Positions 1-64,000 of a stretch of 64,000 nt of DNA are shown in pieces (the first letter of the stretch is position 1; the number at the start of each line of letters is the position of its first letter). The position numbers and the translations under genes are program-made. The DNA is taken from the NCBI GenBank assembly GCA_035517655.1, contig DATIYJ010000041.1, positions 5,801 to 69,800 on the forward strand. Direction: 5' to 3'. The notes under the pieces are model-generated. The model made no database searches, was not told the origin of the DNA, and saw only the letters and a list, made by a program, of their open reading frames with translations. This stretch comes from Nitrospiria bacterium (GTDB lineage: Bacteria; Nitrospirota; Nitrospiria; JACQBZ01).

Positions 1-566
1 CCGGCGGGCTTGATATCGGCGCTTCCGGAATTGAACAGGGCCTTTTCGGCGATCCGGATCGAAAGCCCGGCCTTCTCCTGGTCGACGCTCAGATCGCCCT
101 TTTGGATTTCATCCCGGAAGGCATCGACCCATTTGTCGCGGATCGGTTTCAGGATCTCGGTATTCTCTTCGCCGGCCTTTTGCGCCGCCGCGAGGCGGGT
201 CCGAACGTCGTCCAGTTCCTGCCCGCGGGCGTCGAGGGTTTGCGACAGATCCCGGACCTGACTGGACAGATTCGCGACCTCTGCGACCAGTTCCAGGTTG
301 CGTTTGACGAGTCGGTCCGCGTCCTGGGATTCGAGCTGCCCCTTGTTCTCGCTCTCCTTGATCTGCTGGCGCAGGTCTTGGATGACGCCCTGCCGGGCGG
401 CCACGTCCGATTTCAGGGCCGCGTTCTCGCCCTTGAGCCGGTCCAGATCGCTTCGCGCGGCCGCAAGATCCTTCAAGGCGGCCTGATGAACCGAGGACGA
501 GACGCCGCAGCCCGATGCGAGGAGCATCGCGAGGCCCATTCCGATTTCGAACCAGGGTCGCCGCAT
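1..566 (-). CDS. OmpA-family lipoprotein with a coiled-coil segment; start at 566, C-terminus runs off the window edge
   Basis: Own translation of the minus strand from the ATG at 564-566 gives MRRPWFEIGMGLAMLLASGCGVSS..., a lipobox signal peptide. Glu/Lys/Gln-rich coiled-coil follows, then ...LSIRIAEKALFNSGSADIKPAG, which resembles the start of an OmpA/MotB-like domain. The plus-strand ORF 102..587 is rejected as its antisense. Confidence 0.6.
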   Translation of the reverse strand, partial: MRRPWFEIGMGLAMLLASGCGVSSSVHQAALKDLAAARSDLDRLKGENAALKSDVAARQGVIQDLRQQIKESENKGQLESQDADRLVKRNLELVAEVANLSSQVRDLSQTLDARGQELDDVRTRLAAAQKAGEENTEILKPIRDKWVDAFRDEIQKGDLSVDQEKAGLSIRIAEKALFNSGSADIKPA

Positions 567-573
567 CGGGATC

Positions 574-1020
574 CTAAAGGGTTCTGAGAAGGTCGCGGGC
601 TTTTTGCACGATTTCTTTTTCGGTCGGGTAGACCGTCGCCGCCTCGGCCGCGTCCAGCGGAAACCAGGCGGCGTCCTCAACCTCCTGGTCGTGATCGGTC
701 GTATCCCCCCCGCGGTAATTCATCAGGTAGAAATGAACCGTCTTGTCGATCTTGGCGCGGTCTTCCTTCGAATAAAATTGATATTCGGTTTCACCGATCT
801 TCCGGAGAATTTCGCCCTCCAGGCCGGTTTCCTCGCGAACCTCCCGGACGGCCGCGCCTTCCAGGCTCTCGTCCGGCTCAACCCATCCCTTCGGGAGACA
901 CCAGACCTGTTTCCCGTTTTTCAGCGTTTTCCGGATCAGGGCGATCTCGATACCGGCGGCCGCCCGGCGGAAGATCACGCCGCCGGATGAAATTTGATGT
1001 ATGGCGCCTCGGGGTTTCAT
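574..1020 (-). CDS. NUDIX hydrolase
   Basis: Nudix box GWVEPDESLEGAAVREVREETGL. Start most likely at MKPRG (1020); the listed ORF extends to 1071 over an AT-rich intergenic stretch. Confidence 0.8.
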   Translation of the reverse strand: MKPRGAIHQISSGGVIFRRAAAGIEIALIRKTLKNGKQVWCLPKGWVEPDESLEGAAVREVREETGLEGEILRKIGETEYQFYSKEDRAKIDKTVHFYLMNYRGGDTTDHDQEVEDAAWFPLDAAEAATVYPTEKEIVQKARDLLRTL

Positions 1021-1167
1021 CAGCCTTGGATTTAGGTAGGACACTATAGCATGAGACACGACGTTTGACAAGGCGCGGCGTCCGGTTTGGGGTCCCGCCC
1101 CGGGAATCGCAAAAATAATCCTTGACGGGAAACGGACGGATGCCTTATGGATATAGGTTAGGTCGGC

Positions 1168-2682
1168 ATGGTTTCGATACAGGTTTTGGAGCGGTGGGAC
1201 ATGGAACGCCCCTGGGTGTTTTTGAAGATCGCGGTCATTTCCGTGATGGTCGGCGCGGCCTTGACCGGGTGCGCGGTCGGCCCGAATTTCCGACGGCCCG
1301 AGGCTCCGGGCGTCAACGGCTACACGGCCGCGGCGCTGCCGGAGGAAACGTCCGCCGCGCCCGGGAACGGCGGCGAGGCGCAGCGCTTTGTCTTAGGGCG
1401 GGATATCCCGGACCAGTGGTGGACCGTGTTCCATTCCAAGGCGCTCGACGAATTGATCCGGCGGGCGCTCGCGGACAGCCCGACGCTGGCCGCCGCGCAG
1501 GCCACGTTGCGCGAGGCGCAGGAGAACGTTCGCGCCGATATCGGCGGGGCCCTTTTTCCGACCGTGGACGGCAGCGCCTCGGCCGGACGCCAGAAGATCT
1601 CGGGGGCCGCGTTCGGCCAGCCCGATCTTCCGGGCAACCTCTTCAATCTCTACAACGCCTCGGTGAACGTCTCCTACTCGCTCGATTTCTTCGGCGGCGC
1701 GCGGCGCGAGCTGGAGGCCCTGGAATCCCAGGTCGACTACCGGCGCTTTCAACTGGAGGGGGCGTACCTCGCGCTGACGTCGAACCTCATCACCACCGCG
1801 GTGCAGGAGGCGTCGCTGCGCGGGCAGATCCGCGCGACGCAGGCGATCCTGACGGTCCAGGAAAAGCAGCTGGACGTGGTCGAGCGCCAGTTCCAGCTGG
1901 GCGGGGTGTCGCGCTCCGACGTTCTCGCCCAGCGGACGCAAATCGCTCAGACGCGGGCCGCGCTGCCGCCGCTGGAATCGGATCTTTCGCAGACCCGCCA
2001 CCGGCTGGCGGTGCTGGCCGGCCGACTGCCCGTCGAAGCGGATCTGCCCGAGTTCGATCTCGACGCGTTGCAGATTCCGCAGGAGCTTCCGGTCAGCCTG
2101 CCGTCGTCGATGGTCCGGCAGCGGCCCGATGTGCTCGCGTCGGAGGCCCTGCTGCACCAGGCCAGCGCAAAGATCGGCGTGGCGACCGCGGCCCTGTTCC
2201 CGCAGATCACGCTGAGCGGCAGTTACGGGTCGGAAACCAGCCGGGTTCACGATCTCCTGAGCGGCGGCACGACCGTCTGGAGTCTGGGAGGCGGGTTGCT
2301 GCAGCCGATCTTCCACGGCGGGCAGCTGAGGGCCGAGCGGCGCGCCGCCGTCGCCGCGTACGATCAGGCCGCGGCGCAGTACCGCGGGACGGTGTTGCAG
2401 GCGTTCCAGAACGTGGCCGACGTCCTTCGCGCGCTGGAGGAGGACGCGAACGCGCTCAAGGCGCAGGCGGACGCCGAAGCGGCCGCGCGCGAGGCGCTGG
2501 ACCTCGCGCAGAAGCAGTTTGAGCTGGGGGCCGTGAGTTATCTTTCGTTGCTCAACGCCGAACGCCAGCATGAGCAGACGCAGGCGGGTCTGATTCAGGC
2601 CCAGGCCGCGCGCTATGCCGATACCGCGGCGCTGTTCCAGGCCCTGGGGGGCGGGTGGTGGAACCGCGCACCGGAAAATTGA
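1168..2682 (+). CDS. RND efflux outer-membrane factor lipoprotein (NodT/OprM family)
   Basis: Lipobox LTGCAVGPNFRRPE. Two OEP-like repeats with Leu/Ala/Gln-rich helices. 504 aa, immediately upstream of MFP and RND genes. Confidence 0.85.
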   Translation: MVSIQVLERWDMERPWVFLKIAVISVMVGAALTGCAVGPNFRRPEAPGVNGYTAAALPEETSAAPGNGGEAQRFVLGRDIPDQWWTVFHSKALDELIRRALADSPTLAAAQATLREAQENVRADIGGALFPTVDGSASAGRQKISGAAFGQPDLPGNLFNLYNASVNVSYSLDFFGGARRELEALESQVDYRRFQLEGAYLALTSNLITTAVQEASLRGQIRATQAILTVQEKQLDVVERQFQLGGVSRSDVLAQRTQIAQTRAALPPLESDLSQTRHRLAVLAGRLPVEADLPEFDLDALQIPQELPVSLPSSMVRQRPDVLASEALLHQASAKIGVATAALFPQITLSGSYGSETSRVHDLLSGGTTVWSLGGGLLQPIFHGGQLRAERRAAVAAYDQAAAQYRGTVLQAFQNVADVLRALEEDANALKAQADAEAAAREALDLAQKQFELGAVSYLSLLNAERQHEQTQAGLIQAQAARYADTAALFQALGGGWWNRAPEN

Positions 2683-2689
2683 AGTAGAG

Positions 2690-2772
2690 GGTCTCCCCAG
2701 CGAGCAAAGCGAGCGAGAGGGGGAGGCTCCGTCTGGCTTTGCCAGCGGAGGGGGCGACGTGAGCCCCCTACA
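2690..2772 (-). repeat. Intergenic repeat family copy 1 (short form, about 82 bp, reverse orientation)
   Basis: Reverse complement reads TAGGGGGCTCACGTCGCCCCCTCC-GCTGGCAAAGCCAGACGGAGCC-TCCCCCTCTCGCTCGCTTTGCTCGCTGG. The termini match the five other copies. Central hairpin GCTGGC/GCCAGA. Confidence 0.75.
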
Positions 2773-2793
2773 AATCAGAACGGAGATATTTCG

Positions 2794-3924
2794 ATGACCA
2801 AGCGTATGGTGATCATGTTGTTGATCGTCGGCCTGTTGTTCGGCGCCATCTTCGGCTTTCAGGCCTTCAAGGCGAAGATGATCAAGCAGTTCATGGCGTC
2901 CATGAAAATGCCGCCGGCCACGGTCACGGCGATGAAGGCCGAACTCCGGCCCTGGCAGCCGCAACTGAACGCGGTGGGGAGTCTGCGCGCCGTGCACGGG
3001 GTCGACGTCACCAGCGAGATCGGGGGGCTGGTGCGGGAGGTGCGCTTCGCGTCGGGGGACGAGGCGAAGGCCGGCCAGGTGCTGGTGCAGCTCAACGCCG
3101 ACGCGGACGTCGGGCTGCTGCGGTCCCTCGAGGCGGCGGCCGAACTGGCCCGGACCACCTACGAGCGCGACAAGGCGCAGTTCGCCATCCAGGCGGTCAG
3201 CCAGGCGGCGCTCGACGCCGACGCCGCCGATCTCAAAAGCAAGGAGGCCCAGGTGGCGCAGCAGGCGGCGGTGGTCGACAAGAAGACGATCCGGGCCTTG
3301 TTCGACGGGCGGCTCGGCATCAACGCCGTCAACCTCGGGCAGTACGTGAACCCGGGCGACAAGATCGTCACGCTCCAGTCGCTGGATCCGATCTACGTCG
3401 ATTTCTCCCTGCCGCAGCAACAGCTGTCGCGCGTGAAGCTCGGACAGACCGTCACGGCGACCACCGATGCATATCCCGGCCGCGCGTTCGAAGGGAAGAT
3501 CACGGCCGTCAACCCCAAGGTGGATCCGGACACCCGGAACGTGCAGATCGAGGCGACGGTCGCCAACCCCAAGCACGACCTCCTGCCGGGGATGTACGCG
3601 TCGGTGACGGTCGAGTCCGGCGCGGTCCAGTCGTACCTGACCCTGCCGCAGACCGCCGTGACCTTCAACCCCTACGGGGAAAGCGTCTACGTGATCGAGG
3701 AGGGCGCAAAAGGCGCGGACGGCAAGCCGGTCCTGACCGCCAAACAGACCTTCGTGACCGTCGGCGAGACCCGCGGCGACCAGGTGGCGATCGTGAAGGG
3801 GATCAAACCGGGCGACCTGGTGGCCACGAGCGGCCAGCTCAAGTTGAAAAACGGGAGCGCGGTGGTCGTCAACAACACGGTTCAGCCCAGCAACGACGTC
3901 TCGCCCGCGCCGACGGACCAATAA
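2794..3924 (+). CDS. RND efflux periplasmic adaptor (membrane fusion protein, AcrA/MexA family)
   Basis: N-terminal TM anchor, biotinyl/lipoyl-like and beta-barrel segments typical of MFPs (for example the segment around VTATTDAYPGRAFEGKITAV; this reading is from memory, not a computed match). 376 aa, between the OMF and RND genes. Confidence 0.85.
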   Translation: MTKRMVIMLLIVGLLFGAIFGFQAFKAKMIKQFMASMKMPPATVTAMKAELRPWQPQLNAVGSLRAVHGVDVTSEIGGLVREVRFASGDEAKAGQVLVQLNADADVGLLRSLEAAAELARTTYERDKAQFAIQAVSQAALDADAADLKSKEAQVAQQAAVVDKKTIRALFDGRLGINAVNLGQYVNPGDKIVTLQSLDPIYVDFSLPQQQLSRVKLGQTVTATTDAYPGRAFEGKITAVNPKVDPDTRNVQIEATVANPKHDLLPGMYASVTVESGAVQSYLTLPQTAVTFNPYGESVYVIEEGAKGADGKPVLTAKQTFVTVGETRGDQVAIVKGIKPGDLVATSGQLKLKNGSAVVVNNTVQPSNDVSPAPTDQ

Positions 3925-3939
3925 CCCGGGAGCTTCCTC

Positions 3940-6900
3940 ATGCGTTTCACGGATCTTTTTATTCAACGGCCGGTGCTGGCCACCGTCATCAGCCTGATGA
4001 TTTTTGTGTTGGGCATGCGTTCGGTGGGCTTGCTGCCCGTGCGCGAGTTCCCGGAAACCCAGAACGCGGTGGTGACGGTGGCCACGACGTACACGGGGGC
4101 CGACCCGGCGCTGGTGGCCGGTTTTATCACCACCCCGCTGGAAAACTCGATCGCGCAGGCGAACGGCATCGACTACCTCACCTCCTCCAGCGCCCAGAGC
4201 GTGAGCACGATCCAGGCCAACCTGCGGCTGAACTACGATCCGAACAAGGCGCTGACCGAGATCAACACGCAGGTCAACGCGGTGCTCAACCAGCTGCCGA
4301 AGGAAACGCAGCAGCCGGTCCTGACGATCGCCATCGGCGAAACGATCGATTCGATGTACATCGGTTTCTACAGCACCGTGCTGTCGACCAACCAGATCAC
4401 CGATTATCTCATCCGGGTGGTGCAGCCCAAGCTGCAGACGGTCGACGGCGTGCAGACCGCCGAAATCCTGGGCAAGCACCAGTTCGCGCTGCGCGCGTGG
4501 CTCGACCCGGACAAGATGGCGGCCTACCGCCTGACCGCGGCCGACGTGAGCAACGCGCTCGCCGCCAACGATTTCATTTCCGCGGTCGGACGGACCAAGG
4601 GGCAGATGGTCACGGTGGACCTGACCGCCGCGACCGGCCTGCACTCGGTCGATGAATTCCGCAACCTCGCGATCAAGGCGCAAAACGGCGCGATCGTGCG
4701 CCTGGGCGACGTCGCGAACGTCACGCTCGGGTCGGACGACTACGACACGGCCGTGGGCTTCGACGGCCAGACGGCCGTTTACATCGGCATCAAGGTCGCG
4801 CCGAGCGCCAATCTCCTCACGGTCATCGACAACGTCCGCAAGGCCTTCCCGCCGATCCGGGCGCAACTGCCCGAGGGGCTCGGCGGCAAGATCGTGTACG
4901 ACGCGACGAAATACGTGAACAGCTCGATTCACGAGGTGGTCAGCACGCTGGTCAAATCCCTGCTGATCGTCACGCTGGTCATTTTCCTTTTCCTCGGCTC
5001 CCTGCGGTCGGTGGTCATTCCGACGATCGCGATGCCCTTGTCGTTGATCGGCGCGTTCTTCGTCATGCTGGTTCTCGGGTACTCGATCAACCTGCTGACG
5101 CTGCTCTCGCTGGTCCTGGCGATCGGCCTGGTCGTGGACGACGCGATCATCGTGGTCGAAAACGTCCACCGGCATATGGAAGGGGGAATGTTGCCCATGC
5201 AGGCGGCGCTGGCCGGCGCGTACGAGCTGGCGGGGCCGATCATCGCCATCACCGTGGTCCTGATCGCGGTCTACGTGCCGATCGGGTTCATGGGCGGCCT
5301 GACCGGGGCGCTGTTCACCGAGTTCGCCTTCACGCTGGTCGGCGCCGTGACGGTTTCGGCGATCATCGCGCTGACGCTCTCGCCGATGATGTGCTCGCGG
5401 TTTCTCAAGCCGCACGGCGGCGGGCAGGGCCGCTTCGTCCGATTCATCGACGGCCAGTTCGAGCGCCTGCGCGCCGGCTACGCGCGCCGGCTGCACGGGG
5501 CGCTCGACACCCTCCCGGTCGTCGGGGTGTTCGCGGCGATCATCCTCGGCAGCATTTACTTTCTCTACGCCAACGCCAAGAGCGAGCTGGCCCCGCAGGA
5601 GGACATGGGCGTCATCATCTCGCTGGTGACGGCCGCGCCAAACGCCACGCTCGATCAGACGCAGCTCTACACCCGGGAGGTTTACAAGACCTTCGCCGCG
5701 TATCCCGAGACCGACCACGTGTTCCAGCTCGACGGCATCAGCGGGGTCAACTCCGGGATCGCGGGGATGGTGATGAAGCCGTGGGACGAGCGGAAGCGCA
5801 CCACGATGGCGTTGCAGCCGGTCGTCCAGCAGCAGCTCGGGGACATCGCGGGCGTGCGGGCGGTGGCGTTCCAGCGGCCTCCGCTGCCCGGCGGCGGGCG
5901 GGGCCTGCCGGTCCAGTTCGTGATCGGGACGACCGATTCGTACGAACGCCTGAACGACGTGTCGGTGGCGATGATGGACAAGGCGCGGGCCAGCGGCATG
6001 TTCATGTTCGTCGACAGCGACCTGAAGTTCGACAAGCCTCAGACCACGGTGCAGATCGACCGCGACAAGGCGGCCCAGCTGGGGCTGACGATGCAGACCG
6101 TCGGCGACGCGCTCGGGTCGATGCTGGGCGGCGGGTACGTCAACTACTTCAGCCTGGCCGGGCGCTCGTACAAGGTGATCCCCCAGGTGATGCAGCGCGA
6201 ACGGCTGAACGCCGAGCAGCTCCGGGACTACTACATCACGACCGCGACCGGCGGGTCCGTTCCGGTCTCGACGATCGCGAGCCTCAAGACCGTTGTCGTG
6301 CCCGAGACGCTGAATCACTTCCAGCAGCTCAATTCGGCCATGATCTCGGCGGTGCCGTCCATCGGCATCACGCTGGGGCAGGCGCTGGACACGCTGGACG
6401 CCGAGGCCAGGGAGGTCCTTCCCCAGGGCTACAGCATCGACTACGGGGGGCCGTCGCGGCAGTACAAGCAGGAGTCGAGCGCGCTGATCGTCACCTTCTT
6501 CTTCGCCCTGATCATCATCTTCCTCGCGCTCGCCGCGCTCTTCGAAAGCTTCCGCGATCCCCTGATCGTGCTGGTGAGCGTGCCGATGTCGATCTGCGGG
6601 GCGATGATCTTCATCAGCCTCGGCGTCGGCGGCTCGACCCTCAACATCTACACCGAGGTCGGTCTGGTGACGCTGATCGCGCTGATCAGCAAGCACGGGA
6701 TCCTGATCGTGCAGTTCGCCAACGACCTGCAGCGGGAGGGGCGGAGCAAGCGCGAGGCCGTGGAGACGGCCGCCGGCATCCGGCTGCGGCCGATCCTGAT
6801 GACGACCGCGGCGATGGTGCTCGGGGTGTTGCCGCTGATCACGGCCTCCGGCGCCGGCGCGGTGGGCCGCTTCAACATGGGCCTCGTGATCGCGGCCGGC

Positions 6901-7023
6901 ATCTCGATCGGCACCCTGTTCACGCTGTTCGTGGTGCCGGCGATGTATATGTTCCTCGCGACGGACCGGACCCGGGCGGGGGCGGCCGTCCCGAAACCGC
7001 CGGCCCTGGCCGCCGGAGCTTGA
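3940..7023 (+). CDS. RND multidrug efflux transporter permease (HAE1, AcrB/MexB family)
   Basis: 1027 aa, 12-TM architecture with large periplasmic loops. Starts MRFTDLFIQRPVLATVISLMI..., typical of AcrB-family N-termini. Confidence 0.9.
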   Translation: MRFTDLFIQRPVLATVISLMIFVLGMRSVGLLPVREFPETQNAVVTVATTYTGADPALVAGFITTPLENSIAQANGIDYLTSSSAQSVSTIQANLRLNYDPNKALTEINTQVNAVLNQLPKETQQPVLTIAIGETIDSMYIGFYSTVLSTNQITDYLIRVVQPKLQTVDGVQTAEILGKHQFALRAWLDPDKMAAYRLTAADVSNALAANDFISAVGRTKGQMVTVDLTAATGLHSVDEFRNLAIKAQNGAIVRLGDVANVTLGSDDYDTAVGFDGQTAVYIGIKVAPSANLLTVIDNVRKAFPPIRAQLPEGLGGKIVYDATKYVNSSIHEVVSTLVKSLLIVTLVIFLFLGSLRSVVIPTIAMPLSLIGAFFVMLVLGYSINLLTLLSLVLAIGLVVDDAIIVVENVHRHMEGGMLPMQAALAGAYELAGPIIAITVVLIAVYVPIGFMGGLTGALFTEFAFTLVGAVTVSAIIALTLSPMMCSRFLKPHGGGQGRFVRFIDGQFERLRAGYARRLHGALDTLPVVGVFAAIILGSIYFLYANAKSELAPQEDMGVIISLVTAAPNATLDQTQLYTREVYKTFAAYPETDHVFQLDGISGVNSGIAGMVMKPWDERKRTTMALQPVVQQQLGDIAGVRAVAFQRPPLPGGGRGLPVQFVIGTTDSYERLNDVSVAMMDKARASGMFMFVDSDLKFDKPQTTVQIDRDKAAQLGLTMQTVGDALGSMLGGGYVNYFSLAGRSYKVIPQVMQRERLNAEQLRDYYITTATGGSVPVSTIASLKTVVVPETLNHFQQLNSAMISAVPSIGITLGQALDTLDAEAREVLPQGYSIDYGGPSRQYKQESSALIVTFFFALIIIFLALAALFESFRDPLIVLVSVPMSICGAMIFISLGVGGSTLNIYTEVGLVTLIALISKHGILIVQFANDLQREGRSKREAVETAAGIRLRPILMTTAAMVLGVLPLITASGAGAVGRFNMGLVIAAGISIGTLFTLFVVPAMYMFLATDRTRAGAAVPKPPALAAGA

Positions 7024-7026
7024 CGG

Positions 7027-7052
7027 GGCGGGCCGGGCCCGCCACATTTTTC
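7027..7052 (+). terminator. Rho-independent terminator after the RND operon
   Basis: GC hairpin GGCGGGCC-GG-GCCCGCC followed by ACATTTTTC, immediately after the RND stop at 7023. Confidence 0.55.
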
Positions 7053-7152
7053 TTGACAATGCAGGGCCGGTTGGGTTTTGCTATCCCTTGAGAGATCATC
7101 CGGGCGTCCCGTACAAGGCGCTTTTAATAATAATCAAAAGAGGAGGCTTCCC

Positions 7153-7578
7153 ATGCGCGCGTTCGCATATTACGGTTTGGCCGTAATCCTGACGGCGTCA
7201 TTCATGTTTGTTTCGGTCCAGGGCATAAAGGCCGCCGAAAAGAAAACGGAGCCGGCCTTGGAAGTTCCGGCCGCTTCGGCCGGGGCGGGGCATAATGCGG
7301 AAGGCATCAAGCAGTACAACATGGGCATGTGGAAAGAGGCGGAAATGCATTTCGGCGAGGCGGTCAAGGCCGACGACAAATCCGCCGAGGCGCATTACAA
7401 TCACGCGCTGTCTTTGGATAAATTGGGCAAGCACAAGGAGGCCACGGAAGAGTTCGACCAGGCCCTCAAGCTGGCCCCCGACAACAAAGCCATCGCCGAT
7501 TCCCCGATCCTGAAGGCCCATCTGCAGAAAATGAAGAAGATGGAGAAGCCGATGGAGCAACCGAAAGAATCCTATTAG
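7153..7578 (+). CDS. Small secreted TPR-like protein
   Basis: RBS AAGAGGAGG 6 nt before the ATG at 7153. Signal peptide MRAFAYYGLAVILTASFMFVSVQG. Two TPR-like helices (AEAHYNHALSLDKLGKHKEATEEFDQALKLAPDN). Confidence 0.6.
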   Translation: MRAFAYYGLAVILTASFMFVSVQGIKAAEKKTEPALEVPAASAGAGHNAEGIKQYNMGMWKEAEMHFGEAVKADDKSAEAHYNHALSLDKLGKHKEATEEFDQALKLAPDNKAIADSPILKAHLQKMKKMEKPMEQPKESY

Positions 7579-7602
7579 GATCGTAATCGTCGACGATTCG
7601 AA

Positions 7603-7640
7603 GGGCCCGGGGGAGATTTCCCGCCGGGCCCTTTTTTCGT
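7603..7640 (+). terminator. Rho-independent terminator
   Basis: GGGCCCGGGGG-agatttc-CCGCCGGGCCC followed by TTTTTTCGTTTC. Confidence 0.7.
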
Positions 7641-7690
7641 TTCGGACCCGGCCGCGGCCTGTTTTCGGAGGCCGTGAACGGCGCGGATGA

Positions 7691-7719
7691 TTGACAGCTT
7701 TCGGAGGGACCGTTATCAT
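7691..7719 (+). promoter_or_regulatory. Candidate sigma70 promoter of the HD-GYP gene
   Basis: TTGACA-N17-TATCAT, 37 nt upstream of the ATG at 7756. Confidence 0.45.
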
Positions 7720-7755
7720 TAAAGGGAACGCCATCCACCCACAGAGTCTCCGACC

Positions 7756-8883
7756 ATGGATTTTCATCAGGACGTCTTAAAGGAACTCAATAAAAATATC
7801 ACGCTCTCGGAGAAGCTGGAATCGATCCATAAGGTATTGAAGAACCGCTTTCCCTTCATCGACCGGATCTCCGTGGCCGTCTACGATGCCAAGACGGACC
7901 TGTTGAAGACCTTCAGCCACAGCAGCGGCCGGCAGGCTCCGCTGGTCCGTTATGAGGCGAAGATGGGGGAGTCGCGCTCCCTCACGGAGATCCTTGATAC
8001 CGGCGCGCCGCGCGTGATCAACGACCTGGCCGTGTTCGATCACCCGGAACGGGAGCACACGAAGCGGATCGCGGCGCGGGGCTACGCCTCCAGCTACACG
8101 ATGCCGATGTACGTCAACGGGGCCTTCTTCGGTTTCGTCTTTTTCAATTCCCGCAGGAAGAACGCCCTCGAGCCCGAAGTGCTCCATTACCTGGACGTGT
8201 TCGGCCATCTCGTCTCCCTCACGATCGTCAACGACCTCATGACGATCCGGACGATGCTGGCGACCGTCAAGGCCGCGCGGGACATCAGCGCCCACCGGGA
8301 CATGGAGACGGGGGCCCACCTCGACCGGATGTCCCATTACGCCCGGCTGATCGCGAGGGAACTGGCCGAAAAATACGGCTTCGACGACGAATTCATCGAG
8401 CATATCTTTTTATTCGCGCCGCTTCACGACATCGGCAAGATCGGCGTGCCGGACGCCATTCTCCGGAAGCCGGCCAAGCTGACCGAGGAAGAGTTCGAGC
8501 TGATGAAGTCGCACACGCTGAAGGGCCGCCAGATGATCGACGCGATGCTGAAGGACTTCGGGCTCGATTCCTTCCAGCACATCGACGTCATGCGAAACAT
8601 CGCCGAGTACCACCACGAGATGATCGACGGCATGGGCTACCCCGATGGCATGAAAGGGGACGAGATTCCGATCGAGTCGCGGATCATCGCCGTGGCGGAC
8701 ATCTTCGACGCCCTCACCAGCCGACGGCCCTACAAGACGGCCTGGACGAATGAAGAGGCCTTCGCGATGCTGCGACAGCTTTCGGGGATGCAGCTGGACC
8801 CGGACTGCGTCGCGGCGCTCGTCAGGAACGCCGACCGCATCGATGAGATTCAGAAACGCTTCCGCGAAAATCCGTTCGCATGA
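7756..8883 (+). CDS. HD-GYP domain c-di-GMP phosphodiesterase with an N-terminal GAF-like sensor region
   Basis: HD motif LHDIGKIGVPD. The GYP signature HHEMIDGMGYPDG is present. Confidence 0.85.
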   Translation: MDFHQDVLKELNKNITLSEKLESIHKVLKNRFPFIDRISVAVYDAKTDLLKTFSHSSGRQAPLVRYEAKMGESRSLTEILDTGAPRVINDLAVFDHPEREHTKRIAARGYASSYTMPMYVNGAFFGFVFFNSRRKNALEPEVLHYLDVFGHLVSLTIVNDLMTIRTMLATVKAARDISAHRDMETGAHLDRMSHYARLIARELAEKYGFDDEFIEHIFLFAPLHDIGKIGVPDAILRKPAKLTEEEFELMKSHTLKGRQMIDAMLKDFGLDSFQHIDVMRNIAEYHHEMIDGMGYPDGMKGDEIPIESRIIAVADIFDALTSRRPYKTAWTNEEAFAMLRQLSGMQLDPDCVAALVRNADRIDEIQKRFRENPFA

Positions 8884-8886
8884 TTG

Positions 8887-8962
8887 GTAGGGGCTTGCGT
8901 CGCCCCCTCCGCCGGCCCAGCCGGACGGAGCCTTCCCCTCTCGCTCGCGTTGCTCGCTGGGT
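8887..8962 (+). repeat. Intergenic repeat family copy 2 (short form)
   Basis: GTAGGGGCTTGCGTCGCCCCCTCC-GCCGGCCCAGCCGGACGGAGCC-TTCCCCTCTCGCTCGCGTTGCTCGCTGG. Central hairpin GCCGGC/GCCGGA. Confidence 0.75.
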
Positions 8963-9000
8963 AGACCTCTAATTAGAAGTGACTTTCCTAATGTTACATT

Positions 9001-9131
9001 CGGCGGGTCCTGTCCTTCGGTTGGATCGCGAGCCGTTTGGGGCCGGACCCTTCGGCTCCGGCGGCTTCCGTTCGATTGGGCCCTGCCGGCGGGTGGCCGC
9101 AGGCGGGGCTGCCGAAGGACAGGACCCGTCG
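9001..9131. repeat. Long inverted-repeat structured element (16 bp perfect arms about 90 nt apart)
   Basis: GGGTCCTGTCCTTCGG at 9005-9020 and CCGAAGGACAGGACCC at 9112-9127 are perfect reverse complements. The interior contains further GC hairpins (GCCGGA...TCCGGC). Lies 14 bp beyond the stop of the minus-strand phosphoesterase gene. Confidence 0.5.
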
Positions 9132-9143
9132 AATAGATCTCTT

Positions 9144-10544
9144 TTACGGTTTCCGGGAAAAGTCGAAGGCGTTCAAGATGTTGTTCGCTTTTGCGTCGCG
9201 CGGGCCGAGCGGCTTAAGGTCCCAGCGGGACTCGATGAATTTCAGGATCGACGTGGTGTCGTAGGGGGTGTGGTCGACGAAGCCCCGCTTGGCGTAGGGC
9301 GAGACGATGATCGCCGGGACGCGGGTGCCGGGCCCCCAGCGGTCCGCGACGGGCGGCGCGACGTGATCCCAGCGGCCGCCGTTCTCATCGTAGGCGATGA
9401 CGACGGCGCTTTCCTTCCAGTAGGGGCTTTCCATCACGGAATCCACCAGGTGTTTCACGTAGGCCTGGCCCTTGAGAAGGTCGGCGTAGCCGGGGTGCTC
9501 GTTTTCGGAGCCGATCGGCTTGACGAAGGACACCGCGGGCAAGGTCCCGTCCTTGAGCGCGGCGAGGAAGTCCGAGACGTCGCGCAGATGCTCGGCCTTG
9601 GCCGGCGTGCCGTCGGCGTACGCGGCGAAATAGTTGAAGGGCTGATGATGATACTGGAATAGTTTATCCGGCTTCCCGGCCATCGCGTCGTTCCAGCCTC
9701 CGGAGTACCAGGCCCAGGAGATCCCCTTTTCGCTCAGCCGGTCGCCGATCGTCGGCATCGTCTGGCGCGGCAGCAATTTTTCCGGGTCGGCGAGGCCGGC
9801 GGGACGGGGCCGGTTGAGGGGAAAGACGGTGTTGACTGCGTAGCCGTCGGGCGTGACCGCGCCGTCTTTCTCAAGACGGCCGCGGGCGTCCAGTCGAACG
9901 ACCTCGCCGCGCGGCGGGTGGGGCCACCGTGGCGTGCAGGCGCAGACCAGCCAGATGTGGTTGAGAAAGGATCCGCCGAACGCGGCGTGAAAGAAGCGGT
10001 CCGCGAGGGTGAACCGCTGGGCCAGCTGGCCTTCCGGGCCGTCGCTGACGTCGTAGTAGCCCATTGCGAGGCCGGCCGCGTCGCTCCACGCGACGAACTT
10101 GTCCATCTTTCCGCCGTCGATCTGGTACTGCTCCTGATAGAAGCGGTGGACCAGGTCGCCGGTTTTCATATTGGGCAAAACGTAGTCGCCCGCGTCGAAG
10201 GGCCCGACCGGAAGGTCCTTCGGGAAGCGCGGGTCGGGACCCGGCGGCTTCCGGGTCGTATCGATCGGCTGCGGCAGCGTTCGATACGGCCGTCCGTCCT
10301 TCATCACCTGTTTTGCCGCCCTCCCGGCACGGGCAAGGCCGTCCGCGCCGGGGAACTTCCCGTACAGGCCGTCGAAGCTCCAGTTCTCCTGATAGATCAC
10401 GACGACGTGGTTGATCTTCTTCAGGCCGGAGGCCGTCGCGCCTCCGCCGGGCGCGGCCGCCCGAAGACCGGAAGCGGAGAGGATCGCGGCCGCGATCCCG
10501 GCGATGAGGAGAAGGCGCGGTCCGTGCCGCGCTGCGAAGTTCAT
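9144..10544 (-). CDS. Phosphoesterase-family protein (phospholipase C / acid phosphatase AcpA-like), secreted
   Basis: Signal peptide MNFAARHGPRLLLIAGIAAAILSASG. Hallmark NHVVVIYQENWSFD motif of the PLC/AcpA phosphoesterase family. The ORF extends to 10586 but the likely start is 10544. Confidence 0.8.
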   Translation of the reverse strand: MNFAARHGPRLLLIAGIAAAILSASGLRAAAPGGGATASGLKKINHVVVIYQENWSFDGLYGKFPGADGLARAGRAAKQVMKDGRPYRTLPQPIDTTRKPPGPDPRFPKDLPVGPFDAGDYVLPNMKTGDLVHRFYQEQYQIDGGKMDKFVAWSDAAGLAMGYYDVSDGPEGQLAQRFTLADRFFHAAFGGSFLNHIWLVCACTPRWPHPPRGEVVRLDARGRLEKDGAVTPDGYAVNTVFPLNRPRPAGLADPEKLLPRQTMPTIGDRLSEKGISWAWYSGGWNDAMAGKPDKLFQYHHQPFNYFAAYADGTPAKAEHLRDVSDFLAALKDGTLPAVSFVKPIGSENEHPGYADLLKGQAYVKHLVDSVMESPYWKESAVVIAYDENGGRWDHVAPPVADRWGPGTRVPAIIVSPYAKRGFVDHTPYDTTSILKFIESRWDLKPLGPRDAKANNILNAFDFSRKP

Positions 10545-10713
10545 GGATCCCTCGTCAGCCATTATAATTCGCGACGACGCCGTCATGCGCGTTAAAGGCC
10601 TCGAGCCGGCGCTTTGACCATTCGCGCGCCTGCTGTTCCGTCATGATACACATCTCCGGTCGATTTGGCTGTGAGGTTGGGCGACAGAGAATAGTTCTCT
10701 GCCCCGTTTTTAG

Positions 10714-11004
10714 TCAGGGGCGTCGCCGGCCTCCGGGTCCTCCTCGTCCTCCTCCTCGATCTTCGCGTGGACGGGCTTCATTGACGTTGATCGCTCGGCC
10801 TTTTAACTCTTTTCCGTTCATGCCCTCGATCGCCGCCTGGGCCTCCGAAGCGGCGGGCATCTCCACAAACCCGAACCCTCGGGACCCTCCCGTGAACTTA
10901 TCCTTGACCACCTCGGCCGATTCGACTTTTCCAAAGGACTCGAAGGCCTGGCGCAACTCTTCATCCGCGACGTCGCGGGATAAATTGCCCACAAAAATTT
11001 TCAT
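10714..11004 (-). CDS. RNA-binding protein with an RRM domain
   Basis: RNP-2 IFVGNL and RNP-1 RGFGFVEM motifs. Gly/Arg-rich tail. Start at MKIFVGNL. Confidence 0.85.
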   Translation of the reverse strand: MKIFVGNLSRDVADEELRQAFESFGKVESAEVVKDKFTGGSRGFGFVEMPAASEAQAAIEGMNGKELKGRAINVNEARPREDRGGGRGGPGGRRRP

Positions 11005-11104
11005 CGATTCTCCTCTCCTGTTAAGGTCCGGTTCATGACGCCCAAGCGGAGCGCCGCGCAATGGCTGCATTTGGGGCAGCCGAAAAAGATAAGCATTCGG
11101 GCGC

Positions 11105-12835
11105 TCATTTATTCAACTCGGCCAGGAAAGTCGCCCCGTACCGAGCGAGCTTCTTCGGCCCGACCCCGCTGATCCGAAGCAATTCGTCTTCCGTGGAGGG
11201 GCGTTGCGCCGCCATTTCGAGCAGGACCGCATCGCTAAAAACGATGTAGGCCGGGAGGCCCTTCTCATCCGCCAGGCGCTTTCGCAATACCTTCAAGCGG
11301 GCGAACAGGGCGCCGGCCGCGTCGGGAATTTCATCCGACGGAACGGCGATACGCTTTTTGCTTCGAGGAAGCGGGCGATGCGCCGCCGCGGATGGAAGCG
11401 TCTCCAGCAGGTCCCACTTCCCGCAGACATCGCACGAGGCGCCGCAAGGCGCGAGGGTCTCGCCGAAGTAGGAGACCAGACTTTGATGCCGGCAGGAGTT
11501 GCGTTCGGCCCAATGGAACATCTCCCGCGTCTGCGCCTTCACCTTGTTTCGGAGTCGATCATCCGCGAGGTCGTCCAGGAAGCGGTCGTAGCTTAAGACC
11601 TCCGACCAGGAGTAAAAGAGGATGCAATCGCTTCCCACCCCGTCCCGGCCGGCGCGACCGATCTCCTGATAGTAGCCCTCGAGGCTCTTCGGCATGTCGC
11701 GATGGATCACATAGCGGATGTTCGATTTGTCGATCCCCATGCCGAAGGCCACCGTCGCCACCATCACCTCGGCGTCGTCCCGTTGAAAAGCCTCTTGCGA
11801 TCGGGACCGAAGGTCGTTCTCCATCCCGGCATGATAGGGCAGGGCGCGAACGCCGCGCGACGATAGAAACGCGGCGGTCTGCTCCACGCTCCTCCGGCTG
11901 AGACAATAGATGATCCCCGACTGTCCGGCGCGGGATTGAACCAGCCGCAGTATATCTTCCTTGGTCTCTCTTCCATTTCCCTTCTTGTAAACATGAAGGC
12001 GGAGATTCGGACGAAAGAACGATCCGCGGAAGCGGAGCGGCGCGACCATCCCCATCTGCCGGATGATGTCGACCGAGACCTCTTCGGTCGCGGTCGCCGT
12101 GAGCGCCAGGACCGGAACATCCCCGAAGCGGGACTTCAGCCCCGAGAGGTTTCGATACGAGGGCCGGAAGTCGTGGCCCCATTGGCTGATGCAATGGGCC
12201 TCGTCGACCGCGATGAGACGGATCCGGCAGGTCGACAAAAAATTAAGGAGAGGACCCTCCAGGCCCTCCGGGGCGGCGTAGACCAGATCATACTCCCCCG
12301 CCGATAATCGCGCCGTCCGCTCCCGACGCTCCGCGGGGGTCAGGCTTGAATTGATGAAGGTCGCCCGAATTCCGATTTCCGTCAAGCCGTCGACCTGATC
12401 CTTCATCAAGGCGATCAACGGTGAAATCACGAGGGTCGTCCCGGAAAGGATCCGGGCCGGGATCTGATAGGTCAGCGACTTGCCCGCCCCGGTCGGCATC
12501 ACTCCGATACAATCCCGCCCCGAGAGAACCGCCCGGATGATCTCTTCCTGCCCCGGTCGAAACGAGGGATAGCCGAAGGTCGACTTTAAGACTTCCCGAG
12601 GCTCGGGCGCGGAGGATCTCGCCGGGGGAGGGGCGGAGGAGGACAGAATCTGCAGGGAGGCGATCAGGGACGGACTGAAGAGCCGCGGTTCCGACCGGAA
12701 AAGGTCCCGCAGCCGATCGAGCCGCTCATCGAAGGATCGGCCGATCTTGGGATCGTCGGCCTTCTCCAAGGCGACAAGACGCGCCAAGGCCTCCACCTCC
12801 TGCGCCACCTGATCTTGGGACCATGGGTTAGACAT
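11105..12835 (-). CDS. recQ: ATP-dependent DNA helicase RecQ
   Basis: Motifs FRPGQEEII, MPTGAGKS, DEAH. Zn-binding region and C-terminal HRDC (RISGVGPKKLARYG). Confidence 0.9.
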   Translation of the reverse strand: MSNPWSQDQVAQEVEALARLVALEKADDPKIGRSFDERLDRLRDLFRSEPRLFSPSLIASLQILSSSAPPPARSSAPEPREVLKSTFGYPSFRPGQEEIIRAVLSGRDCIGVMPTGAGKSLTYQIPARILSGTTLVISPLIALMKDQVDGLTEIGIRATFINSSLTPAERRERTARLSAGEYDLVYAAPEGLEGPLLNFLSTCRIRLIAVDEAHCISQWGHDFRPSYRNLSGLKSRFGDVPVLALTATATEEVSVDIIRQMGMVAPLRFRGSFFRPNLRLHVYKKGNGRETKEDILRLVQSRAGQSGIIYCLSRRSVEQTAAFLSSRGVRALPYHAGMENDLRSRSQEAFQRDDAEVMVATVAFGMGIDKSNIRYVIHRDMPKSLEGYYQEIGRAGRDGVGSDCILFYSWSEVLSYDRFLDDLADDRLRNKVKAQTREMFHWAERNSCRHQSLVSYFGETLAPCGASCDVCGKWDLLETLPSAAAHRPLPRSKKRIAVPSDEIPDAAGALFARLKVLRKRLADEKGLPAYIVFSDAVLLEMAAQRPSTEDELLRISGVGPKKLARYGATFLAELNK

Positions 12836-13011
12836 CAGCGATGAGCTTAAAGGAGACGCGGAAAAAACTCAAGGGGATAAAATTTTCCGGTCACGGATCG
12901 AAAAATATTTCAGTCCGTCCCACATCCCGGCGGCAACGGCCCCACCGGCTCCGGTGCGGGGGAGCAATGTCGTTTTGCAAGACCTGACCCCACGCCTTTC
13001 GGGTTATTGGC

Positions 13012-13431
13012 TTATTTCCTTGCTCCCAACAGATTGAATTGGTCGTTAAAAACAATATTGGCAAGAAACCAATCGGATTTTGGTTTATAAAAATAGAATT
13101 CCCAAATCGTTGGTCCCTTCTCCGACTTTAGAACATAAACATAGCGGACGATGGACGTGCCGAATCGTTCTTCATGGATTAACTCACGCCCTAGAACCTT
13201 CCCATAAAGTCCCAAGGCCGTCTGGGTTTGCTGCTTCAAAAGCGTGACTGCCTGCGGTTTGTCTGTTGGGATACTCGAACCCACAAAGAGTTGATCATAG
13301 GCGCTACCGATATGACCTTGGTGTACCTCATTAAGAAAAGTCTCTACCATGGCCTTTGGCAATCCGTCATCCGCGGCGTAAGCACTGATCGGACAGAAAA
13401 GTAAAATTGCGAGAAAAATTCCTTTCTTCAT
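13012..13431 (-). CDS. Hypothetical secreted protein (low-GC orphan)
   Basis: Signal peptide MKKGIFLAILLFCPISAYA. Local GC is clearly below the genome background. RBS AAAGGAGG. Confidence 0.55.
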   Translation of the reverse strand: MKKGIFLAILLFCPISAYAADDGLPKAMVETFLNEVHQGHIGSAYDQLFVGSSIPTDKPQAVTLLKQQTQTALGLYGKVLGRELIHEERFGTSIVRYVYVLKSEKGPTIWEFYFYKPKSDWFLANIVFNDQFNLLGARK

Positions 13432-13496
13432 TTCGCCTCCTTTCAGCTTCGTGAAAACCTGAGGCTAAAGCCGATCTGCATCCGCCCCCCTTCCAC

Positions 13497-13543
13497 GGCC
13501 TATATATATAATAGATACAGATCGAATATATTGCTCCTTTTAG
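13497..13543 (-). promoter_or_regulatory. Conserved 45 bp AT-rich upstream element, copy A (candidate promoter)
   Basis: GGCCTATATATATAATAGATACAGATCGAATATATTGCTCCTTTT. Near-identical to 41439-41485. On the minus strand it reads TTCGAT-N16/17-TATATA, 66 to 112 bp upstream of the start at 13431. Confidence 0.5.
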
Positions 13544-13556
13544 GTGGGCCCTCGGG

Positions 13557-14144
13557 TCATTTCCAGGCGAGAATCTTCGGCTCCTTTCGGGAGGTGGGAG
13601 GCGTCTCGCCGCTCGGGTGGCCGACGATGATCGGGGCGAAGGCCGTGAAGCCGGCCGGGATCCCTATCTCCGTTTTTATCCCGGGATTGTTCAGGGCCGG
13701 AAGCGCCGAGCCGATGACGCAGCTTCCGAGTCCCATCGAGCAGGCGGCGAGCATGAGGTTCTCGGCGGCCAGCCAGCAATCGGCCGCGATGAACGGGCCG
13801 GTCGTCACGGCGCCGATGACGATGAGCGTGCCGGCGTTGTAGAAGAGGTTGAAGTCCGGCCGCCCGAAAATCTCAAGCGCGTGGCCGCCCCGGTCGAGAT
13901 GGGCGCGGTGAACCTCCTCCGCGAAGAGCGGCTTGGCCCGATCCGAGATGCGCTTCAGCGCGCTTGCGTCCTGGAGGATCACAAAGGCCCAGGGCTCCTC
14001 ATGCACCGCCGTGGGGGCGCGAACCGCGGCGGCGAGCAGCGCGCGGACGGTGTCCCGGTCGAGCTTACGGGGCGAGTAGTCGCGAACGGAGTGCCGGTTG
14101 TGGATCGCGTCCATGATGTTCATAACGGAATCGGATAGGGTCAT
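13557..14144 (-). CDS. Nitroreductase-family protein
   Basis: NAD(P)H-flavin nitroreductase fold motifs (HNRHSVRDY..., ...PWAFVIL...). AGGGAG RBS. Confidence 0.8.
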   Translation of the reverse strand: MTLSDSVMNIMDAIHNRHSVRDYSPRKLDRDTVRALLAAAVRAPTAVHEEPWAFVILQDASALKRISDRAKPLFAEEVHRAHLDRGGHALEIFGRPDFNLFYNAGTLIVIGAVTTGPFIAADCWLAAENLMLAACSMGLGSCVIGSALPALNNPGIKTEIGIPAGFTAFAPIIVGHPSGETPPTSRKEPKILAWK

Positions 14145-14392
14145 GATGTTCTCCCTTCAACGATAAATCGTTTCAATCTGAGGTTTGTGATGGATCGGGC
14201 CGGCGGAGCGGGCCGGTGAATCATGGATAGAATGGAAGGGGAGCGCGCGAGCATAAGGGGAAGCCTCCGGAAGCCGGGTCGAGGGTCGGGGCCTTGTTGT
14301 AGACCGCGGCTCAGGCCGGCCTTGAATCATTCCAGAATATACCGGATACGGAAAAAAAGAGCAAGAACGACGGTGAAAAAGACCGAGCCGGT

Positions 14393-15103
14393 TCAGGGAC
14401 GATTTTTACCGCAGCCTTGTCCGGGCACCGTGTCGTCGCAAAGGTAGAACCGCTGCAGGTACCGTGTCCAGTCCTCGATCGTGGCGTCGTCCAGACCGGG
14501 GGACCGTCGCGCCCGGATCACACGGTGCAGGCCGTACCGGCCTTGAAACACGCGGTAGACGTCGGCTTCTTCCATCGGGACGGCGGGGTTAACGCCGGGG
14601 TATCGGTCGCACGCGATGTAAAAGATGACGGAGGGGTAGGGCCCCGCGCGATCCTCATCAAGCTTTCGGAAGGTCAGGGTGTTCGCGCATCGGTTCCGGG
14701 CCGAAGCTTTTGTCGCGTCCATCACGGCCGCGGGATCGGGAACGACGGAGAAAGTCTCGCCGCCGTCGTAGGCGTACACCTTCGAGGTTCGCCAGTCCGT
14801 CCGCATCGTCAGCAGATCCGTCCAGCTCGTCACGGTTTCCGGGGGCAGCACGTATTCCGCGATGTCCACGTTCAAACGGGAGGTGGCGTGACCCAGGACC
14901 CACGGTTCCTTCACCCACCGGTCCATCATCACCGTCTCGGACGGCGGACTCTGGCGCAGCGAGGCGACCTCGTTCGTCAGTTCGACCGGGATGTACTCGA
15001 CGGGGAATTCGAGCGGAGATTCGACGGCGCGCTCGGCGCAGCCTCCGAGAAGGATGACGATCAAGGGACCCAGGGCCGGCCGAAACGCGGTCTTCCGATT
15101 CAT
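14393..15103 (-). CDS. Hypothetical lipoprotein
   Basis: Lipobox LLGGC after a short signal sequence. No recognisable domain. Confidence 0.55.
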   Translation of the reverse strand: MNRKTAFRPALGPLIVILLGGCAERAVESPLEFPVEYIPVELTNEVASLRQSPPSETVMMDRWVKEPWVLGHATSRLNVDIAEYVLPPETVTSWTDLLTMRTDWRTSKVYAYDGGETFSVVPDPAAVMDATKASARNRCANTLTFRKLDEDRAGPYPSVIFYIACDRYPGVNPAVPMEEADVYRVFQGRYGLHRVIRARRSPGLDDATIEDWTRYLQRFYLCDDTVPGQGCGKNRP

Positions 15104-15144
15104 GGCTGAAACCGTTTCTAGCGATGACGATCACGGCCCGGGAA

Positions 15145-15858
15145 TTATTTCTTGTGTTCGGGGATATCGTGAGCGCTGCTGTCCTTGCCGGCGATGAGGT
15201 CCATTTGATACTTGATGATTTCGGGATAAATGCCCTGCTTGAATTCCGGCAACGCGCCCAGTTCGGTGAATTTCGCCTTGGCCTCGTCAAAACGTCCGAG
15301 GCGGCGCGCAAGTTCACCCGCGAGCAACTGGGCGGTTTCCCATGTCCGGTCCCCTTCCTTCTTTCCGGCCGCCAGATACTTTTGGAAATGCTGCAGACTC
15401 AAATCGAGATATTGCTTTTCCTTTTCGGGCTGGTTTTCCACTTCCCATGAGGCTTCCAGATAGGTGTTGCTGATGTTCCATTCCGTGTTCCCCATGTATT
15501 CGAAGGTCTTTGCAAGCAGGAAGTAGGGCGTGTTGTCCTTCGCCAGATTCTGATAGTCCTGGGAAAGGACGAATTTCTGAAGGCGCTCCTTCTCGTCGGC
15601 TGTAAAGTCCTTTTTGTAAACGACAAAATGATTCGTCGGGCATACGGGAATTCGACGCGGGACCTTGAAGAACCCGATCGGTTTCAAGTCGAGCCTCATG
15701 CCGAGCCGGGCCCCGGACGGATCGACGGGGGTCTTAAATTTCGTCCCGTCCAGAGGGCAAGTGACTTCCACCTCGGTGTCCTCGGCGGCGGCCAGGCCGC
15801 CGATGAAAATCAACAGTACAACAAGCCAAACCCATCTGCGCGGTTTAACCATCGTCAT
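15145..15858 (-). CDS. Hypothetical secreted protein with Cys pairs and a TPR-like C-terminus
   Basis: Signal peptide. CPLDG...CPTN motifs. Helical C-terminal region. Upstream promoter-like TTGACT-N17-TATATA on the minus strand near 15935-15965. Confidence 0.55.
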   Translation of the reverse strand: MTMVKPRRWVWLVVLLIFIGGLAAAEDTEVEVTCPLDGTKFKTPVDPSGARLGMRLDLKPIGFFKVPRRIPVCPTNHFVVYKKDFTADEKERLQKFVLSQDYQNLAKDNTPYFLLAKTFEYMGNTEWNISNTYLEASWEVENQPEKEKQYLDLSLQHFQKYLAAGKKEGDRTWETAQLLAGELARRLGRFDEAKAKFTELGALPEFKQGIYPEIIKYQMDLIAGKDSSAHDIPEHKK

Positions 15859-16024
15859 TTCTCCTCTGCATTCGCCCGTCTCCGGGGCGGGTTCGCGATA
15901 TCCCGCATGATCGGTGAAACGTCAATAAGACATGTCCGATGTCATTCTTATATAATCCGCTTTCAAAAATAAGTCAATATTCGGTGACGAAGCAGCTCTG
16001 TATTTCTTCGCCCTGCGCGCCCGC

Positions 16025-16834
16025 TCAAAATTCCCAGACCAGGATGAGCCCCCGAGGGAGGGGCCAGATGTGGATCGACACCGGAGGAGTCCACTTCTTG
16101 TCGGCCACCCAGTAGCCGATGGAGCTGCCGATGCCGGCGCCGAGAATCACATCGGACAGGTAATGCTTGTCGTCGTAGATGCGCGAGAAGCCGGTCCCGG
16201 CGGCCATGGCAAAGAGGAAGGGAGTCTGCCAGTAGCCAAGGGTCGAGCGGAAATCCGCGTCCAACACGGACGCCATGGTGAAGGCCTCGGTGGTGTGGTC
16301 CGACGGGAAGCTTTCGTGGCCTTTCTTGAAAATGAACGGATGAAAGGCCAGCGCCCGGTCATGGTACAAAGGCAGCGCGCGGCCGCTGACCTTCGTGATG
16401 AGGGGCGTGACGAGGCCCGCGGCCAGGAAGCTCGCCTCCATGCCGTCGGCGGCGGCCCTTTTAACGGGTCCGAAATTGGAAACCGTCCCCAGGCTCCAGA
16501 GGTAGGCCTCCAAGGGCACCTGATAGTGGTAGTCTCCGAAGGAGGTCGAAAGATTGCTCAAGGAATGGTAAAAATCGGTCCGGTGCCCCTGGACATCCGT
16601 TTGAAATTCGCCGTCGTGGGCGAGGGCGAACCAGGTGGCGGCCATCACCCCTCCGGTGAGCATCCATTGTGTGCCGGAGAAGCCGATCGGTTGGGCGGGA
16701 AGCTCCCGAAGGTCGATCCAAAGCCGCACGGGGTAATCCACGGAGGGGGCCTGGTTCTCCTCGGCGTAGAGAAGGGAGTCCCGGTATGACACCAGGGCCA
16801 GGAAACAGAAAAAAAGTAAGATGTCTCGCGTCAT
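16025..16834 (-). CDS. PAP2-family phosphatase (phosphatidic acid phosphatase type 2 / haloperoxidase superfamily)
   Basis: PAP2 motifs PSDHT and SRIYDDKHYLSDV. Signal peptide or TM at the N-terminus. Confidence 0.8.
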   Translation of the reverse strand: MTRDILLFFCFLALVSYRDSLLYAEENQAPSVDYPVRLWIDLRELPAQPIGFSGTQWMLTGGVMAATWFALAHDGEFQTDVQGHRTDFYHSLSNLSTSFGDYHYQVPLEAYLWSLGTVSNFGPVKRAAADGMEASFLAAGLVTPLITKVSGRALPLYHDRALAFHPFIFKKGHESFPSDHTTEAFTMASVLDADFRSTLGYWQTPFLFAMAAGTGFSRIYDDKHYLSDVILGAGIGSSIGYWVADKKWTPPVSIHIWPLPRGLILVWEF

Positions 16835-16967
16835 CTTTTGGGGTGATCAAAGGCGACGGCCGTCCCGGCCGGTCCGCACGAATCCATTTCGCAAGCCAAC
16901 GGCGGGTCAATCAAAATATACCGGAGGCATGAAAAAACGTCAAGACGGGGCCCGGGCCGGCGGTTCG

Positions 16968-19574
16968 TCATCGGAACGACCGCCGCTTCGCGCGCGCGGT
17001 CGGTGTCGCGTTCCACGGATCGTCGGGCCACGGATGCCGGGGGTAGCGGCCTTTCAATTCCTTCTTCACCCCGGCGTAGGTCCGTTCCCAAAACCCCCGC
17101 AGATCCTGGGTGACTTGAATGGGCCGGCGGGCGGGCGAGAGGAGATGCAGCGTCACGGGAATTTTCCCGAAGCCCACGCGCGGCGTGTCGGCCGATCCGA
17201 ACATCTCCTGCAGCTTCACGGCCAGCGCCGGCGGTTCTCCCGGCCGGTATCGAAGCTGCAGCCGCGACCCGGAGGGAACCGTCAGGTGCGTCGGCGCGCC
17301 CTCTTCCAGCCGCTGTCGAAGCTTTAAGTCCAAGCGGGCCTTCAGAATCGCGGCAAGGTCCAGCCGGTCGAGATGCTCGCGGCGGACGACCTGCCTGCCG
17401 GCAGGCACGGCGCCGCCCAGATAAGGCCCGATCCATTCCTCGATCGTTTCTTGCAGCGCCGCGTCGGAGATATCCGGCCAGCCTTCCTGCGGGAACCATT
17501 GCCTAAGCGAGAGGACCCGAGCCTGATAATCGCGCGCCTCGCGAGACCAGGGGAGGGCCGCCACTCCCATGCTTCGGACGCCTTCCAGCGCGGCGGCGCG
17601 CAGCTTCTCCGGGTCCGGATCGGGGATCGCGCCGCTTCCGATAAGCAGTTGGCCCAGCCGCTCTTGGCGTTGCGCGATGATTTTTTGCCGCTGCGGATCC
17701 CAACGAACGACCTCTTCCGTTATGAACGCGTCGGCCAGCCCCCGCCGCAACGCCTCGATCTCGACGGCGGCGGCCAGATGGATCGTCCCCTCCGTCTCCT
17801 GCCTGCCGGCAGGCACGGCGCCCGCGTCGAGACTGGCCGCGACGAGATACGGCGGCCGCATCCGGTGCTCCTCCTTCGGCAGCCGCGCGCCGCGTCCGGA
17901 GGCGAGCCGGTAGCGGACGTCGCCGGGGGAGCGTTGCTGCGCGATCCGGTCCGGATAGGCGAAGGCCAGAAGCAAACCGGTTTGATCGAGGTCCCCCGCC
18001 GTCCCGGTCGTTTGATTCCGAACCAGACGAAGAAGCTGTCGCGCGGCCTGGTCGACGCGCTGGCAGGCGGCCGGATCGGCCCCGAACGACTTCGCGCCGC
18101 CCCGTCCGCGCGCGCGGAAAGCCCTCAGCGCCTCGATGCGAATCAGAAAATCGGCAGAACGCCGGCCGTCGCCCGCGAGCACGTCTCTCTCCGAGAGAAG
18201 GGCCGCGACATCGCAAGCCAGCGGAGCCAGCCCCGTCGCGCCGGCCCGCTGGACCATATGGGCGAGACGGGGATGGAGCGGCCACGCGGCCATCGCCCGC
18301 CCGGCCGCCGTGATCGCGCCGGCCGGATCGAGCGCGCCGAGCTCGGTCAGAAGACCGCGCGCCCGGGCCAGCGCGCCCGCGGGCGGCGGGTCGAGCCACG
18401 ACAGGGTCTCGGCGTCGTGCGCGCCCCATTGCGCCAGTTCCAGCGCCAGCGGCGTCAGATCGGCGGCGCGGATTTCCGGGACCGGCCGGTCCGTCAACCC
18501 GCGCTGGGTCGCCTCGCTCCAGAGACGGTAGCAGACGCCGGGGCCGAGCCGTCCGGCCCGTCCGGCGCGCTGCTCGGCCGAGGCGCGGGAGACGCGCATG
18601 GTCGTAAGCCGCGTCAGCCCGGTCCGCGGATCGAACTCGGGAACCCGGACGAAGCCGGAGTCGATCACGACCCCGATGCCTTCGATGGTCAGGCTGGTCT
18701 CGGCGATCGGCGTGGCCAGGACGATTTTGCGCCGGGCGCTTGGGTTCGGTCGGATCGCCCGGACCTGCGCCTCCCAGGGGAGATCGCCGTAGAGCGGGTG
18801 GACCCCGACCGGCGCGCCCCCGCCCGCCGGACCGGCAGGGGCCAGCGCCGCCTCCAGCAGTTCCTGCGTTCGACGGATCTCCCGGGCTCCCGGTAAAAAA
18901 ACCAGCAGGTCGCCGTTGTCCTGTTTCAGCGCGTGCAGCACGGACTGTTTTACGATCTCCGGAATCCGGCCTTCAAGATCGCGGGGATCGTGCGCCGCGT
19001 AACGAACCTCGACCGGAAAGCTGCGCCCGCGGCTGCTCAGGACCGGCGCATCTCCGAGGAGCGACGAGACGGCCCGGCCGTCCAGCGTCGCGGACATCAC
19101 GAGAAGCTTCAGGTCCTCGCGCAGCAGGCGGCGGCTGTCGATGCAGAGCGCCAGCGCCAGGTCGCCGTGCAGATGCCGCTCGTGAAACTCGTCGAAGATC
19201 ACGAGTCCGACACCCTCCAATCCCGGATCGGACTGGAGCCGGCGCGTGAGGATCCCCTCCGTCAGCACCTCGACGCGCGTTTTCGCCGATACCTTCGAAT
19301 CAAAGCGGATGCGGTAGCCGACCGTCTCGCCGACGGGTTCGCCCAGAAGCTCGGCCATCCGCGCGGCCGCGGCGCGCGCCGCCAGGCGTCGGGGCTCCAG
19401 CATCAGGATCGACCGGTCCGCAAGCCACGGCTCCTCCAGCAAGGATATCGGAACGACCGTCGTCTTTCCGGCGCCGGGCGGCGCCTGCAGGACGGCGGAC
19501 GGGCGGGCCTTCAGCGTTTCCCGCAGCGAGGGGAGAATCTCATGAATCGGCAACGGAACGGTTGAGCGGCTCAT
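16968..19574 (-). CDS. hrpB: ATP-dependent DEAH-box helicase HrpB
   Basis: Motifs LQAPPGAGKTT, DEFHER and SATL. 868 aa with the HrpB-type C-terminal domain. Confidence 0.9.
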   Translation of the reverse strand: MSRSTVPLPIHEILPSLRETLKARPSAVLQAPPGAGKTTVVPISLLEEPWLADRSILMLEPRRLAARAAAARMAELLGEPVGETVGYRIRFDSKVSAKTRVEVLTEGILTRRLQSDPGLEGVGLVIFDEFHERHLHGDLALALCIDSRRLLREDLKLLVMSATLDGRAVSSLLGDAPVLSSRGRSFPVEVRYAAHDPRDLEGRIPEIVKQSVLHALKQDNGDLLVFLPGAREIRRTQELLEAALAPAGPAGGGAPVGVHPLYGDLPWEAQVRAIRPNPSARRKIVLATPIAETSLTIEGIGVVIDSGFVRVPEFDPRTGLTRLTTMRVSRASAEQRAGRAGRLGPGVCYRLWSEATQRGLTDRPVPEIRAADLTPLALELAQWGAHDAETLSWLDPPPAGALARARGLLTELGALDPAGAITAAGRAMAAWPLHPRLAHMVQRAGATGLAPLACDVAALLSERDVLAGDGRRSADFLIRIEALRAFRARGRGGAKSFGADPAACQRVDQAARQLLRLVRNQTTGTAGDLDQTGLLLAFAYPDRIAQQRSPGDVRYRLASGRGARLPKEEHRMRPPYLVAASLDAGAVPAGRQETEGTIHLAAAVEIEALRRGLADAFITEEVVRWDPQRQKIIAQRQERLGQLLIGSGAIPDPDPEKLRAAALEGVRSMGVAALPWSREARDYQARVLSLRQWFPQEGWPDISDAALQETIEEWIGPYLGGAVPAGRQVVRREHLDRLDLAAILKARLDLKLRQRLEEGAPTHLTVPSGSRLQLRYRPGEPPALAVKLQEMFGSADTPRVGFGKIPVTLHLLSPARRPIQVTQDLRGFWERTYAGVKKELKGRYPRHPWPDDPWNATPTARAKRRSFR

Positions 19575-19825
19575 CGTTTTGAATCAGGGAGGATCGACAC
19601 TCGGACATTGTAGTGGGATTTTTCCGGGAATGCGAATAAAATATTGCGAACCGATCCGCAATTCATTATACTTAAAACCAACGACGGATTCGAGACGGCC
19701 GCTTGATCCGGCCTCCCCGCGCTTCCATCGTGTTCATCGCGCCGGTATTCGGCCCGTTTCTCCGAAGATTATCCTTCATCGTGGTCAACCTGAAGCCGAA
19801 TTTTTAGGAGACACCGAGGTTCCGA

Positions 19826-20874
19826 TGTCGTACGCCGTCCTAGAACGCTTGGCGCTGCCCCTGATCCTCTTCGTCTCGGTCTCGGCCGCCGGCCTGCTGC
19901 TGCGCGCGTGGACTCTGCACCTCCTCCAGCGGTGGTCCCGGAAAGTCCAAACTGCGCCGGCCGACATCGTTTTCCACGCCGTCCGGCTTCCTTCCTTTTT
20001 GTGGATCATCGCGATCGGACTGTACGTCACCGTCGGGACCTCCGAGCTGCCCAGGGACGACATCGGCTACGCCTTCAAGGTCCTGCACGTGCTGGTGATT
20101 GTGTCCGTCACGCTCGCGGTGGCCAATCTCGCCTCGCGCCTGGCGATCTACTCGGTTCGCGGGACCGAAATTTCGATCCAGGCGACCGGGCTCACGCGGG
20201 GCCTGGTCAAAGTCGTCGTGATCACGACGGGGATATTGGTTCTTCTGGACACGCTGGGAATCTCGATCACCCCGCTGCTGACCGCGCTGGGCGTCGGCGG
20301 TCTGGCCGTCGCGCTCGCCCTTCAGGACACGCTGGGCAACATGTTCGCCGGCGTCCATATCTTGATGGAAAAATCGATCCGCGTCGGCGACTTCATCCGG
20401 CTTGAAACCGGCCAGGAAGGCTGCGTGGCCGACATCGGATGGCGGACGACGCGGGTGAGGATGGCCCCGAACAACGTCGTGATCATTCCCAACTCGAAGC
20501 TCGCCCAGAGCGTCGTGACGAACTACGATCTGCCCGGCAAACCCATGGCGATCCAGCTTCCGGTCCGCGTGAGCTACGCGTCCGACCCGGACCAAGTCGA
20601 GCGGGTGCTGATCGACGAAGCGGCCCGGGCCGCAAAAGAGGTGCGGGGGATGCTGCCCGATCCGGCGCCGGCCGTGCAATTCATCCCGGGCTTCGGGGAG
20701 TCTTCCATGGACTTCACGCTGACCTGCCAGGTCGACCAATACGAGTCCCAGGGTCCCGTGCTGCATGAATTGCGGAAACGGATCTTCAAGCGCTTCAAGC
20801 GGGAAGGGATCGAAATCCCGTTTCCGATCCGGACCGTCTATATAAAGCGGGACGAACCCGGGGGTGACCCGTGA
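19826..20874 (+). CDS. Small-conductance mechanosensitive channel (MscS family)
   Basis: Three N-terminal TM helices, a conserved pore-lining TM3 region (LTALGVGGLAVALALQDTLGNMFAG) and a beta-domain. Start at MSYAVLER. Confidence 0.85.
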
Positions 20875-21545
20875 CGAAGCCGGACGATCGGGCCCGGCGG
20901 CCGTTTCGATTTTTTGAATGCACCGGCCTGATCCGGCCGACGGGAAAGCACGCGCAGGATCTTTCCGAGCTGCTCTCCCTGATCCGCATTGTGGACCCGG
21001 GCGTCATCTATCACCACACGCATCAATATTTTCTCAAGGCGGCCGTCGAGGCGCCCGAATATTATAATGACTTCGCGGTATGGGCCGCCCGGAGCCTGGA
21101 GGAGCGGGCTCTCGCGGAAAAACTGGCGAATCTGGACCTGTACGCCTTCTCCGGGATCGAAAAGGTCCGCGCCGCACTGACCGAGATCGTCGTGTCGTAC
21201 CTGGGGGAGAATCCCGCGCCCCGGCCGGCCCGCCCCGGCGACGCGTTCTACTTCAACGACGCGGTCACGATCGTCGCGGAGAGCGGCTTTGCGGCCGAGA
21301 GCCTCCCGGCGTTCCTCGAGGCGCTGGATCGCGTGGGAACCAGCAGCGTCTATTTTCATTTTTTTGAGGCGCGCTTCCGTTTGCGGCGTCCGGCGGACGA
21401 CTTCTCGATCTGGATCGAAGGCGATCTGGGCCGCCCGGATCTCGCGCGGAAGATCCGCGGGCTGGATCCGTACCAGTACAGCCTTGAGGGACTGCGCGGC
21501 CGGATACGATCGCTGCTTCGCCCGGACCCTGCGGGGGGTGTTTGA
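20871..21545 (+). CDS. Conserved hypothetical protein translationally coupled between the MscS and TreT genes
   Basis: GTG start overlaps the MscS stop (GTGA). Its stop overlaps the treT start (TGATG). No recognisable catalytic motif. Confidence 0.6.
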   Translation: MTKPDDRARRPFRFFECTGLIRPTGKHAQDLSELLSLIRIVDPGVIYHHTHQYFLKAAVEAPEYYNDFAVWAARSLEERALAEKLANLDLYAFSGIEKVRAALTEIVVSYLGENPAPRPARPGDAFYFNDAVTIVAESGFAAESLPAFLEALDRVGTSSVYFHFFEARFRLRRPADDFSIWIEGDLGRPDLARKIRGLDPYQYSLEGLRGRIRSLLRPDPAGGV

Positions 21546-22762
21546 TGAAAGGACTGTCCGACTACAACGGCATCGCCGAACCGGAGGATCTCCGGTTGTT
21601 GACCCGGCTGGGGGAACGGCTCCGCGGCCGGTCGTTCCTGCATGTCAATTCCACATCGGTCGGCGGCGGCGTGGCCGAAATCCTCCACCGTTTGATCGCC
21701 CTGTTCGTCGATCTGGGCGTCGCGGCCCGATGGGAAGTCATCAAGGGCGATCAATCCTTCTTCGAGGTGACCAAACAGATCCATAACGGGCTTCAGGGCC
21801 AGGCCGTCGAAATGAGCCCGCGGATGTGGGAAATCCACCGGGAAGTGAACGAGGCCAACGCCGGACAGATGGATCTGGACGCCGACCTTGTTTTCATCCA
21901 CGACCCGCAGCCCGCGCACCTGATCGGGCATCGCAGGCGCGGGGTCTGGGTCTGGCGCTGCCATGTGGACGTGTCCCATCCGCATCCGCCCGTGTGGGAG
22001 CGGCTGGCGGCCGACGTCGGCCGGCACGCCGCCGCGATTTTCTCGGGGGCCCAGTTCGCCCAGCAACTCGCCGTTCCCCAGTTTGTCGTGCCGCCGTCGA
22101 TCGATCCGTTGAGCGAGAAAAATCGAGACCTGACCGATCCGGAAGTTCAGGCGGAGCTCGAGGCCCATCAGATCCCCCGGGACAAGCCCATCCTGCTCCA
22201 GGTCTCCCGGTTTGATCGTTTCAAAGATCCGGTCGGGGTCGTTCAGGCCTATCGCATGGTGAAGCGGTATTATGACTGCCGGCTGATCCTGGCGGGCGGG
22301 ACCGCGACGGACGATCCGGAAGGGGAGGGGATTCTGGCCCGCGTGCGCGAAGAGGCTCAGAACGATCCCGACATACGGATTCTGTTGTTGCCTCCCTTCA
22401 GCGACCGGCTGATCAACGCGCTGCAGCGGGCCGCCGCGGTCGTGCTGCAAAAATCCACGCGGGAAGGTTTCGGATTGACCGTGGCGGAGGCGCTCTGGAA
22501 AGCGAAGCCGGTCGTCGGCGGGGCCGTCGGGGGGATCCCCTCCCAGATCCATCACGGCGTCACGGGTTTTCTGGTCCATTCGGTCGAGGGCGCGGCCTAC
22601 CGGATCCGCCAGTTGCTGCATAATCCCGCGCTGGGAAAGAAAATGGGGGAGATGGGGCGCGAACATATCCGGCGAAATTTCCTGATCACCCGGCAGGCCA
22701 AGGACTACCTGGCCCTCTGGGTGGCCCTGGAGCGCCGGAACGAGCGCGTGATTTCGATATGA
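21545..22762 (+). CDS. treT: Trehalose glycosyltransferring synthase TreT (GT4)
   Basis: Strong similarity to archaeal/bacterial TreT hallmark segments: RGRSFLHVNSTSVGGGVAEILH, FFEVTKQIHNGLQG, HDPQP, WRCHVD, PPSIDPLSEKN, REGFGLTV. Confidence 0.85.
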   Translation: MKGLSDYNGIAEPEDLRLLTRLGERLRGRSFLHVNSTSVGGGVAEILHRLIALFVDLGVAARWEVIKGDQSFFEVTKQIHNGLQGQAVEMSPRMWEIHREVNEANAGQMDLDADLVFIHDPQPAHLIGHRRRGVWVWRCHVDVSHPHPPVWERLAADVGRHAAAIFSGAQFAQQLAVPQFVVPPSIDPLSEKNRDLTDPEVQAELEAHQIPRDKPILLQVSRFDRFKDPVGVVQAYRMVKRYYDCRLILAGGTATDDPEGEGILARVREEAQNDPDIRILLLPPFSDRLINALQRAAAVVLQKSTREGFGLTVAEALWKAKPVVGGAVGGIPSQIHHGVTGFLVHSVEGAAYRIRQLLHNPALGKKMGEMGREHIRRNFLITRQAKDYLALWVALERRNERVISI

Positions 22763-24249
22763 ACCGCGAAGACGATCCAAACCGTTCACCCACCCGGCGC
22801 CTTTCCGAATCGTTCCGCTTGCGCGGCCGGCGCTTCGTAGTGGCGTCCAACCGCGAGCCCTACGTGCAACGCAGGGTGCGGGAGGAGATCCGCTGGGGCC
22901 GGCCCGCGGGCGGCGTCACGGCCGCGCTCGATCCGCTGCTCCAATCCATGGACGGAACCTGGGTCGCCTGGGGGAGCGGGGACGCCGACCGGCTCGCGGT
23001 GGACCCAAGGGATCGTGTCCGCGTGCCGCCCGACCGGCCGGCCTATACGTTGCGCCGGGTCTGGCTGACGCCCGACGAGGTCGAGCAGTACTACCACGGT
23101 TATTCGAACCGTTTTCTCTGGCCGCTTTGTCACGTGACGCTCGACCGCGTCGTCTTCCGCCAGAAATACTGGGAAGGCTACCGGACCGTGAATGAGCGGT
23201 TCGCGGAGGCGATCCTTGAAGAACTCGATGATAAGCCCGGGGTGGTTTGGGTCCAGGACTACCAGCTGGCCCTCTGTCCCGCGTTTATAAAAAAGCGGCG
23301 TCCGGATCTGACGGTGGCGCTGTTCTGGCACATTCCCTGGCCTGCGCATGACGTGTTCCGGATCTGTCCGCAACGGAAGGAATTGCTGGAAGGCCTGCTG
23401 GCCTGCGATCAGATCGGTTTTCATCTCGATCGGTATCGCGTCAATTTTCTGGAGTGCGTCAAACGGGAGGTGGGCGACGCGTCGGAGTCCCGGAAGGAGC
23501 GGATCCGCTTCCGCGATCACGAGACGACGCTCTCCGCGATTCCCGTGGGCATCGATTTTGGGTCGTTCGAACAGCGGGCGCGCTCGCCGGAAACGGTGAA
23601 GCGGATGACGAATATTAAAAAACGGCTGACGATCGGTTCGGACACGATCGTGGGACTGGGCGTCGACCGGCTAGATTATACCAAGGGGCTTCTCAAGCGC
23701 CTCTGGGCCCTTGAGGAGTTTCTCTCCCGTTATCCGGAATACCGCGGCCGGTTCCTGTTCATCCAGATCGCCGCGCCGACCCGGGCCGAGAGCGAGCCCT
23801 ACCGGGGATACCGGGATATTCTCCGGTCGACGGTCCGCGAAATCAATCGGCGCTTCGCGCGGCCGGGCTGGCGGCCGGTCGAGTACATCGAGGGACAACT
23901 GAGCCACGCGTCGGTCGTCGCCTATTACCGCCTGGCCCGTTTCTGCCTCGTCAGCTCCGTTTACGACGGGATGAACCTGGTTTCGAAGGAGTTCGCGGCC
24001 TCGAAGGTCGAGGAGCCGGGCGTCCTTTTGCTGAGTGAAATGGCCGGATCCCTGGAGGATCTCGACGGGGCCATGCCGATCAACCCCTATGACCTGGAGG
24101 GCACGGCCGAGGCGATCCGGAGCGCGATCGAGATGCCCGTCGAAGAACAACGTATCCGGATCGGCCGAATGCGGGAATTGGTCCGGAAGCACGACGTCTA
24201 CGAATGGATGGAGAACAACCTGAACGCCATGACGGCGGCCTCCGGGTAG
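22759..24249 (+). CDS. otsA: Alpha,alpha-trehalose-phosphate synthase OtsA (GT20)
   Basis: N-terminal segment VVASNREPY...GGVTAAL; the GT20 family call is from overall length and context. ATGA overlap with treT. Confidence 0.9.
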   Translation: MNREDDPNRSPTRRLSESFRLRGRRFVVASNREPYVQRRVREEIRWGRPAGGVTAALDPLLQSMDGTWVAWGSGDADRLAVDPRDRVRVPPDRPAYTLRRVWLTPDEVEQYYHGYSNRFLWPLCHVTLDRVVFRQKYWEGYRTVNERFAEAILEELDDKPGVVWVQDYQLALCPAFIKKRRPDLTVALFWHIPWPAHDVFRICPQRKELLEGLLACDQIGFHLDRYRVNFLECVKREVGDASESRKERIRFRDHETTLSAIPVGIDFGSFEQRARSPETVKRMTNIKKRLTIGSDTIVGLGVDRLDYTKGLLKRLWALEEFLSRYPEYRGRFLFIQIAAPTRAESEPYRGYRDILRSTVREINRRFARPGWRPVEYIEGQLSHASVVAYYRLARFCLVSSVYDGMNLVSKEFAASKVEEPGVLLLSEMAGSLEDLDGAMPINPYDLEGTAEAIRSAIEMPVEEQRIRIGRMRELVRKHDVYEWMENNLNAMTAASG

Positions 24250-24252
24250 GCG

Positions 24253-25068
24253 ATGGGACTTTCGGTCCGACCGATCGGGATCCCCTCGCGGCGAAGAAAG
24301 GCCGGCCGGTTTCCGGCCGTTTTTCTGGATTTTGACGGCACGCTGGCGCCCATCGCCGCCCGGCCGGAGCAGGCTCGGTTGCCGTCCGAAATGCGCCGCC
24401 TCCTCACGCGGCTGTCCCGCCGCGCGCCGGTGGTGATCGTGAGCGGACGGTCCCTCCCGGACCTCCGGTCCCGCATCGGTCTGCCGGGCCTCGTGTATGT
24501 CGGCAACCACGGGCTGGAGATCGCCGGATGCGGATTGCGGTACCGCATGGAGGACGCGGACGATTGGCGCCGTCGGCTGAAAGCCCTGGGCGACCGGTTG
24601 CGGGAGACGATGGGATTCCTTTCCGGTATTTTTATCGAAGACAAAGGCTATACCCTGAGCGTTCATTACCGCCTGGCCGGCGGCGCCGTCCGGCGCCGGG
24701 CGGCCCGGCGCTTCGCCGAATGGCTGGGGCCGCTTCGGCGCCGGGGACGGGTCCGGGTCGTCCGGGGAAAGGCGGCCTGGGAAATCCGGCCGCCGGTCGA
24801 TTGGGACAAGGGTCGCGCCGTCGCCTGGATCCTCGATCAGCCGCGATTCCGGGGGCGATGGCCGTTGTACATCGGCGACGATGAAACGGATCAGGACGCC
24901 TTTCGGGCGATCCGAAAGGTCGGCCTCGGCATCGCGGTGGGTCCGCCGGAGAATAAAGGGGCGGCCCGTCACGCCGTCCAGAGTCCGAGGGAAGTCGAGG
25001 TGTTTCTCAGACGGCTGCTTTCTTTGTTGTCCACGAACCCGCCGCGATCGGAGGCCGGCCCGGTGTGA
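24253..25068 (+). CDS. otsB: Trehalose-6-phosphate phosphatase OtsB (HAD-IIB)
   Basis: HAD motif I FLDFDGTLAP. Motif IV GDDETD. 3 nt after the otsA stop. Confidence 0.85.
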   Translation: MGLSVRPIGIPSRRRKAGRFPAVFLDFDGTLAPIAARPEQARLPSEMRRLLTRLSRRAPVVIVSGRSLPDLRSRIGLPGLVYVGNHGLEIAGCGLRYRMEDADDWRRRLKALGDRLRETMGFLSGIFIEDKGYTLSVHYRLAGGAVRRRAARRFAEWLGPLRRRGRVRVVRGKAAWEIRPPVDWDKGRAVAWILDQPRFRGRWPLYIGDDETDQDAFRAIRKVGLGIAVGPPENKGAARHAVQSPREVEVFLRRLLSLLSTNPPRSEAGPV

Positions 25069-25377
25069 TCGGGGCCGACAGGCACCCTTTAAACGCTTCG
25101 TGATGTCCGCGGGTCTTGACCTGCCGGGCTTTCTCCATGGATAGTCCGGTTCGCTGGGCGATTATCTTCAAGCCCATCCTCCGAAAACTCTCAAGACCGC
25201 TCCGGTGTCGCGTTCGACGACCGGTTTTGACTAGCGAAATGAAGAATTTCCTCGGGCATCACCATACAATGCGCCTCGAAAAAGAGGACGAACGATGTCA
25301 CACCAATGAAAATCTTTCTTGCAATGGCCGTCTCCAAATCTTAGACTTAAGAAGCGAAACCGTATTGAAGGGAAGTT

Positions 25378-27063
25378 ATGAATCTTAGTCCCCTCGCGGG
25401 AAAGCCGGCTTTGCCCTCGATGCGGGTCGACGTGCCCAAACTCGTTACCGCCTATTATACCGAGGTGCCTGACCCTTCGGTGCCGGAGCAACGGGTTGCG
25501 TTCGGCACTTCGGGGCATCGCGGTTCCGCACTCGAGAAGACGTTCAACGAATGGCATATCCTCGCCATCAGTCGGGCCATTTGCCTGTATCGGGAGCGGC
25601 AGAAGATCGACGGCCCGTTGTATCTCGGTATGGACACGCATGCGCTCTCCGTGCCGGCTCTGGCCAGCGCACTTGAAGTGCTGTCGGCCAACGGGGTGGA
25701 TGTCATGATTGCGGAGAGGGAGGAATATACCCCGACCCCGGCCGTTTCCCACGCGATTCTCGCCCACAACCGCGGGCGCAAGAGAGGGCTCGCGGACGGC
25801 ATCGTGATCACCCCTTCGCATAATCCGCCCCATGACGGGGGCTTCAAGTACAATCCCCCGAGCGGCGGACCGGCGGAGACCGGTGTCACCGGTTGGATCG
25901 AGGCGAAGGCCAACGAGTTGCTTAAGAAGGGCCTCCAAGGCGTAAAGAGAATTTCCTTCGAAAAGGCTCTTCGCGCCCCTACAACGCACCGGCACAACTA
26001 CCTCGAAGCCTACACGAGCGATCTCGGCCATGTGATCGATATGGACGCCATTCGCCGCGCGGACATTCGTCTGGGGGTCGATCCGCTCGGCGGCGCCGGG
26101 GTTCACTATTGGGGACGGATCGCGGAGCGCTACGGGTTGAACCTCACGGTCGTCAATGAGGCCGTCGATCCGACCTTCCTTTTCATGACGGTGGATTGGG
26201 ACGGCCAGATCCGCACGGACCCCTCCTCGCCCCATGCGATGCAAAGATTGATTGCCCTGAAGGATCGCTTCGAGATCGCCTTTGCCTGCGACGCCGACCA
26301 TGACCGGCACGGGATTGTCACGCGGAGCGCGGGGTTGCTGCCGCCCAACCACTACCTTGCGGCCGCCGTCTTCTACCTCTTTCAGCACCGGCCGATGTGG
26401 CGCAAAGAAGCGGCGGTCGGTAAGACGGTGGTGAGCAGCCGGATGATTGATCGCGTCACCGCGAAGCTGGGTCGGAAGCTTTATGAAGTTCCGGTCGGCT
26501 TCAAGTGGTTCGTGGACGGCCTGCTCGACGGCTCGCTCGCCTTCGGCGGTGAAGAGAGCGCGGGTGCCTCTTTCGTCCGTCTGGACGGCCGCGTTTGGAC
26601 GACGGACAAAGACGGCATCGTCCCGGCCTTGCTCGCGGCGGAGATCGCCGCGCGGGAGGGCCGGGATCCCGGCGAGATCTACCGCGGGCTGACACGCGAG
26701 TTCGGCGAGCCCGCGTATGACCGCGTCGAGGCGCGGGCCACTCCGGAGCAGAAGGAGATGCTCGCCAACCTTTCGCCGCAACAGGTCCGGCTCAAAGTCC
26801 TCGCGGGAGAGCCGATCCGGACCATCCTCACCCGCGCGCCGGGCAACGGCGCTCCCATCGGCGGACTGAAGGTGATCACCGATAGCGGGTGGTTTGCGGC
26901 GCGTCCGTCGGGGACCGAGAATATCTACAAGATTTATGCGGAAAGCTTCCGGGGAGCGGATCATCTGCGCCGCATCCTGGAGGAGGCACAGGCGATCGTC
27001 AACGACGTTCTCGGAGCCTCTCCGCCTCAGCCGGGGGTCCGCCCGAGACAAAGTCGAAGGTGA
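25378..27063 (+). CDS. pgm: Phosphoglucomutase (alpha-D-glucose phosphate-specific)
   Basis: Active-site loop [15 protein letters not shown]. Mg-binding DADHDR. 561 aa. Confidence 0.9.
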
Positions 27064-27067
27064 AACG

Positions 27068-27920
27068 ATGAGCAAACAAACGCCGGTCCTCAAGCCGCCC
27101 TCCAATTTGGTCCCCGCGGACGTCAAGGGCTTCGATTCCCTGGCCGAGCTGGCGCTGGATTTGCGCTGGTCCTGGAACCATTGCACCGATGAAGTGTGGC
27201 GGCGGCTTGATCCCGCTCTGTGGGAGCGAACGCATAACCCTTGGGTCGTGCTGCAGACCGTTTCGCGAGACCGGCTCCAGCGCGTGTTGGCGGATCCCGT
27301 CCGCTGCAAAGAAGTTGATGATCTCGTGCAAGCCGAGCGACGCGCGGCGCAAGCCCCCGCATGGTTTCAGGAAAACTATTCGCGCGCTCCCCTGACCTGT
27401 GTCGTGTATTTTAGTATGGAGTTCATGTTGAGCGAAGCGCTTCCCATCTATTCGGGCGGGCTTGGCAATGTGGCCGGGGCGAGGCATCTTCTTGATCCCA
27501 TGGCGCTGACGCTGGGCTTTGCGCGCCGCTTCGCAACCTACAAACGACCGAATCTGTTGCTGCGGGATCCGGAGCGGTTGCTTCGCCTTCTGACGCATCC
27601 TCAAGCGCCCGGTGCAACTCATCATGGCTGGCAAGGCCCACCCGGCGGACGAGGCCGGTCAGGTCCTGATCCAGGCATGGACACATTTCATTACGCTGTC
27701 CATCCTGGTGTTCAACTTTTACCCGATGACCGCAGTGATGATTGTGCTTCTGGCGTTGCTCAACGACGGGGCGATCCTGTCCATTGCCTATGACAAGGTT
27801 CACTATCGGAACAACCCCGAAGCCTGGAACATGCGCACCGTGTTGGGCCTGGCGACCGTGCTGGGGATCGCCGGCGTGATTGCGTCGTTCGGGACGTTCA
27901 CTTCAAGCGATCTTGGCTGA
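27068..27920 (+). pseudogene. Mosaic pseudogene: alpha-glucan (glycogen) phosphorylase remnant fused to a P-type H+-ATPase TM5-6 fragment
   Basis: The N-terminus has the DUF3417/GT35 start (LALDLRWSWNHCTDEVWRRLDPALWE ... YFSMEFMLSEALPIYSGGLG). It then jumps to a C-terminal phosphorylase segment (LGFARRFATYKRPNLLLRDPERL...RPVQLIMAGKAHPADEAGQVLIQAW) with a frameshift. It continues in frame into ...MIVLLALLNDGAILSIAYDKVHYRNNPEAWNMRTVLGLATVLG, which matches the plasma-membrane H+-ATPase TM5-6 region. It then stops. Confidence 0.65.
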
Positions 27921-27968
27921 ATTTATCGAGGACTTAGCCATCGGTCCCGTCGCGATCCCGACGGAGAT

Positions 27969-29171
27969 TTAGGCCGACGGCTTCAACGCGCTTCGCTCGG
28001 TCCAGGTGACCCCGATGGCCGTCAGCAGGTTTGTAAGCAGGATGATCAGCAGCACGATGTCCACGAAGGCCTCCGTCCCTGGAATGCCGGCCGCGACGGG
28101 AAGGGGGGCCAGCACGGCCGCCGCCAGTCCGCGGGCCGTCATCAGCCAAAGAACCATCTTTTCCGGTTTCCGATCACGGTAGACCCAGACCAGCAGTTGC
28201 GCGGCTAGGTAGCGGGACAGAACGATGGCCCCGAAGATCAACAGGCACAGCAGAAGGTTGAGCGGGCCGAGGTGGTCCATGGTGAATATGAGCCCGATAT
28301 AGACGAAAAAGAAGGTGCGGATGAAGAAGGCCAGTTCTCCGTGAAACCCCCGGATCGTGGCCTCGGAGGAGTTGGAGGCCAGCGCGGTTCCGAAGAGGGA
28401 GGGGAAGCGCTTGTAGTTGCCCAGGATCAGGCCGAAGACCAGAGCCGCCATGGCGCCGTTCCCCCGGATGAATTCGGCCAGGCTGAACAGGAGAAACAAT
28501 ATCGCGAGGGTCAGCATGTAGGAGAACTGCGGACGTTTGAGCCGTTCCAGGAATTTCGACCACCCGATGCCGCAGGCCGCGCCCAAAAGGATCCCGATGA
28601 TGAATCGACCGAGCAGATCCTGGATCGGGGCGATCCATTCCGCCCGGCCGGTGGGGATCAGGTGCACCAGGCTCAATCCGATCACCACGCAGAGGATGTC
28701 GGTGAGCGACGATTCCAGGCTGAGGATCGTCTTGGCCTCCTCGCTGATCCGCATCTGGGCGACCAGGGGCATCACGATGGCGCCGCTGGTGCCGCCGACG
28801 ATGGCCCCCAGCAGGAGGCCGAGGGGTAACGGGTAGCCGAAGAGCCATGCGATGAACGCGGTGAGGGCCGCCGTGGCCAGAAATCCGAGCACGGCCAGCA
28901 GGACGGCGCCGGTGAACTGGCGCAGGATGCTCCGGAGATCGAGCGCCATGCCCCCGTCGAAGAGAATCATGATCATTGCAAACGTCGCAAAGTAGGGCGT
29001 GAAATTGGCGAGCTGCGCCGGGTCCAGCAGATGGAGAAACGGGCCGAGCAGGATGCCGATGAAGAGCAGCACCGGCAGATCCGGAATCCGGGTCCGCTGG
29101 AAAACGACCGAGCCGAAGAAGCCGATGAAGATGATGATCCCGATGAGGGCGAAGGCCAGGTTGACTGTCAT
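27969..29171 (-). CDS. Cation:proton antiporter (CPA1/CPA2, Na+/H+ exchanger family)
   Basis: 400 aa, about 11-12 TM helices, Na_H_Exchanger-like glycine-rich segments. Confidence 0.8.
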   Translation of the reverse strand: MTVNLAFALIGIIIFIGFFGSVVFQRTRIPDLPVLLFIGILLGPFLHLLDPAQLANFTPYFATFAMIMILFDGGMALDLRSILRQFTGAVLLAVLGFLATAALTAFIAWLFGYPLPLGLLLGAIVGGTSGAIVMPLVAQMRISEEAKTILSLESSLTDILCVVIGLSLVHLIPTGRAEWIAPIQDLLGRFIIGILLGAACGIGWSKFLERLKRPQFSYMLTLAILFLLFSLAEFIRGNGAMAALVFGLILGNYKRFPSLFGTALASNSSEATIRGFHGELAFFIRTFFFVYIGLIFTMDHLGPLNLLLCLLIFGAIVLSRYLAAQLLVWVYRDRKPEKMVLWLMTARGLAAAVLAPLPVAAGIPGTEAFVDIVLLIILLTNLLTAIGVTWTERSALKPSA

Positions 29172-29217
29172 GTGATTTTTCCAAGGAACGCGGGCAAGCG
29201 CGTTTCAGTCAAAAAAG

Positions 29218-29246
29218 TTGAAAGGTCCGCCTAGATGCGTTATACT
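29218..29246 (+). promoter_or_regulatory. Candidate promoter of the glycosyltransferase pair operon
   Basis: TTGAAA-N17-TATACT about 75 nt upstream of the ATG at 29322. RBS AAGGAAGAG. Confidence 0.4.
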
Positions 29247-29321
29247 TGAAAACAATCAAACCCTCGAACCGTTCCCATTATACTGTAAAGTCCCTCTGGC
29301 TCCAATAAAAAAGGAAGAGCG

Positions 29322-30533
29322 ATGGCCGATTTTCATCAGACCGGAGTCATATCGACGCTTCACCGTCTGGGCCGCGTGGATCTGGATTGGCTGGAGACGC
29401 AATTGGAGGCCTTCTCCCACCAGATGCCGATCGCCTTGGTCCTTCCCAGTCTCTACTCCGAGCTTCAAGGGCCGGCGCTGAAGGAGATCCTCAAGCAATT
29501 GCAGTCCGTAAAATATCTTCGCGAGATCGTGATCACACTGGGCCGGGCGAACCGGGAGGAGTTCGACCATGCGCGGCGGTTTTTTAAAGACCTCTATTGC
29601 GAGCACCGGATCGTGTGGGTCGACGGAGAGCGCATCCAGAAACTTCTGGCGCTCCTGACGCAGAACGACCTGGACATCGGAAGCGAAGGCAAGGGCCGCG
29701 CGGCCTGGCTCGCGTACGGGTACATCCTGGCGAAGCGGCGGAGCAAGGTGATCGCGCTTCACGATTGCGACATTCTGACCTACGACCGCGAATTCCTGGC
29801 GCGTCTTTGCTACCCCGTGGTCAATCCCAACATGGGTTATGAATTCTGCAAGGGCTACTACCCGCGGATCACGGACCGGCTGCACGGGAGGGTCACCCGG
29901 CTTTTCGTGACGCCGTTGATCCGGACCCTGATGAACATGATCGGCCATCATCCCTTCCTGGTTTATCTTGACAGCTTTCGTTACCCGCTGGCCGGCGAAT
30001 TCTCGATGCTGGCCGACCTGGCCCGCGTCAACCGGATTCCGGGCGACTGGGGGCTCGAAATCGGGGTGCTGGCCGAGATCTACCGCAACGTTTCGGTCAA
30101 ACGGGTCTGCCAGGCGGATCTGTCGGAAAACTACGAGCACAAGCATCAGGCGCTTTCGTCGGAGGATCCGAGCGCCGGACTGTTGAAGATGGCGATCGAC
30201 ATCGGGAAGTCCCTGCTGCGGAACCTGGCGACGGAAGGGCTGGTTTTCGACGCGGCCTTCTTCAACACGCTCCGCACGGCCTACCAGCGGGCGGCCCAGG
30301 ACGCGATCAAGAAATACGAGGACGACGCCACCATCAACGGCCTCGTCTTCGACCGCCATGCCGAGCGGCTGGCGGTCGACGCCTTCATCCGGGGGATCCG
30401 GATCGCGGCCGAGGAATTCGTCCAGGACCCGCTGGGTATCCCGTTGATCACGAACTGGAACCGGGTCGTCTCGGCCGTTCCGAAGTTTTTCGAGATGCTC
30501 GAGAACGCCGTCGACGTGGACAACGCGGAATGA
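29322..30533 (+). CDS. GpgS/MGS-like retaining glycosyltransferase (GT81/GT78-type, GT-A fold), paralogue A
   Basis: G-K-G motif SEGKGRAAW. DXD HDCDI. YYPR, PLAGEFSM and WGLEIGVL segments align with conserved GpgS (PGKGEALW, DSDL, SGEYAA, YGVEIGLL) and mannosylglycerate synthase motifs recalled from memory. Confidence 0.65.
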   Translation: MADFHQTGVISTLHRLGRVDLDWLETQLEAFSHQMPIALVLPSLYSELQGPALKEILKQLQSVKYLREIVITLGRANREEFDHARRFFKDLYCEHRIVWVDGERIQKLLALLTQNDLDIGSEGKGRAAWLAYGYILAKRRSKVIALHDCDILTYDREFLARLCYPVVNPNMGYEFCKGYYPRITDRLHGRVTRLFVTPLIRTLMNMIGHHPFLVYLDSFRYPLAGEFSMLADLARVNRIPGDWGLEIGVLAEIYRNVSVKRVCQADLSENYEHKHQALSSEDPSAGLLKMAIDIGKSLLRNLATEGLVFDAAFFNTLRTAYQRAAQDAIKKYEDDATINGLVFDRHAERLAVDAFIRGIRIAAEEFVQDPLGIPLITNWNRVVSAVPKFFEMLENAVDVDNAE

Positions 30534-31810
30534 CGGCGGCCATGGTGCGAGAGGATCTGAAGCCCCGCCTGGACGCCGTCGGACAGGCCGATATTCTGGT
30601 CGGCGTCCCCAGCTACAACAACGCGAGGACCATCGGCCGCGTCGTGCAGGCGGTCGGGGCCGGGCTGGCGAAGTATTTTCCCGAGGCCCGGGCGGTTCTC
30701 GTGAATTCCGACGGCGGATCGAACGACGGAACACCGGAGACGGTCGAAAAATCGACGGTGGACCTGCAAAGCATCCTCGTGGCCCACCGCGTCAATCCGC
30801 TTCACAAGATCGTCACGCCCTACCATGGGATACCCGGAAAGGGGAGCGCCTTCCGGCTGATTTTCGAGATCGCGGAGGCCTTGAAGGTCAGGGCCTGCGC
30901 GGTGGTGGACGCCGATCTGCGCAGCATCACGCCGGACTGGATGGAGCTGCTCCTGCGACCCGTCTACAAGGAAGGCTACGATTACGTCGCGCCGTATTAC
31001 CGCCGGCACAAGTACGACGGCACGATCACCAACGGGATCGTCTATCCGCTGACCCGGGCCTTGTACGGGATGCGCATTCGACAGCCCATCGGCGGCGAGT
31101 TCGGCTTCACGGGCGAGCTGGCCGCATATTTTTTGGCCCAGGACGTCTGGGAAACGGACGTCGCGCGCTACGGGATCGATATCTGGATGACGACCACGGC
31201 GATCGCGCGGGGCAGCCGGATCTGCCAGGCGTACCTGGGCGCGAAGATCCATGATCCCAAGGATCCGGCCGCCGACCTTTCGGCCATGCTGACCCAGGTG
31301 GTGGGTTCGACGTTTTCCTTGATGGAGAAGTATGCGGAACAATGGAAGGCCGTCCGGTTCGCGCAGTCCGTGCCGATCTTCGGCTTCGAGTACGACGTGG
31401 GGCTGGAGCCGGTTCCGGTCAACGTCGACCGGATGGTCAAGGCGTTCGAACTGGGGCGGGAGGAATTGATGGCGTTGTGGACCGAGGTCCTGTCGTCGGA
31501 CACGCTCGCCGGTCTGAAGGACGTGAAGCCGGGGGAATCGGGGCCCGGATTTTCCGACGGGCTCTGGACCCAAATCGTCTACGAGTTCGCCCTGGCCTTC
31601 CACCGCCGGGTGATGACGCGGGAACATCTCTTGAAATCCTTCACGCCCCTTTATCTCGGAAGGGTCGCCTCCTTCATCCTGGAGACCCGGTCGCTGAGCT
31701 ACCTTGAAGTGGAAGGCCGCATCGAGCGGTTGTGTCAATGCTTTGAACGCGAAAAGAACTATTTGACGGATCGGTGGGATCAACCATCGGTTCGGGGAGG
31801 GGCGTCATGA
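30530..31810 (+). CDS. GpgS-like retaining glycosyltransferase (GT81-type), paralogue B
   Basis: ILVGVPSYNNARTIGRVV Rossmann start. PGKGSAF, DADL, GGEFGFTGEL and YGIDIWM match the GpgS motif order. ATGA overlap with the upstream GT. Confidence 0.65.
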   Translation: MTAAMVREDLKPRLDAVGQADILVGVPSYNNARTIGRVVQAVGAGLAKYFPEARAVLVNSDGGSNDGTPETVEKSTVDLQSILVAHRVNPLHKIVTPYHGIPGKGSAFRLIFEIAEALKVRACAVVDADLRSITPDWMELLLRPVYKEGYDYVAPYYRRHKYDGTITNGIVYPLTRALYGMRIRQPIGGEFGFTGELAAYFLAQDVWETDVARYGIDIWMTTTAIARGSRICQAYLGAKIHDPKDPAADLSAMLTQVVGSTFSLMEKYAEQWKAVRFAQSVPIFGFEYDVGLEPVPVNVDRMVKAFELGREELMALWTEVLSSDTLAGLKDVKPGESGPGFSDGLWTQIVYEFALAFHRRVMTREHLLKSFTPLYLGRVASFILETRSLSYLEVEGRIERLCQCFEREKNYLTDRWDQPSVRGGAS

Positions 31811-32511
31811 AAGAAGTCTGGCAGACCGGATTTATCGATCCCATGGAGGCGTTTTTAAAACAGATGGGGGCCTTTCTGCCCCATCTGGTCGCGATGATCG
31901 TGGTTCTATTGTCGGGCGTCCTGGTCGCCTGGGTCGTGAAGAGCGCGGTGTTCCGGCTTCTGACCACGGCCAAGTTTGACCAGTACTCCGGCCGGATCGG
32001 GCTGTCGCTGGCTTTATCGAAAAACGGAATCCGCGAATCGCCGGCGCACTGGGTCGGCCGCATCGCGTACTGGATGATCGTCCTAATCTTCCTCATGCTG
32101 GGCTTGGAGGTCCTGAACCTCAACCCGGTGGATCAATTTGCGGCCCAGGTCTTTTCCTATCTGCCCCACATGCTGATCGCGGTCGTGATCCTCATCGTCG
32201 GGTTTCTTCTGGGCAACTTCTTCGCGCGCGCCGCGTTGATCGCGGCCGTGAACGCCCAGATCGTCGAGGCGCGGTTCCTGGCCCGGACCGTCCGGATCGC
32301 GATCCTGCTTCTCGCGCTCGCAATGGCCTTCGAGCAGCTCGGGATCGCAAAGGACGTCATCATCGCGGCCTTCTCGATCACGCTGGGGGGCGTCGTGCTG
32401 GCGCTGGCGATCGCCTTCGGTCTGGGGGCGCGGGATGCGGCCAAGCAATTCATCGAGCGGCGCTTAAGAAGGGAACAGGAGCAGAAGGAGGAGGATTTCT
32501 CCCATCTCTGA
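31807..32511 (+). CDS. CmpX-like 'conserved TM helix' membrane protein (MscS-related family)
   Basis: Repeated TM-helix units (VVLLSGVLVAWVVKSAV..., IAVVILIVGFLLGNFFARA...) and a charged C-terminal tail. ATGA overlap with the upstream GT. Confidence 0.6.
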   Translation: MKEVWQTGFIDPMEAFLKQMGAFLPHLVAMIVVLLSGVLVAWVVKSAVFRLLTTAKFDQYSGRIGLSLALSKNGIRESPAHWVGRIAYWMIVLIFLMLGLEVLNLNPVDQFAAQVFSYLPHMLIAVVILIVGFLLGNFFARAALIAAVNAQIVEARFLARTVRIAILLLALAMAFEQLGIAKDVIIAAFSITLGGVVLALAIAFGLGARDAAKQFIERRLRREQEQKEEDFSHL

Positions 32512-32534
32512 ACGGCTCGTACGGCGGTGAGTCC

Positions 32535-34673
32535 TTATCGCGTGCGTCGCTCCTGCGAAACCAGCCGGAACACCGCGAGGGAGCGTTCCTGTAAATTATA
32601 GGTCCGGCCGCCGCGGGCCAGCCGCTTTCCTTTTTCGGGTTTTTCAGCGGCGGTGTCAAGCGTCAGCCCCCATCGGGTGTCTTTCTTGTGCGCGGGAAGG
32701 ATGAACGGGACGGCCTCGTGGTGCGCGTTCAGAAGAATGAGCAGCGTATCGCCGGTGATCCGCTGCCCCAGCTCGTCCACGTCGTCGATCGCGTCCCCGG
32801 CCAGCCGCACGCCGAGGCAGCGCGCCGATTCCGCGTTCCATTCTTCGTCCGTCATCTCGTGGCCTTTGGGTGAAAACCAGGCGATGTCCTTGATCTCGGA
32901 TCCCCGAAGATATCTCCCTTGAAAAAACTTGTGACGGCGCAGGACGGGATGGGTCTTCCGGAGGCGGAGGACGTCCCGGACAAACTGCAAGAACTCCCGC
33001 TGCTCCTTGTTCAGGTTCCAGTCGTACCACGAGATCTCGCCGTCCTGGCAATACGCGTTGTTGTTCCCGCGCTGCGTCCGTCCGATCTCGTCGCCGCCGC
33101 AGATCATCGGGACGCCCTGGCTGAACATCAGGGTCGCCATAAAGTTCCGTTTTTGCTTTTCCCTCAGGGCCCGGATCTCGGGATCGTCGGTCGGCCCCTC
33201 CGCGCCGCCGTTCCAGCTGATGTTGTCGTCCGTGCCGTCACGGTTGTTCTCGCCGTTGGCCTCGTTGTGTTTTTGGTTGTAGCTCACCAGATCGTGGAGG
33301 GTGAACCCGTCGTGCGACGTGATGAAGTCGACGCTGGCGTGCGGGCGGCGGCCGCCCTGCTCGTAGAGATCGCTGCTGCCGGCGAGGCGGGTGGCCATCT
33401 CGGCCACCTGGCGCCCTTCCCCCTTCCAGAAGCGGCGGATCGCGTCGCGGTATTTTCCGTTCCATTCCGCCCACAGCACCGGGAAATTCCCGATCTGGTA
33501 TCCCCCCTCGCCCAGGTCCCACGGCTCGGCGATGAGCTTCACCTGCGAAATGACCGGGTCCTGCTGGATGATGTCGAAGAACGCGCCCAGACGGTCCACC
33601 TCGTGAAGCTCCCGGGCCAGGGCGCTGGCGAGATCGAAGCGGAAACCGTCCACGTGCATCTCGCCGACCCAGTACCGCAGGCTGTCCATGATCAGCTGGA
33701 GGACCTGGGGATGAAGCATGTTCAGGGTGTTCCCGCAGCCGGTGTAATCCACGTAGAATCTCGGGTTGTCCTTGTCCAGCCGGTAATAGGCCGCGTTGTC
33801 GATGCCGCGAAGGGACAGCGTGGGGCCGAGGTGGTTGCCCTCGGCCGTATGGTTGTAGACGACGTCCAGGATCACCTCGATGCCCCAGTCATGCAGGGAG
33901 CGGACCATCATCTTGAATTCGTCGGCCAGGTTCATGGTTCCGGATCCGTAGCGGTTGTCCGGGGCGAAGAACGAGAGGGTGTTGTATCCCCAGTAATTCG
34001 TCAGTCCGCGCCGGGTGAGGTCGTAATCGTCGACATGATGGTGGACCGGCAGCAGCTCGATCGCCGTCACGCCGAGACCGAGCAGGTGTTGGATGACCGG
34101 CTCGCAGGCCAGGCCGGCATAGGTTCCGCGTAGGGGCTGCGGAACCTCCGGATGCCGGACGGTCAGACCTTTCACGTGGGTTTCGTAAATCACGGTCCGG
34201 TGCCAGGGGATCCGCGGGGGACGGTCGTTTCCCCAGGTGAAGGCCGGATCGACCACCGCGCAGAGCGAGGCGAAGGCGGCGTTGTCGCGGTAGTCCCTCG
34301 CCAGGTCCTCGGCCGGATCGCCGATCCGGTAGGCGAACATGGCGTCGTCCCACTGGATGCGCCGGGTCACGGCCTTGGCGTAAGGGTCCACCAGGATCTT
34401 GGCGGGGTTGAACCGGTGCCCCGAACTCGGATCATAGGGCCCGTGGACCCGGTAGGCGTAGAGCCATCCGGGCCGCGCGTCGGGCAGGTAGATATGCCAG
34501 ATCCGGTTCGTCTGCTCGGTCAGCGGGATCCGATGGCTTTCCTTCGGGGCGCCCGCCGACTCGAAAAGGCAAAGGTCGACCCGGGTCGCGTGCTCCGAGA
34601 AGATCGCGAAATTGACGCCTTTTCCGTCCCAGGTGGCCCCCAGGGGATACGGATGGCCCGGCATGGTTCTCAT
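32535..34673 (-). CDS. glgX: Glycogen debranching enzyme GlgX
   Basis: GH13 motifs ([12 protein letters not shown]). N-terminal CBM48 ([23 protein letters not shown]). 712 aa. Confidence 0.9.
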
Positions 34674-34689
34674 GATTCCTTCCTCAAAT

Positions 34690-34834
34690 TTAGAGGGGCT
34701 CGCGTCGCCCCCAAACTATAGGGACTGGATACGGGATAAAGGATGCCGGTGATGAAAATATTTTTTACTCGCATCTTGCATCCCGCATCTTGTATCTGAC
34801 CCGCCTCCCCCTCCCGTTCGCCTTGCTCGTTGAG
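34690..34834 (+). repeat. Intergenic repeat family copy 3 (long form, about 145 bp) between glgX and glgB
   Basis: TAGAGGGGCTCGCGTCGCCCCC ... AT-rich insert ... CCTCCCCCTCCCGTTCGCCTTGCTCGTTGAG. The right end abuts the glgB stop. Confidence 0.7.
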
Positions 34835-34837
34835 TAT

Positions 34838-36790
34838 CTACCCTTTAAAAAAAAGCGCGCCCAGGGGAGGCAGGGTCAGCGCGAGCGAGTGGGAACGCCC
34901 ATGGGCGGGGACGGGCGCGGCCTCGGCGCCTCCGGCATTTCCGAGCCCGCTTCCGCCGTAGAAGGCGGAGTCGCTGTTGAGCAGTTCGCGCCAGTAGCCG
35001 CCGCCCGGAACTCCGACCCGGTATTGGTATTTCGGGACCGGGGTGAAATTGAAGACCGTCAGGATGATCTCGCCCGCGTTCGTTCCCTTCCTTAGAAAAC
35101 TGACCACGCTCTGCTCCCAGTCGTTGCAATCGATCCATTCGAAGCCTTCGGCGTCGAAATCCCGCTCGTGCAGGGCCGGTTCCGCACGGTACAGGCGGTT
35201 GAGGTCCGCGATCCATCGCCGGATCCCGTTGTGGTTCGGGAATTGAAGCACGTGCCATTCGAGACTTTCCTCGTGCTTCCATTCGCGGACCTGGCCGAAT
35301 TCGCCGCCCATGAAAAGCAATTTTTTTCCGGGATGGCCGTACAGGTAGCCGTACAGCAGCCGGAGGTTGGCGAAGCGCTGCCATTCGTCCCCGGGCATCT
35401 TGCCGATGAGCGATCCCTTGCCGTGCACCACCTCGTCGTGGGACAGGGGCAGGATGAAATTTTCCGAGAAGGCGTACCACAGGCTGAAGGTGAGCTGGTT
35501 GTGGTGGTATTTCCGGTACAGGGGGTCCTCCGAGAAATAGGCCAGGGTGTCGTGCATCCAGCCCATGTTCCATTTCATCCCGAAGCCCAGGCCCCCCACA
35601 TGGGTCGGCCGGGAGACCATGGGCCAGGCGGTCGATTCCTCCGCAAAGATCTGAACGTCCGGAAATTTCCCGTAGGCGGATTCGTTCAGGCGCTTGAGGA
35701 AATGGATGGCATCGAGGTTCTCGCGGCCGCCGTAAACGTTGGGGATCCACTCGCCTTCTTTTCGGGCGTAGTCCAGGTAGAGCATCGAGGCCACCGCGTC
35801 CACGCGGAGGCCGTCGATGTGGTATTTGTCCAGCCAGAACAGCGCGCTGCTGATCAGGAAGGACCGGACTTCGTTGCGGCCGTAGTTGAAGATGAAGCTG
35901 TTCCATTCGGGATGAAATCCCTTACGGGGATCGGCGTGCTCGTAGAGGTGGGTCCCGTCGAAGTACGCCAGTCCGTGCTCGTCGGAGGGAAAGTGGGAGG
36001 GGACCCAGTCCAGGATCACGCCGATGCCCTCCTGATGGAGATGATCGACCAGGTACATGAAATCCTGGGGTGTGCCGTAGCGCCGCGTCGGGGCGAAATA
36101 GCCCGTCGTCTGGTATCCCCACGAACCGTAGAAGGGATGCTCCGTGATCGGCATCAACTCGACGTGCGTGAAGCCCGTTTCCTTGACGTGGGCCGCGAGA
36201 GGGCGGGCCAATTCCCGGTAGGTCAGCGGCCGGTTGCCTTCCTCGGGAACGCGCCGCCACGAACCGAGGTGCACTTCGTAGATCGCGAGGGGAGCGGCGA
36301 GGGCGTTCGCCCGTTTCCGCTTCGCCATCCAGTCCCGATCGCCCCAGTCATAGTTTAGGTCCCAGACCACGGATGACGTTTTGGGCGGGCATTCCCATCC
36401 GAAGGCGAAGGGGTCGCCTTTGTTCACGTTGAACGATTGATTTCCGGAGCTGACGTGATACTTGTAAAGGGCCCCCGGCCCGATTCCGGGAAGGAAGCCC
36501 TCCCAGATCCCGGATGCGTCCCCCCGGACCGAGAGCGGGTGGGCCTGGGGCTTCCAGCCGTTGAAATCCCCCACGACCGAAACGCGCTCGGCGTTCGGCG
36601 CCCATACCGCAAAGACCGTTCCGGCGGCGCCCTGCGCCGTGATCGGATGCGCGCCGAGTTTCTCGTACAGCAACGTGTGATTTCCCTCTTTGAGAAGGAA
36701 AATATCATAGTCGGTCAAGAGACCGACCGGGCCGGGATCCGGCGGGCGGGACGCTCGTGTGAAATCTCCGGGCATCGACTTGTTTTCCAT
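34838..36790 (-). CDS. glgB: 1,4-alpha-glucan branching enzyme GlgB
   Basis: CBM48 followed by a GH13 catalytic domain ([17 protein letters not shown]). 650 aa. Confidence 0.9.
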
Positions 36791-36831
36791 GGCACTCCCT
36801 GCTCAAATGATAAAGCCATCTCCGTCGCTTG

Positions 36832-37668
36832 TCAAACCGACTTCGGAGAGTTGTTCAAGATTTTAAGAACGGCCTTATTCCAGCCGGCCGGGCCGATTCC
36901 GTCGGCGCGTACAAGTCCCGGAAGCGCGATCGCATCTTCGTAACTTCCGTCCGGCCTACGGACCAGGACGGGCCGGTCGACGCCCGCAAGCATCGGAAGA
37001 TCGTTCAGACTGTCCCCGAGTCCGACCGTGAGGATCGCGCCGTACTGACGCCGGTAAATTTCGGACAGGATCGCGACCGCGCGTCCCTTGTCGTTGTTCC
37101 CCGTCAGATGGGGGAAGCGGCCGCCCTTCGTCCAGCGGAAGCCCTTGGACTCGATCCGGCTCAGGACGGCTTGTCGCTGTTCCGGCGTTCCTTCGATGAT
37201 GAACGGCTCGTCGTACTCGCGGGCTCTGGCCCGTTCGGCTTCGTTCAGCGGCAAGCCGGTTTGCGATGCGACTTCCTCCGCGTTCATATCCCCGAAACCT
37301 TTCACGACGGTTCGGGTTTCACGGGCGATCTCTTGGAGGGCGATGCGTAAAAGGCGATAGGGGATTCCGATCTCGACGGTCCGGCCACCCTCGGCGTGTG
37401 GATCGGCCGAGAACGGGACGGTGAAGCAACCCTCCGGAATCAGGATCGCGCCGCCGTTTTCGACGATGAAGGGGTGACGGTGGCCCATGGCCCGCCGGAG
37501 AGGCTCCATTTCGGCCCTCGTCTTGCTGCTGCAAAGAACCCAGGGAACGTTTCGTTCCTCAAGACGATTGAGCGCGGGCTTTGCCGCCTGCCAGGAGTAG
37601 GTTTCGGCGTCCAGAAGCGTCCCGTCCAGATCGGTGAAGAGGACCGGTTGCGGATCGGGGCGCGGCAT
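36832..37668 (-). CDS. HAD-IIB phosphatase of the mannosyl-/glucosyl-3-phosphoglycerate phosphatase family (MpgP/GpgP/YedP-like)
   Basis: VLFTDLDGTLLDAETYSWQAAKPALNRLEERNVPWVLCSSKTRAEM closely parallels the E. coli YedP/MpgP N-terminus. C-terminal GDSLNDLPM motif. Confidence 0.8.
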   Translation of the reverse strand: MPRPDPQPVLFTDLDGTLLDAETYSWQAAKPALNRLEERNVPWVLCSSKTRAEMEPLRRAMGHRHPFIVENGGAILIPEGCFTVPFSADPHAEGGRTVEIGIPYRLLRIALQEIARETRTVVKGFGDMNAEEVASQTGLPLNEAERARAREYDEPFIIEGTPEQRQAVLSRIESKGFRWTKGGRFPHLTGNNDKGRAVAILSEIYRRQYGAILTVGLGDSLNDLPMLAGVDRPVLVRRPDGSYEDAIALPGLVRADGIGPAGWNKAVLKILNNSPKSV

Positions 37669-37677
37669 GCGGGCCTC

Positions 37678-39141
37678 CTACATTAAGCGGGCGTTGATCA
37701 AAAAATGCGCCCAGACACTGAGCGCGTACCCCAGCGCGATCGCCCAGGTCCAGCGCAGATGGGAAATGAAGGTGTAGACGCCCGGCGCCTGTCCCATGAG
37801 CGCGACGCCGGCCGCCGAGCCGACCGACAGCAGCGAGCCGCCCACGCCGGCCGTCAGGGTGACCAGCAGCCACTGACCGTGGGACATCTCGGGATGCATC
37901 GTCAGGACCGCGAACATGATCGGGATGTTGTCCACGATCGCCGACATCAGCCCCACCAGCACGTTGGCCGCGGTCGGCCCCAGGTCGACATACAGAACAT
38001 GGGATGCCGAGGCCAGATACCCGATCGTGCTCAGCCCGCCGACGCAGAGGATCACCCCGTAGAAGAACAGCAACGTGTCCCACTCCACCCGTTTCATGAT
38101 GGCGAAGATGTCGAAGGACGGGGCCCCCTCGCCGGCGGCGCTCCCTCCAAGCGCCTTGCGCCGGAGAAAGTGGCCGTTGATTTTCAGCAAGCCCAGGCCG
38201 GTCATCATGCCGAGGACCGGGGGCAGGTGAAGAAAATTTTGGAAAGAGACCGCCATGGCGATCGTGAGGAGGAACAGCCCGACCACCCCGAGCGCGCCCG
38301 GTTTGAGCGCGACCGTATCCCGGGCCGGGTTCGGCCGTCCTTTCGGGACGGCGAGCGACAAGATCAGCGCCGGGACGAGCCAGTTGATCAGGGCCGGTAC
38401 GAACAGGTCGAAGAATTCCAAGAACCGGACGGCGCCTTTCTGCCAGACCAGCAGTGTCGTGATATCGCCGAAGGGGCTGAAGGCCCCGCCGGCGTTCGCG
38501 GCCACCACGACGTTGATCGCGGCCAGGGCGACGAAGCGCGGATGGCCCTCGCCGGCCGCGATGACCACGGCCGCGATGACCAGCGCGGTCGTGAGGTTGT
38601 CGGCAAACGGGGAGATGAAAAAGGCCAGGAGCCCGGTGATCCAGAAGATCGACCGAAGGGAAAGTCCCGCCGAGACCAGCCGGGCCCGCAGCGCGTGGAA
38701 GACGTTTCGCTCCTCCATCGTGTTGACGTAGGTCATCGCGGCGATCAGGAAGAGGAGCAGCTCCGCGTACTCGAGAAGGTTGTGCCGGATCGCGGCGGCG
38801 GCCGCGGCCGCATCCCCCTCCATGGCGTAGGCGATGCCGATCAAGGTCCAGATCACGCCGGAGGCCACGACGACCGGTTTGGATTTCCGGAGATGGAACA
38901 ATCCCTCGGCAAAGACCAGCGCGTAGGCCAGGGCGAAGACGACGATCGAAGCGATCCCGAATCCGCTTCCGGTGAGGTCGAGAAGCCGGCCGTCGCCGTT
39001 TTCGGACGAGGCGAGGACGGTCGAAGGGGAAAGGAGCACCGGAAATGTTGCGAGAAACGGCCAGGCCGCTCCGGCGGTTCTTGCAAGGGGGATGATTCGT
39101 TCCATTGAGGTTAGAATACCCGCAACGGTATGAGGATGCAA
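37678..39141 (-). CDS. Na+/H+ antiporter NhaD-family (ArsB/NhaD permease superfamily)
   Basis: About 12 TM helices. NhaD-like conserved segments. Start uncertain (39141, or MERIIPL at 39102). Confidence 0.75.
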   Translation of the reverse strand: MHPHTVAGILTSMERIIPLARTAGAAWPFLATFPVLLSPSTVLASSENGDGRLLDLTGSGFGIASIVVFALAYALVFAEGLFHLRKSKPVVVASGVIWTLIGIAYAMEGDAAAAAAAIRHNLLEYAELLLFLIAAMTYVNTMEERNVFHALRARLVSAGLSLRSIFWITGLLAFFISPFADNLTTALVIAAVVIAAGEGHPRFVALAAINVVVAANAGGAFSPFGDITTLLVWQKGAVRFLEFFDLFVPALINWLVPALILSLAVPKGRPNPARDTVALKPGALGVVGLFLLTIAMAVSFQNFLHLPPVLGMMTGLGLLKINGHFLRRKALGGSAAGEGAPSFDIFAIMKRVEWDTLLFFYGVILCVGGLSTIGYLASASHVLYVDLGPTAANVLVGLMSAIVDNIPIMFAVLTMHPEMSHGQWLLVTLTAGVGGSLLSVGSAAGVALMGQAPGVYTFISHLRWTWAIALGYALSVWAHFLINARLM

Positions 39142-39158
39142 GACGAATCGGCTTGGGT

Positions 39159-39723
39159 TCAGTTTCGTTTTCTTTTGTAGCGGCTTTTGACCAGTCCGTT
39201 GGAATAGACCTTGGTCCGTACGTGTTGGAAGCTCAGATCATGGTCCAGATCGCCGAAGAGGGGAAGGCCGCTTCCGATCAGCAAGGGGGCTTTTGTAATG
39301 ATCAGCTCATCGATGCAGTCTTCTTTCAGAAAGCCCTGAATCACTTTTCCGCCGTCGACATAGATATTCGAGCAGCCTTCCTTGGAAAGATAATTCAGCA
39401 ACGCTTTGGGCTTCATTGAAAGAACCGTCGCTTTCCCTTTTAACTTATCCGGTATTTTTTTGAGACGGGTGCTCAGCACGAAGACTTTCTGATCATAAGG
39501 CCAGGAGGGAAACGTGAGGACGCTTTCAAACGTGCCCCTTCCGATCACGACCGCGTCGATCGTGCTCATGAATTTACGATAGTCGTCTCTCACGGGCTTC
39601 TCGAAGCGGACCAGCCAGTCGAGCCCCCCCGTCTTTTCTCGCAATAAAGCCGTCAAGGCTCGTTCCGATGTAGACGATCGTCTTTGTTCGTCGGTTTTTG
39701 GGCGGGGGGGCTTTAATCTTCAT
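39159..39723 (-). pseudogene. DHFR-family / RibD C-terminal domain reductase with a frameshift in a G7 (plus-strand C7) homopolymer
   Basis: From the ATG at 39723: MKIKAPPPKNRRTKTIVYIGTSLDGFIARKDGG, then the frame is lost at CCCCCCC (39632-39638). The downstream frame continues LDWLVRFEKPVRDDYRKFMSTIDAVVIGRGTFESV..., the canonical DHFR-like family. With six G the reading is continuous. Confidence 0.6.
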
Positions 39724-40117
39724 GGCCGATTTCAGTTCTTCTCCCGCGCGTCAGCCAGTAGATGAAACCGCCGGCTCCGCCGAGCAAGAAGCCCAAGGGA
39801 CCGGTTATGAAAATACCGAGAAGCGGGCCCTGGTTGGCCCCCGGATCAAAAATCATCGGTCCGAAGAAGCCCGCCGAAAAACCGATGCCTCCCAGCACGA
39901 TGGCCCCGTAGAAGACCGAGGAAATCAAATCGCCGGGCGCCGATCCGGTTTTTCTCCAGACATACCAGCCCGCGCCCGCCGCGCATACTAGCGACACGAT
40001 GCTGGCGATCCAACGCTGGTCGCCCAGGGGGATCAATGAAAACGGCAGCCAATAGATGAAGAAGTTGGTCGCGGGCACCACGAACAAAACGGCCAGTACT
40101 CGAAAACCCCACTTCAT
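39713..40117 (-). CDS. Small hypothetical membrane protein (Gly-rich TM helices)
   Basis: 134 aa, 3-4 TM segments. No recognisable domain. Confidence 0.45.
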   Translation of the reverse strand: MKWGFRVLAVLFVVPATNFFIYWLPFSLIPLGDQRWIASIVSLVCAAGAGWYVWRKTGSAPGDLISSVFYGAIVLGGIGFSAGFFGPMIFDPGANQGPLLGIFITGPLGFLLGGAGGFIYWLTRGRRTEIGHED

Positions 40118-40205
40118 CAGGAGAAGGCCTCCACTCGGAATGATTGCACTATTTCATTATAGCTCCTTGCGTACGGCTCCGGAGCGCGACGCATTAAACC
40201 CTGTC

Positions 40206-40586
40206 TCAGTCGTTATAATGGGCGACGACCCTCGACACCTTTCCCGTACGGCCGATTTCCATGAACTCTCCCGTTTTCGCGCCTTTTTGATTCACATAGT
40301 ACAGCACGACGCTGTTCAGCCCCCACATCAGGTCGAGCAATCGAAACGCCAGGTCGGGATAGGCTTCAAGCCCCTTTTTGAAGTAGGCGCGCAGCGCGGC
40401 CTCGCCGCGGACGGTGCCGGACGGATCGTTCAGGAGTTTCGCGGCGACCGGCGAGCTCAATACCACGTCGTCTTCATAATGCGACATGATTTTGTCCAAA
40501 TCATGCGCGTTCCAGGCCGCCATCCAGTGATTCGCCAATTCATTGGCTTGCTCTTTCGTCATCATACGCGTCTCCAATTCATCCAA
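40206..40586 (-). CDS. SnoaL-like / NTF2-fold protein (ketosteroid isomerase-like)
   Basis: ANHWMAAWNAHDLDKIMSHYEDDVV is typical of the SnoaL-like polyketide cyclase family. Confidence 0.65.
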   Translation of the reverse strand: MDELETRMMTKEQANELANHWMAAWNAHDLDKIMSHYEDDVVLSSPVAAKLLNDPSGTVRGEAALRAYFKKGLEAYPDLAFRLLDLMWGLNSVVLYYVNQKGAKTGEFMEIGRTGKVSRVVAHYND

Positions 40587-40612
40587 CTCTCCGTTCCGGC
40601 GCGGGATAAGGA

Positions 40613-40885
40613 TTACTTGTTCTGGCGCTCCAGACTGTTCGCGATTCGCCCAAGCTGGTTCTCGATTCCTTCCAAGTGGTGGACGATCTTATCCCAGGGT
40701 TGGTTGAATCGAAAGCGACGCATGAGAAAGAACCACACAAGCATAAATAAGAGGAACGGTCCCCATGTTACAAGGAATGTGATCAGGAAACTCATCACAT
40801 CGGGATTGTTATCAGACGCAAAGGCCACCGCCGGCAAAAAAAGGCCGGCGAAAAAGCTGACGGCTTTCATCATATGTTTATACAT
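40613..40885 (-). CDS. Small hypothetical membrane protein
   Basis: 90 aa, two TM helices. Low-GC region. Confidence 0.45.
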   Translation of the reverse strand: MYKHMMKAVSFFAGLFLPAVAFASDNNPDVMSFLITFLVTWGPFLLFMLVWFFLMRRFRFNQPWDKIVHHLEGIENQLGRIANSLERQNK

Positions 40886-41031
40886 CGGACCTCCGTTTTT
40901 TAAGTCCCTTCTTTATTATTTCTTTACTTTTAACGGTCCGTATTCGGCCGCCTGCCATACCCTCGGCTCCGGCGCGGGGAAACAGTGTCATATTTCATGA
41001 ACGTACCCAGGGCCTTTTCTAATAGGTCGAA

Positions 41032-41400
41032 TCACTTCTTCGTCTCTTCAGCAACATCCTGAATTAGCTTCCGGAACCACCGTTTTTCATTGGATGTTTT
41101 TAGGAGCAACCGTTTCCATTGGGATACGCGATAGGTCGATGTCGTCTGTCCTGCGAAGACCAGACGTTCTTTCGTTTTTCGGTAATACCCGATTCTGATC
41201 CAATGTCCGCGGTAACCCGAAAATTTTATCAAATCAACGATGAGCCAGTAGAAAGCACCCGCGGGATTGCGACCCACTGAGAGAACAGTGCGATCCTCAA
41301 GCACCCCGCGTCTCTCGCCTTCATCTCCAGGGTAATGATACACAACGGGCTTTCTTATGCGGCTCAATATCTTTTCAACGGAAGTAAGATTCTTACCCAT
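41032..41400 (-). CDS. Hypothetical protein (low-GC orphan)
   Basis: Start at MGKNLTSVEK (41400). Low GC. Preceded by copy B of the 45 bp element. Confidence 0.5.
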   Translation of the reverse strand: MGKNLTSVEKILSRIRKPVVYHYPGDEGERRGVLEDRTVLSVGRNPAGAFYWLIVDLIKFSGYRGHWIRIGYYRKTKERLVFAGQTTSTYRVSQWKRLLLKTSNEKRWFRKLIQDVAEETKK

Positions 41401-41438
41401 GTTTTTTTCTCTTCCCCGCCAGTTTACCCACGCCCTCC

Positions 41439-41485
41439 GGCCTATATATATATAATAGATGCAGATCGAATATATTGCTCCTTTT
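41439..41485 (-). promoter_or_regulatory. Conserved 45 bp AT-rich upstream element, copy B (candidate promoter)
   Basis: GGCCTATATATATATAATAGATGCAGATCGAATATATTGCTCCTTTT. 39 to 85 bp upstream of the start at 41400. Confidence 0.5.
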
Positions 41486-41771
41486 CGATTGGGCACCGTA
41501 GTAGCAGCGGCGCAACATGCTACGCCCCTACAAGCGAAAACCCACGATTATGGATGATTGCATAGTCCGGAAGGACCGATGGACGGTGTGTGCGGGAAGC
41601 GAGAGGGGAGTGCGTGAGCATAACAGGAGCCTCCGAAGCCGTGTCGAGGTCCGGGCCTCGTTGGAAATCCATTTCCGAGACCGTGCTCAGACCGGCGCTA
41701 AATCAACCGAGAATATACCGGAACCGGGACAAAACGTCAACATCGCGCATCCCATTCGCGAACTCCGCGTT

Positions 41772-41800
41772 TGACAAGATCGTAAAGTTCTTCTACGATG
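41772..41800 (+). promoter_or_regulatory. Candidate promoter of the FGGY kinase gene (near-leaderless)
   Basis: TTGACA-N17-TACGAT ending 7 nt before ATG 41798. Confidence 0.4.
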
Positions 41801-41806
41801 CGCCGC

Positions 41807-43270
41807 ATGGCGGAATTTCTTTTGGGACTCGATCAGGGGAGCACGAACTCGAAAGCTGTTCTTGTAGACCGCAAAGGGCGTATCGTTCGTCTTGCGGCCG
41901 CGCCGCTCAAGACGATCCGGCCCCGTCCGGGCTGGGTCGAGCACGATCCGAAGGCGATACTGAATTCCCAGTTGAACGCGGCCAAGCAATCGATCCGTTC
42001 TGTCGGCAAGAAAAATGTGATCACGGCCCTCGGCATCGCCAACCAGCGCTCGACGATCATTCTCTGGGACAAAAAAACCGGCCGCCCCTTGACGCCCGCG
42101 ATCAGCTGGCAGGATTTGAGAGCGGCCGAGCTGGCGCAACAGTGGGGCGAACAACGGGATTTGATCCGCTCGAAAACCGGACTGATGCTCACGCCGTATT
42201 ACGCCGCCCCGAAACTGCGCTGGCTTCTGGACCGCTCGAAGGGACTGCGCGCAAAAGCCGAAAAGGGAGACATCCTTTGCGGCACGGTCAACACCTATCT
42301 CATCTGGCAGCTCACGAAGGGCGAGGTCCACGCGACCGATCAAACCAACGCGGCGCGTACGCTCCTAATGAATCTGTACAGCCTCTCGTGGGATGAGGAG
42401 CTGTTGTCGCTTTTTGACATTCCCGCCCCGATGCTTCCACGCATCCTTCCGACCTCGGCCGAGTTCGGCGCGGCCCGTCTCGGCGGCGTTGTGATCCCGA
42501 TACGGGCCTCCATCGGGGATCAGCAGGCCGGGCTCCTGGGGCTGGGCGCGGTCGACGCGGGAGAGGCGGTCGTGAATTACGGCACCGGCGGGTTTCTGTT
42601 GGTGAACACGGGCGACCGATCGGTCCTGGTCCCGGGCTTGCTGTCCAGCCTCGCCTGGTCGACGCCGGATGAGACGGCCTACGTCACCGAGGGAACGGTC
42701 AATGCCGTGGGGACGGCGTTCGATTGGCTGCAAAAGACGGGATGGCTCAAGTCGCCGAACGAGATCGACCGGGTCGTCCGATCGTCCAACGAACGGGTCT
42801 ATCTCGTCCCGGCCCTCGCGGGGCTGGGCGCCCCGCACTGGCTGAGCGGGGCCCGGACGGGGATCTTCGGTCTCGGCCCGACGACCACGAAGGCGGACCT
42901 CATCCGCGCCGCGGTCGAGGGTATCGCTTTCCTGATCAAGGACATCGCCGAGGCGATACAACGGAACGGCCCGATCCGGATCAAGACGCTGACGGCCGGC
43001 GGCGGAGCGTCTTGCATCGACTCGTTGATTCAGACGCAGGCCGATTGGCTCGGCCTTTCGATCCGACGGTCCGATGCGGCCGAGGCCGCGGCCCTCGGCG
43101 CGGCGCTTCTGGCCGGCGTGGGAAACGGTTGGTGGAAATCCCCGTCGTTGGTTCCGAAGATCAGGACCGGAAAAATTTTCCGGCCCCGGATGGCCGAGGG
43201 CGAGCGCGAAAGAATCTACGGGCGGTGGAAGAGGGCGATCGAGGCGGTAAGGGTGTTCAGCGAGGGGTGA
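41807..43270 (+). CDS. FGGY-family carbohydrate kinase, glycerol-kinase-like
   Basis: LGLDQGSTNSKAV and RPGWVEHDP segments match the FGGY N-domain. C-domain GGGA motif (LTAGGGAS). Confidence 0.75.
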   Translation: MAEFLLGLDQGSTNSKAVLVDRKGRIVRLAAAPLKTIRPRPGWVEHDPKAILNSQLNAAKQSIRSVGKKNVITALGIANQRSTIILWDKKTGRPLTPAISWQDLRAAELAQQWGEQRDLIRSKTGLMLTPYYAAPKLRWLLDRSKGLRAKAEKGDILCGTVNTYLIWQLTKGEVHATDQTNAARTLLMNLYSLSWDEELLSLFDIPAPMLPRILPTSAEFGAARLGGVVIPIRASIGDQQAGLLGLGAVDAGEAVVNYGTGGFLLVNTGDRSVLVPGLLSSLAWSTPDETAYVTEGTVNAVGTAFDWLQKTGWLKSPNEIDRVVRSSNERVYLVPALAGLGAPHWLSGARTGIFGLGPTTTKADLIRAAVEGIAFLIKDIAEAIQRNGPIRIKTLTAGGGASCIDSLIQTQADWLGLSIRRSDAAEAAALGAALLAGVGNGWWKSPSLVPKIRTGKIFRPRMAEGERERIYGRWKRAIEAVRVFSEG

Positions 43271-43296
43271 CCGTAGGGGTGCGGCAGGCTGCGCCC

Positions 43297-44685
43297 CTAC
43301 TTTTTCGTGTCGGGTTTGTTCTCTTTCTTCGGTTCTTCCTTCTTGATCAATTCCGATTTTCGCGGAATCTCGTCCAGAAAATCCTTGTTCACCAGCGCGA
43401 TGCCGAGCGGGGTGTTGCCCTGCGCGTAGAGCATCCCTTTGAGCTCGCGTCCCAGATGAAGCTCGGCCAGCGGTTTTTGCTTCGCGTCCAGAAGCCGGAT
43501 CGCGTCGACGGGCGGCTTGAGCCCGACGGCGGCCGGTTTTTTCACCGGGGTCTCGACCGCCTGAAACGCCTTGAGCTTGTCGATCTGGTCCAGAAGGCGC
43601 TTGACCAGGTCCTGTTTGACCGGCCGCGCCGGGTTCTGCATCGCCCAGCCCGCGTCCTTCGATACCAGCGTGTATTGATCGGCCGGCGTCCGGACTTCGA
43701 TCGTCTTTACCGCGTCCGTTTTGACGTCGACCAGACGTTTGTCCTCGTAGTGGAACAACTCCGGCTTGAGCTCGTCCATGTTGGCCTTGGCCACCCGGTA
43801 GATCGGCTTGTCCGGATCGGTGACCACGTAGACGCTGTCCTTCTCCGTGGCCGCGTAGAACCGCGCGGTCTGCGTTTTGGGCGCGCCGTCGCCCGGCTCG
43901 CGTGTCGTGACGGTGACGAGCGGTTTTTTCAGGCCCTTCAGCGTCTTGTCATGGTCCGGTCCGGGATCGATGAAGGCCGTGGCGCGGAGGTTCTGCAGCA
44001 TCAGGGTCAGGGTGTCCAGCGCATCCCCGTCCGCGGGCGCCTGGACCGGCTTTTTCAAAAGCCAGCGCTTGTCCTGCTTGTCCAGCTGAAAAGTTCGTTT
44101 GGGAAATTCGAGCGAGACCTGGTCCACCTTGTCGTGGTCGATGGTCAGGATGATCTTCGTCCGGAAATCGAAGGCCGTACGGGTCAGCGATCCTTTGATC
44201 CATTGCTGCGCCAGGACCACGCGCGGGTCGCCGTCCTTTTGAATGTAGATTGTGTTGGGAATCGGGCCGTCGTCGCCGATCAACAAGCGCACCGCGCGGT
44301 CGGGCAGGGTGAGCGTGATGTCCGCGTTGGGATGCGCCAGGCCGAACTCGGCCATGTTCTGGACCTTCTCTTCGACCACCCGGGTGAAGCGGACGTCCCC
44401 CACGGTCGCAACCAGGCTCTGGACCTCGCGCTGGTCGGCGTCGGTCTGCAGGGGCCGGGTCAGCCGCCATTTCCCGTCCGCGGATTTCTTGAGCTCGATC
44501 CCGCCGGACGGGTAATGTAGTTCGACGGCATTGACGTCCTCGCTCTTGAAGTCGAAGAGCCGGTCGGCGTTCTGCGCGGCCTCGTCGGCTTTTTTCCGGT
44601 GCGGGATCTCGACGACGACCAGGTAGATCCCGAGCAGGAGCAGGACGGCGGCCATGACGAGCGTCGTTGTGAATTTGTGGCGCAC
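43297..44685 (-). CDS. DUF4340-domain protein (GldG-associated)
   Basis: N-terminal TM anchor. Repeated beta-rich units. Position after a GldG-like gene is typical. Confidence 0.65.
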   Translation of the reverse strand: MRHKFTTTLVMAAVLLLLGIYLVVVEIPHRKKADEAAQNADRLFDFKSEDVNAVELHYPSGGIELKKSADGKWRLTRPLQTDADQREVQSLVATVGDVRFTRVVEEKVQNMAEFGLAHPNADITLTLPDRAVRLLIGDDGPIPNTIYIQKDGDPRVVLAQQWIKGSLTRTAFDFRTKIILTIDHDKVDQVSLEFPKRTFQLDKQDKRWLLKKPVQAPADGDALDTLTLMLQNLRATAFIDPGPDHDKTLKGLKKPLVTVTTREPGDGAPKTQTARFYAATEKDSVYVVTDPDKPIYRVAKANMDELKPELFHYEDKRLVDVKTDAVKTIEVRTPADQYTLVSKDAGWAMQNPARPVKQDLVKRLLDQIDKLKAFQAVETPVKKPAAVGLKPPVDAIRLLDAKQKPLAELHLGRELKGMLYAQGNTPLGIALVNKDFLDEIPRKSELIKKEEPKKENKPDTKK

Positions 44686-46256
44686 TATAGAAGCCTCCGG
44701 CGCCTCCAGATGCCGATCCCGGTGAGGAAGACCCCCGCGGGAAGGAGCAGGAGCGAGACGTACATCAGGAGGGTCCCCTGGGAGCTCGACAGGAAGAGCG
44801 GGGTGAAACGGGTCTCCTTCGGCCGGATGGAGATCAGCCCCTTTTCCTGGGCCAACCAGGTGACGGTGTTGAGGAACAGGTCGCCGTTTCCGGAAAAATT
44901 AAAAGTGCCGTTCGCGGCAAAGTCGGAGTCTCCGAACACGACCAGCGTCGGCCGCGCCTCGTCGGCCGCGGCGTGGGCGTCGGGGCCGTGGCTGTGTTCG
45001 GAGGATCCGGAGGAGGATTTCTTGGTGATCACGGCGGCCAGGGTCAAGGGCCCCCGGACGTCTTCCGCCGGGTTGAAATTCAACCGGCCCTCGGCCAGGC
45101 GGGTCTTGGACCAGCTGTTGTCGCTGGTCTGCGCGAGCGGTTTGTAATCGAACTCCGACGCCCGGCCTGGATCGAAATTGACGGACTCGGCGACCGGGAA
45201 AAAGGTCGCGAGGTTGAAGCCTTTGGTGATGTCATGGGGAGGATAGTTCGTCACGACCGGGATGGTGAAGTCTCCGCCCAGCAGCCGGGAAACGGGGTCG
45301 ACGATCAGCCCCTTCCCCATTTTGATTCCCCACTGAGACAGAATGTCGTCCAGGTTCGTCCGGCTGTCGGGGTCGAGAAGAAGCAGGACCTTTCCGTCGG
45401 CGGTCAGATAGCTGGACAGGGCGGTCTTCTCCTGAGGGAGGAAGCCTTTCTGCGGGCCGGCGACGACCAGCACGGCCGTTTTGTCCGGGACTTTTCCTTC
45501 CTCCAGAAGGGAGAGCGGGCCGACGTCGAACCCCTGCGCCTGGAGAGCGTCCCTCACGCGGGAGTAGCCCGTTTTCTCCTGATCCGAAAGACCGTGCTCC
45601 CCGTGATTCTCCAGGAAAAGAATTTTGCGGCGCTCGTCCTGGCCGATGCGGATGATCGCGTTGGTCAACTCCTGTTCGTTGACCGATTTGACCTGGGTTT
45701 CCTGCTTGCCGCTCTCGATCACGAGGGTGTCGTACTGGGTGATTCCGTACTGTTTGGCCAGGGACGGATTTTTATCGGGATCGACGAGCGTGTACGTGAC
45801 GCGCGGATTGCGGTAATTGTAACTGCCCAGCAGGTCCTTGGCCTCCGAACGGCTCCGTCCCTGTTCCGAGACAAAGGCCGTGACCTTCACGTCCCGGTTC
45901 AGGTTCTTTAAAACCTCCAGCGTCTGCGGGGCGAGGGAGAAGGCCGAGGTTTCCGAAAAATCGAAGCGGAGGTGATGGCGGGACAGGATGAAGTTCAGAA
46001 TGCCCAGGATGCCGATGAAGATGAGAACCATGAGGATGCTGTTCAGGCCGAATTTGGTGGACCGACGCGCCGAAAAGGATTTGAGGGCCTCGAAATGGAC
46101 GATGAAGAACAGAACCAGAAGACCGAGCGCGACCAGTTCCGCCAGGCTCACGTAGGGCTTCCATTGGGGATTGACCTGATAGACGATGGCGGCGGCGACG
46201 GCCGTCAGGACGCCCAGCCATCCGGCGGCTCGGCTCAATGTGTTCAGCATTCCCAT
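44685..46256 (-). CDS. GldG-family ABC-transporter auxiliary protein
   Basis: N- and C-terminal TM anchors. Large periplasmic GldG-like domain. Downstream of the ABC-2 permease. Confidence 0.8.
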   Translation of the reverse strand: MGMLNTLSRAAGWLGVLTAVAAAIVYQVNPQWKPYVSLAELVALGLLVLFFIVHFEALKSFSARRSTKFGLNSILMVLIFIGILGILNFILSRHHLRFDFSETSAFSLAPQTLEVLKNLNRDVKVTAFVSEQGRSRSEAKDLLGSYNYRNPRVTYTLVDPDKNPSLAKQYGITQYDTLVIESGKQETQVKSVNEQELTNAIIRIGQDERRKILFLENHGEHGLSDQEKTGYSRVRDALQAQGFDVGPLSLLEEGKVPDKTAVLVVAGPQKGFLPQEKTALSSYLTADGKVLLLLDPDSRTNLDDILSQWGIKMGKGLIVDPVSRLLGGDFTIPVVTNYPPHDITKGFNLATFFPVAESVNFDPGRASEFDYKPLAQTSDNSWSKTRLAEGRLNFNPAEDVRGPLTLAAVITKKSSSGSSEHSHGPDAHAAADEARPTLVVFGDSDFAANGTFNFSGNGDLFLNTVTWLAQEKGLISIRPKETRFTPLFLSSSQGTLLMYVSLLLLPAGVFLTGIGIWRRRRLL

Positions 46257-46282
46257 GGATCCTTCTTATTGGGGCTTATATC

Positions 46283-46357
46283 ATAGGGGCTCACGTCGCC
46301 CCCTCCATCGGAAAACCCCGATGGAGCCTCCCCCTCCCGCTCGCCGCGCTCGCCGGG
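46283..46357 (+). repeat. Intergenic repeat family copy 4 (short form) between the ABC-2 permease and gldG
   Basis: ATAGGGGCTCACGTCGCCCCCTCC-ATCGGAAAACCCCGATGGAGCC-TCCCCCTCCCGCTCGCCGCGCTCGCCGG. Central hairpin ATCGG/CGATG, a different sequence with the same pairing as copies 1 and 2. Confidence 0.75.
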
Positions 46358-46386
46358 CGGATTCTCCACGAGCTTATTCGGATGTC

Positions 46387-47157
46387 TCACTTCCATCGCT
46401 GCGACTCCAGAACGCGGTGGGTGATGAACAGTCCCACGATGATCAGGGTGAGCTGGTAGACCAGGTCCTCGGTATCGATCATCCCCTTGATGAAATTCTC
46501 GGTATGCTCGCCGATGGAAAGATAGGTGAGCAGCGAGCCCAGCGACGAGTCCGTCACGGTCTGGGAGATCCAGCCGATGAGCCACAAAATCAGGACCGCG
46601 CCGAAGCCGATGAAGCTGGCGATGATCTGGTTCTCGGTGAGCGACGACGCAAGCAGGCCGACCGCGATGAAGACGCCCCCCAGGAGCCAGATGCCGAGAT
46701 AGCCGGTCAGGATCGGCATCCACTGGACGGACCCGTAGTACCACATCAGGAACGGCATGTACGCCGTCAGGGCCAGCATCAGCGTGAAGACCGCCATCGC
46801 GGCGAGGTATTTGCCCAGCACGATGGACGTCAGCGGCACCGGCGAGGTCATCAGCAGTTCCATCGTCTTGGTCTTTTTTTCCTCGGCCAGAAGCCGCATC
46901 GTGATCAGCGGCAGGGTGAGCATCAGGATCACGGCCATGTTATGGAAGGTGGGGCGGAAGATCAGATCGTTCAGATTGATCTGCGGCAGGGCGCCCTGCA
47001 CGCGCATGATCTGCATGCTCTGGCTGCTGGCGAATAGGACGATGCTGTAAAACAGGTAGCCCGAAATCAGGATGAAGATCGCCGTCACCACGTAGGCGAT
47101 CGGGGAGTTGAACAGGACGCGAAGTTCTTTTCCCGCGATGGCGAGCGTGCTTTTCAT
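46387..47157 (-). CDS. ABC-2 type transporter permease (GldF-like)
   Basis: Start MKSTLAIAGKELR overlaps the ATPase stop (ATGA). Six TM helices. Confidence 0.8.
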   Translation of the reverse strand: MKSTLAIAGKELRVLFNSPIAYVVTAIFILISGYLFYSIVLFASSQSMQIMRVQGALPQINLNDLIFRPTFHNMAVILMLTLPLITMRLLAEEKKTKTMELLMTSPVPLTSIVLGKYLAAMAVFTLMLALTAYMPFLMWYYGSVQWMPILTGYLGIWLLGGVFIAVGLLASSLTENQIIASFIGFGAVLILWLIGWISQTVTDSSLGSLLTYLSIGEHTENFIKGMIDTEDLVYQLTLIIVGLFITHRVLESQRWK

Positions 47158-48161
47158 GACGTCTCTCCTTTCACGGCCGCCGGCTTTGATTCTTCCTGTC
47201 CGGTTTCTTCCTGTTTCGAGTCCTCTTGTCTCGATTCTTCCCGGGTCAACTGGAGGAAGACGTCTTCGAGCGACAGCTTGACCGCGGACAATTCCAAGAG
47301 ACCCCAGCCGCGGCGGACCGCCTGCGCGGCCAGCTCGGTCCGGATGTCGCGGCCCAGCTCGCATTCCACGATGAACACCTGCCCGTCGTTCGACGGTTCA
47401 TGGAAGATCGAGACGACGCCCGGGACGGATTTCAGCGCGTCCGGAGTTTCGGGCGCGGGCGTCCGGAGGGTCAGACGGATTTTTTCCGACCGGCGAAGCT
47501 GGGCCGACAGCGTGTCGGGCGTGTCGACGGCCACGATCCGGCCCCGGTGGATGATCACCACCCGCTGGCAGACGGCGGTCGCTTCGGGGAGGATGTGCGT
47601 GCTGAGGATGACGGTGTGCTGTCCGGCCAGGTCCTTGATGACCTGGCGCATCTCGATGATCTGTTTCGGATCGAGTCCGGTGGTCGGTTCGTCCAGAATC
47701 AGGACCTCGGGGTTGTGGATCAGGGCCTGGGCGAGACCGACGCGTTGTCGGTATCCCCGCGAAAGGTTGCCGATGAGGCGGCCGCGCACCTCGGTCAGCG
47801 CGCAGCGCTCCAGGGCCCGCGTCAGGGCCGCCGCGCGGTCCTTCCGTTCGACGCCCTTGATCCTCGAGATGAACCGGAGATACTCCGTCACGGTCATCTC
47901 GGTGTAGAGGGGCGGGACCTCGGGGAGATAGCCGATGTGGCGCTTGACCTCTTGAGGCTGTTCGAAGATATCGTAGCCGGCGACGGTGGCCGTCCCGCCG
48001 GTGGCCGGCATGAAACAGGTGAGGATGCGCATGGTCGTGGTTTTCCCGGCGCCGTTCGGCCCGAGGAAGGCCAGGATCTCGCCCTTCTGAACGTTGAACG
48101 TGACATTCTCGATGGCGGTGAGATCCCCGTAGCGTTTTGTGAGATTTTGAACGTCAATCAT
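47154..48161 (-). CDS. ABC transporter ATP-binding protein (GldA-like)
   Basis: Walker A GPNGAGKTT. Signature LSRGYRQR. Walker B ILDEPT. Confidence 0.9.
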   Translation of the reverse strand: MIDVQNLTKRYGDLTAIENVTFNVQKGEILAFLGPNGAGKTTTMRILTCFMPATGGTATVAGYDIFEQPQEVKRHIGYLPEVPPLYTEMTVTEYLRFISRIKGVERKDRAAALTRALERCALTEVRGRLIGNLSRGYRQRVGLAQALIHNPEVLILDEPTTGLDPKQIIEMRQVIKDLAGQHTVILSTHILPEATAVCQRVVIIHRGRIVAVDTPDTLSAQLRRSEKIRLTLRTPAPETPDALKSVPGVVSIFHEPSNDGQVFIVECELGRDIRTELAAQAVRRGWGLLELSAVKLSLEDVFLQLTREESRQEDSKQEETGQEESKPAAVKGETS

Positions 48162-48403
48162 CGTCGGTCCGTTTTCGTGTCGGCGCGGGGGTTCCCGTCT
48201 CGGTGAATGGATGATGGTTCCGGTTGGTCACGGCGAGTTTTCTTGAACGGACATCGGGAAAACCGGTTTCAACGGCATGAACTGGAAGAAAATTGTGTTT
48301 CGCATGGCTCGAAAAACAATATATCGCAACAAAAATTCGTTTGTCAAGTTTTCGCGATCGGATGGTTCGGTTTAGGAAGGATTGCGGGCCGGTCGCGGTC
48401 GTC

Positions 48404-48832
48404 TTAGCGGATCGTGAATCTCAGGGTCTTCAGGACGGTCCCGTCTTCGGACGTCACGTCCACTTTCCATGGCCCGCCGGCGGAGGGCAGAATCGTTTTC
48501 GTGCTGTAGGTGCGCCAACTCGCCGATTTGACCTGGAGGGTCACCTCCATCACCATCTTGTCTCCCTGGAACCAGAGATGCTTGATGACGGTCGGCAGTT
48601 GACCGCTCTTGATTTTCGTGAAGCAGTAGAGTTTCCCGACGCCCGAATCGAACGAGACGCCCGGCCGGACCGGCGTCAGGTTTTCCACGCCGGACGCGAT
48701 CACCGCTTCTTCGATGGCGAGCGACGGCGCGGGTTTTTCCTGCGAAGAGACCATGCGGTTTCCCATCGCCGCCGTCAGGATTCCCAACGCCAGCAAACCG
48801 TGCATTGCGGCCTGTAGACGAGACCGGGTCAT
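48404..48832 (-). CDS. DUF2914-like secreted protein
   Basis: Signal peptide. Conserved YCFTKI...IKHLW segment. Confidence 0.55.
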   Translation of the reverse strand: MTRSRLQAAMHGLLALGILTAAMGNRMVSSQEKPAPSLAIEEAVIASGVENLTPVRPGVSFDSGVGKLYCFTKIKSGQLPTVIKHLWFQGDKMVMEVTLQVKSASWRTYSTKTILPSAGGPWKVDVTSEDGTVLKTLRFTIR

Positions 48833-48848
48833 TTCGATCCCCTTGGTT

Positions 48849-49334
48849 TCAGCCCGGCGCCGATCCGGGAGACGGCGGTTCGCGCTCGTTCTTTTTCAAG
48901 CTTTCCAAACCCGCCAGGATGCGATGCTCCAGTTCCGGTCCCCAATTCGGCAGTGTTCGGAGGAGGCGCGACCGGGCGAGTTGTTCGAGGTCCTGGAGGT
49001 TTTCGATGCGAAATCGTTTATAGAGCACCGCGGCCGCGTCGGGGTCGAGACCGGGCAGGTCAAACGGGGCGTTTTCGGCCCCCGGGAGGGCGGGTTCGAA
49101 TTCGCGGATCGTTCCGGTTTTCAGTCCTTCGAGAATTTTCCGTTCCAGGTCCCGGCCGATTCCCGGAATGGATTTTAACCGGCCCCGTTGGGCGAGGTCG
49201 GCCACCGAATCCTTCAAGCGTTCAAGGTTGTCTGCGGCTTTGCGATAGGCCCGTATCCGATAGGGATTGGCCCCCTCCAACTGCAGGCGATCCGCGATGA
49301 TCCGGAAAGCGTCCGCGACCTGTTGATTCGTCAT
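48849..49334 (-). CDS. Helix-hairpin-helix DNA-binding protein resembling the PolX N-terminal (8 kDa plus fingers) domain
   Basis: HhH motifs LKSIPGIGRDLERKI and a second GxG hairpin. Start at MTNQQV. Confidence 0.6.
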   Translation of the reverse strand: MTNQQVADAFRIIADRLQLEGANPYRIRAYRKAADNLERLKDSVADLAQRGRLKSIPGIGRDLERKILEGLKTGTIREFEPALPGAENAPFDLPGLDPDAAAVLYKRFRIENLQDLEQLARSRLLRTLPNWGPELEHRILAGLESLKKNEREPPSPGSAPG

Positions 49335-49487
49335 GGAATAATTATACCACAAGCGTAACCCGATCGGAGGGGACCGGGAACCGCAGGCGCGTGAAGATCG
49401 AAACGGCCGAAGAATCCCGGCGTTTCGGTGGGGCGCTTTGGAATGACTGAAAAATACCGGAGGTCGACGCGCCCCGGATGTTTTAAC

Positions 49488-50938
<1,451 letters not shown>

Positions 50939-50961
50939 AATCAATTGTGGGGTTTGGGGAT

Positions 50962-52122
50962 TTACAGCCCGGCTTCCTTGCGAAGGGCGGCGGCCAGGTC
51001 GGTATTTTCCCACGTGAATTCCGGCTCGGTTCGGCCGAAGTGACCGTAGGCCGCGGTTTTTTTGTAGATCGGCCGTCGGAGTTTCAGGTGTTCGATCATT
51101 CCCTTGGGCGTCATCGGAAAATGTTTTTGCACGAGCTTCAGGATCTTTTGGTTCGGGACCTTGCCGGTGTTTTTGGTGTTGACCAGGATGGAGACCGGTT
51201 CCGGGACGCCGATGGCGTACGCCATCTGGATCTCGCAGCGATCGGCGAGGCCGGCGGCGACGATGTTCTTGGCGATGTACCGGGCCATGTAGGACGCCGA
51301 GCGATCGACCTTGGAGGGGTCTTTCCCGGAGAAGGCGCCGCCCCCGTGGCTCCCGACGCCTCCGTAGGTGTCGACGATGATTTTCCGCCCGGTCACGCCG
51401 GTGTCGCCCTGCGGACCGCCCACCACGAAGCGCCCGGTCGGGTTGATGTGGTACACGATCTTTTCCTCGTCCATCAATTCCGCGGGAATGATCGGCTTGA
51501 TCACTTTTTCAATGACGTCCTCGCGAATCTCCTTCAAGGTCACCTCCGGGCTGTGCTGCGTGGAGATGACGACCGTCGTGACCCGGACCGGTTTCCCGTC
51601 CCGATAGTCGACGGTGACCTGGGACTTTCCATCGGGCCGAAGGTAGGGCAGGATGTCCTTTTTCCGGACCTCCGCCAGCCGGCGGGTCAGCTTGTGGGCC
51701 AGGATGATGGGCGTGGGCATGAACTCCGGCGTTTCGTTGCTGGCGTATCCGAACATGATGCCCTGGTCTCCCGCGCCGCCCGTGTCCACCCCCTGGGCGA
51801 TGTCGGGGGACTGGGCGTGGATCGAGGTGATGACGGAGCAGGTTTCGTAATCGAAGCCGTACTTGGCCCGCGTGTAGCCGATCTCCTTGATCGTTTCGCG
51901 CACGATGTCCGGAATCTCGACGTAACAGGAGGTGCTGATCTCCCCCGCGACGAAGGCCAACCCGGTGGTCACCAGCGTTTCGCAGGCCACGCGGCAATAC
52001 GGGTCCTGGGCGATAATGGAATCCAGGATCGCGTCCGAAATCTGGTCCGAGATTTTATCGGGGTGTCCTTCGGTGACCGATTCCGATGTGAATAAATAAT
52101 CCTCCCCTTTCATTCCTGTCAT
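50962..52122 (-). CDS. metK: S-adenosylmethionine synthetase
   Basis: N-terminal [25 protein letters not shown]-loop. RBS GGAGA. Confidence 0.9.
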
Positions 52123-52218
52123 TTATTTCTCCTTTGGCCGCTTTCGTTGTCGGTCCGGGTTGAGCGCGTGAAACGGGTCCATCGCGTTCGATTAAATTCT
52201 TGAACTTGCGTAACCTTT

Positions 52219-52246
52219 TTTATATCACAGGGGTCGACTTTGTCAA
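52219..52246 (-). promoter_or_regulatory. Candidate sigma70 promoter of metK
   Basis: The minus strand reads TTGACA-N16-TATAAA. Predicted 5' UTR about 110 nt. Confidence 0.45.
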
Positions 52247-52328
52247 GGAAAAAGTGAGGCGCTCGGGCGGAAAAGCCCTCCGTTTGCTTGACAGGGCCGA
52301 AGCCGACACGTTACAGTCAGGTCGTTGA

Positions 52329-55474
<3,146 letters not shown>

Positions 55475-55526
55475 AATCCTGCCGGTCGGTTGACCTTTTT
55501 GTCGGGACGGGGTATATTCCTGTGCA

Positions 55527-55793
55527 ATGATGGCGGAAGACTTTCCCTATGCGTTAACGGCTCACGCGGCCAAAGTAATTTCAGAACGTCGAATTCAGTT
55601 GACATGGGTGGCGCAAGTCTTAACCCGGCCGTTGAATACCGAGCCTGATAAGCAAGATCCAATGTTACGGCATGCCTTGGGTCGTATTGCTGAATACGGA
55701 GGGCGGGTATTGCGAGTGGTGTACAACGAGAAAACACAACCGTGGCAGATTGTTACCGCATATTTTGACCGCAAGGAAAGGAGCAGGAAATGA
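55527..55793 (+). CDS. DUF4258-family protein (putative toxin of a DUF4258/DUF2283 pair)
   Basis: 88 aa, low-GC island. ATGA overlap with the next gene. Confidence 0.55.
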   Translation: MMAEDFPYALTAHAAKVISERRIQLTWVAQVLTRPLNTEPDKQDPMLRHALGRIAEYGGRVLRVVYNEKTQPWQIVTAYFDRKERSRK

Positions 55794-55990
55794 AGGTGCA
55801 TTTTGATGAAAAAGCAGACGCGATCTATCTCCGTCTTGACGAATCCAAAATCGTCGAGTCGGAGGAAGTGCAACCCGGCATCATCCTCGATTTCAATGAG
55901 CAGAACGAGGTGGTCGGCATTGAAATTCTTCGGGTGAAAGGCCGTGTGCCGCTGGCCAACCTGAAACAGATGCAGTTTGAGGTCGCATAA
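55790..55990 (+). CDS. DUF2283-family protein (putative antitoxin partner)
   Basis: 66 aa, MKVHFDEKADAIYLRL... is the typical DUF2283 start. Confidence 0.55.
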   Translation: MKVHFDEKADAIYLRLDESKIVESEEVQPGIILDFNEQNEVVGIEILRVKGRVPLANLKQMQFEVA

Positions 55991-56251
55991 ATGAAAGAAT
56001 ATCGTCCTGCCAAGAAGCGCATCACCGTTTCAGTCGGCGAGTCTGTGCGAATTCTTCGCGAGCTCCAGGAGCTAAGCCAGAGCCAGTTGGCCCGCCTAAC
56101 CCGCATTCCCCAATCCACCATTTCGGCAATTGAGAACGATCGCGTCCGTCTGGGTGTTGAGCGCGCAAAGGTTCTGGCCCGAGCGCTCAAGTGTCATCCT
56201 GGAGTCTTGGTGTTTCCCGGTTGGGAACTTCCCGGCATCGCTGCGGCATAG
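55991..56251 (+). CDS. XRE-family helix-turn-helix transcriptional regulator
   Basis: HTH LSQSQLARLTRIPQSTISAIENDR. Starts on the nucleotide after the DUF2283 stop. Confidence 0.7.
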   Translation: MKEYRPAKKRITVSVGESVRILRELQELSQSQLARLTRIPQSTISAIENDRVRLGVERAKVLARALKCHPGVLVFPGWELPGIAAA

Positions 56252-56512
56252 CCTGTTATACGCTCCCATCGTAGGGGCGTGATTCATCACGCCCTGATTT
56301 GGATGCAATTCATTGCGTCCCTACCGCCACAGCGTTAATTTCCCATCCCGGCTGTAAATGTTGACCTGTGTCAAAGGTTGTAAAAAGGCATGCTTTATTG
56401 ACTTTCGCGGACCTTACGAGATGCCGTGAATCTAACCCCTGTTGGAGCCGCTGGCGACTCGGCGGGGGCGCGGCTTTTTGACTTAATGGCCGCCCCGGGA
56501 GAAAGTTGACTC

Positions 56513-56818
56513 TCACCCTTCTTCAATCTGCTGGGCGCCGTGATGCACGGTCAGGATTTCGACTCGTGATTTTTTGGAGACAACACGGTAGATGATGCGG
56601 TAATGGCCGATGATCACTTCTCGAAGGCCGGAAGTCGGGAACTCTGGAACCATCCGTCCGGAGTTTGGAAATCGGGCGAGCCGGGCGACTTTCTTTTTGA
56701 TCTCTTTCCCAAAGCGTTGAGCCGCCTCCGGATCATCCGCCTTGATGTACTGAACAACCTCCAACAGGCTTCGCAGGGCCGGAGCGGTCCATTCGACGGC
56801 GTAAAGTTTCTTAGGCAT
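56513..56818 (-). CDS. Type II toxin, ParE/RelE family
   Basis: 101 aa, ...RFPNSGRMVPEF...EVIIGHYRIIYRV...ILTVHHG is the ParE/RelE fold signature. Confidence 0.8.
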   Translation of the reverse strand: MPKKLYAVEWTAPALRSLLEVVQYIKADDPEAAQRFGKEIKKKVARLARFPNSGRMVPEFPTSGLREVIIGHYRIIYRVVSKKSRVEILTVHHGAQQIEEG

Positions 56819-57089
56819 TCAGGAGTTCGTCCAATTGCCGCATGGCTTCCTTGTGGCGGACCCGATCTCCTTTTTCGGCAGCCTGAAGTCCCCGAATGAT
56901 CGCTTCCAACAATTCAAGCCGCTCCAGCCTATTCTCGTACTCTTTGACATCTTCGATCACGGCGGCCGAACGGCCCCGCTGGGTCAGAATGAGCGGCCGC
57001 CGGGTTTTCTTGATCTTCCGAAGCAGATCGGCTGCTTGGGTGCGGAAATCGGTTACCGGTGTTACATCCTCGGCGAACTTAGCTCTCAT
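56811..57089 (-). CDS. Type II antitoxin, Phd/YefM family
   Basis: 92 aa. N-terminal VTDFRTQAADLLRKIKKTRRPLILTQRGRSAAVI is the Phd/YefM signature. 8 nt overlap with the toxin start. Confidence 0.8.
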   Translation of the reverse strand: MRAKFAEDVTPVTDFRTQAADLLRKIKKTRRPLILTQRGRSAAVIEDVKEYENRLERLELLEAIIRGLQAAEKGDRVRHKEAMRQLDELLNA

Positions 57090-57226
57090 ATCGAAGATCT
57101 CCTTTTAGAAGTACTTTTTTCGATCGGTCTAATGTACTGTAAAAATACCTTATTTAGGGTCGAATGTCAATTCAAGTATGAGATGATTTCATCCGTAATC
57201 ATGGTCGCAAACAACGACAATCTTCA

Positions 57227-57255
57227 TTGACCGGCTTCACGATCGTTGCTACAAT
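57227..57255 (+). promoter_or_regulatory. Candidate sigma70 promoter of nth
   Basis: TTGACC-N17-TACAAT about 28 nt upstream of ATG 57283. Confidence 0.5.
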
Positions 57256-57282
57256 GTCCTCAGACGGCTGACGGGGGGCTTC

Positions 57283-57918
57283 TTGAATAAGCTCGAACAA
57301 CTTATAAAAATTCTCGACCGCGAATTTCCGGACCCGAAGGTCGAGCTTCATTACGAGACCCCCTTGGAACTCCTGATCGCCACGATCCTTTCGGCCCAAT
57401 GCACCGATGACCGCGTCAACAAGGTCACGCCGCATCTGTTTAACAAGTACAAGACCGCGGCGGACTACGCCAGGGCGGATCCGTCCGTTCTTGAGCAGGA
57501 AATCCGGTCCACCGGCTTCTACAAGAACAAGGCCAAAAACATCATCGGGTGCGGCCGGGCCCTGGTCGAGAAGCACGCCGGCCGGGTTCCGCAAACGATG
57601 GATGAGCTGGTCGAGCTGCCCGGCGTCTGGCGCAAAACGGCCAATGTCATCCTGGGAAACTGTTTCGGCCGCCCGGCCATCGTGGTGGATACGCATGTCC
57701 GGCGGGTCAGTCAACGCCTGGGATTGACCCGGTCGGACGACCCGGATGAAATCGAGACGGAACTCGGCCGTTTCATTCCCGAAAAGAAATGGACCCGCGT
57801 CTCGCACCAGCTTCTGCTCCACGGCCGCCACGTCTGCAAGGCGAAAAACCCCCGGTGTCCGGACTGCGGACTCAAGCCGATCTGCCGTTATTTCAAGCAG
57901 GAGCGCAAGGCCGGTTGA
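57283..57918 (+). CDS. nth: Endonuclease III
   Basis: HhH-GPD motif LPGVWRKTANVIL. Lys and Asp catalytic context. 4Fe-4S cluster CX6CX2CX5C at the C-terminus. Confidence 0.9.
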   Translation: MNKLEQLIKILDREFPDPKVELHYETPLELLIATILSAQCTDDRVNKVTPHLFNKYKTAADYARADPSVLEQEIRSTGFYKNKAKNIIGCGRALVEKHAGRVPQTMDELVELPGVWRKTANVILGNCFGRPAIVVDTHVRRVSQRLGLTRSDDPDEIETELGRFIPEKKWTRVSHQLLLHGRHVCKAKNPRCPDCGLKPICRYFKQERKAG

Positions 57919-57998
57919 TCCCGGCCGGGGCGCCGGTTTGTTTGACAAACCGGGCCGTTCTCTATATAATGACTGGTTTATTAGCCAGGCGAGGTTTG

Positions 57999-58877
57999 AT
58001 GATTGAAAGCATGACCGGCTACGGCCGAAGCGAGGGAAGTTACCGCGACCTGACGATCGTTGCGGAGCTTCGGTCGACCAATCATAAATACTGCGATATC
58101 ACGGTTCGGCTGCCCAAGCTTTTGCTCCCTCTCGAGACCGTTCTTCGGAAACAGGTGCAGCAACGATTCACCCGCGGCCGGCTGGAAGTGGCCGTATCGA
58201 TCAACGGCGCCAACGAGCAGCCGAAGCAACTCGACGTGGACCTCGAGCTCGCCCGCCAGTATTCCCGGATTCTCAAAGACCTGAAGGCCAAGCTTGATTT
58301 GCCGGGCCCGGTGGATCTGGCCCTGTTGATGAATTTCAAGGACATCATCACGACCGCGGAATGGACCGGGACGACGGACGCCCTGGCGGCGCAGGTCCGG
58401 GGACTCCTGAACGAAGCCATGGACCGCTTGGAAGCCATGCGCCGGAAAGAGGGGCGTGCGCTGGTCCGCGATCTCGGTCAGCGTCTCCGGTTGATCGAGA
58501 AGGCGCTGCGTCACATCCAGTCGCGCGTCCCGGCGATGGTTCGGGGCTATCAGGCCCGCCTCAACGAGCGCATTGAACGATTAACCCAAGGGGTTAAATT
58601 GGACCCGGCTCGGTTGGCCCAAGAGGTGGCTGTTTTTGCCGAACGATCGGATGTGAGCGAGGAACTGACCCGATTAAAAAGTCACCTGAACCAGTTCAGG
58701 ACCATGATGCAGGGACGGGAGTCCATCGGGCGAAGCCTGGATTTTCTCATCCAGGAAATGAACCGGGAGGTCAACACGATCGGGTCCAAGGCCAGCGACG
58801 CCTCCATCGCGATGAAGGTGGTCGGCATCAAGAGCGAGTTGGAAAAGCTCAGGGAACAGGTTCAAAACATCGAATGA
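57999..58877 (+). CDS. yicC: YicC/YloC-family protein
   Basis: MIESMTGYGRSEG N-terminus is the YicC_N hallmark. C-terminal DUF1732-like region EMNREVNTIGSKAS. Confidence 0.8.
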   Translation: MIESMTGYGRSEGSYRDLTIVAELRSTNHKYCDITVRLPKLLLPLETVLRKQVQQRFTRGRLEVAVSINGANEQPKQLDVDLELARQYSRILKDLKAKLDLPGPVDLALLMNFKDIITTAEWTGTTDALAAQVRGLLNEAMDRLEAMRRKEGRALVRDLGQRLRLIEKALRHIQSRVPAMVRGYQARLNERIERLTQGVKLDPARLAQEVAVFAERSDVSEELTRLKSHLNQFRTMMQGRESIGRSLDFLIQEMNREVNTIGSKASDASIAMKVVGIKSELEKLREQVQNIE

Positions 58878-58898
58878 CGGTCGGTTCGCGGTCAATTT

Positions 58899-59080
58899 GT
58901 AGGGGCTCGCGTCGCCGCTATTATCTATGGGGGCCCGTGCGGGCATTGCTCTTCCGATGCCCCCATACCCCGCGCTCGGACAGGCGAAGCCTGATCCTCG
59001 CTTTTCACCGGCCAAGCCGGATGGAGCGACTCGACCGAGCTCGTCGAGGTCCTCCCCCTCCCGCTCGCCGTGCTCGCTGG
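58899..59080 (+). repeat. Intergenic repeat family copy 6 (long form, about 182 bp) between yicC and gmk
   Basis: GTAGGGGCTCGCGTCGCC ... insert ... GCCGGATGGAGC ... CCTCCCCCTCCCGCTCGCCGTGCTCGCTGG, ending 10 nt before the gmk ATG. Confidence 0.7.
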
Positions 59081-59090
59081 AAAGAGGCTT

Positions 59091-59744
59091 ATGCGTGACA
59101 GTGCAGAACCCAAAGGCAAAGGAAGCACGGCGTCCAGAAGAACGGGGCTGCTTTTAGTGGTGTCCGCGCCCTCCGGCGCGGGTAAGACCACGTTATGCCG
59201 CGAGATGGCGCATACGATGCCCGGTCTGCAGTATTCCATTTCATACACGACGCGCTTGCCGCGTCCGAACGAGGTCGACGGAAAGGACTACTTCTTCATC
59301 GGGGAACCCGAGTTTATGCAGATGGTCCAGCGGAACGAATTTGCGGAATGGGCCAAGGTCCACAATCATTTCTATGGAACCCATGCGGGTTTTCTAAAAC
59401 GGACGATGGCCGCCGGAACGGACGTTCTCCTGGATGTCGACGTTCAAGGGGCCAAATTATTAAAGAAGCGGTTTCCGGACGGAATTTTCATTTTCGTCCT
59501 CCCCCCCTCCATGGCGACGTTGATGGAGCGGCTCCGGGAGCGGCGATCGGACCCGCCGGAGGAGATCGAACGGCGCCTCCAAGTGGCGCGGAAAGAGATT
59601 CAAAATTTCATCGATTACGACTACATCATCGTCAACGATGACATTAAAAAGGCCATCCGTGATTTGGAATCCGTCATTTTGGCCGAACGCATCCGGATCA
59701 ATCATGCGGATCCGGACTGGATCCGCGGGCAGTTCTTGAACTGA
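59091..59744 (+). CDS. gmk: Guanylate kinase
   Basis: P-loop SAPSGAGKTT. GMP-binding SYTTRLPRPNEVDGKDYFF. Confidence 0.9.
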   Translation: MRDSAEPKGKGSTASRRTGLLLVVSAPSGAGKTTLCREMAHTMPGLQYSISYTTRLPRPNEVDGKDYFFIGEPEFMQMVQRNEFAEWAKVHNHFYGTHAGFLKRTMAAGTDVLLDVDVQGAKLLKKRFPDGIFIFVLPPSMATLMERLRERRSDPPEEIERRLQVARKEIQNFIDYDYIIVNDDIKKAIRDLESVILAERIRINHADPDWIRGQFLN

Positions 59745-59777
59745 GCGCGGAACAAGCGAAAGGGAGGGTAGAGGAAA

Positions 59778-60158
59778 ATGGACATCATGTCGCTGATTAC
59801 GGATTATGACGATACCAAGATCGACAGCCGGTACCGGCTGGTCATCATTGCGGCGCAACGGGCCCGACAGCTGATGCAGGGTTCGAAGCCCCAGGTCACC
59901 AGCAAGTTTACCAAGGAAACCACGATCGCCCTGGACGAGGTATTGCAAGGCAAAACGGAGTTCATGACGGGCAAGGAGGCCAAAGTGGCCATGAAGGAAG
60001 CCATGCTCGCCCGTGAGATCGAGGATCGGGCCCGCGCCCGGGCCAAGGCGAAGGCGCTGCTGCCGCAGGAGGATGAAACCGAGATCAAGAAGGACCTGAG
60101 CATTTATGTCAGTGACCATAAGGAGGAAGCGCTTCCCGTGGTCGAGCCGGAAGAGTGA
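59778..60158 (+). CDS. rpoZ: DNA-directed RNA polymerase subunit omega
   Basis: SRYRLVIIAAQRARQL omega signature. Conserved yicC-gmk-rpoZ neighbourhood. Confidence 0.85.
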   Translation: MDIMSLITDYDDTKIDSRYRLVIIAAQRARQLMQGSKPQVTSKFTKETTIALDEVLQGKTEFMTGKEAKVAMKEAMLAREIEDRARARAKAKALLPQEDETEIKKDLSIYVSDHKEEALPVVEPEE

Positions 60159-60171
60159 CGGATAGAGCCCG

Positions 60172-61398
60172 ATGGAAGCGGATCTGCAAGGCCAACATAT
60201 CCTTTTGGGAGTCACGGGAAGCATCGCGGCCTACAAGTCGGTTCTGATCCTAAGGCAACTCATCCAGGCCGGGGGGAAGGTCACGGTGGTGATGACGTCG
60301 TCCGCGCAGCAATTCATCACCCCGCTGACGTTTCAGGTCCTGTCCCGTCGTCCCGTCTTCACGAACCTGTTTGATCCGAGCGATGAAATCCGCCACCTGA
60401 CGTTGGCCGAGCAGGTCGATCTGATTCTGATCGCCCCGGCCACGGCCAACGTCATCGGCAAAATCGCGAACGGGATTGCGGACGACCTCCTGACCACGCT
60501 GGCGGTGGCCAGTTCATCTCCGATCGTGATCGCCCCGGCCATGGACGGCGATATGTGGACCCATCCCGTGTTGCAGCGCAACCTGTCCATTTTGGAAGGT
60601 CTGGGTGTTCGCGTCGTGTCTCCCGAAGAGGGTCCTCTCGCCTCCGGGAAGGAGGGGACGGGCCGTTTGGCTTCGGAGGGCCGGATCGTGGAGGCCGTCT
60701 TGAGCCGACTGAGAAAACGGGGCGACCTGAAAGGAGAAACGGTCCTGGTGACGGCCGGACCCACGAGGGAAGCGATCGATCCGGTTCGGTTTATTTCGAA
60801 TCGATCGTCGGGCAAAATGGGCTATGCGCTGGCTCGCGCCGCTCAGGGACGCGGGGCGCGGGTCATTCTGGTCAGCGGTCCGACGCCGCTTCCGAGCCCC
60901 GCCAAGGTGGAACGGATTCAGGTCCAATCCGCGGATGAAATGCGGGAGGCCGTTTTGCGCTATTGGCCCGAGTCGACCGTGCTCATCATGGCGGCCGCAG
61001 TCTCGGATTATCGCCCCCGTCGTCGTTCGGAACAAAAACTTAAAAAGAATCATGAAGCCCTGTTCCTCGAGCTTGAACCCACGCCGGATATCCTGACGGA
61101 AGTCCGCTCACGGCGGGGCCGTCAAATCGTGGTCGGCTTCGCGGCCGAGACGGAGGACGTCTTGAGCCGGGCCCGATCCAAGCTGGCGCAAAAAGGACTC
61201 GATCTCATCGTGGCCAACGATGTAACCCAGGAAGGGGCGGGTTTTGACCTGGACACCAACATTGTAACCTTGATCGATGCTCAGGGCGGAACCCGGGCGT
61301 TGCCCAAATTATCAAAGGCCGAAGCGGCCGAGCAAATCCTGGATCGGATCAACGAGTTGAAGAGTCGATCCGGAACGGGAGACCGTCCGCTTCGTTGA
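60172..61398 (+). CDS. coaBC: Bifunctional phosphopantothenoylcysteine decarboxylase / phosphopantothenate-cysteine ligase
   Basis: Flavoprotein N-domain (ILLGVTGSIAAYK). CoaB domain (LVTAGPTREAIDPVRFISNRSSGKMG). Confidence 0.9.
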   Translation: MEADLQGQHILLGVTGSIAAYKSVLILRQLIQAGGKVTVVMTSSAQQFITPLTFQVLSRRPVFTNLFDPSDEIRHLTLAEQVDLILIAPATANVIGKIANGIADDLLTTLAVASSSPIVIAPAMDGDMWTHPVLQRNLSILEGLGVRVVSPEEGPLASGKEGTGRLASEGRIVEAVLSRLRKRGDLKGETVLVTAGPTREAIDPVRFISNRSSGKMGYALARAAQGRGARVILVSGPTPLPSPAKVERIQVQSADEMREAVLRYWPESTVLIMAAAVSDYRPRRRSEQKLKKNHEALFLELEPTPDILTEVRSRRGRQIVVGFAAETEDVLSRARSKLAQKGLDLIVANDVTQEGAGFDLDTNIVTLIDAQGGTRALPKLSKAEAAEQILDRINELKSRSGTGDRPLR

Positions 61399-61457
61399 CT
61401 TTTATCCGGGATTTGTTATGATGGGGCTGCCCGAACCCGCATCTCTTGTGGAGGTCT

Positions 61458-62573
61458 ATGGATAAAAAAAAGGAACAGGGAAAACCTCTTTCCCCCGAAA
61501 TCGCCAAGCTCTCTGAAAAATGGGCCAAGGACCCCAAATCGAGACTCTTTGTGCCGTTGGCGGAGGAATATTTGAAGTCCGGAATGCTTCACGAAGCCCA
61601 AATCGTGTTGACCGACGGGTTGAAGATCCATCCGAATTTTCATACGGCCCGGACGATTCTGGGGAAAGTATACCTTGAAAAAGGTCAAATCGCCGAAGCG
61701 AAGGCGGAATTTGAACAGGTGATCAAGGTTGATCCGGAGAACCTTCTTGCGCATCGCAAGCTGGCCAATCTTTACCATGAATCGGGCGAGTGGGACAAGG
61801 CGCGGATCTCCTGCCGGGCGGTTCTGCTGTCCAGTCCCAAGGACCCCGAGATGAAACTTATCTCGGACGAATTGGATCGCATCGAAGAATCGAAACGGCA
61901 AAAGCTGCAGGCGCAAATGACCGTTTCAACCGAAGCGGGGTCGCTTGAGATGCAGGTTGAACAGACCGCCCATGCCACGCTTCCGTTGGAAGCGCCACCG
62001 GTCGAAAAAGAAACGGCCCGTGACGTTCCTCCGGAAAAGATCGAAGCTCCGTCGGCCGTAATCAATCTCGGCGGGCCCGAACCCGCTTTGGAACAGGTCC
62101 CGGAGCCGCCGGCGTCCGAAGCCGCCGCGGTGCCGGACGGCGTTGCAATCTCTGAAACGGAAACGGTCCGGCCCAGCGAGCCTTCGATCGAAGCAGCCCC
62201 GGCCGCTCCGGCGCCGACCGAAGAAATTACCACCGAGGCCCTAGCCGATCTGTATATCCGGCAAGGCTTTTATGAAAAAGGAATCGCGATCTATCGACGC
62301 TTGCTCGCGAAGGATCCGGCCAATCAGGTCTTGTTCAAAAAGCTGGAGGAAACCGTTGAATTGGCCAGGCTGCTGAACGAGGGTCCGCAACTCAAAACCA
62401 AAACGGCCCCCGCCCCCGAAGCTCCTCCTCCTGCGTCCGCGCCGGCGCCGGAGACTCCAACGGCCTCTCCCGCGGCCGAACCCGCACCGGCCAGAGATCA
62501 AGAGCGACAAAAGATGCTCAAGATCCAACGGCTTCAATCCTGGTTGGACAGCATTAAAAAGGGGCAGGGCTGA
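61458..62573 (+). CDS. TPR-repeat protein with a Pro/Ala/Glu-rich low-complexity linker
   Basis: N-terminal TPRs (GKVYLEKGQIAEAKAEFEQVIKVDPEN; LANLYHESGEWDKARISC). Long PAPE-rich middle. C-terminal TPR (LADLYIRQGFYEKGIAIYRRLL). Confidence 0.7.
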   Translation: MDKKKEQGKPLSPEIAKLSEKWAKDPKSRLFVPLAEEYLKSGMLHEAQIVLTDGLKIHPNFHTARTILGKVYLEKGQIAEAKAEFEQVIKVDPENLLAHRKLANLYHESGEWDKARISCRAVLLSSPKDPEMKLISDELDRIEESKRQKLQAQMTVSTEAGSLEMQVEQTAHATLPLEAPPVEKETARDVPPEKIEAPSAVINLGGPEPALEQVPEPPASEAAAVPDGVAISETETVRPSEPSIEAAPAAPAPTEEITTEALADLYIRQGFYEKGIAIYRRLLAKDPANQVLFKKLEETVELARLLNEGPQLKTKTAPAPEAPPPASAPAPETPTASPAAEPAPARDQERQKMLKIQRLQSWLDSIKKGQG

Positions 62574-62929
62574 TGGGGATGGCCGACGCCCTGCAGGGTG
62601 TGATCGACGATCTCGATGAAGCGCGCGGGGCGGCACTCGTCGGAATGGACGGGATCGTCGTGGAAGAGAGGAAGCACGATGGCCAGCTCGATCTCCAGGC
62701 GCTCGGGGCCGAGTTCAGCGGGCTGCTCAGGACGGCCGGGAAACTGGGCGACTCGGTCGGGTTCGGAGGGATCCTGGAACTGGTCACCAGCGCCGAACGC
62801 TCCGTGGTGGTTCTCCGGCAGGTGACGGCCGAGTATTTCCTGATCCTGGTGATTCAAGCCGACGGAAATTTGGGGAAGGCGCGGTTTCTCCTGCGGCGCG
62901 CCGGCGCGCAACTCAAAACGGAATTGTGA
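62573..62929 (+). CDS. Roadblock/LC7-domain protein (MglB-like)
   Basis: 118 aa. The LC7 fold pattern is [12 protein letters not shown]...[16 protein letters not shown]. 1-nt overlap with the TPR gene stop. Confidence 0.65.
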
Positions 62930-62942
62930 GGCTGGAATCACC

Positions 62943-63395
62943 GTGGATCGGATTCTGGTGTTGCATGGTCCGAATTTAAATCTATTGGGAACCCGCGAAA
63001 CCTCGGTGTATGGAACCCTGCCCTTGCCCGAGATCGACCGGCAGCTCAGGACGCTGGCCGAGAAAGAAGGGGTGGAACTGACCATCGAACAGTCCAACTC
63101 CGAGGGAGAGCTGGTGACTCTGATTCAGAAGGCTTCCGGCCGATATCAGGCGGTGCTGATTAACCCCGCGGCGTATACTCATACCAGCATCGCGCTGCGC
63201 GACGCCGTCGCTGCGGTGGGCCTGCCCACCGTTGAAGTCCACCTCTCGAACATTTATCAGCGTGAAGCCTTTCGTCGGCATTCGTACATCTCGGATGTGT
63301 CCGTCGGGCAGGTCAGCGGTTTCGGCGCTTACAGTTATCAATTGGGGCTGTTGGCCGTGATCCACCATTTGAGAACGAAACCGCAACAGACCTGA
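62943..63395 (+). CDS. aroQ: Type II 3-dehydroquinate dehydratase
   Basis: [16 protein letters not shown] and [15 protein letters not shown] signatures. GTG start. Confidence 0.9.
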
Positions 63396-63438
63396 CCGTT
63401 TGTCCATAAACCCGAATAACAGGTGAGGAGGAGTGGGT

Positions 63439-63996
63439 GTGATTTCGACTACGGAGTTTCGGAACGGCGCCAAGGTGGAAATTTCGGGTGAACCGTTCGT
63501 CATTATCGAGTTTCAGCATGTCAAGCCCGGAAAAGGCGGGGCCTTTGTGCGGACGCGGCTGAAAAGCCTTAAATCCGGTAACGTGCTGGAGCGCACGTAT
63601 CGCTCGGGCGAGACGTTGGACGAGCCGGACATCGAGGAAAAAGAGATGCAGTTCCTGTACGCCCAGGGGCGCGAATTCCATTTTATGGACACGTCCACGT
63701 ACGAGCAGTTGGCTTTCGACCAGGATCAATTGGGCGACAGCCGCGATTTCTTGAAGGAGAACATGCTGGTGAAGATTCTAATCTACAAAGGCAAACCCTT
63801 GACCGTGGAAGTCCCCACGTTTGTGGCATTGAAGATCGCCCGGACGGATCCCGGCGTGCGCGGGGATACGGCCAGCGGCGGAACCAAACCGGCGGTGCTG
63901 GAGACCGGGGCGACCATCAAGGTGCCCTTGTATCTGGAAGAAGGGGAAGTCATCAAGATCGATACCCGATCCCGGTCCTATGTGGAACGGGCATAG
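63439..63996 (+). CDS. efp: Elongation factor P
   Basis: KPGKG loop (modified lysine context). OB domains. RBS AGGTGAGGAGG. GTG start giving MISTTEFRNG. Confidence 0.9.
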   Translation: MISTTEFRNGAKVEISGEPFVIIEFQHVKPGKGGAFVRTRLKSLKSGNVLERTYRSGETLDEPDIEEKEMQFLYAQGREFHFMDTSTYEQLAFDQDQLGDSRDFLKENMLVKILIYKGKPLTVEVPTFVALKIARTDPGVRGDTASGGTKPAVLETGATIKVPLYLEEGEVIKIDTRSRSYVERA

Positions 63997-64000
63997 GGAA

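Follow-up and report, generated by a model that had tools for sequence, protein, structure and literature searches.

What is known of hairpin repeats of the REP, BIME, BOX and MITE types comes for the most part from a small number of well-studied Proteobacteria and Firmicutes. The REP and BIME sequences of Enterobacteria and Pseudomonas, including the REPINs mobilised by RAYT, are short GC-rich hairpins which lie densely, in places in clusters, in the spacers of operons, and REPs are normally restricted to one species or genus. The BOX elements of Streptococcus pneumoniae are intergenic and composed of modular hairpin boxes in the order boxA-boxB(n)-boxC, and RUP and SPRITE are further repeats described alongside them. 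Correia/NEMIS elements of Neisseria and ERIC/IRU elements of Enterobacteria are non-autonomous units of 80–250 nt whose insertions differ between close relatives; they land next to genes and can there add or abolish signals for expression. PATEs, derived from IS200/IS605 elements, have asymmetric ends with subterminal hairpins, lack inverted repeats and regular duplications, and are apparently gained and lost seamlessly. Mycobacterial MIRUs are tandem units of 50–100 bp in operon spacers, touching the stop and start codons of their neighbours; they have one orientation with respect to transcription and contain small coupling ORFs.

The six repeats reported here, from a 64-kb stretch of Nitrospiria DNA (the window), belong to a family of small mobile elements without genes that had not been described before; the family is found in uncultured bacteria of at least two phyla and is a new relative of REP/MITE-type repeats, not a different kind of system. 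It shares with REP/BIME sequences the short GC-rich hairpins that lie densely, in places clustered, in operon spacers and, in the lineage of the window, a GTAG head beside the palindrome in four of six copies; it likewise has no coding capacity and keeps its hairpins through compensatory change. Compared by description rather than by sequence, it resembles BOX, RUP and SPRITE in its modular hairpins, variable modules and position near gene ends, but BOX repeats are AT-rich Firmicute sequences without an invariant GGGGC...GCCCC hairpin, their host phyla differ and a sequence relation is not expected. The size, non-autonomy, insertion polymorphism and genic neighbourhood of Correia/NEMIS and ERIC/IRU elements are all found in this family, which however has neither their clear terminal inverted repeats nor the TA duplication of Correia. 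It is like PATEs in each of the respects given, yet has no conserved target tetranucleotide at its left end and no clear strand bias, and no parent insertion sequence with tnpA or tnpB was seen in the examined loci. Unlike MIRUs, which it recalls in its tandem units and its contact with neighbouring codons, it occurs in mixed orientation and mostly as single copies.

Both consensus ends match exactly six times in the window (6 matches against 0.02 expected for the left end and 0.41 for the right), at the coordinates given in an initial annotation, and a covariance model built from 39 copies and run with filters off recovers the same six copies and no others. The claim of a real and dense REP/BIME-like intergenic family, with six copies in 64 kb, is borne out; the 8.6 kb past the window end contain no additional copy. 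The copies (c1 to c6), with c2 resolved into its parts, are as follows.

2684..2778, minus strand: c1, intact, antisense to the two genes between which it lies, an outer-membrane efflux gene (stop at 2682) and a HlyD-type fusion gene (start at 2794); 84.3 bits
8881..8971, plus strand: c2, intact, beginning 4 nt past the stop of a GAF-HD gene, with a convergent phosphoesterase gene ahead; 78.5 bits
8881..8889, plus strand: c2 leader, from the position table and filled/empty junctions
8890..8906, plus strand: c2 hairpin H1, GGGGC-TTGCGTC-GCCCC, 5-bp stem and 7-nt loop
8907..8930, plus strand: c2 hairpin H2, CTCCGCCGGC-CCA-GCCGGACGGAG, 10 bp with a bulged A, the covarying central stem-loop
8931..8940, plus strand: c2 C-rich linker CCTTCCCCTC, nearly invariant in the family
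8941..8971, plus strand: c2 H3 region (CGCTCGC-GTT-GCTCGCTGG) and tail GTAGA-CC-TCTA
34685..34843, plus strand: c3, between glgB and glgX, antisense; 41 bits
46276..46389, plus strand: c4, intact core (46276–46369) and decayed H4 tail, antisense, upstream of an ABC_transp_aux (gldG-like) gene; 78.2 bits
50756..50938, plus strand: c5, between metK and ahcY, antisense
58893..59090, plus strand: c6, composite, between yicC and gmk, sense orientation

Three copies (c1, c2, c4) are intact at about 95 nt, and the three long copies (c3, c5, c6) are split by inserts and give split matches to the covariance model. The inserts had been described as unrelated and AT-rich, which holds for c3, where 90 nt of unique AT-rich sequence (34713–34802) stand in place of H2, and for c5, where a unique AT-rich insert of approximately 120 nt (50789–50908) breaks the H2 region, but not for c6, whose insert is GC-rich and itself a repeated element. 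The left part of c6 consists of the leader, an H1 with a damaged 3' arm and this nested element (B, 58917–59006), and the right part of an H2 remnant (59006–59026), an extra hairpin H2b (59027–59050), the linker, H3 and the tail AAAGAGGCTT with the ribosome-binding site of gmk. All six copies lie 4–30 nt from a start or stop codon, in agreement with the initial annotation, and the co-directional setting that it noted also stands, although for five copies rather than four (OEP-HlyD, glgB-glgX, ABC2 permease-ABC_transp_aux, metK-ahcY and yicC-gmk). In operons the element lands in the gap of a few nucleotides that separates a stop codon from the ribosome-binding site after it, and the borders of surviving copies coincide with or provide a stop codon or Shine-Dalgarno sequence; for example, the tail of c3 contains the glgB stop codon (34838–34840; glgX starts at 34673), and the ABC-2 permease gene ends on a TGA that belongs to the decayed H4 tail of c4.

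A copy follows the order AT-rich leader (9–10 nt, family consensus TYCTATTAnA), H1, variable H2, C-rich linker (consensus CCTCCCCCTC), H3 and variable right tail. In c1 this reads, on the minus strand, leader CTGATTTGTA, H1, H2 (CTCCGCTGGC-AAA-GCCAGACGGAG), linker, H3 and tail GGGGAGACCCTCTAC. The linker is nearly invariant, as is H1, which has the family form GGGGC-TCRCGTC-GCCCC, occurs in all copies and is 98% paired almost without variation. The left border is fixed 9–10 nt ahead of H1 according to both the position table and the comparison of filled with empty junctions, and the borders drawn initially were too narrow, since the leader and the right tail belong to the repeat. The leader is part of the inserted unit and not of the target, an assignment that follows from the filled and empty junctions and from one locus (L066) in which a 17-nt flanking duplication ends just before the leader. 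On the opposite strand H3 has the form GCGAGC-NNN-GCGAGC, and its stem contains tandem G.A/A.G mismatches. The two GCTCGC words are 3 nt apart, not the 4 or 5 nt first reported. In each of 65 intact copies the G-rich strand is the better-folding one, and the H3 of the window lineage pairs well only on this strand. Complete units measure approximately 95 nt, or 150–250 nt with tails and nested inserts, and contain no genes; their module content varies, with H2 replaced, H2b added and H4 present or absent.

The family proved far from specific to the window. It is present in many genomes of Nitrospirota and Thermodesulfobacteriota, with approximately 64 carriers among 120 loci among the matches listed in the genome scan, including the isolate Syntrophorhabdus aromaticivorans UI and the closed chromosomes of a Syntrophorhabdaceae and a Manganitrophaceae MAG. 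Closed carrier genomes are OY762209.1, OY970371.1, CP064976.1 and, for S. aromaticivorans UI, NZ_KI867150.1. The 90 copies recovered from 68 sources are all intergenic, and the window subfamily is closest to subfamilies of groundwater Nitrospirota MAGs. Tandem arrays occur in Syntrophorhabdaceae (4.9 x 86 bp and 3.4 x 84 bp), their units of 84–86 nt running head-to-tail at 91–100% identity, and doublets or triplets are found at several loci. A CRISPR array was considered and ruled out, as whole units are repeated head-to-tail without spacers and the window copies are single. Viral contigs contain a single copy only, so a phage vector is not indicated. Rfam 15 returned no family at the gathering threshold for the window, at E<=1 for four array loci or at E<=10 for c2 alone, and full-text searches with exact H1 strings, together with keyword searches for REP and MITE in the carrier taxa, yielded no matching family. 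The ‘multicopy nucleotide sequences’ of Geobacter, as far as the paper describing them names families in its main text and legends, differ in sequence. The statement that no such family is known is therefore consistent with both Rfam and the searchable literature.

That the central stem-loop differs in sequence among the three short copies with its pairing kept was confirmed, and the pattern extends across the family. Among 87 distinct copies from other genomes, both-side changes are found in 9 of 10 H2 pairs and all 6 H3 pairs, with 151 double-change cells observed compared to 41.8 in shuffles (reached in 0 of 500); paired cells amount to 86.6% in the 87 copies, against 31–53% with the partners slid. 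The pairing of H2 and H3 is thus kept through compensatory changes. The initial annotation took this as selection on structure, and the central hairpin is indeed conserved in structure rather than in sequence; the covariation does not show, however, that the host retains every copy as a functional RNA. Mixed orientation, site polymorphism, disrupted window copies and a decayed orthologue instead make propagation of the element itself the most likely target of the structural selection.

The site polymorphism emerges from comparison of the window with five congeneric contigs from the metagenome scan with LigA (the other genome loci being too divergent for orthologous empty sites). Copies are present at some orthologous sites and absent at others across this set, and the repeat is therefore mobile. 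All five congeners lack a copy at the c5 site, their metK stop and ahcY start overlapping (TAATG); the window junction has an insertion of about 211 nt (extra segment approximately 50745–50961). The c4 site is empty in L125 and L128 and holds a long composite copy in L126. At the c6 site L126 is empty, with a 15-nt spacer, L128 has an orthologous decayed copy without B, and the window is the outgroup, which together indicate a clean loss. L126 also contains one copy where the window, L125 and L128 are all empty and, at a different site from c6, a composite copy 88.7% identical to it. Copy-less congener junctions consist of overlapping genes or spacers of 15–35 nt. Decay is evident as well, with an orthologous old copy in L128 down to 28 bits, and other small elements have split copies, as has an IS110 insertion sequence in one genome (L043).

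No terminal inverted repeats were found, only internal hairpins, with H1 at a distance of 10 nt from the left border and H3 or H4 near the right, and an inverted leader plus H1 is absent within 260 nt downstream in 67 of 67 units. The c6 junction is seamless, without duplication. For 53 of 66 copies the longest word common to both flanks has 4–6 nt, which mismatched controls also give, and for the others 7–17 nt; a few copies have long flanking direct repeats (9, 11 and 17 nt; five of at least 9 nt compared to 0.5 expected). Such variable lengths fit neither a DDE nor an HUH enzyme. No base exceeds 38% at positions -11 to -14, 5' of the leader (58 copies), and two clean junctions have unlike flanks (CGCGGT and TACCAC); the missing target tetranucleotide speaks against a mechanism of IS200/IS605 type. 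Neither a mobilising enzyme nor a full-length parent element was found in the examined loci (8-kb genome pieces). In these loci the only left-end/right-end pair with a gene between, in L043, is the copy interrupted by IS110 rather than a parent, and Rfam reports no bridge-RNA family for this IS110. Genes between inverted copies in two other loci are mog of a moaA-moaC-mog operon (L088) and an oxidoreductase plus a lipoprotein (L022), with no transposase in either.

We propose that the family is a selfish, non-autonomous mobile repeat of REP/BIME-like character, whose structure serves its own propagation, and consider the probability of this to be roughly 0.7, a figure that refers to the element and not to the identity of its enzyme. 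A rival reading would have H1 and the GTAG head as a REP moved by a single-copy RAYT elsewhere in the genome, with H2, H3 and the tails as lineage-specific, BIME-like additions. GTAG does adjoin the H1 palindrome in four of the six window copies (directly 5' of H1 in c1, c2, c5 and c6), copies are dense and extragenic in operons with tandem clusters, and the covariation of the hairpins resembles that of REPINs, as reportedly described by Bertels and Rainey in 2011. An IS110-family element uses a copy as its target, and REPs are likewise insertion targets of IS110-family elements (PMC12288879). However, GTAG is missing in c3 and c4 and is not conserved beyond the window lineage, positions -1 to -4 being T, A, n, A across the family with conservation of only 40–78%. 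The conserved unit is, moreover, a fixed series of three different hairpins with leader and linker, approximately 95 nt long, in contrast to a single palindrome or inverted doublet, and is found singly or in direct tandems; its H1 and linker are common to two phyla, and no RAYT-like motif was detected in six-frame translations of the examined loci (8-kb genome pieces). We regard this variant as possible but doubtful. A classical MITE, that is, a deletion derivative of a DDE insertion sequence moved by cut-and-paste via terminal inverted repeats with a fixed target-site duplication, would share the size, lack of coding capacity, intergenic position and insertion polymorphism of the family, and some subfamilies have a weak inverted motif of 5–6 nt (TCTAT ... 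ATAGA/TAGA) near the borders; direct repeats of 8–11 nt flank some copies. Inverted repeats of useful length are nevertheless absent, most copies lack any flanking repeat of at least 6 nt while the others vary from 8 to 17 nt, the c6 junction is seamless, and the sole insertion sequence in the examined loci interrupts a copy instead of sharing its ends, which makes a MITE origin quite improbable.

A further reading, which takes up the mRNA-stability idea of the initial annotation, is a host-selected, cis-acting RNA that sets differential stability, processing or translation of neighbouring cistrons, and several observations are in its favour: the H2 and H3 stems covary, many leaders adjoin a downstream gene's Shine-Dalgarno sequence, and 32 of 41 copies that could be classified lie between co-directional genes with an orientation bias of 22 antisense to 10 sense. 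The better-folding G-rich strand is also the mRNA strand of most copies. Yet both orientations exist, the remaining nine copies lie between divergent or convergent genes, and the flanking genes are functionally unrelated, with no recurrent neighbour protein other than a generic ABC ATPase (8-kb genome pieces). The same junctions in congeners suffice without the element, as overlaps or short spacers, half of the window copies are disrupted, one orthologue has decayed and Rfam holds no matching family, and we therefore consider a primary role as host RNA unlikely. The perfect 86-bp and 84-bp arrays of Syntrophorhabdaceae, and the doublets and triplets at several loci, might alternatively suggest a minisatellite-like (MIRU-like) tandem repeat spread by replication slippage and recombination in place of transposition. 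But the window copies are all single and scattered over 56 kb at unrelated junctions, blastn shows no segmental duplications including flanking DNA, and new single copies are found at sites empty in congeners; slippage expands arrays and cannot seed loci, hence this explanation has very little to recommend it.

If the family is a selfish mobile repeat, its hairpins, above all the invariant H1 with the linker, would serve an enzyme provided in trans as recognition signals, the covariation would reflect selection for the ability to propagate, and the strand active in folded form would probably be the G-rich (reverse) strand. Our best guess, offered tentatively, is that the enzyme may be a hairpin-recognising, single-strand DNA transposase (HUH/Y1, RAYT-like). 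Effects on the host would be by-products, likely ones being the breaking of translational coupling (as for metK-ahcY) and a stable hairpin block inside polycistronic mRNA; by analogy, differential mRNA stability within operons is plausible. A host-level function could nonetheless contribute, in view of the 2:1 antisense excess and the near-invariance of H1 and linker across two phyla. A more speculative and on balance unlikely account is one in which an unrecognised trans-acting mobilisation system common to Nitrospirota and Thermodesulfobacteriota would recognise H1 and linker on the G-rich single strand and insert and excise seamlessly at junctions of stop codon and ribosome-binding site, sometimes with variable duplications unlike those of DDE or known HUH enzymes, some copies having been co-opted as operon punctuation that uncouples translation and protects cistrons.

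With this family, hairpin repeats are known also from anaerobic and groundwater lineages that are little studied and for the most part uncultured, and the near-invariant core common to two phyla points to horizontal spread of a putative mobilisation system. By inserting at cistron junctions the element can turn the overlapping, translationally coupled metK and ahcY into a separated pair, and it is itself a landing pad for others, namely an IS110-family insertion sequence and nested mini-elements. The possibility that the leader acts as an outward promoter (reverse complement TAnAATAGA) was considered and rejected, as no -35 partner is evident by eye and a consensus scan is promoter-free at and around c3 and c5. 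With respect to replication, using local GC skew as a proxy that is confounded with gene orientation, copies are divided 27 to 38 between the two orientations (sign test p = 0.21, Wilcoxon p = 0.05). The family also has practical consequences: it leads to spurious calls of small ORFs and to breaks in MAG assemblies, its insertions provide strain-level markers and the covariance model can be used for annotation.

The initial annotation had described six copies of an intergenic repeat with shared ends, and at its positions both end consensuses match, the left one (TAGGGGCTCGCGTCGCCCCC, up to three mismatches) occurring six times in the window compared to 0.02 expected and the right one (CCTCCCCCTCYCGCTCGC) six times compared to 0.41. 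R1, a covariance model of the family with 83 positions and 21 base pairs built from 39 copies of many genomes, was run unfiltered over the whole window and recovered the same six copies and no others; a further copy is absent from the 8.6 kb of the same contig past the window end. The family is real and the earlier account of it largely accurate.

Copies of the repeat in the window, with R1 matches and flanking genes as confirmed by Pfam
c1, 2692-2775, minus strand: intact, R1 84 bits; between OEP and HlyD genes
c2, 8882-8965: intact, R1 78 bits; after a GAF-HD gene
c3, 34690-34834: split R1 match; between glgB and glgX
c4, 46278-46361: intact, R1 78 bits; between ABC-2 permease and ABC_transp_aux genes
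c5, 50762-50938: split R1 match; between metK and ahcY
c6, 58899-59080: split R1 match; between yicC and gmk

Read in the orientation of the initial annotation, a copy consists of an AT-rich leader of 9–10 nt (family consensus TYCTATTAnA), a nearly invariant hairpin H1 (GGGGC-TCRCGTC-GCCCC), a hairpin H2 of about 10 bp in which an A is frequently bulged, a C-rich linker (CCTCCCCCTC), a third hairpin H3 and a variable tail. The tail may be TGG only; in c1 and c2 it is a mini-palindrome (GTAGA-CC-TCTA), and in loci L016, L068, L083, L086, L105 and L126 a long hairpin, H4, of which c4 has a decayed version. In the window lineage H3 is GCTCGC-NNN-GCTCGC, which on this strand amounts to a direct repeat carrying two C.T/T.C mismatches; the complementary strand, GCGAGC-NNN-GCGAGC, gives a stem whose G.A/A.G mismatches are in tandem. 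H3 stems are perfect in other lineages (such as GCTCAC/GTGAGC, GCGAC/GTCGC and GCCCG/CGGGC). The fold is more stable on the G-rich strand in all 65 intact copies (mean difference -5.8 kcal/mol), an excess that is partly a general property of G-rich RNA; H3 alone favours that strand in 41 copies compared to 7, and H2 favours it in magnitude. No terminal inverted repeats were found in the family copies. H1 (GGGGCTTGCGTCGCCCC) also occurs alone in L014 and L040 (Victivallaceae MAG), L089 and L030, where the sequence that follows it is unrelated; in the first two, H1 plus its downstream sequence forms another repeat, and in L030 a short form without H2 consists of H1, linker and H3. Several repeat families may thus have H1 as a common module.

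It had been claimed chiefly that pairing is kept while the hairpin sequence varies. Among 87 distinct copies aligned to R1, changes on both sides were found in nine of ten H2 pairs and all six H3 pairs. Double-change cells number 151 compared to 41.8 in column shuffles, with none of 500 shuffles reaching the observed value, and 86.6% of cells are paired compared to 31–53% with partners slid by 1–3 columns; an alignment fitted to R1 favours structure, yet a MAFFT alignment shows compensatory changes by eye. The structural claim is therefore correct, and general across the 87 copies.

Mobility can be followed at four orthologous sites, compared between the window and five congeneric contigs (L125–L128 and L185). 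The window species is known from several assemblies of soil or peat metagenome at >99.8% identity; the congeners share about 82% identity with the window and 85–90% with each other, making the window the outgroup. At metK-ahcY, the metK stop and ahcY start overlap (TAATG) in 5/5 congeners, and the window has about 211 extra nt comprising c5, its insert, a new ahcY Shine-Dalgarno and a new metK stop. The ABC-2 permease/gldG-like site has a 35-nt spacer in L125 and L128, c4 in the window and, in L126, a 192-nt composite 88.7% identical to window c6, which lies at a different site; the right junction is common to the window and L126, the tail supplying the TGA stop. Between yicC and gmk, the spacer ahead of ATG is 15 nt long in L126 (CGGGCGGGACGCGGT), and the window has the homologous CGGTCGGTTCGCGGT, 198 nt of element (leader CAATTTGTA through AAAGAGGCTT) and then ATG; in L128 an orthologous copy has decayed to 28 bits and lacks element B, the second repeat nested in c6. 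Since the window is the outgroup and filled, this element has been cleanly lost in L126. In L126 a further copy (6522-6604) fills a site that the window, L125 and L128 have empty, and once more exactly 9 nt separate the left junction from GGGGC.

The shared ends also recur outside the window. A pattern scan in which each species was represented by one genome matched at least 120 loci; about 64 of the 120 listed hold true copies, the others being chance matches of a GC-rich 17-mer. Among the matches listed, many Nitrospirota MAGs carry the family, one of them a closed chromosome of Manganitrophaceae. Carriers in Thermodesulfobacteriota are the isolate Syntrophorhabdus aromaticivorans UI, a closed chromosome of Syntrophorhabdaceae, and MAGs under the labels Syntrophus and Syntrophobacterales. 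The family is also present in 'Deltaproteobacteria' and 'Pseudomonadota' MAGs that are not classified further and in one Saccharibacteria MAG. A predicted viral contig carries one copy. The H3 type GCTCGC-NNN-GCTCGC is common to Nitrospirota and Syntrophobacterales, and AACGCCGC-TTT-GCGGC to Nitrospirota and a 'Deltaproteobacteria' MAG; such sharing of H3 and tail subfamilies between phyla points to horizontal spread. Syntrophorhabdaceae hold perfect tandem arrays of the unit (4.9 x 86 bp and 3.4 x 84 bp). Distribution is patchy, since only three copies, all in the closest congeners, lie in 963 kb of ligA neighbourhood taken from 80 metagenomic relatives of the window organism. As the initial annotation had supposed, the sequence belongs to no known family that we could find: no Rfam family matches the element, and the searchable literature yielded neither the H1 sequence nor such a family in these taxa.

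We propose, with a probability of roughly 0.7, that the family is a selfish non-autonomous mobile element whose structure serves its own propagation, because it is multi-copy, polymorphic between congeners and tandemly amplified, individual copies decay or are interrupted, orientation is mixed, flanking genes are unrelated and no linked gene was found in the 8-kb loci analysed. Propagation requirements best explain the covarying stems and the invariant H1 and linker, which would be recognised by a trans-acting enzyme. The same argument from covarying hairpins has been used for REPINs, which the family resembles in this respect. Small non-autonomous intergenic repeats are a well known kind; this family is new, and its form, modular with three hairpins and found across phyla, is unusual.

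As to the mobilising enzyme, a hairpin-dependent HUH/Y1 transposase is a tentative first guess, since the ends are asymmetric, without inverted repeats or regular duplication, loss is seamless and a GTAG head is present in the window lineage; against it, no conserved target adjoins the left end of the copies and they show no clear strand bias. Most copies lack flanking direct repeats and a few have long ones (L066 17 nt, L016 11 nt, L083 9 nt, L015 at least 16 nt), repeats of 9 nt or more being observed five times compared to 0.5 expected; we know of no enzyme class that explains this mixture of absent and variable long repeats. In L015 (Saccharibacteria MAG, 5540-5740) a direct repeat of about 49 nt, with roughly 80% identity between its two halves (ACCGCCCAGATCAGG...CTTTGGTTCGGGCTTG), brackets the copy; it is either an old target duplication of great length or a sign that the copy inserted into repetitive coding sequence.

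Among 67 units given heuristic ORF calls, both flanks were classified for 41, of which 22 lie antisense and 10 sense between co-directional genes, 5 between divergent and 4 between convergent genes. In antisense copies the leader adjoins the complement of the downstream gene's Shine-Dalgarno, with the start codon 10–30 nt on. On the simplest reading the junction position is selective, the gap from stop to next ribosome-binding site being the sole tolerated insertion point in compact operons, and the strand that is tolerated in mRNA may account for the moderate bias in orientation. Host-level consequences are plausible by likeness to REP/BIME and Correia elements; the window itself shows only a broken metK-ahcY translational coupling and a stable hairpin block inside polycistronic transcripts. 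Just before c3, a terminator-like hairpin and T-run lie on the minus strand (34848-34872) within the last 35 nt of the glgB frame. Since the present glgB stop sits in the element's tail, the c3 insertion may have altered the end of glgB. At L121 15727-15879, equivalent to the c4 region, public gene calling gives a 50-aa ORF without Pfam match across c4; element copies probably create spurious small 'hypothetical proteins' in MAG annotations.

Interruptions are of several kinds. In c3 and c5, H2 is replaced by unique AT-rich inserts, with no match elsewhere in the examined loci and no consensus promoter within. In c6 there is an extra hairpin, H2b, and element B (58917-59006), a repeat about 90 nt long that has hairpins of its own and begins like a leader (ATTATCTAT), found also in L126 (3407-3492) and, inverted inside family copies of Nitrospirota MAGs, in L104 (5389-5464 and 25-73) and L102; family copies hold it in either orientation. 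Because c6 and the L126 copy at the c4 site are 88.7% identical, the composite of copy and element B has moved as a unit. REPs act as landing pads for ISPpu9/IS621-type elements, and a copy in L043 resembles them in this: a 1.56-kb IS110-family insertion sequence (1457-3020) lies exactly at the H1/H2 junction with CT either side (GCCCCCT, IS, CTCCACCAGC), which makes this repeat a landing pad as well. This IS encodes a 426-aa DEDD transposase (1699-2979, minus strand; DEDD_Tnp_IS110 and Transposase_20), and its non-coding ends match no Rfam RNA family. IS110-family elements are known to target REPs (PMC12288879).

Small palindromes are nested in H2 or H3 in other genomes. Syntrophorhabdus loci (L028, L107, L007, L075, L019, L021) repeatedly contain a 22-nt hairpin (CCACCCACTCGTGGGTACCCGG) within H2 or between H1 and H2. 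Another palindrome, TGCCTGCCGGCAGGCA, occurs twice in the window 392 nt apart (17376-17407 and 17800-17831), and a family copy from a Nitrospirota MAG (L022, about 2800) has a similar one (CCTGCCTGCCGGCAGGCAGGCAGG) nested in its H3 region, which suggests yet another mini-palindromic repeat. Unrelated to the family, an AT-rich 50-nt sequence (GGCCTATATATATAATAGATRCAGATCGAATATATTGCTCCTTTT) has two intergenic copies in the window at 92% identity (13497-13548 and 41441-41492). Nearby are two pairs of 61–75 nt with 72–74% identity (14309-14369/41685-41745 and 10583-10657/40501-40575), one overlapping a SnoaL-like gene start; all of these could reflect a shared promoter/operator or local paralogous duplication.

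Follow-up and report, generated by a model that had tools for sequence, protein, structure and literature searches.

Organization of the locus

The window, i.e. the whole stretch of 64,000 nucleotides that was analysed (62% GC), derives from a mesophilic-type Nitrospirota MAG. The locus and its surroundings comprise the following features:

19579..27063, plus strand: trehalose/osmostress block adjoining the locus (MscS, DUF5752, TreT-like GT4, OtsA-like GT20, trehalose-phosphatase, phosphoglucomutase)
27969..29171, minus strand: CPA-type cation/proton antiporter, divergent from gpgS (PF00999, 160.7 bits)
29218..29246, plus strand: sigma-70-like promoter candidate TTGAAA-17-TATACT, a consensus match only, inside the 150-nt gap 5' of gpgS
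29322..30533, plus strand: GT1, 403 aa, GpgS of the Methanococcoides/Persephonella type by homology, profile and motifs
30530..31810, plus strand: GT2, 426 aa, candidate Ggs-family single-step glycosyl-glycerate synthase (Pfam, names, fold, context)
31807..32511, plus strand: TMH, 234 aa from ATG, five predicted TM helices of PF05552 "conserved TM helix" units (Pfam, context)
32535..34673, minus strand: glgX, glycogen debranching enzyme (TIGR02100, 1054.6 bits, cutoff 640.9)
34838..36790, minus strand: glgB, 1,4-alpha-glucan branching enzyme (NF003811, 998.2 bits, cutoff 741)
36832..37668, minus strand: HAD-IIB phosphatase of the MpgP/GpgP family, 278 aa, proposed glucosyl-3-phosphoglycerate phosphatase (profiles, motif)
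37678..39141, minus strand: NhaD Na+/H+ antiporter (NF038006, 549.9 bits, cutoff 80), first gene of the minus-strand run

The three plus-strand genes are joined by two ATGA overlaps, namely GGAATGACGG at the GT1/GT2 junction (30530-30533) and GTCATGAAAG at the GT2/TMH junction (31807-31810). This arrangement of two glycosyltransferases and a membrane protein, with glgX, glgB and a phosphatase on the opposite strand, agrees with the first-pass annotation. Coding support was judged by the GC content of the third codon position, which is 0.83 in all three ORFs, a value typical for real genes of the window, and three public contigs, on which genes had been called independently, yield the same three products. 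Sigma-70-like sites such as the promoter candidate are no commoner in the region than in shuffled sequence. The top NCBIfam matches of the CPA antiporter are K+/H+ antiporters, every one of them under its cutoff. The phosphatase gene is located 4.3 kb from the GT1-GT2-TMH genes, beyond glgX and glgB, in the run nhaD-phosphatase-glgB-glgX with intergenic gaps of 9, 41 and 164 nt, and is apparently co-transcribed with these genes.

Glycosyltransferases and phosphatase

Profile comparison shows GT1 to be homologous over its full length to the Methanococcoides-type glucosyl-3-phosphoglycerate synthase (GpgS): residues 3-401 of 403 align to positions 2-399 of 402 in model NF040724 (GpgS_Meth; E=2e-113), with a score of 379 bits that lies under the equivalog cutoff of 700 bits. 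The solved GT81 GpgS and MpgS are distant matches. The motif order G-K-G, DXD, GGE(F/Y), previously ascribed to both transferases, is complete in GT2 (GKG103, DAD127, GGEF188); GT1 keeps the order, but its last motif is AGEF and not GGEF (GKG123, DCD148, AGEF224). The two enzymes share 25% identity over 180 aa, and are thus homologous but distant, not recent paralogues.

The assignment of the HAD-IIB phosphatase to the MpgP type was upheld by TIGR01486 (250.4 bits, cutoff 164.75); the score against TIGR02461 is 242.1 bits, for a cutoff of 244.35, and the motif DLDGT is present at residue 13. HAD-type GpgPs are homologous to MpgP, and several of them accept glucosyl-3-phosphoglycerate (GPG) and MPG alike (PMC3240985).

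The neighbourhood of GT2 homologues was surveyed in 80 species-representative genomes, where gpgS and phosphatase genes were scored within 10 kb. Orthologues of GT1 (57-64% identity) lie directly 5' of GT2 in 33 of these genomes, often in the order gpgS-GT2-TMH-phosphatase. Phosphatase orthologues (45-54% identity) were detected in 39 genomes; in 16 they immediately follow TMH in the same orientation. Both GpgS-like and MpgP-like genes occur near GT2 in 35 of the 80 loci, one of the two in 11 (GpgS only in seven, phosphatase only in four) and neither in 34. GT1 is read as GpgS because of the end-to-end match to NF040724 and this joint occurrence of GpgS-like and MpgP-like genes, and the end-to-end match also bears out the earlier proposal of a glycosyl-glycerate locus.

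GT2 is, by sequence, part of a large family in which the Thermotogota proteins, those of Petrotoga among them, bear the name glucosylglycerate synthase (Ggs) in UniRef and NCBI. It shares 39% identity over 400 aa with the Petrotoga protein P0411, and an alignment of the Nitrospirota and Thermotogota branches has 63 invariant columns, including RH.D.TITN, RQP.GG.FG and the DxD residue D129. The JGI name of homologues at 61-81% identity is also glucosylglycerate synthase. Some GT2 homologues are named "glycosyltransferase involved in cell wall biosynthesis" by JGI, a generic COG label. Since NCBIfam holds no Ggs model, the link to a characterised Ggs runs through database names, the fold and the Petrotoga homologue, which may not be the protein that was assayed.

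The AF2 model of GT2 (pLDDT 88.8) represents a soluble, two-domain, MGS-like protein without a TM segment. Its best PDB match is the mannosylglycerate synthase (MGS) of Rhodothermus marinus (GT78; PDB 2BO4, 2Y4J), over about 410 columns, i.e. the full length (TM 0.68-0.79), and both proteins combine a GT-A domain with a C-terminal helical domain. GT2 also exceeds the Pfam gathering score of MGS_GT (29.8 bits, cutoff 27), with 24.3 bits for Glycos_transf_2. In contrast, identity to the R. marinus enzyme is only 18-20%, and by family profile the GT-A domain resembles GT81 GpgS (E=4e-12) more closely than it does MGS (E=1e-7); GpgS structures match the model across the GT-A domain only. GT2 probably uses NDP-glucose, and not GDP-mannose, as its sugar donor. 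GT2 is considered Ggs-like on account of the family names, the Petrotoga identity, the invariant columns and the fold match to a one-step glycerate glycosyltransferase.

The ATGA overlap of gpgS and GT2, and their adjacency in 33 genomes, would also suit a second-step transferase acting on GPG or glucosylglycerate (GG), the phosphatase then yielding a diglycosyl-glycerate (mannosylglucosylglycerate or glucosylglucosylglycerate). P. marina accumulates glucosyl-glucosylglycerate and, to our knowledge, no synthase of this compound has been assigned there, both of which count in favour of such a step. However, MggA and MggS, the second-step enzymes that have been characterised for the mannosylglucosylglycerate pathway (Petrotoga mobilis, Rhodopirellula baltica), are GT4 Leloir transferases (PMC3736172) with a GT-B fold, whereas GT2 is GT-A, and an MggA-type identity of GT2 was rejected for this reason. 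In Petrotoga these enzymes act after GpgS in the pathway and are clustered with it, and the R. baltica MggB is not MpgP-like. The whole-length fold match of GT2 is a glycerate-accepting one-step synthase, the name borne by its family is Ggs, and in one locus (L091) the gene after GT2-TMH encodes a glycerate kinase. In 34 of the 80 genomes the GT2-TMH pair has no gpgS or phosphatase gene within 10 kb of it, which speaks against dependence on the GpgS product. A second-step role is unlikely, and the mannosylglucosylglycerate-type route of the first-pass annotation was not retained.

The preferred reading, a one-step Ggs, agrees with the gene context. The glycerate kinase in L091, together with two GlgC-like genes directly 5' of GT2 in Syntrophorhabdus-type loci, points to glycerate and ADP-glucose as substrates. 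Neighbours in the family and at this locus include TreT, TreY, TreZ, OtsA/B, MscS, NhaD and the CPA antiporter, and members of the GT2 family were found fused to TrkA_N and Usp domains; the nearby trehalose genes, MscS and antiporters and these fusions point to osmoprotection. Relatives of GT2 also lie in a GlgE/maltokinase context (L092) or close an ABC sugar-transporter operon as its final gene (L088, L090), and these differing contexts allow other roles for them.

The direct contact of glgX and glgB with the operon, and the TreY/TreZ, GlgE, maltokinase and GlgC-like genes beside GT2 relatives, might alternatively indicate alpha-glucan or polysaccharide metabolism, for example a glycerate-primed glucan instead of a free osmolyte, as GG primes methylglucose lipopolysaccharide (MGLP) in mycobacteria (PMC2674218, PMC3240985). 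Nevertheless, such neighbours are equally expected for an island in which ADP-glucose and trehalose are shared with osmolyte synthesis, the conserved neighbours included no methyltransferase, acyltransferase or GH57 DggS-type gene, and the antiporters, MscS and TrkA_N/Usp fusions speak for osmoregulation. A glucan-directed function of GT2 is accordingly held to be quite improbable.

The membrane partner of GT2

TMH carries PF05552 in two stretches (62.6 bits), and no further Pfam domain was found even at E<=0.01. The Pfam search revealed neither the MscS beta domain (PF00924) nor the cytoplasmic vestibule, and the C-terminal vestibule is absent because the protein stops about 25 residues past the last TM helix. 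The PF05552 helices are shared with MscS-family channels including CmpX of P. aeruginosa, described as an MscS homologue (PMC10965496), but the earlier label "CmpX-like" is imprecise, since these helices are all that TMH has of such a channel. Residues 114-190 correspond to TM1, TM2 and the start of TM3 of E. coli MscS (positions 23-101; hhalign probability 87.8%), and the score against NF033912 "msc" is 93.2 bits, for a cutoff of 100. The AF2 model is of moderate quality (pLDDT 74), and its Foldseek match to MscS is local only, over about 90 residues. Unlike MscS-family channels, TMH possesses two extra N-terminal TM helices and is genetically tied to a glycosyltransferase. Its characteristic features are (i) a predicted topology with the N-terminus outside and the C-terminus inside; (ii) a Gly/Ala-rich TM5; (iii) a C-terminal ...SHL tail, invariant among homologues. 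On sequence grounds, TMH is an MscS-type transmembrane module without the cytoplasmic cage; no channel that works without the cytoplasmic domains of MscS is known to us.

The association with the membrane protein was confirmed, and it is far tighter than the sequence of one locus could reveal. TMH is directly 3' of GT2 in 78 of the 80 species-representative genomes and, reciprocally, GT2 is directly 5' of TMH in 69 of 70 metagenome loci selected by TMH. The spacing is usually -4 to +60 nt. Homologues with as little as 41% identity to GT2 still keep the partner, and the linkage extends across several phyla; the top 150 family representatives included no fusion of GT2 with TMH. In this Ggs clade the pairing with TMH is nearly obligate.

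So close a pairing of a soluble GT-A enzyme with a polytopic membrane protein, and the JGI cell-wall name of some homologues, could suggest a membrane-bound machine for glycosylation or export of a glycolipid or exported glycan, with TMH as anchor or translocon. Against this, that name is generic, the GT2 model lacks any TM segment, hyaluronan and chitin synthases match it weakly (TM about 0.4, rmsd above 15), and no lipid-carrier or polysaccharide-export genes were found among the conserved neighbours. Such a machine is very improbable.

A probable dual glucosylglycerate pathway with a membrane partner

The best reading of the locus is the dual GG pathway of Persephonella marina, in which GpgS and GpgP are accompanied by a single-step Ggs, as cited in PMC3736172. 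Family-level likeness concerns the clustering of a Methanococcoides/Persephonella-type GpgS, a HAD-type MpgP-like phosphatase and a second, Ggs-named GT-A enzyme. In P. marina, ggs, gpgS and gpgP reportedly form one operon-like cluster serving the one-step and two-step routes (attributed to Fernandes et al. 2007 and Costa et al. 2007). Here, in contrast, the phosphatase belongs to the opposite-strand nhaD run and the host is of the mesophilic type; the translational coupling of Ggs to a PF05552 membrane protein is a feature read at this locus, outside the comparison with P. marina. A compatible-solute operon with its own mechanosensitive-channel-type gene, ectABCD-mscS of Nitrosopumilus maritimus, is said to contain a built-in safety valve (attributed to Widderich et al. 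2016). That operon encodes a complete MscS-type channel in a lineage-specific linkage, whereas the present module is truncated to its TM part and occurs in several phyla.

With moderate confidence, the locus is considered a two-route GG compatible-solute module within an osmostress island, whose Ggs is coupled to a membrane partner. By homology, GpgS would join NDP-glucose and 3-phosphoglycerate to glucosyl-3-phosphoglycerate, which the MpgP/GpgP-type phosphatase would convert to GG. In the second route GT2 would most likely link ADP-glucose and D-glycerate to GG in one step, as homology, fold and context suggest. TMH, a small, uncharacterised protein, is apparently the undescribed part of the locus and may tie Ggs to the membrane's state. 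One possibility is a small release path, gated by tension, through which the anionic solute would leave the cell on osmotic down-shock; another is a sensor of membrane tension or ionic strength, whose conserved cytoplasmic tail would recruit or activate Ggs.

Gene organization of the locus

The gene set around the locus comprises the open reading frames (ORFs) whose third-codon-position GC (GC3) is typical of real genes, in a window with a GC content of about 62%. The same 21 kb is also present on three public metagenome contigs, where the genes are called identically.

Genes of the locus and its flanks (positions in the window, strand, product; family assignment by profile unless another basis is given)
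19579-20874, plus, MscS
20871-21545, plus, DUF5752
21542-22762, plus, TreT-like GT4
22759-24249, plus, OtsA-like GT20 (under all equivalog cutoffs; OtsA 428 bits, GgpS 313 bits)
24253-25068, plus, trehalose-phosphatase
25378-27063, plus, phosphoglucomutase
27969-29171, minus, CPA cation/proton antiporter
29322-30533, plus, GT1, 403-aa glycosyltransferase (GpgS model NF040724)
30530-31810, plus, GT2, 426-aa glycosyltransferase (Pfam MGS_GT and Glycos_transf_2)
31807-32511, plus, TMH, 234-aa membrane protein (PF05552)
32535-34673, minus, glgX (passes equivalog cutoff)
34838-36790, minus, glgB (passes equivalog cutoff)
36832-37668, minus, MpgP-family phosphatase (TIGR01486 and the DLDGT motif)
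37678-39141, minus, NhaD

All genes described in the first-pass annotation are present, and both junctions within GT1-GT2-TMH are ATGA overlaps. The glgX gene and TMH are convergent, with 23 nt between their stop codons. The succession of glgX, glgB and a HAD-IIB phosphatase on the opposite strand is likewise borne out by the models and the DLDGT motif. The minus-strand run of nhaD, phosphatase, glgB and glgX is interrupted by gaps of only 9, 41 and 164 nt, and the MpgP-like phosphatase therefore appears to be co-transcribed with nhaD (Na+/H+ antiporter), glgB and glgX. The island also carries genes for trehalose synthesis, phosphoglucomutase and glycogen remodelling, together with a complete MscS and two antiporters of the cation/proton type. 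Its upstream part (19579-27063, plus strand) forms a second compatible-solute block, in which the start and stop codons of most genes overlap; near GT2-TMH in other genomes, TreT occurs in 13 and DUF5752 in 8 of 80 loci.

Rfam analysis of the window revealed no regulatory RNA, and promoter and terminator scans gave no excess over shuffled sequence. Next to the island, the GC content of 40001-42000 drops to 0.524 (about 0.62 elsewhere in the window), and two ORFs at 39713-40117 (minus) and 40056-41000 (plus) have no Pfam match; the low-GC stretch could be foreign or non-coding DNA. An FGGY kinase, likewise near the island, is located at 41798-43270 (plus; best match GlpK glycerol kinase, 486.8 bits, cutoff 498), and an RND efflux operon of an outer membrane factor (OEP), a HlyD-type adaptor and an AcrB-family pump at 1168-7023 (plus).

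Assignment of the glycosyltransferases and the phosphatase

Both glycosyltransferases possess the motifs G-K-G, DxD and (A/G)GEF, in the order noted at first pass: (i) GKG123, DCD148 (the DxD metal site) and AGEF224 in GT1; (ii) GKG103, DAD127 (DxD) and GGEF188 in GT2. They had also been called tandem paralogues; a recent tandem duplication is rejected because GT1 and GT2 share only 25% identity over 180 residues, which makes them distant homologues.

GT1 matches NF040724, the NCBIfam model of the Methanococcoides-type GpgS (glucosyl-3-phosphoglycerate synthase), with E=2e-113, residues 3-401 of 403 covering model positions 2-399 of 402. Its score of 379.3 bits lies under the equivalog cutoff of 700, a value tuned to near relatives of the archaeal enzyme, and a relative from locus L055 scores alike (380.9 bits). 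GT1 resembles the actinobacterial GT81 GpgS and MpgS of known structure only remotely. On these profile matches we read GT1 as a putative GpgS of the Methanococcoides/Persephonella type (EC 2.4.1.266).

The phosphatase is located 6.3 kb from GT1 and carries the nucleophile motif DLDGT at residue 13. It exceeds the MpgP-family cutoff (TIGR01486, 250.4 bits vs 164.75) and is 2 bits short on the MpgP equivalog model (TIGR02461, 242.1 vs 244.35). GpgS is associated in genomes with a HAD-type partner: of the 42 loci that carry a GpgS-like gene, 35 have an MpgP-like one within 10 kb. According to PMC3240985, HAD-type GpgPs are MpgP homologues, and glucosyl-3-phosphoglycerate and mannosyl-3-phosphoglycerate are often interchangeable for them. 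The substrate of the phosphatase in the window may be either compound, a choice that its sequence cannot decide.

In GT2, Pfam detects Glycos_transf_2 and MGS_GT (PF21969, 29.8 bits vs a gathering threshold of 27), both marginally, while NCBIfam, which holds no Ggs (glucosylglycerate synthase) model, returns a weak GpgS match and nothing more. With 703 clusters (50% identity, E<=1e-30) the GT2 family is a large one, and close homologues of GT2 (61-81% identity) are called 'glucosylglycerate synthase' by JGI. Low-GC-type family representatives were sampled to reach the Ggs of Persephonella marina; they included no Persephonella protein and yielded only a Thermotogota branch. This branch was found through P0195, a Thermotogota protein with 45% identity to GT2, and contains proteins of Petrotoga, Thermosipho, Kosmotoga and Mesotoga, two of its members being named glucosylglycerate synthase in UniRef or NCBI. 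The Petrotoga protein P0411, a homologue not established as the assayed Ggs, is 39% identical to GT2 over 400 aa. The Nitrospirota and Thermotogota branches share 63 invariant columns, including D129 of the DxD motif, RH.D.TITN and RQP.GG.FG.

The AlphaFold model of GT2 (pLDDT 88.8) aligns with the mannosylglycerate synthase of Rhodothermus marinus, an enzyme that glycosylates free D-glycerate in one step, over about 410 columns (TM 0.68-0.79); GpgS structures cover the GT-A domain alone. In profile searches, GT81 GpgS (E=4e-12) is a somewhat better match to the GT-A domain of GT2 than mannosylglycerate synthase (E=1e-7). GT2 has in common with the GT78 mannosylglycerate synthase both the PF21969 score and the two-domain fold; judged from the model, the match is one of common architecture and not of orthology, because the identity is only 18-20%. 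GT2 is a soluble GT-A enzyme with a DxD motif, related to GT81 and GT78, and its gene is clustered with gpgS and the gpgP-type phosphatase gene, as reported for P. marina; it overlaps gpgS at the ATGA in the window, and the two are adjacent in 33 of 80 genomes. Several lines, from homologue names to modelled fold and gene linkage, point to a Ggs-type enzyme (EC 2.4.1.268). Some members of the family (P0151, P0124, P0126, P0128, P0192) are fused to TrkA_N, Usp or extra GT2 domains; no fusion to PF05552 was found among the long members inspected.

The first-pass annotation had suggested a mannosylglucosylglycerate-type route, in which GT2 would perform a second glycosylation. The relevant enzymes, MggA and MggS, are described in PMC3736172 as GT4 (GT-B) retaining Leloir transferases. 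GT2 gives no Glycos_transf_1/GT4 match, and both Pfam and the structural model indicate GT-A; the MggA/MggS reading is rejected because the fold class is wrong.

Gene context and the GT2-TMH pairing

For the gene context, one genome per species was scanned with a GT2-family alignment, giving 80 loci at 58-65% identity. They belong to Nitrospirota, Syntrophorhabdia and other Desulfobacterota, Nitrospinota, Aminicenantes and Acidobacteriota, and further to Calditrichaceae, Gallionellales, Burkholderiales and one Clostridia MAG. Neighbours were counted by tblastn with the proteins of the window, within flanks of 10 kb.

Neighbours of GT2 in 80 loci
TMH directly downstream of GT2, same strand: 78 (in the other 2 the contig ends there)
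GpgS-like gene at any position of the locus: 42
GpgS-like gene immediately upstream of GT2: 33
GpgS-like gene just after TMH: 4
MpgP-like phosphatase in the locus: 39
MpgP-like phosphatase directly after TMH: 16
GpgS-like and MpgP-like genes both: 35
One of the two alone: 11
Neither: 34

Between the stop codon of GT2 and the start of TMH, the spacing is usually -4 to +60 nt. The converse was examined in 80 metagenome loci picked by TMH similarity alone: 70 of them have room upstream, and GT2 directly precedes TMH in 69 of these 70. A chance adjacency is ruled out by the forward and reverse counts (78/80 and 69/70). In the sole locus with room and no GT2 (L163), a 730-aa ORF without Pfam match (60-2252) overlaps the TMH start. 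Unbiased clustering of all ORFs from 162 loci, 134 of which contain GT2, places TMH first among the neighbours of GT2 (133), followed by the MpgP-like phosphatase (73), GpgS (61), TreZ (25), TreY (24), an unannotated 387-aa protein (21) and TreT (18). The 387-aa protein (L127 3489-4652, L055 and 19 more loci) has no Pfam or NCBIfam match and shows GT-A-like DSD and ED motifs; its gene lies 0-16 nt upstream of GT2, with one exception at 104 nt. It may be a third glycosyltransferase of its subclade and has no homologue in the window.

These counts resolve two modules: GpgS goes together with the phosphatase, and GT2 with TMH, the latter pair being found both in the presence and in the absence of the former. 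The pattern is consistent with two separate routes that lead to the same product. A dependence of GT2 on the product of GpgS fits it poorly, allowing for a possible distant gpgS beyond the 10-kb flanks. Further neighbours concern the substrates. Loci of the Syntrophorhabdus type have a pair of GlgC-like genes (ADP-glucose pyrophosphorylase) immediately before GT2, and L091, a locus whose GT2 is 52% identical, has the order MFS transporter, GT2, TMH, glycerate kinase (8025-9224; PF02595, 485.7 bits). The GlgC-like and glycerate kinase neighbours, together with the TrkA_N and Usp fusions, lend indirect support to glycerate, ADP-glucose and osmoprotection.

Among remote GT2 homologues the pair is kept in L091 and L093 (41% identity); TMH is absent from L092 (47%), where the context is GlgE/maltokinase. 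In Thermotogota-type loci (L088, L089 (Petrotoga) and L090; about 39% identity), the GT2-family gene closes an ABC sugar-transporter operon that encodes a substrate-binding protein, two permeases and, in some cases, MalK. An RpiR-type regulator gene comes next, and TMH is missing. More than one physiological role may therefore stand behind the name 'Ggs'.

The membrane protein and the proposed glucosylglycerate pathway

Five hydrophobic helices are predicted in TMH (orthologues 231-236 aa), and the positive-inside rule would place its N-terminus outside and its C-terminus inside. It matches PF05552 with 62.6 bits and the NF033912 'msc' model with 93 bits (cutoff 100), and no other Pfam domain, including the beta domain PF00924 and the vestibule, was detected at E<=0.01. 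With a probability of 87.8%, hhalign matches residues 114-190 to residues 23-101 of E. coli MscS, a segment comprising TM1, TM2 and the beginning of TM3, and Foldseek likewise gives local MscS similarity alone. The last helix ends about 25 residues before the end of the protein, which therefore has no MscS beta or vestibule domain. In contrast to the MscS-family channels, including CmpX, TMH thus consists of MscS-type transmembrane helices without these domains. Two segments stand out in an alignment of 42 sequences down to 45% identity: LIAAVNA (residues 144-150), invariant or nearly so, and the tail ...(D/E)(F/L)(S/R/T)HL (window 32497-32508), strongly conserved, with the penultimate H233 invariant; the protein of the window ends in ...SHL. 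Such a tail could be a docking peptide.

Glucosylglycerate is an anionic, nitrogen-free compatible solute, and Fernandes and colleagues reportedly described in 2007 a P. marina operon with ggs clustered with gpgS and gpgP. The most economical reading of the locus, to which we give reasonable though not strong preference, is a dual glucosylglycerate pathway of the kind cited for P. marina in PMC3736172. From the observed homology, fold and gene linkage we infer the following chemistry: in the two-step route, GpgS and then a HAD-type GpgP would yield glucosylglycerate, and in the one-step route Ggs (GT2) would join ADP-glucose and D-glycerate to the same product. TMH would most plausibly couple Ggs to the state of the membrane, either by offering a minimal route for release or by acting as sensor or anchor, any single mechanism being much less probable than the dual pathway itself. 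In one such mechanism, which we regard as rather unlikely, Ggs and TMH would form an osmosensing synthase of two components: a transmembrane module derived from MscS, its cytoplasmic cage lost, would sense membrane tension or ionic strength, not mainly act as a channel, and its invariant SHL tail would bind the cytoplasmic glycosyltransferase and switch glucosylglycerate synthesis on or off.

On this reading the enzymatic core is ordinary and adds one more case to the dual pathways of the Persephonella type; what appears new is the conserved pairing of Ggs with TMH. The literature searched, of incomplete coverage, contained no description of glucosylglycerate synthesis in Nitrospirota, including the nitrite-oxidising Nitrospira; glucosylglycerate and Nitrospira occurred together only in an ectoine review, which links neither to the other. 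In the literature on glucosylglycerate and mechanosensitive proteins, including PMC11009771 and PMC5924519, no Ggs-linked PF05552 gene is apparent, and an earlier description is possible given the incomplete coverage.

Among the proteins that databases call 'Ggs', at least two classes can be told apart by context, one paired with TMH and one linked to ABC transporters, and their functions may differ. PF05552-only proteins are, to our knowledge, currently without assigned function, and the reciprocal, near-obligate Ggs-TMH linkage over several phyla provides a function-by-association handle on one PF05552-only clade. If the osmosensing synthase were real, a mechanosensor would have been repurposed to control compatible-solute synthesis at the enzyme level in Nitrospirota, Desulfobacterota, Acidobacteriota and other phyla. 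The pairing itself suggests a tie between membrane mechanics and the synthesis or release of one specific osmolyte.
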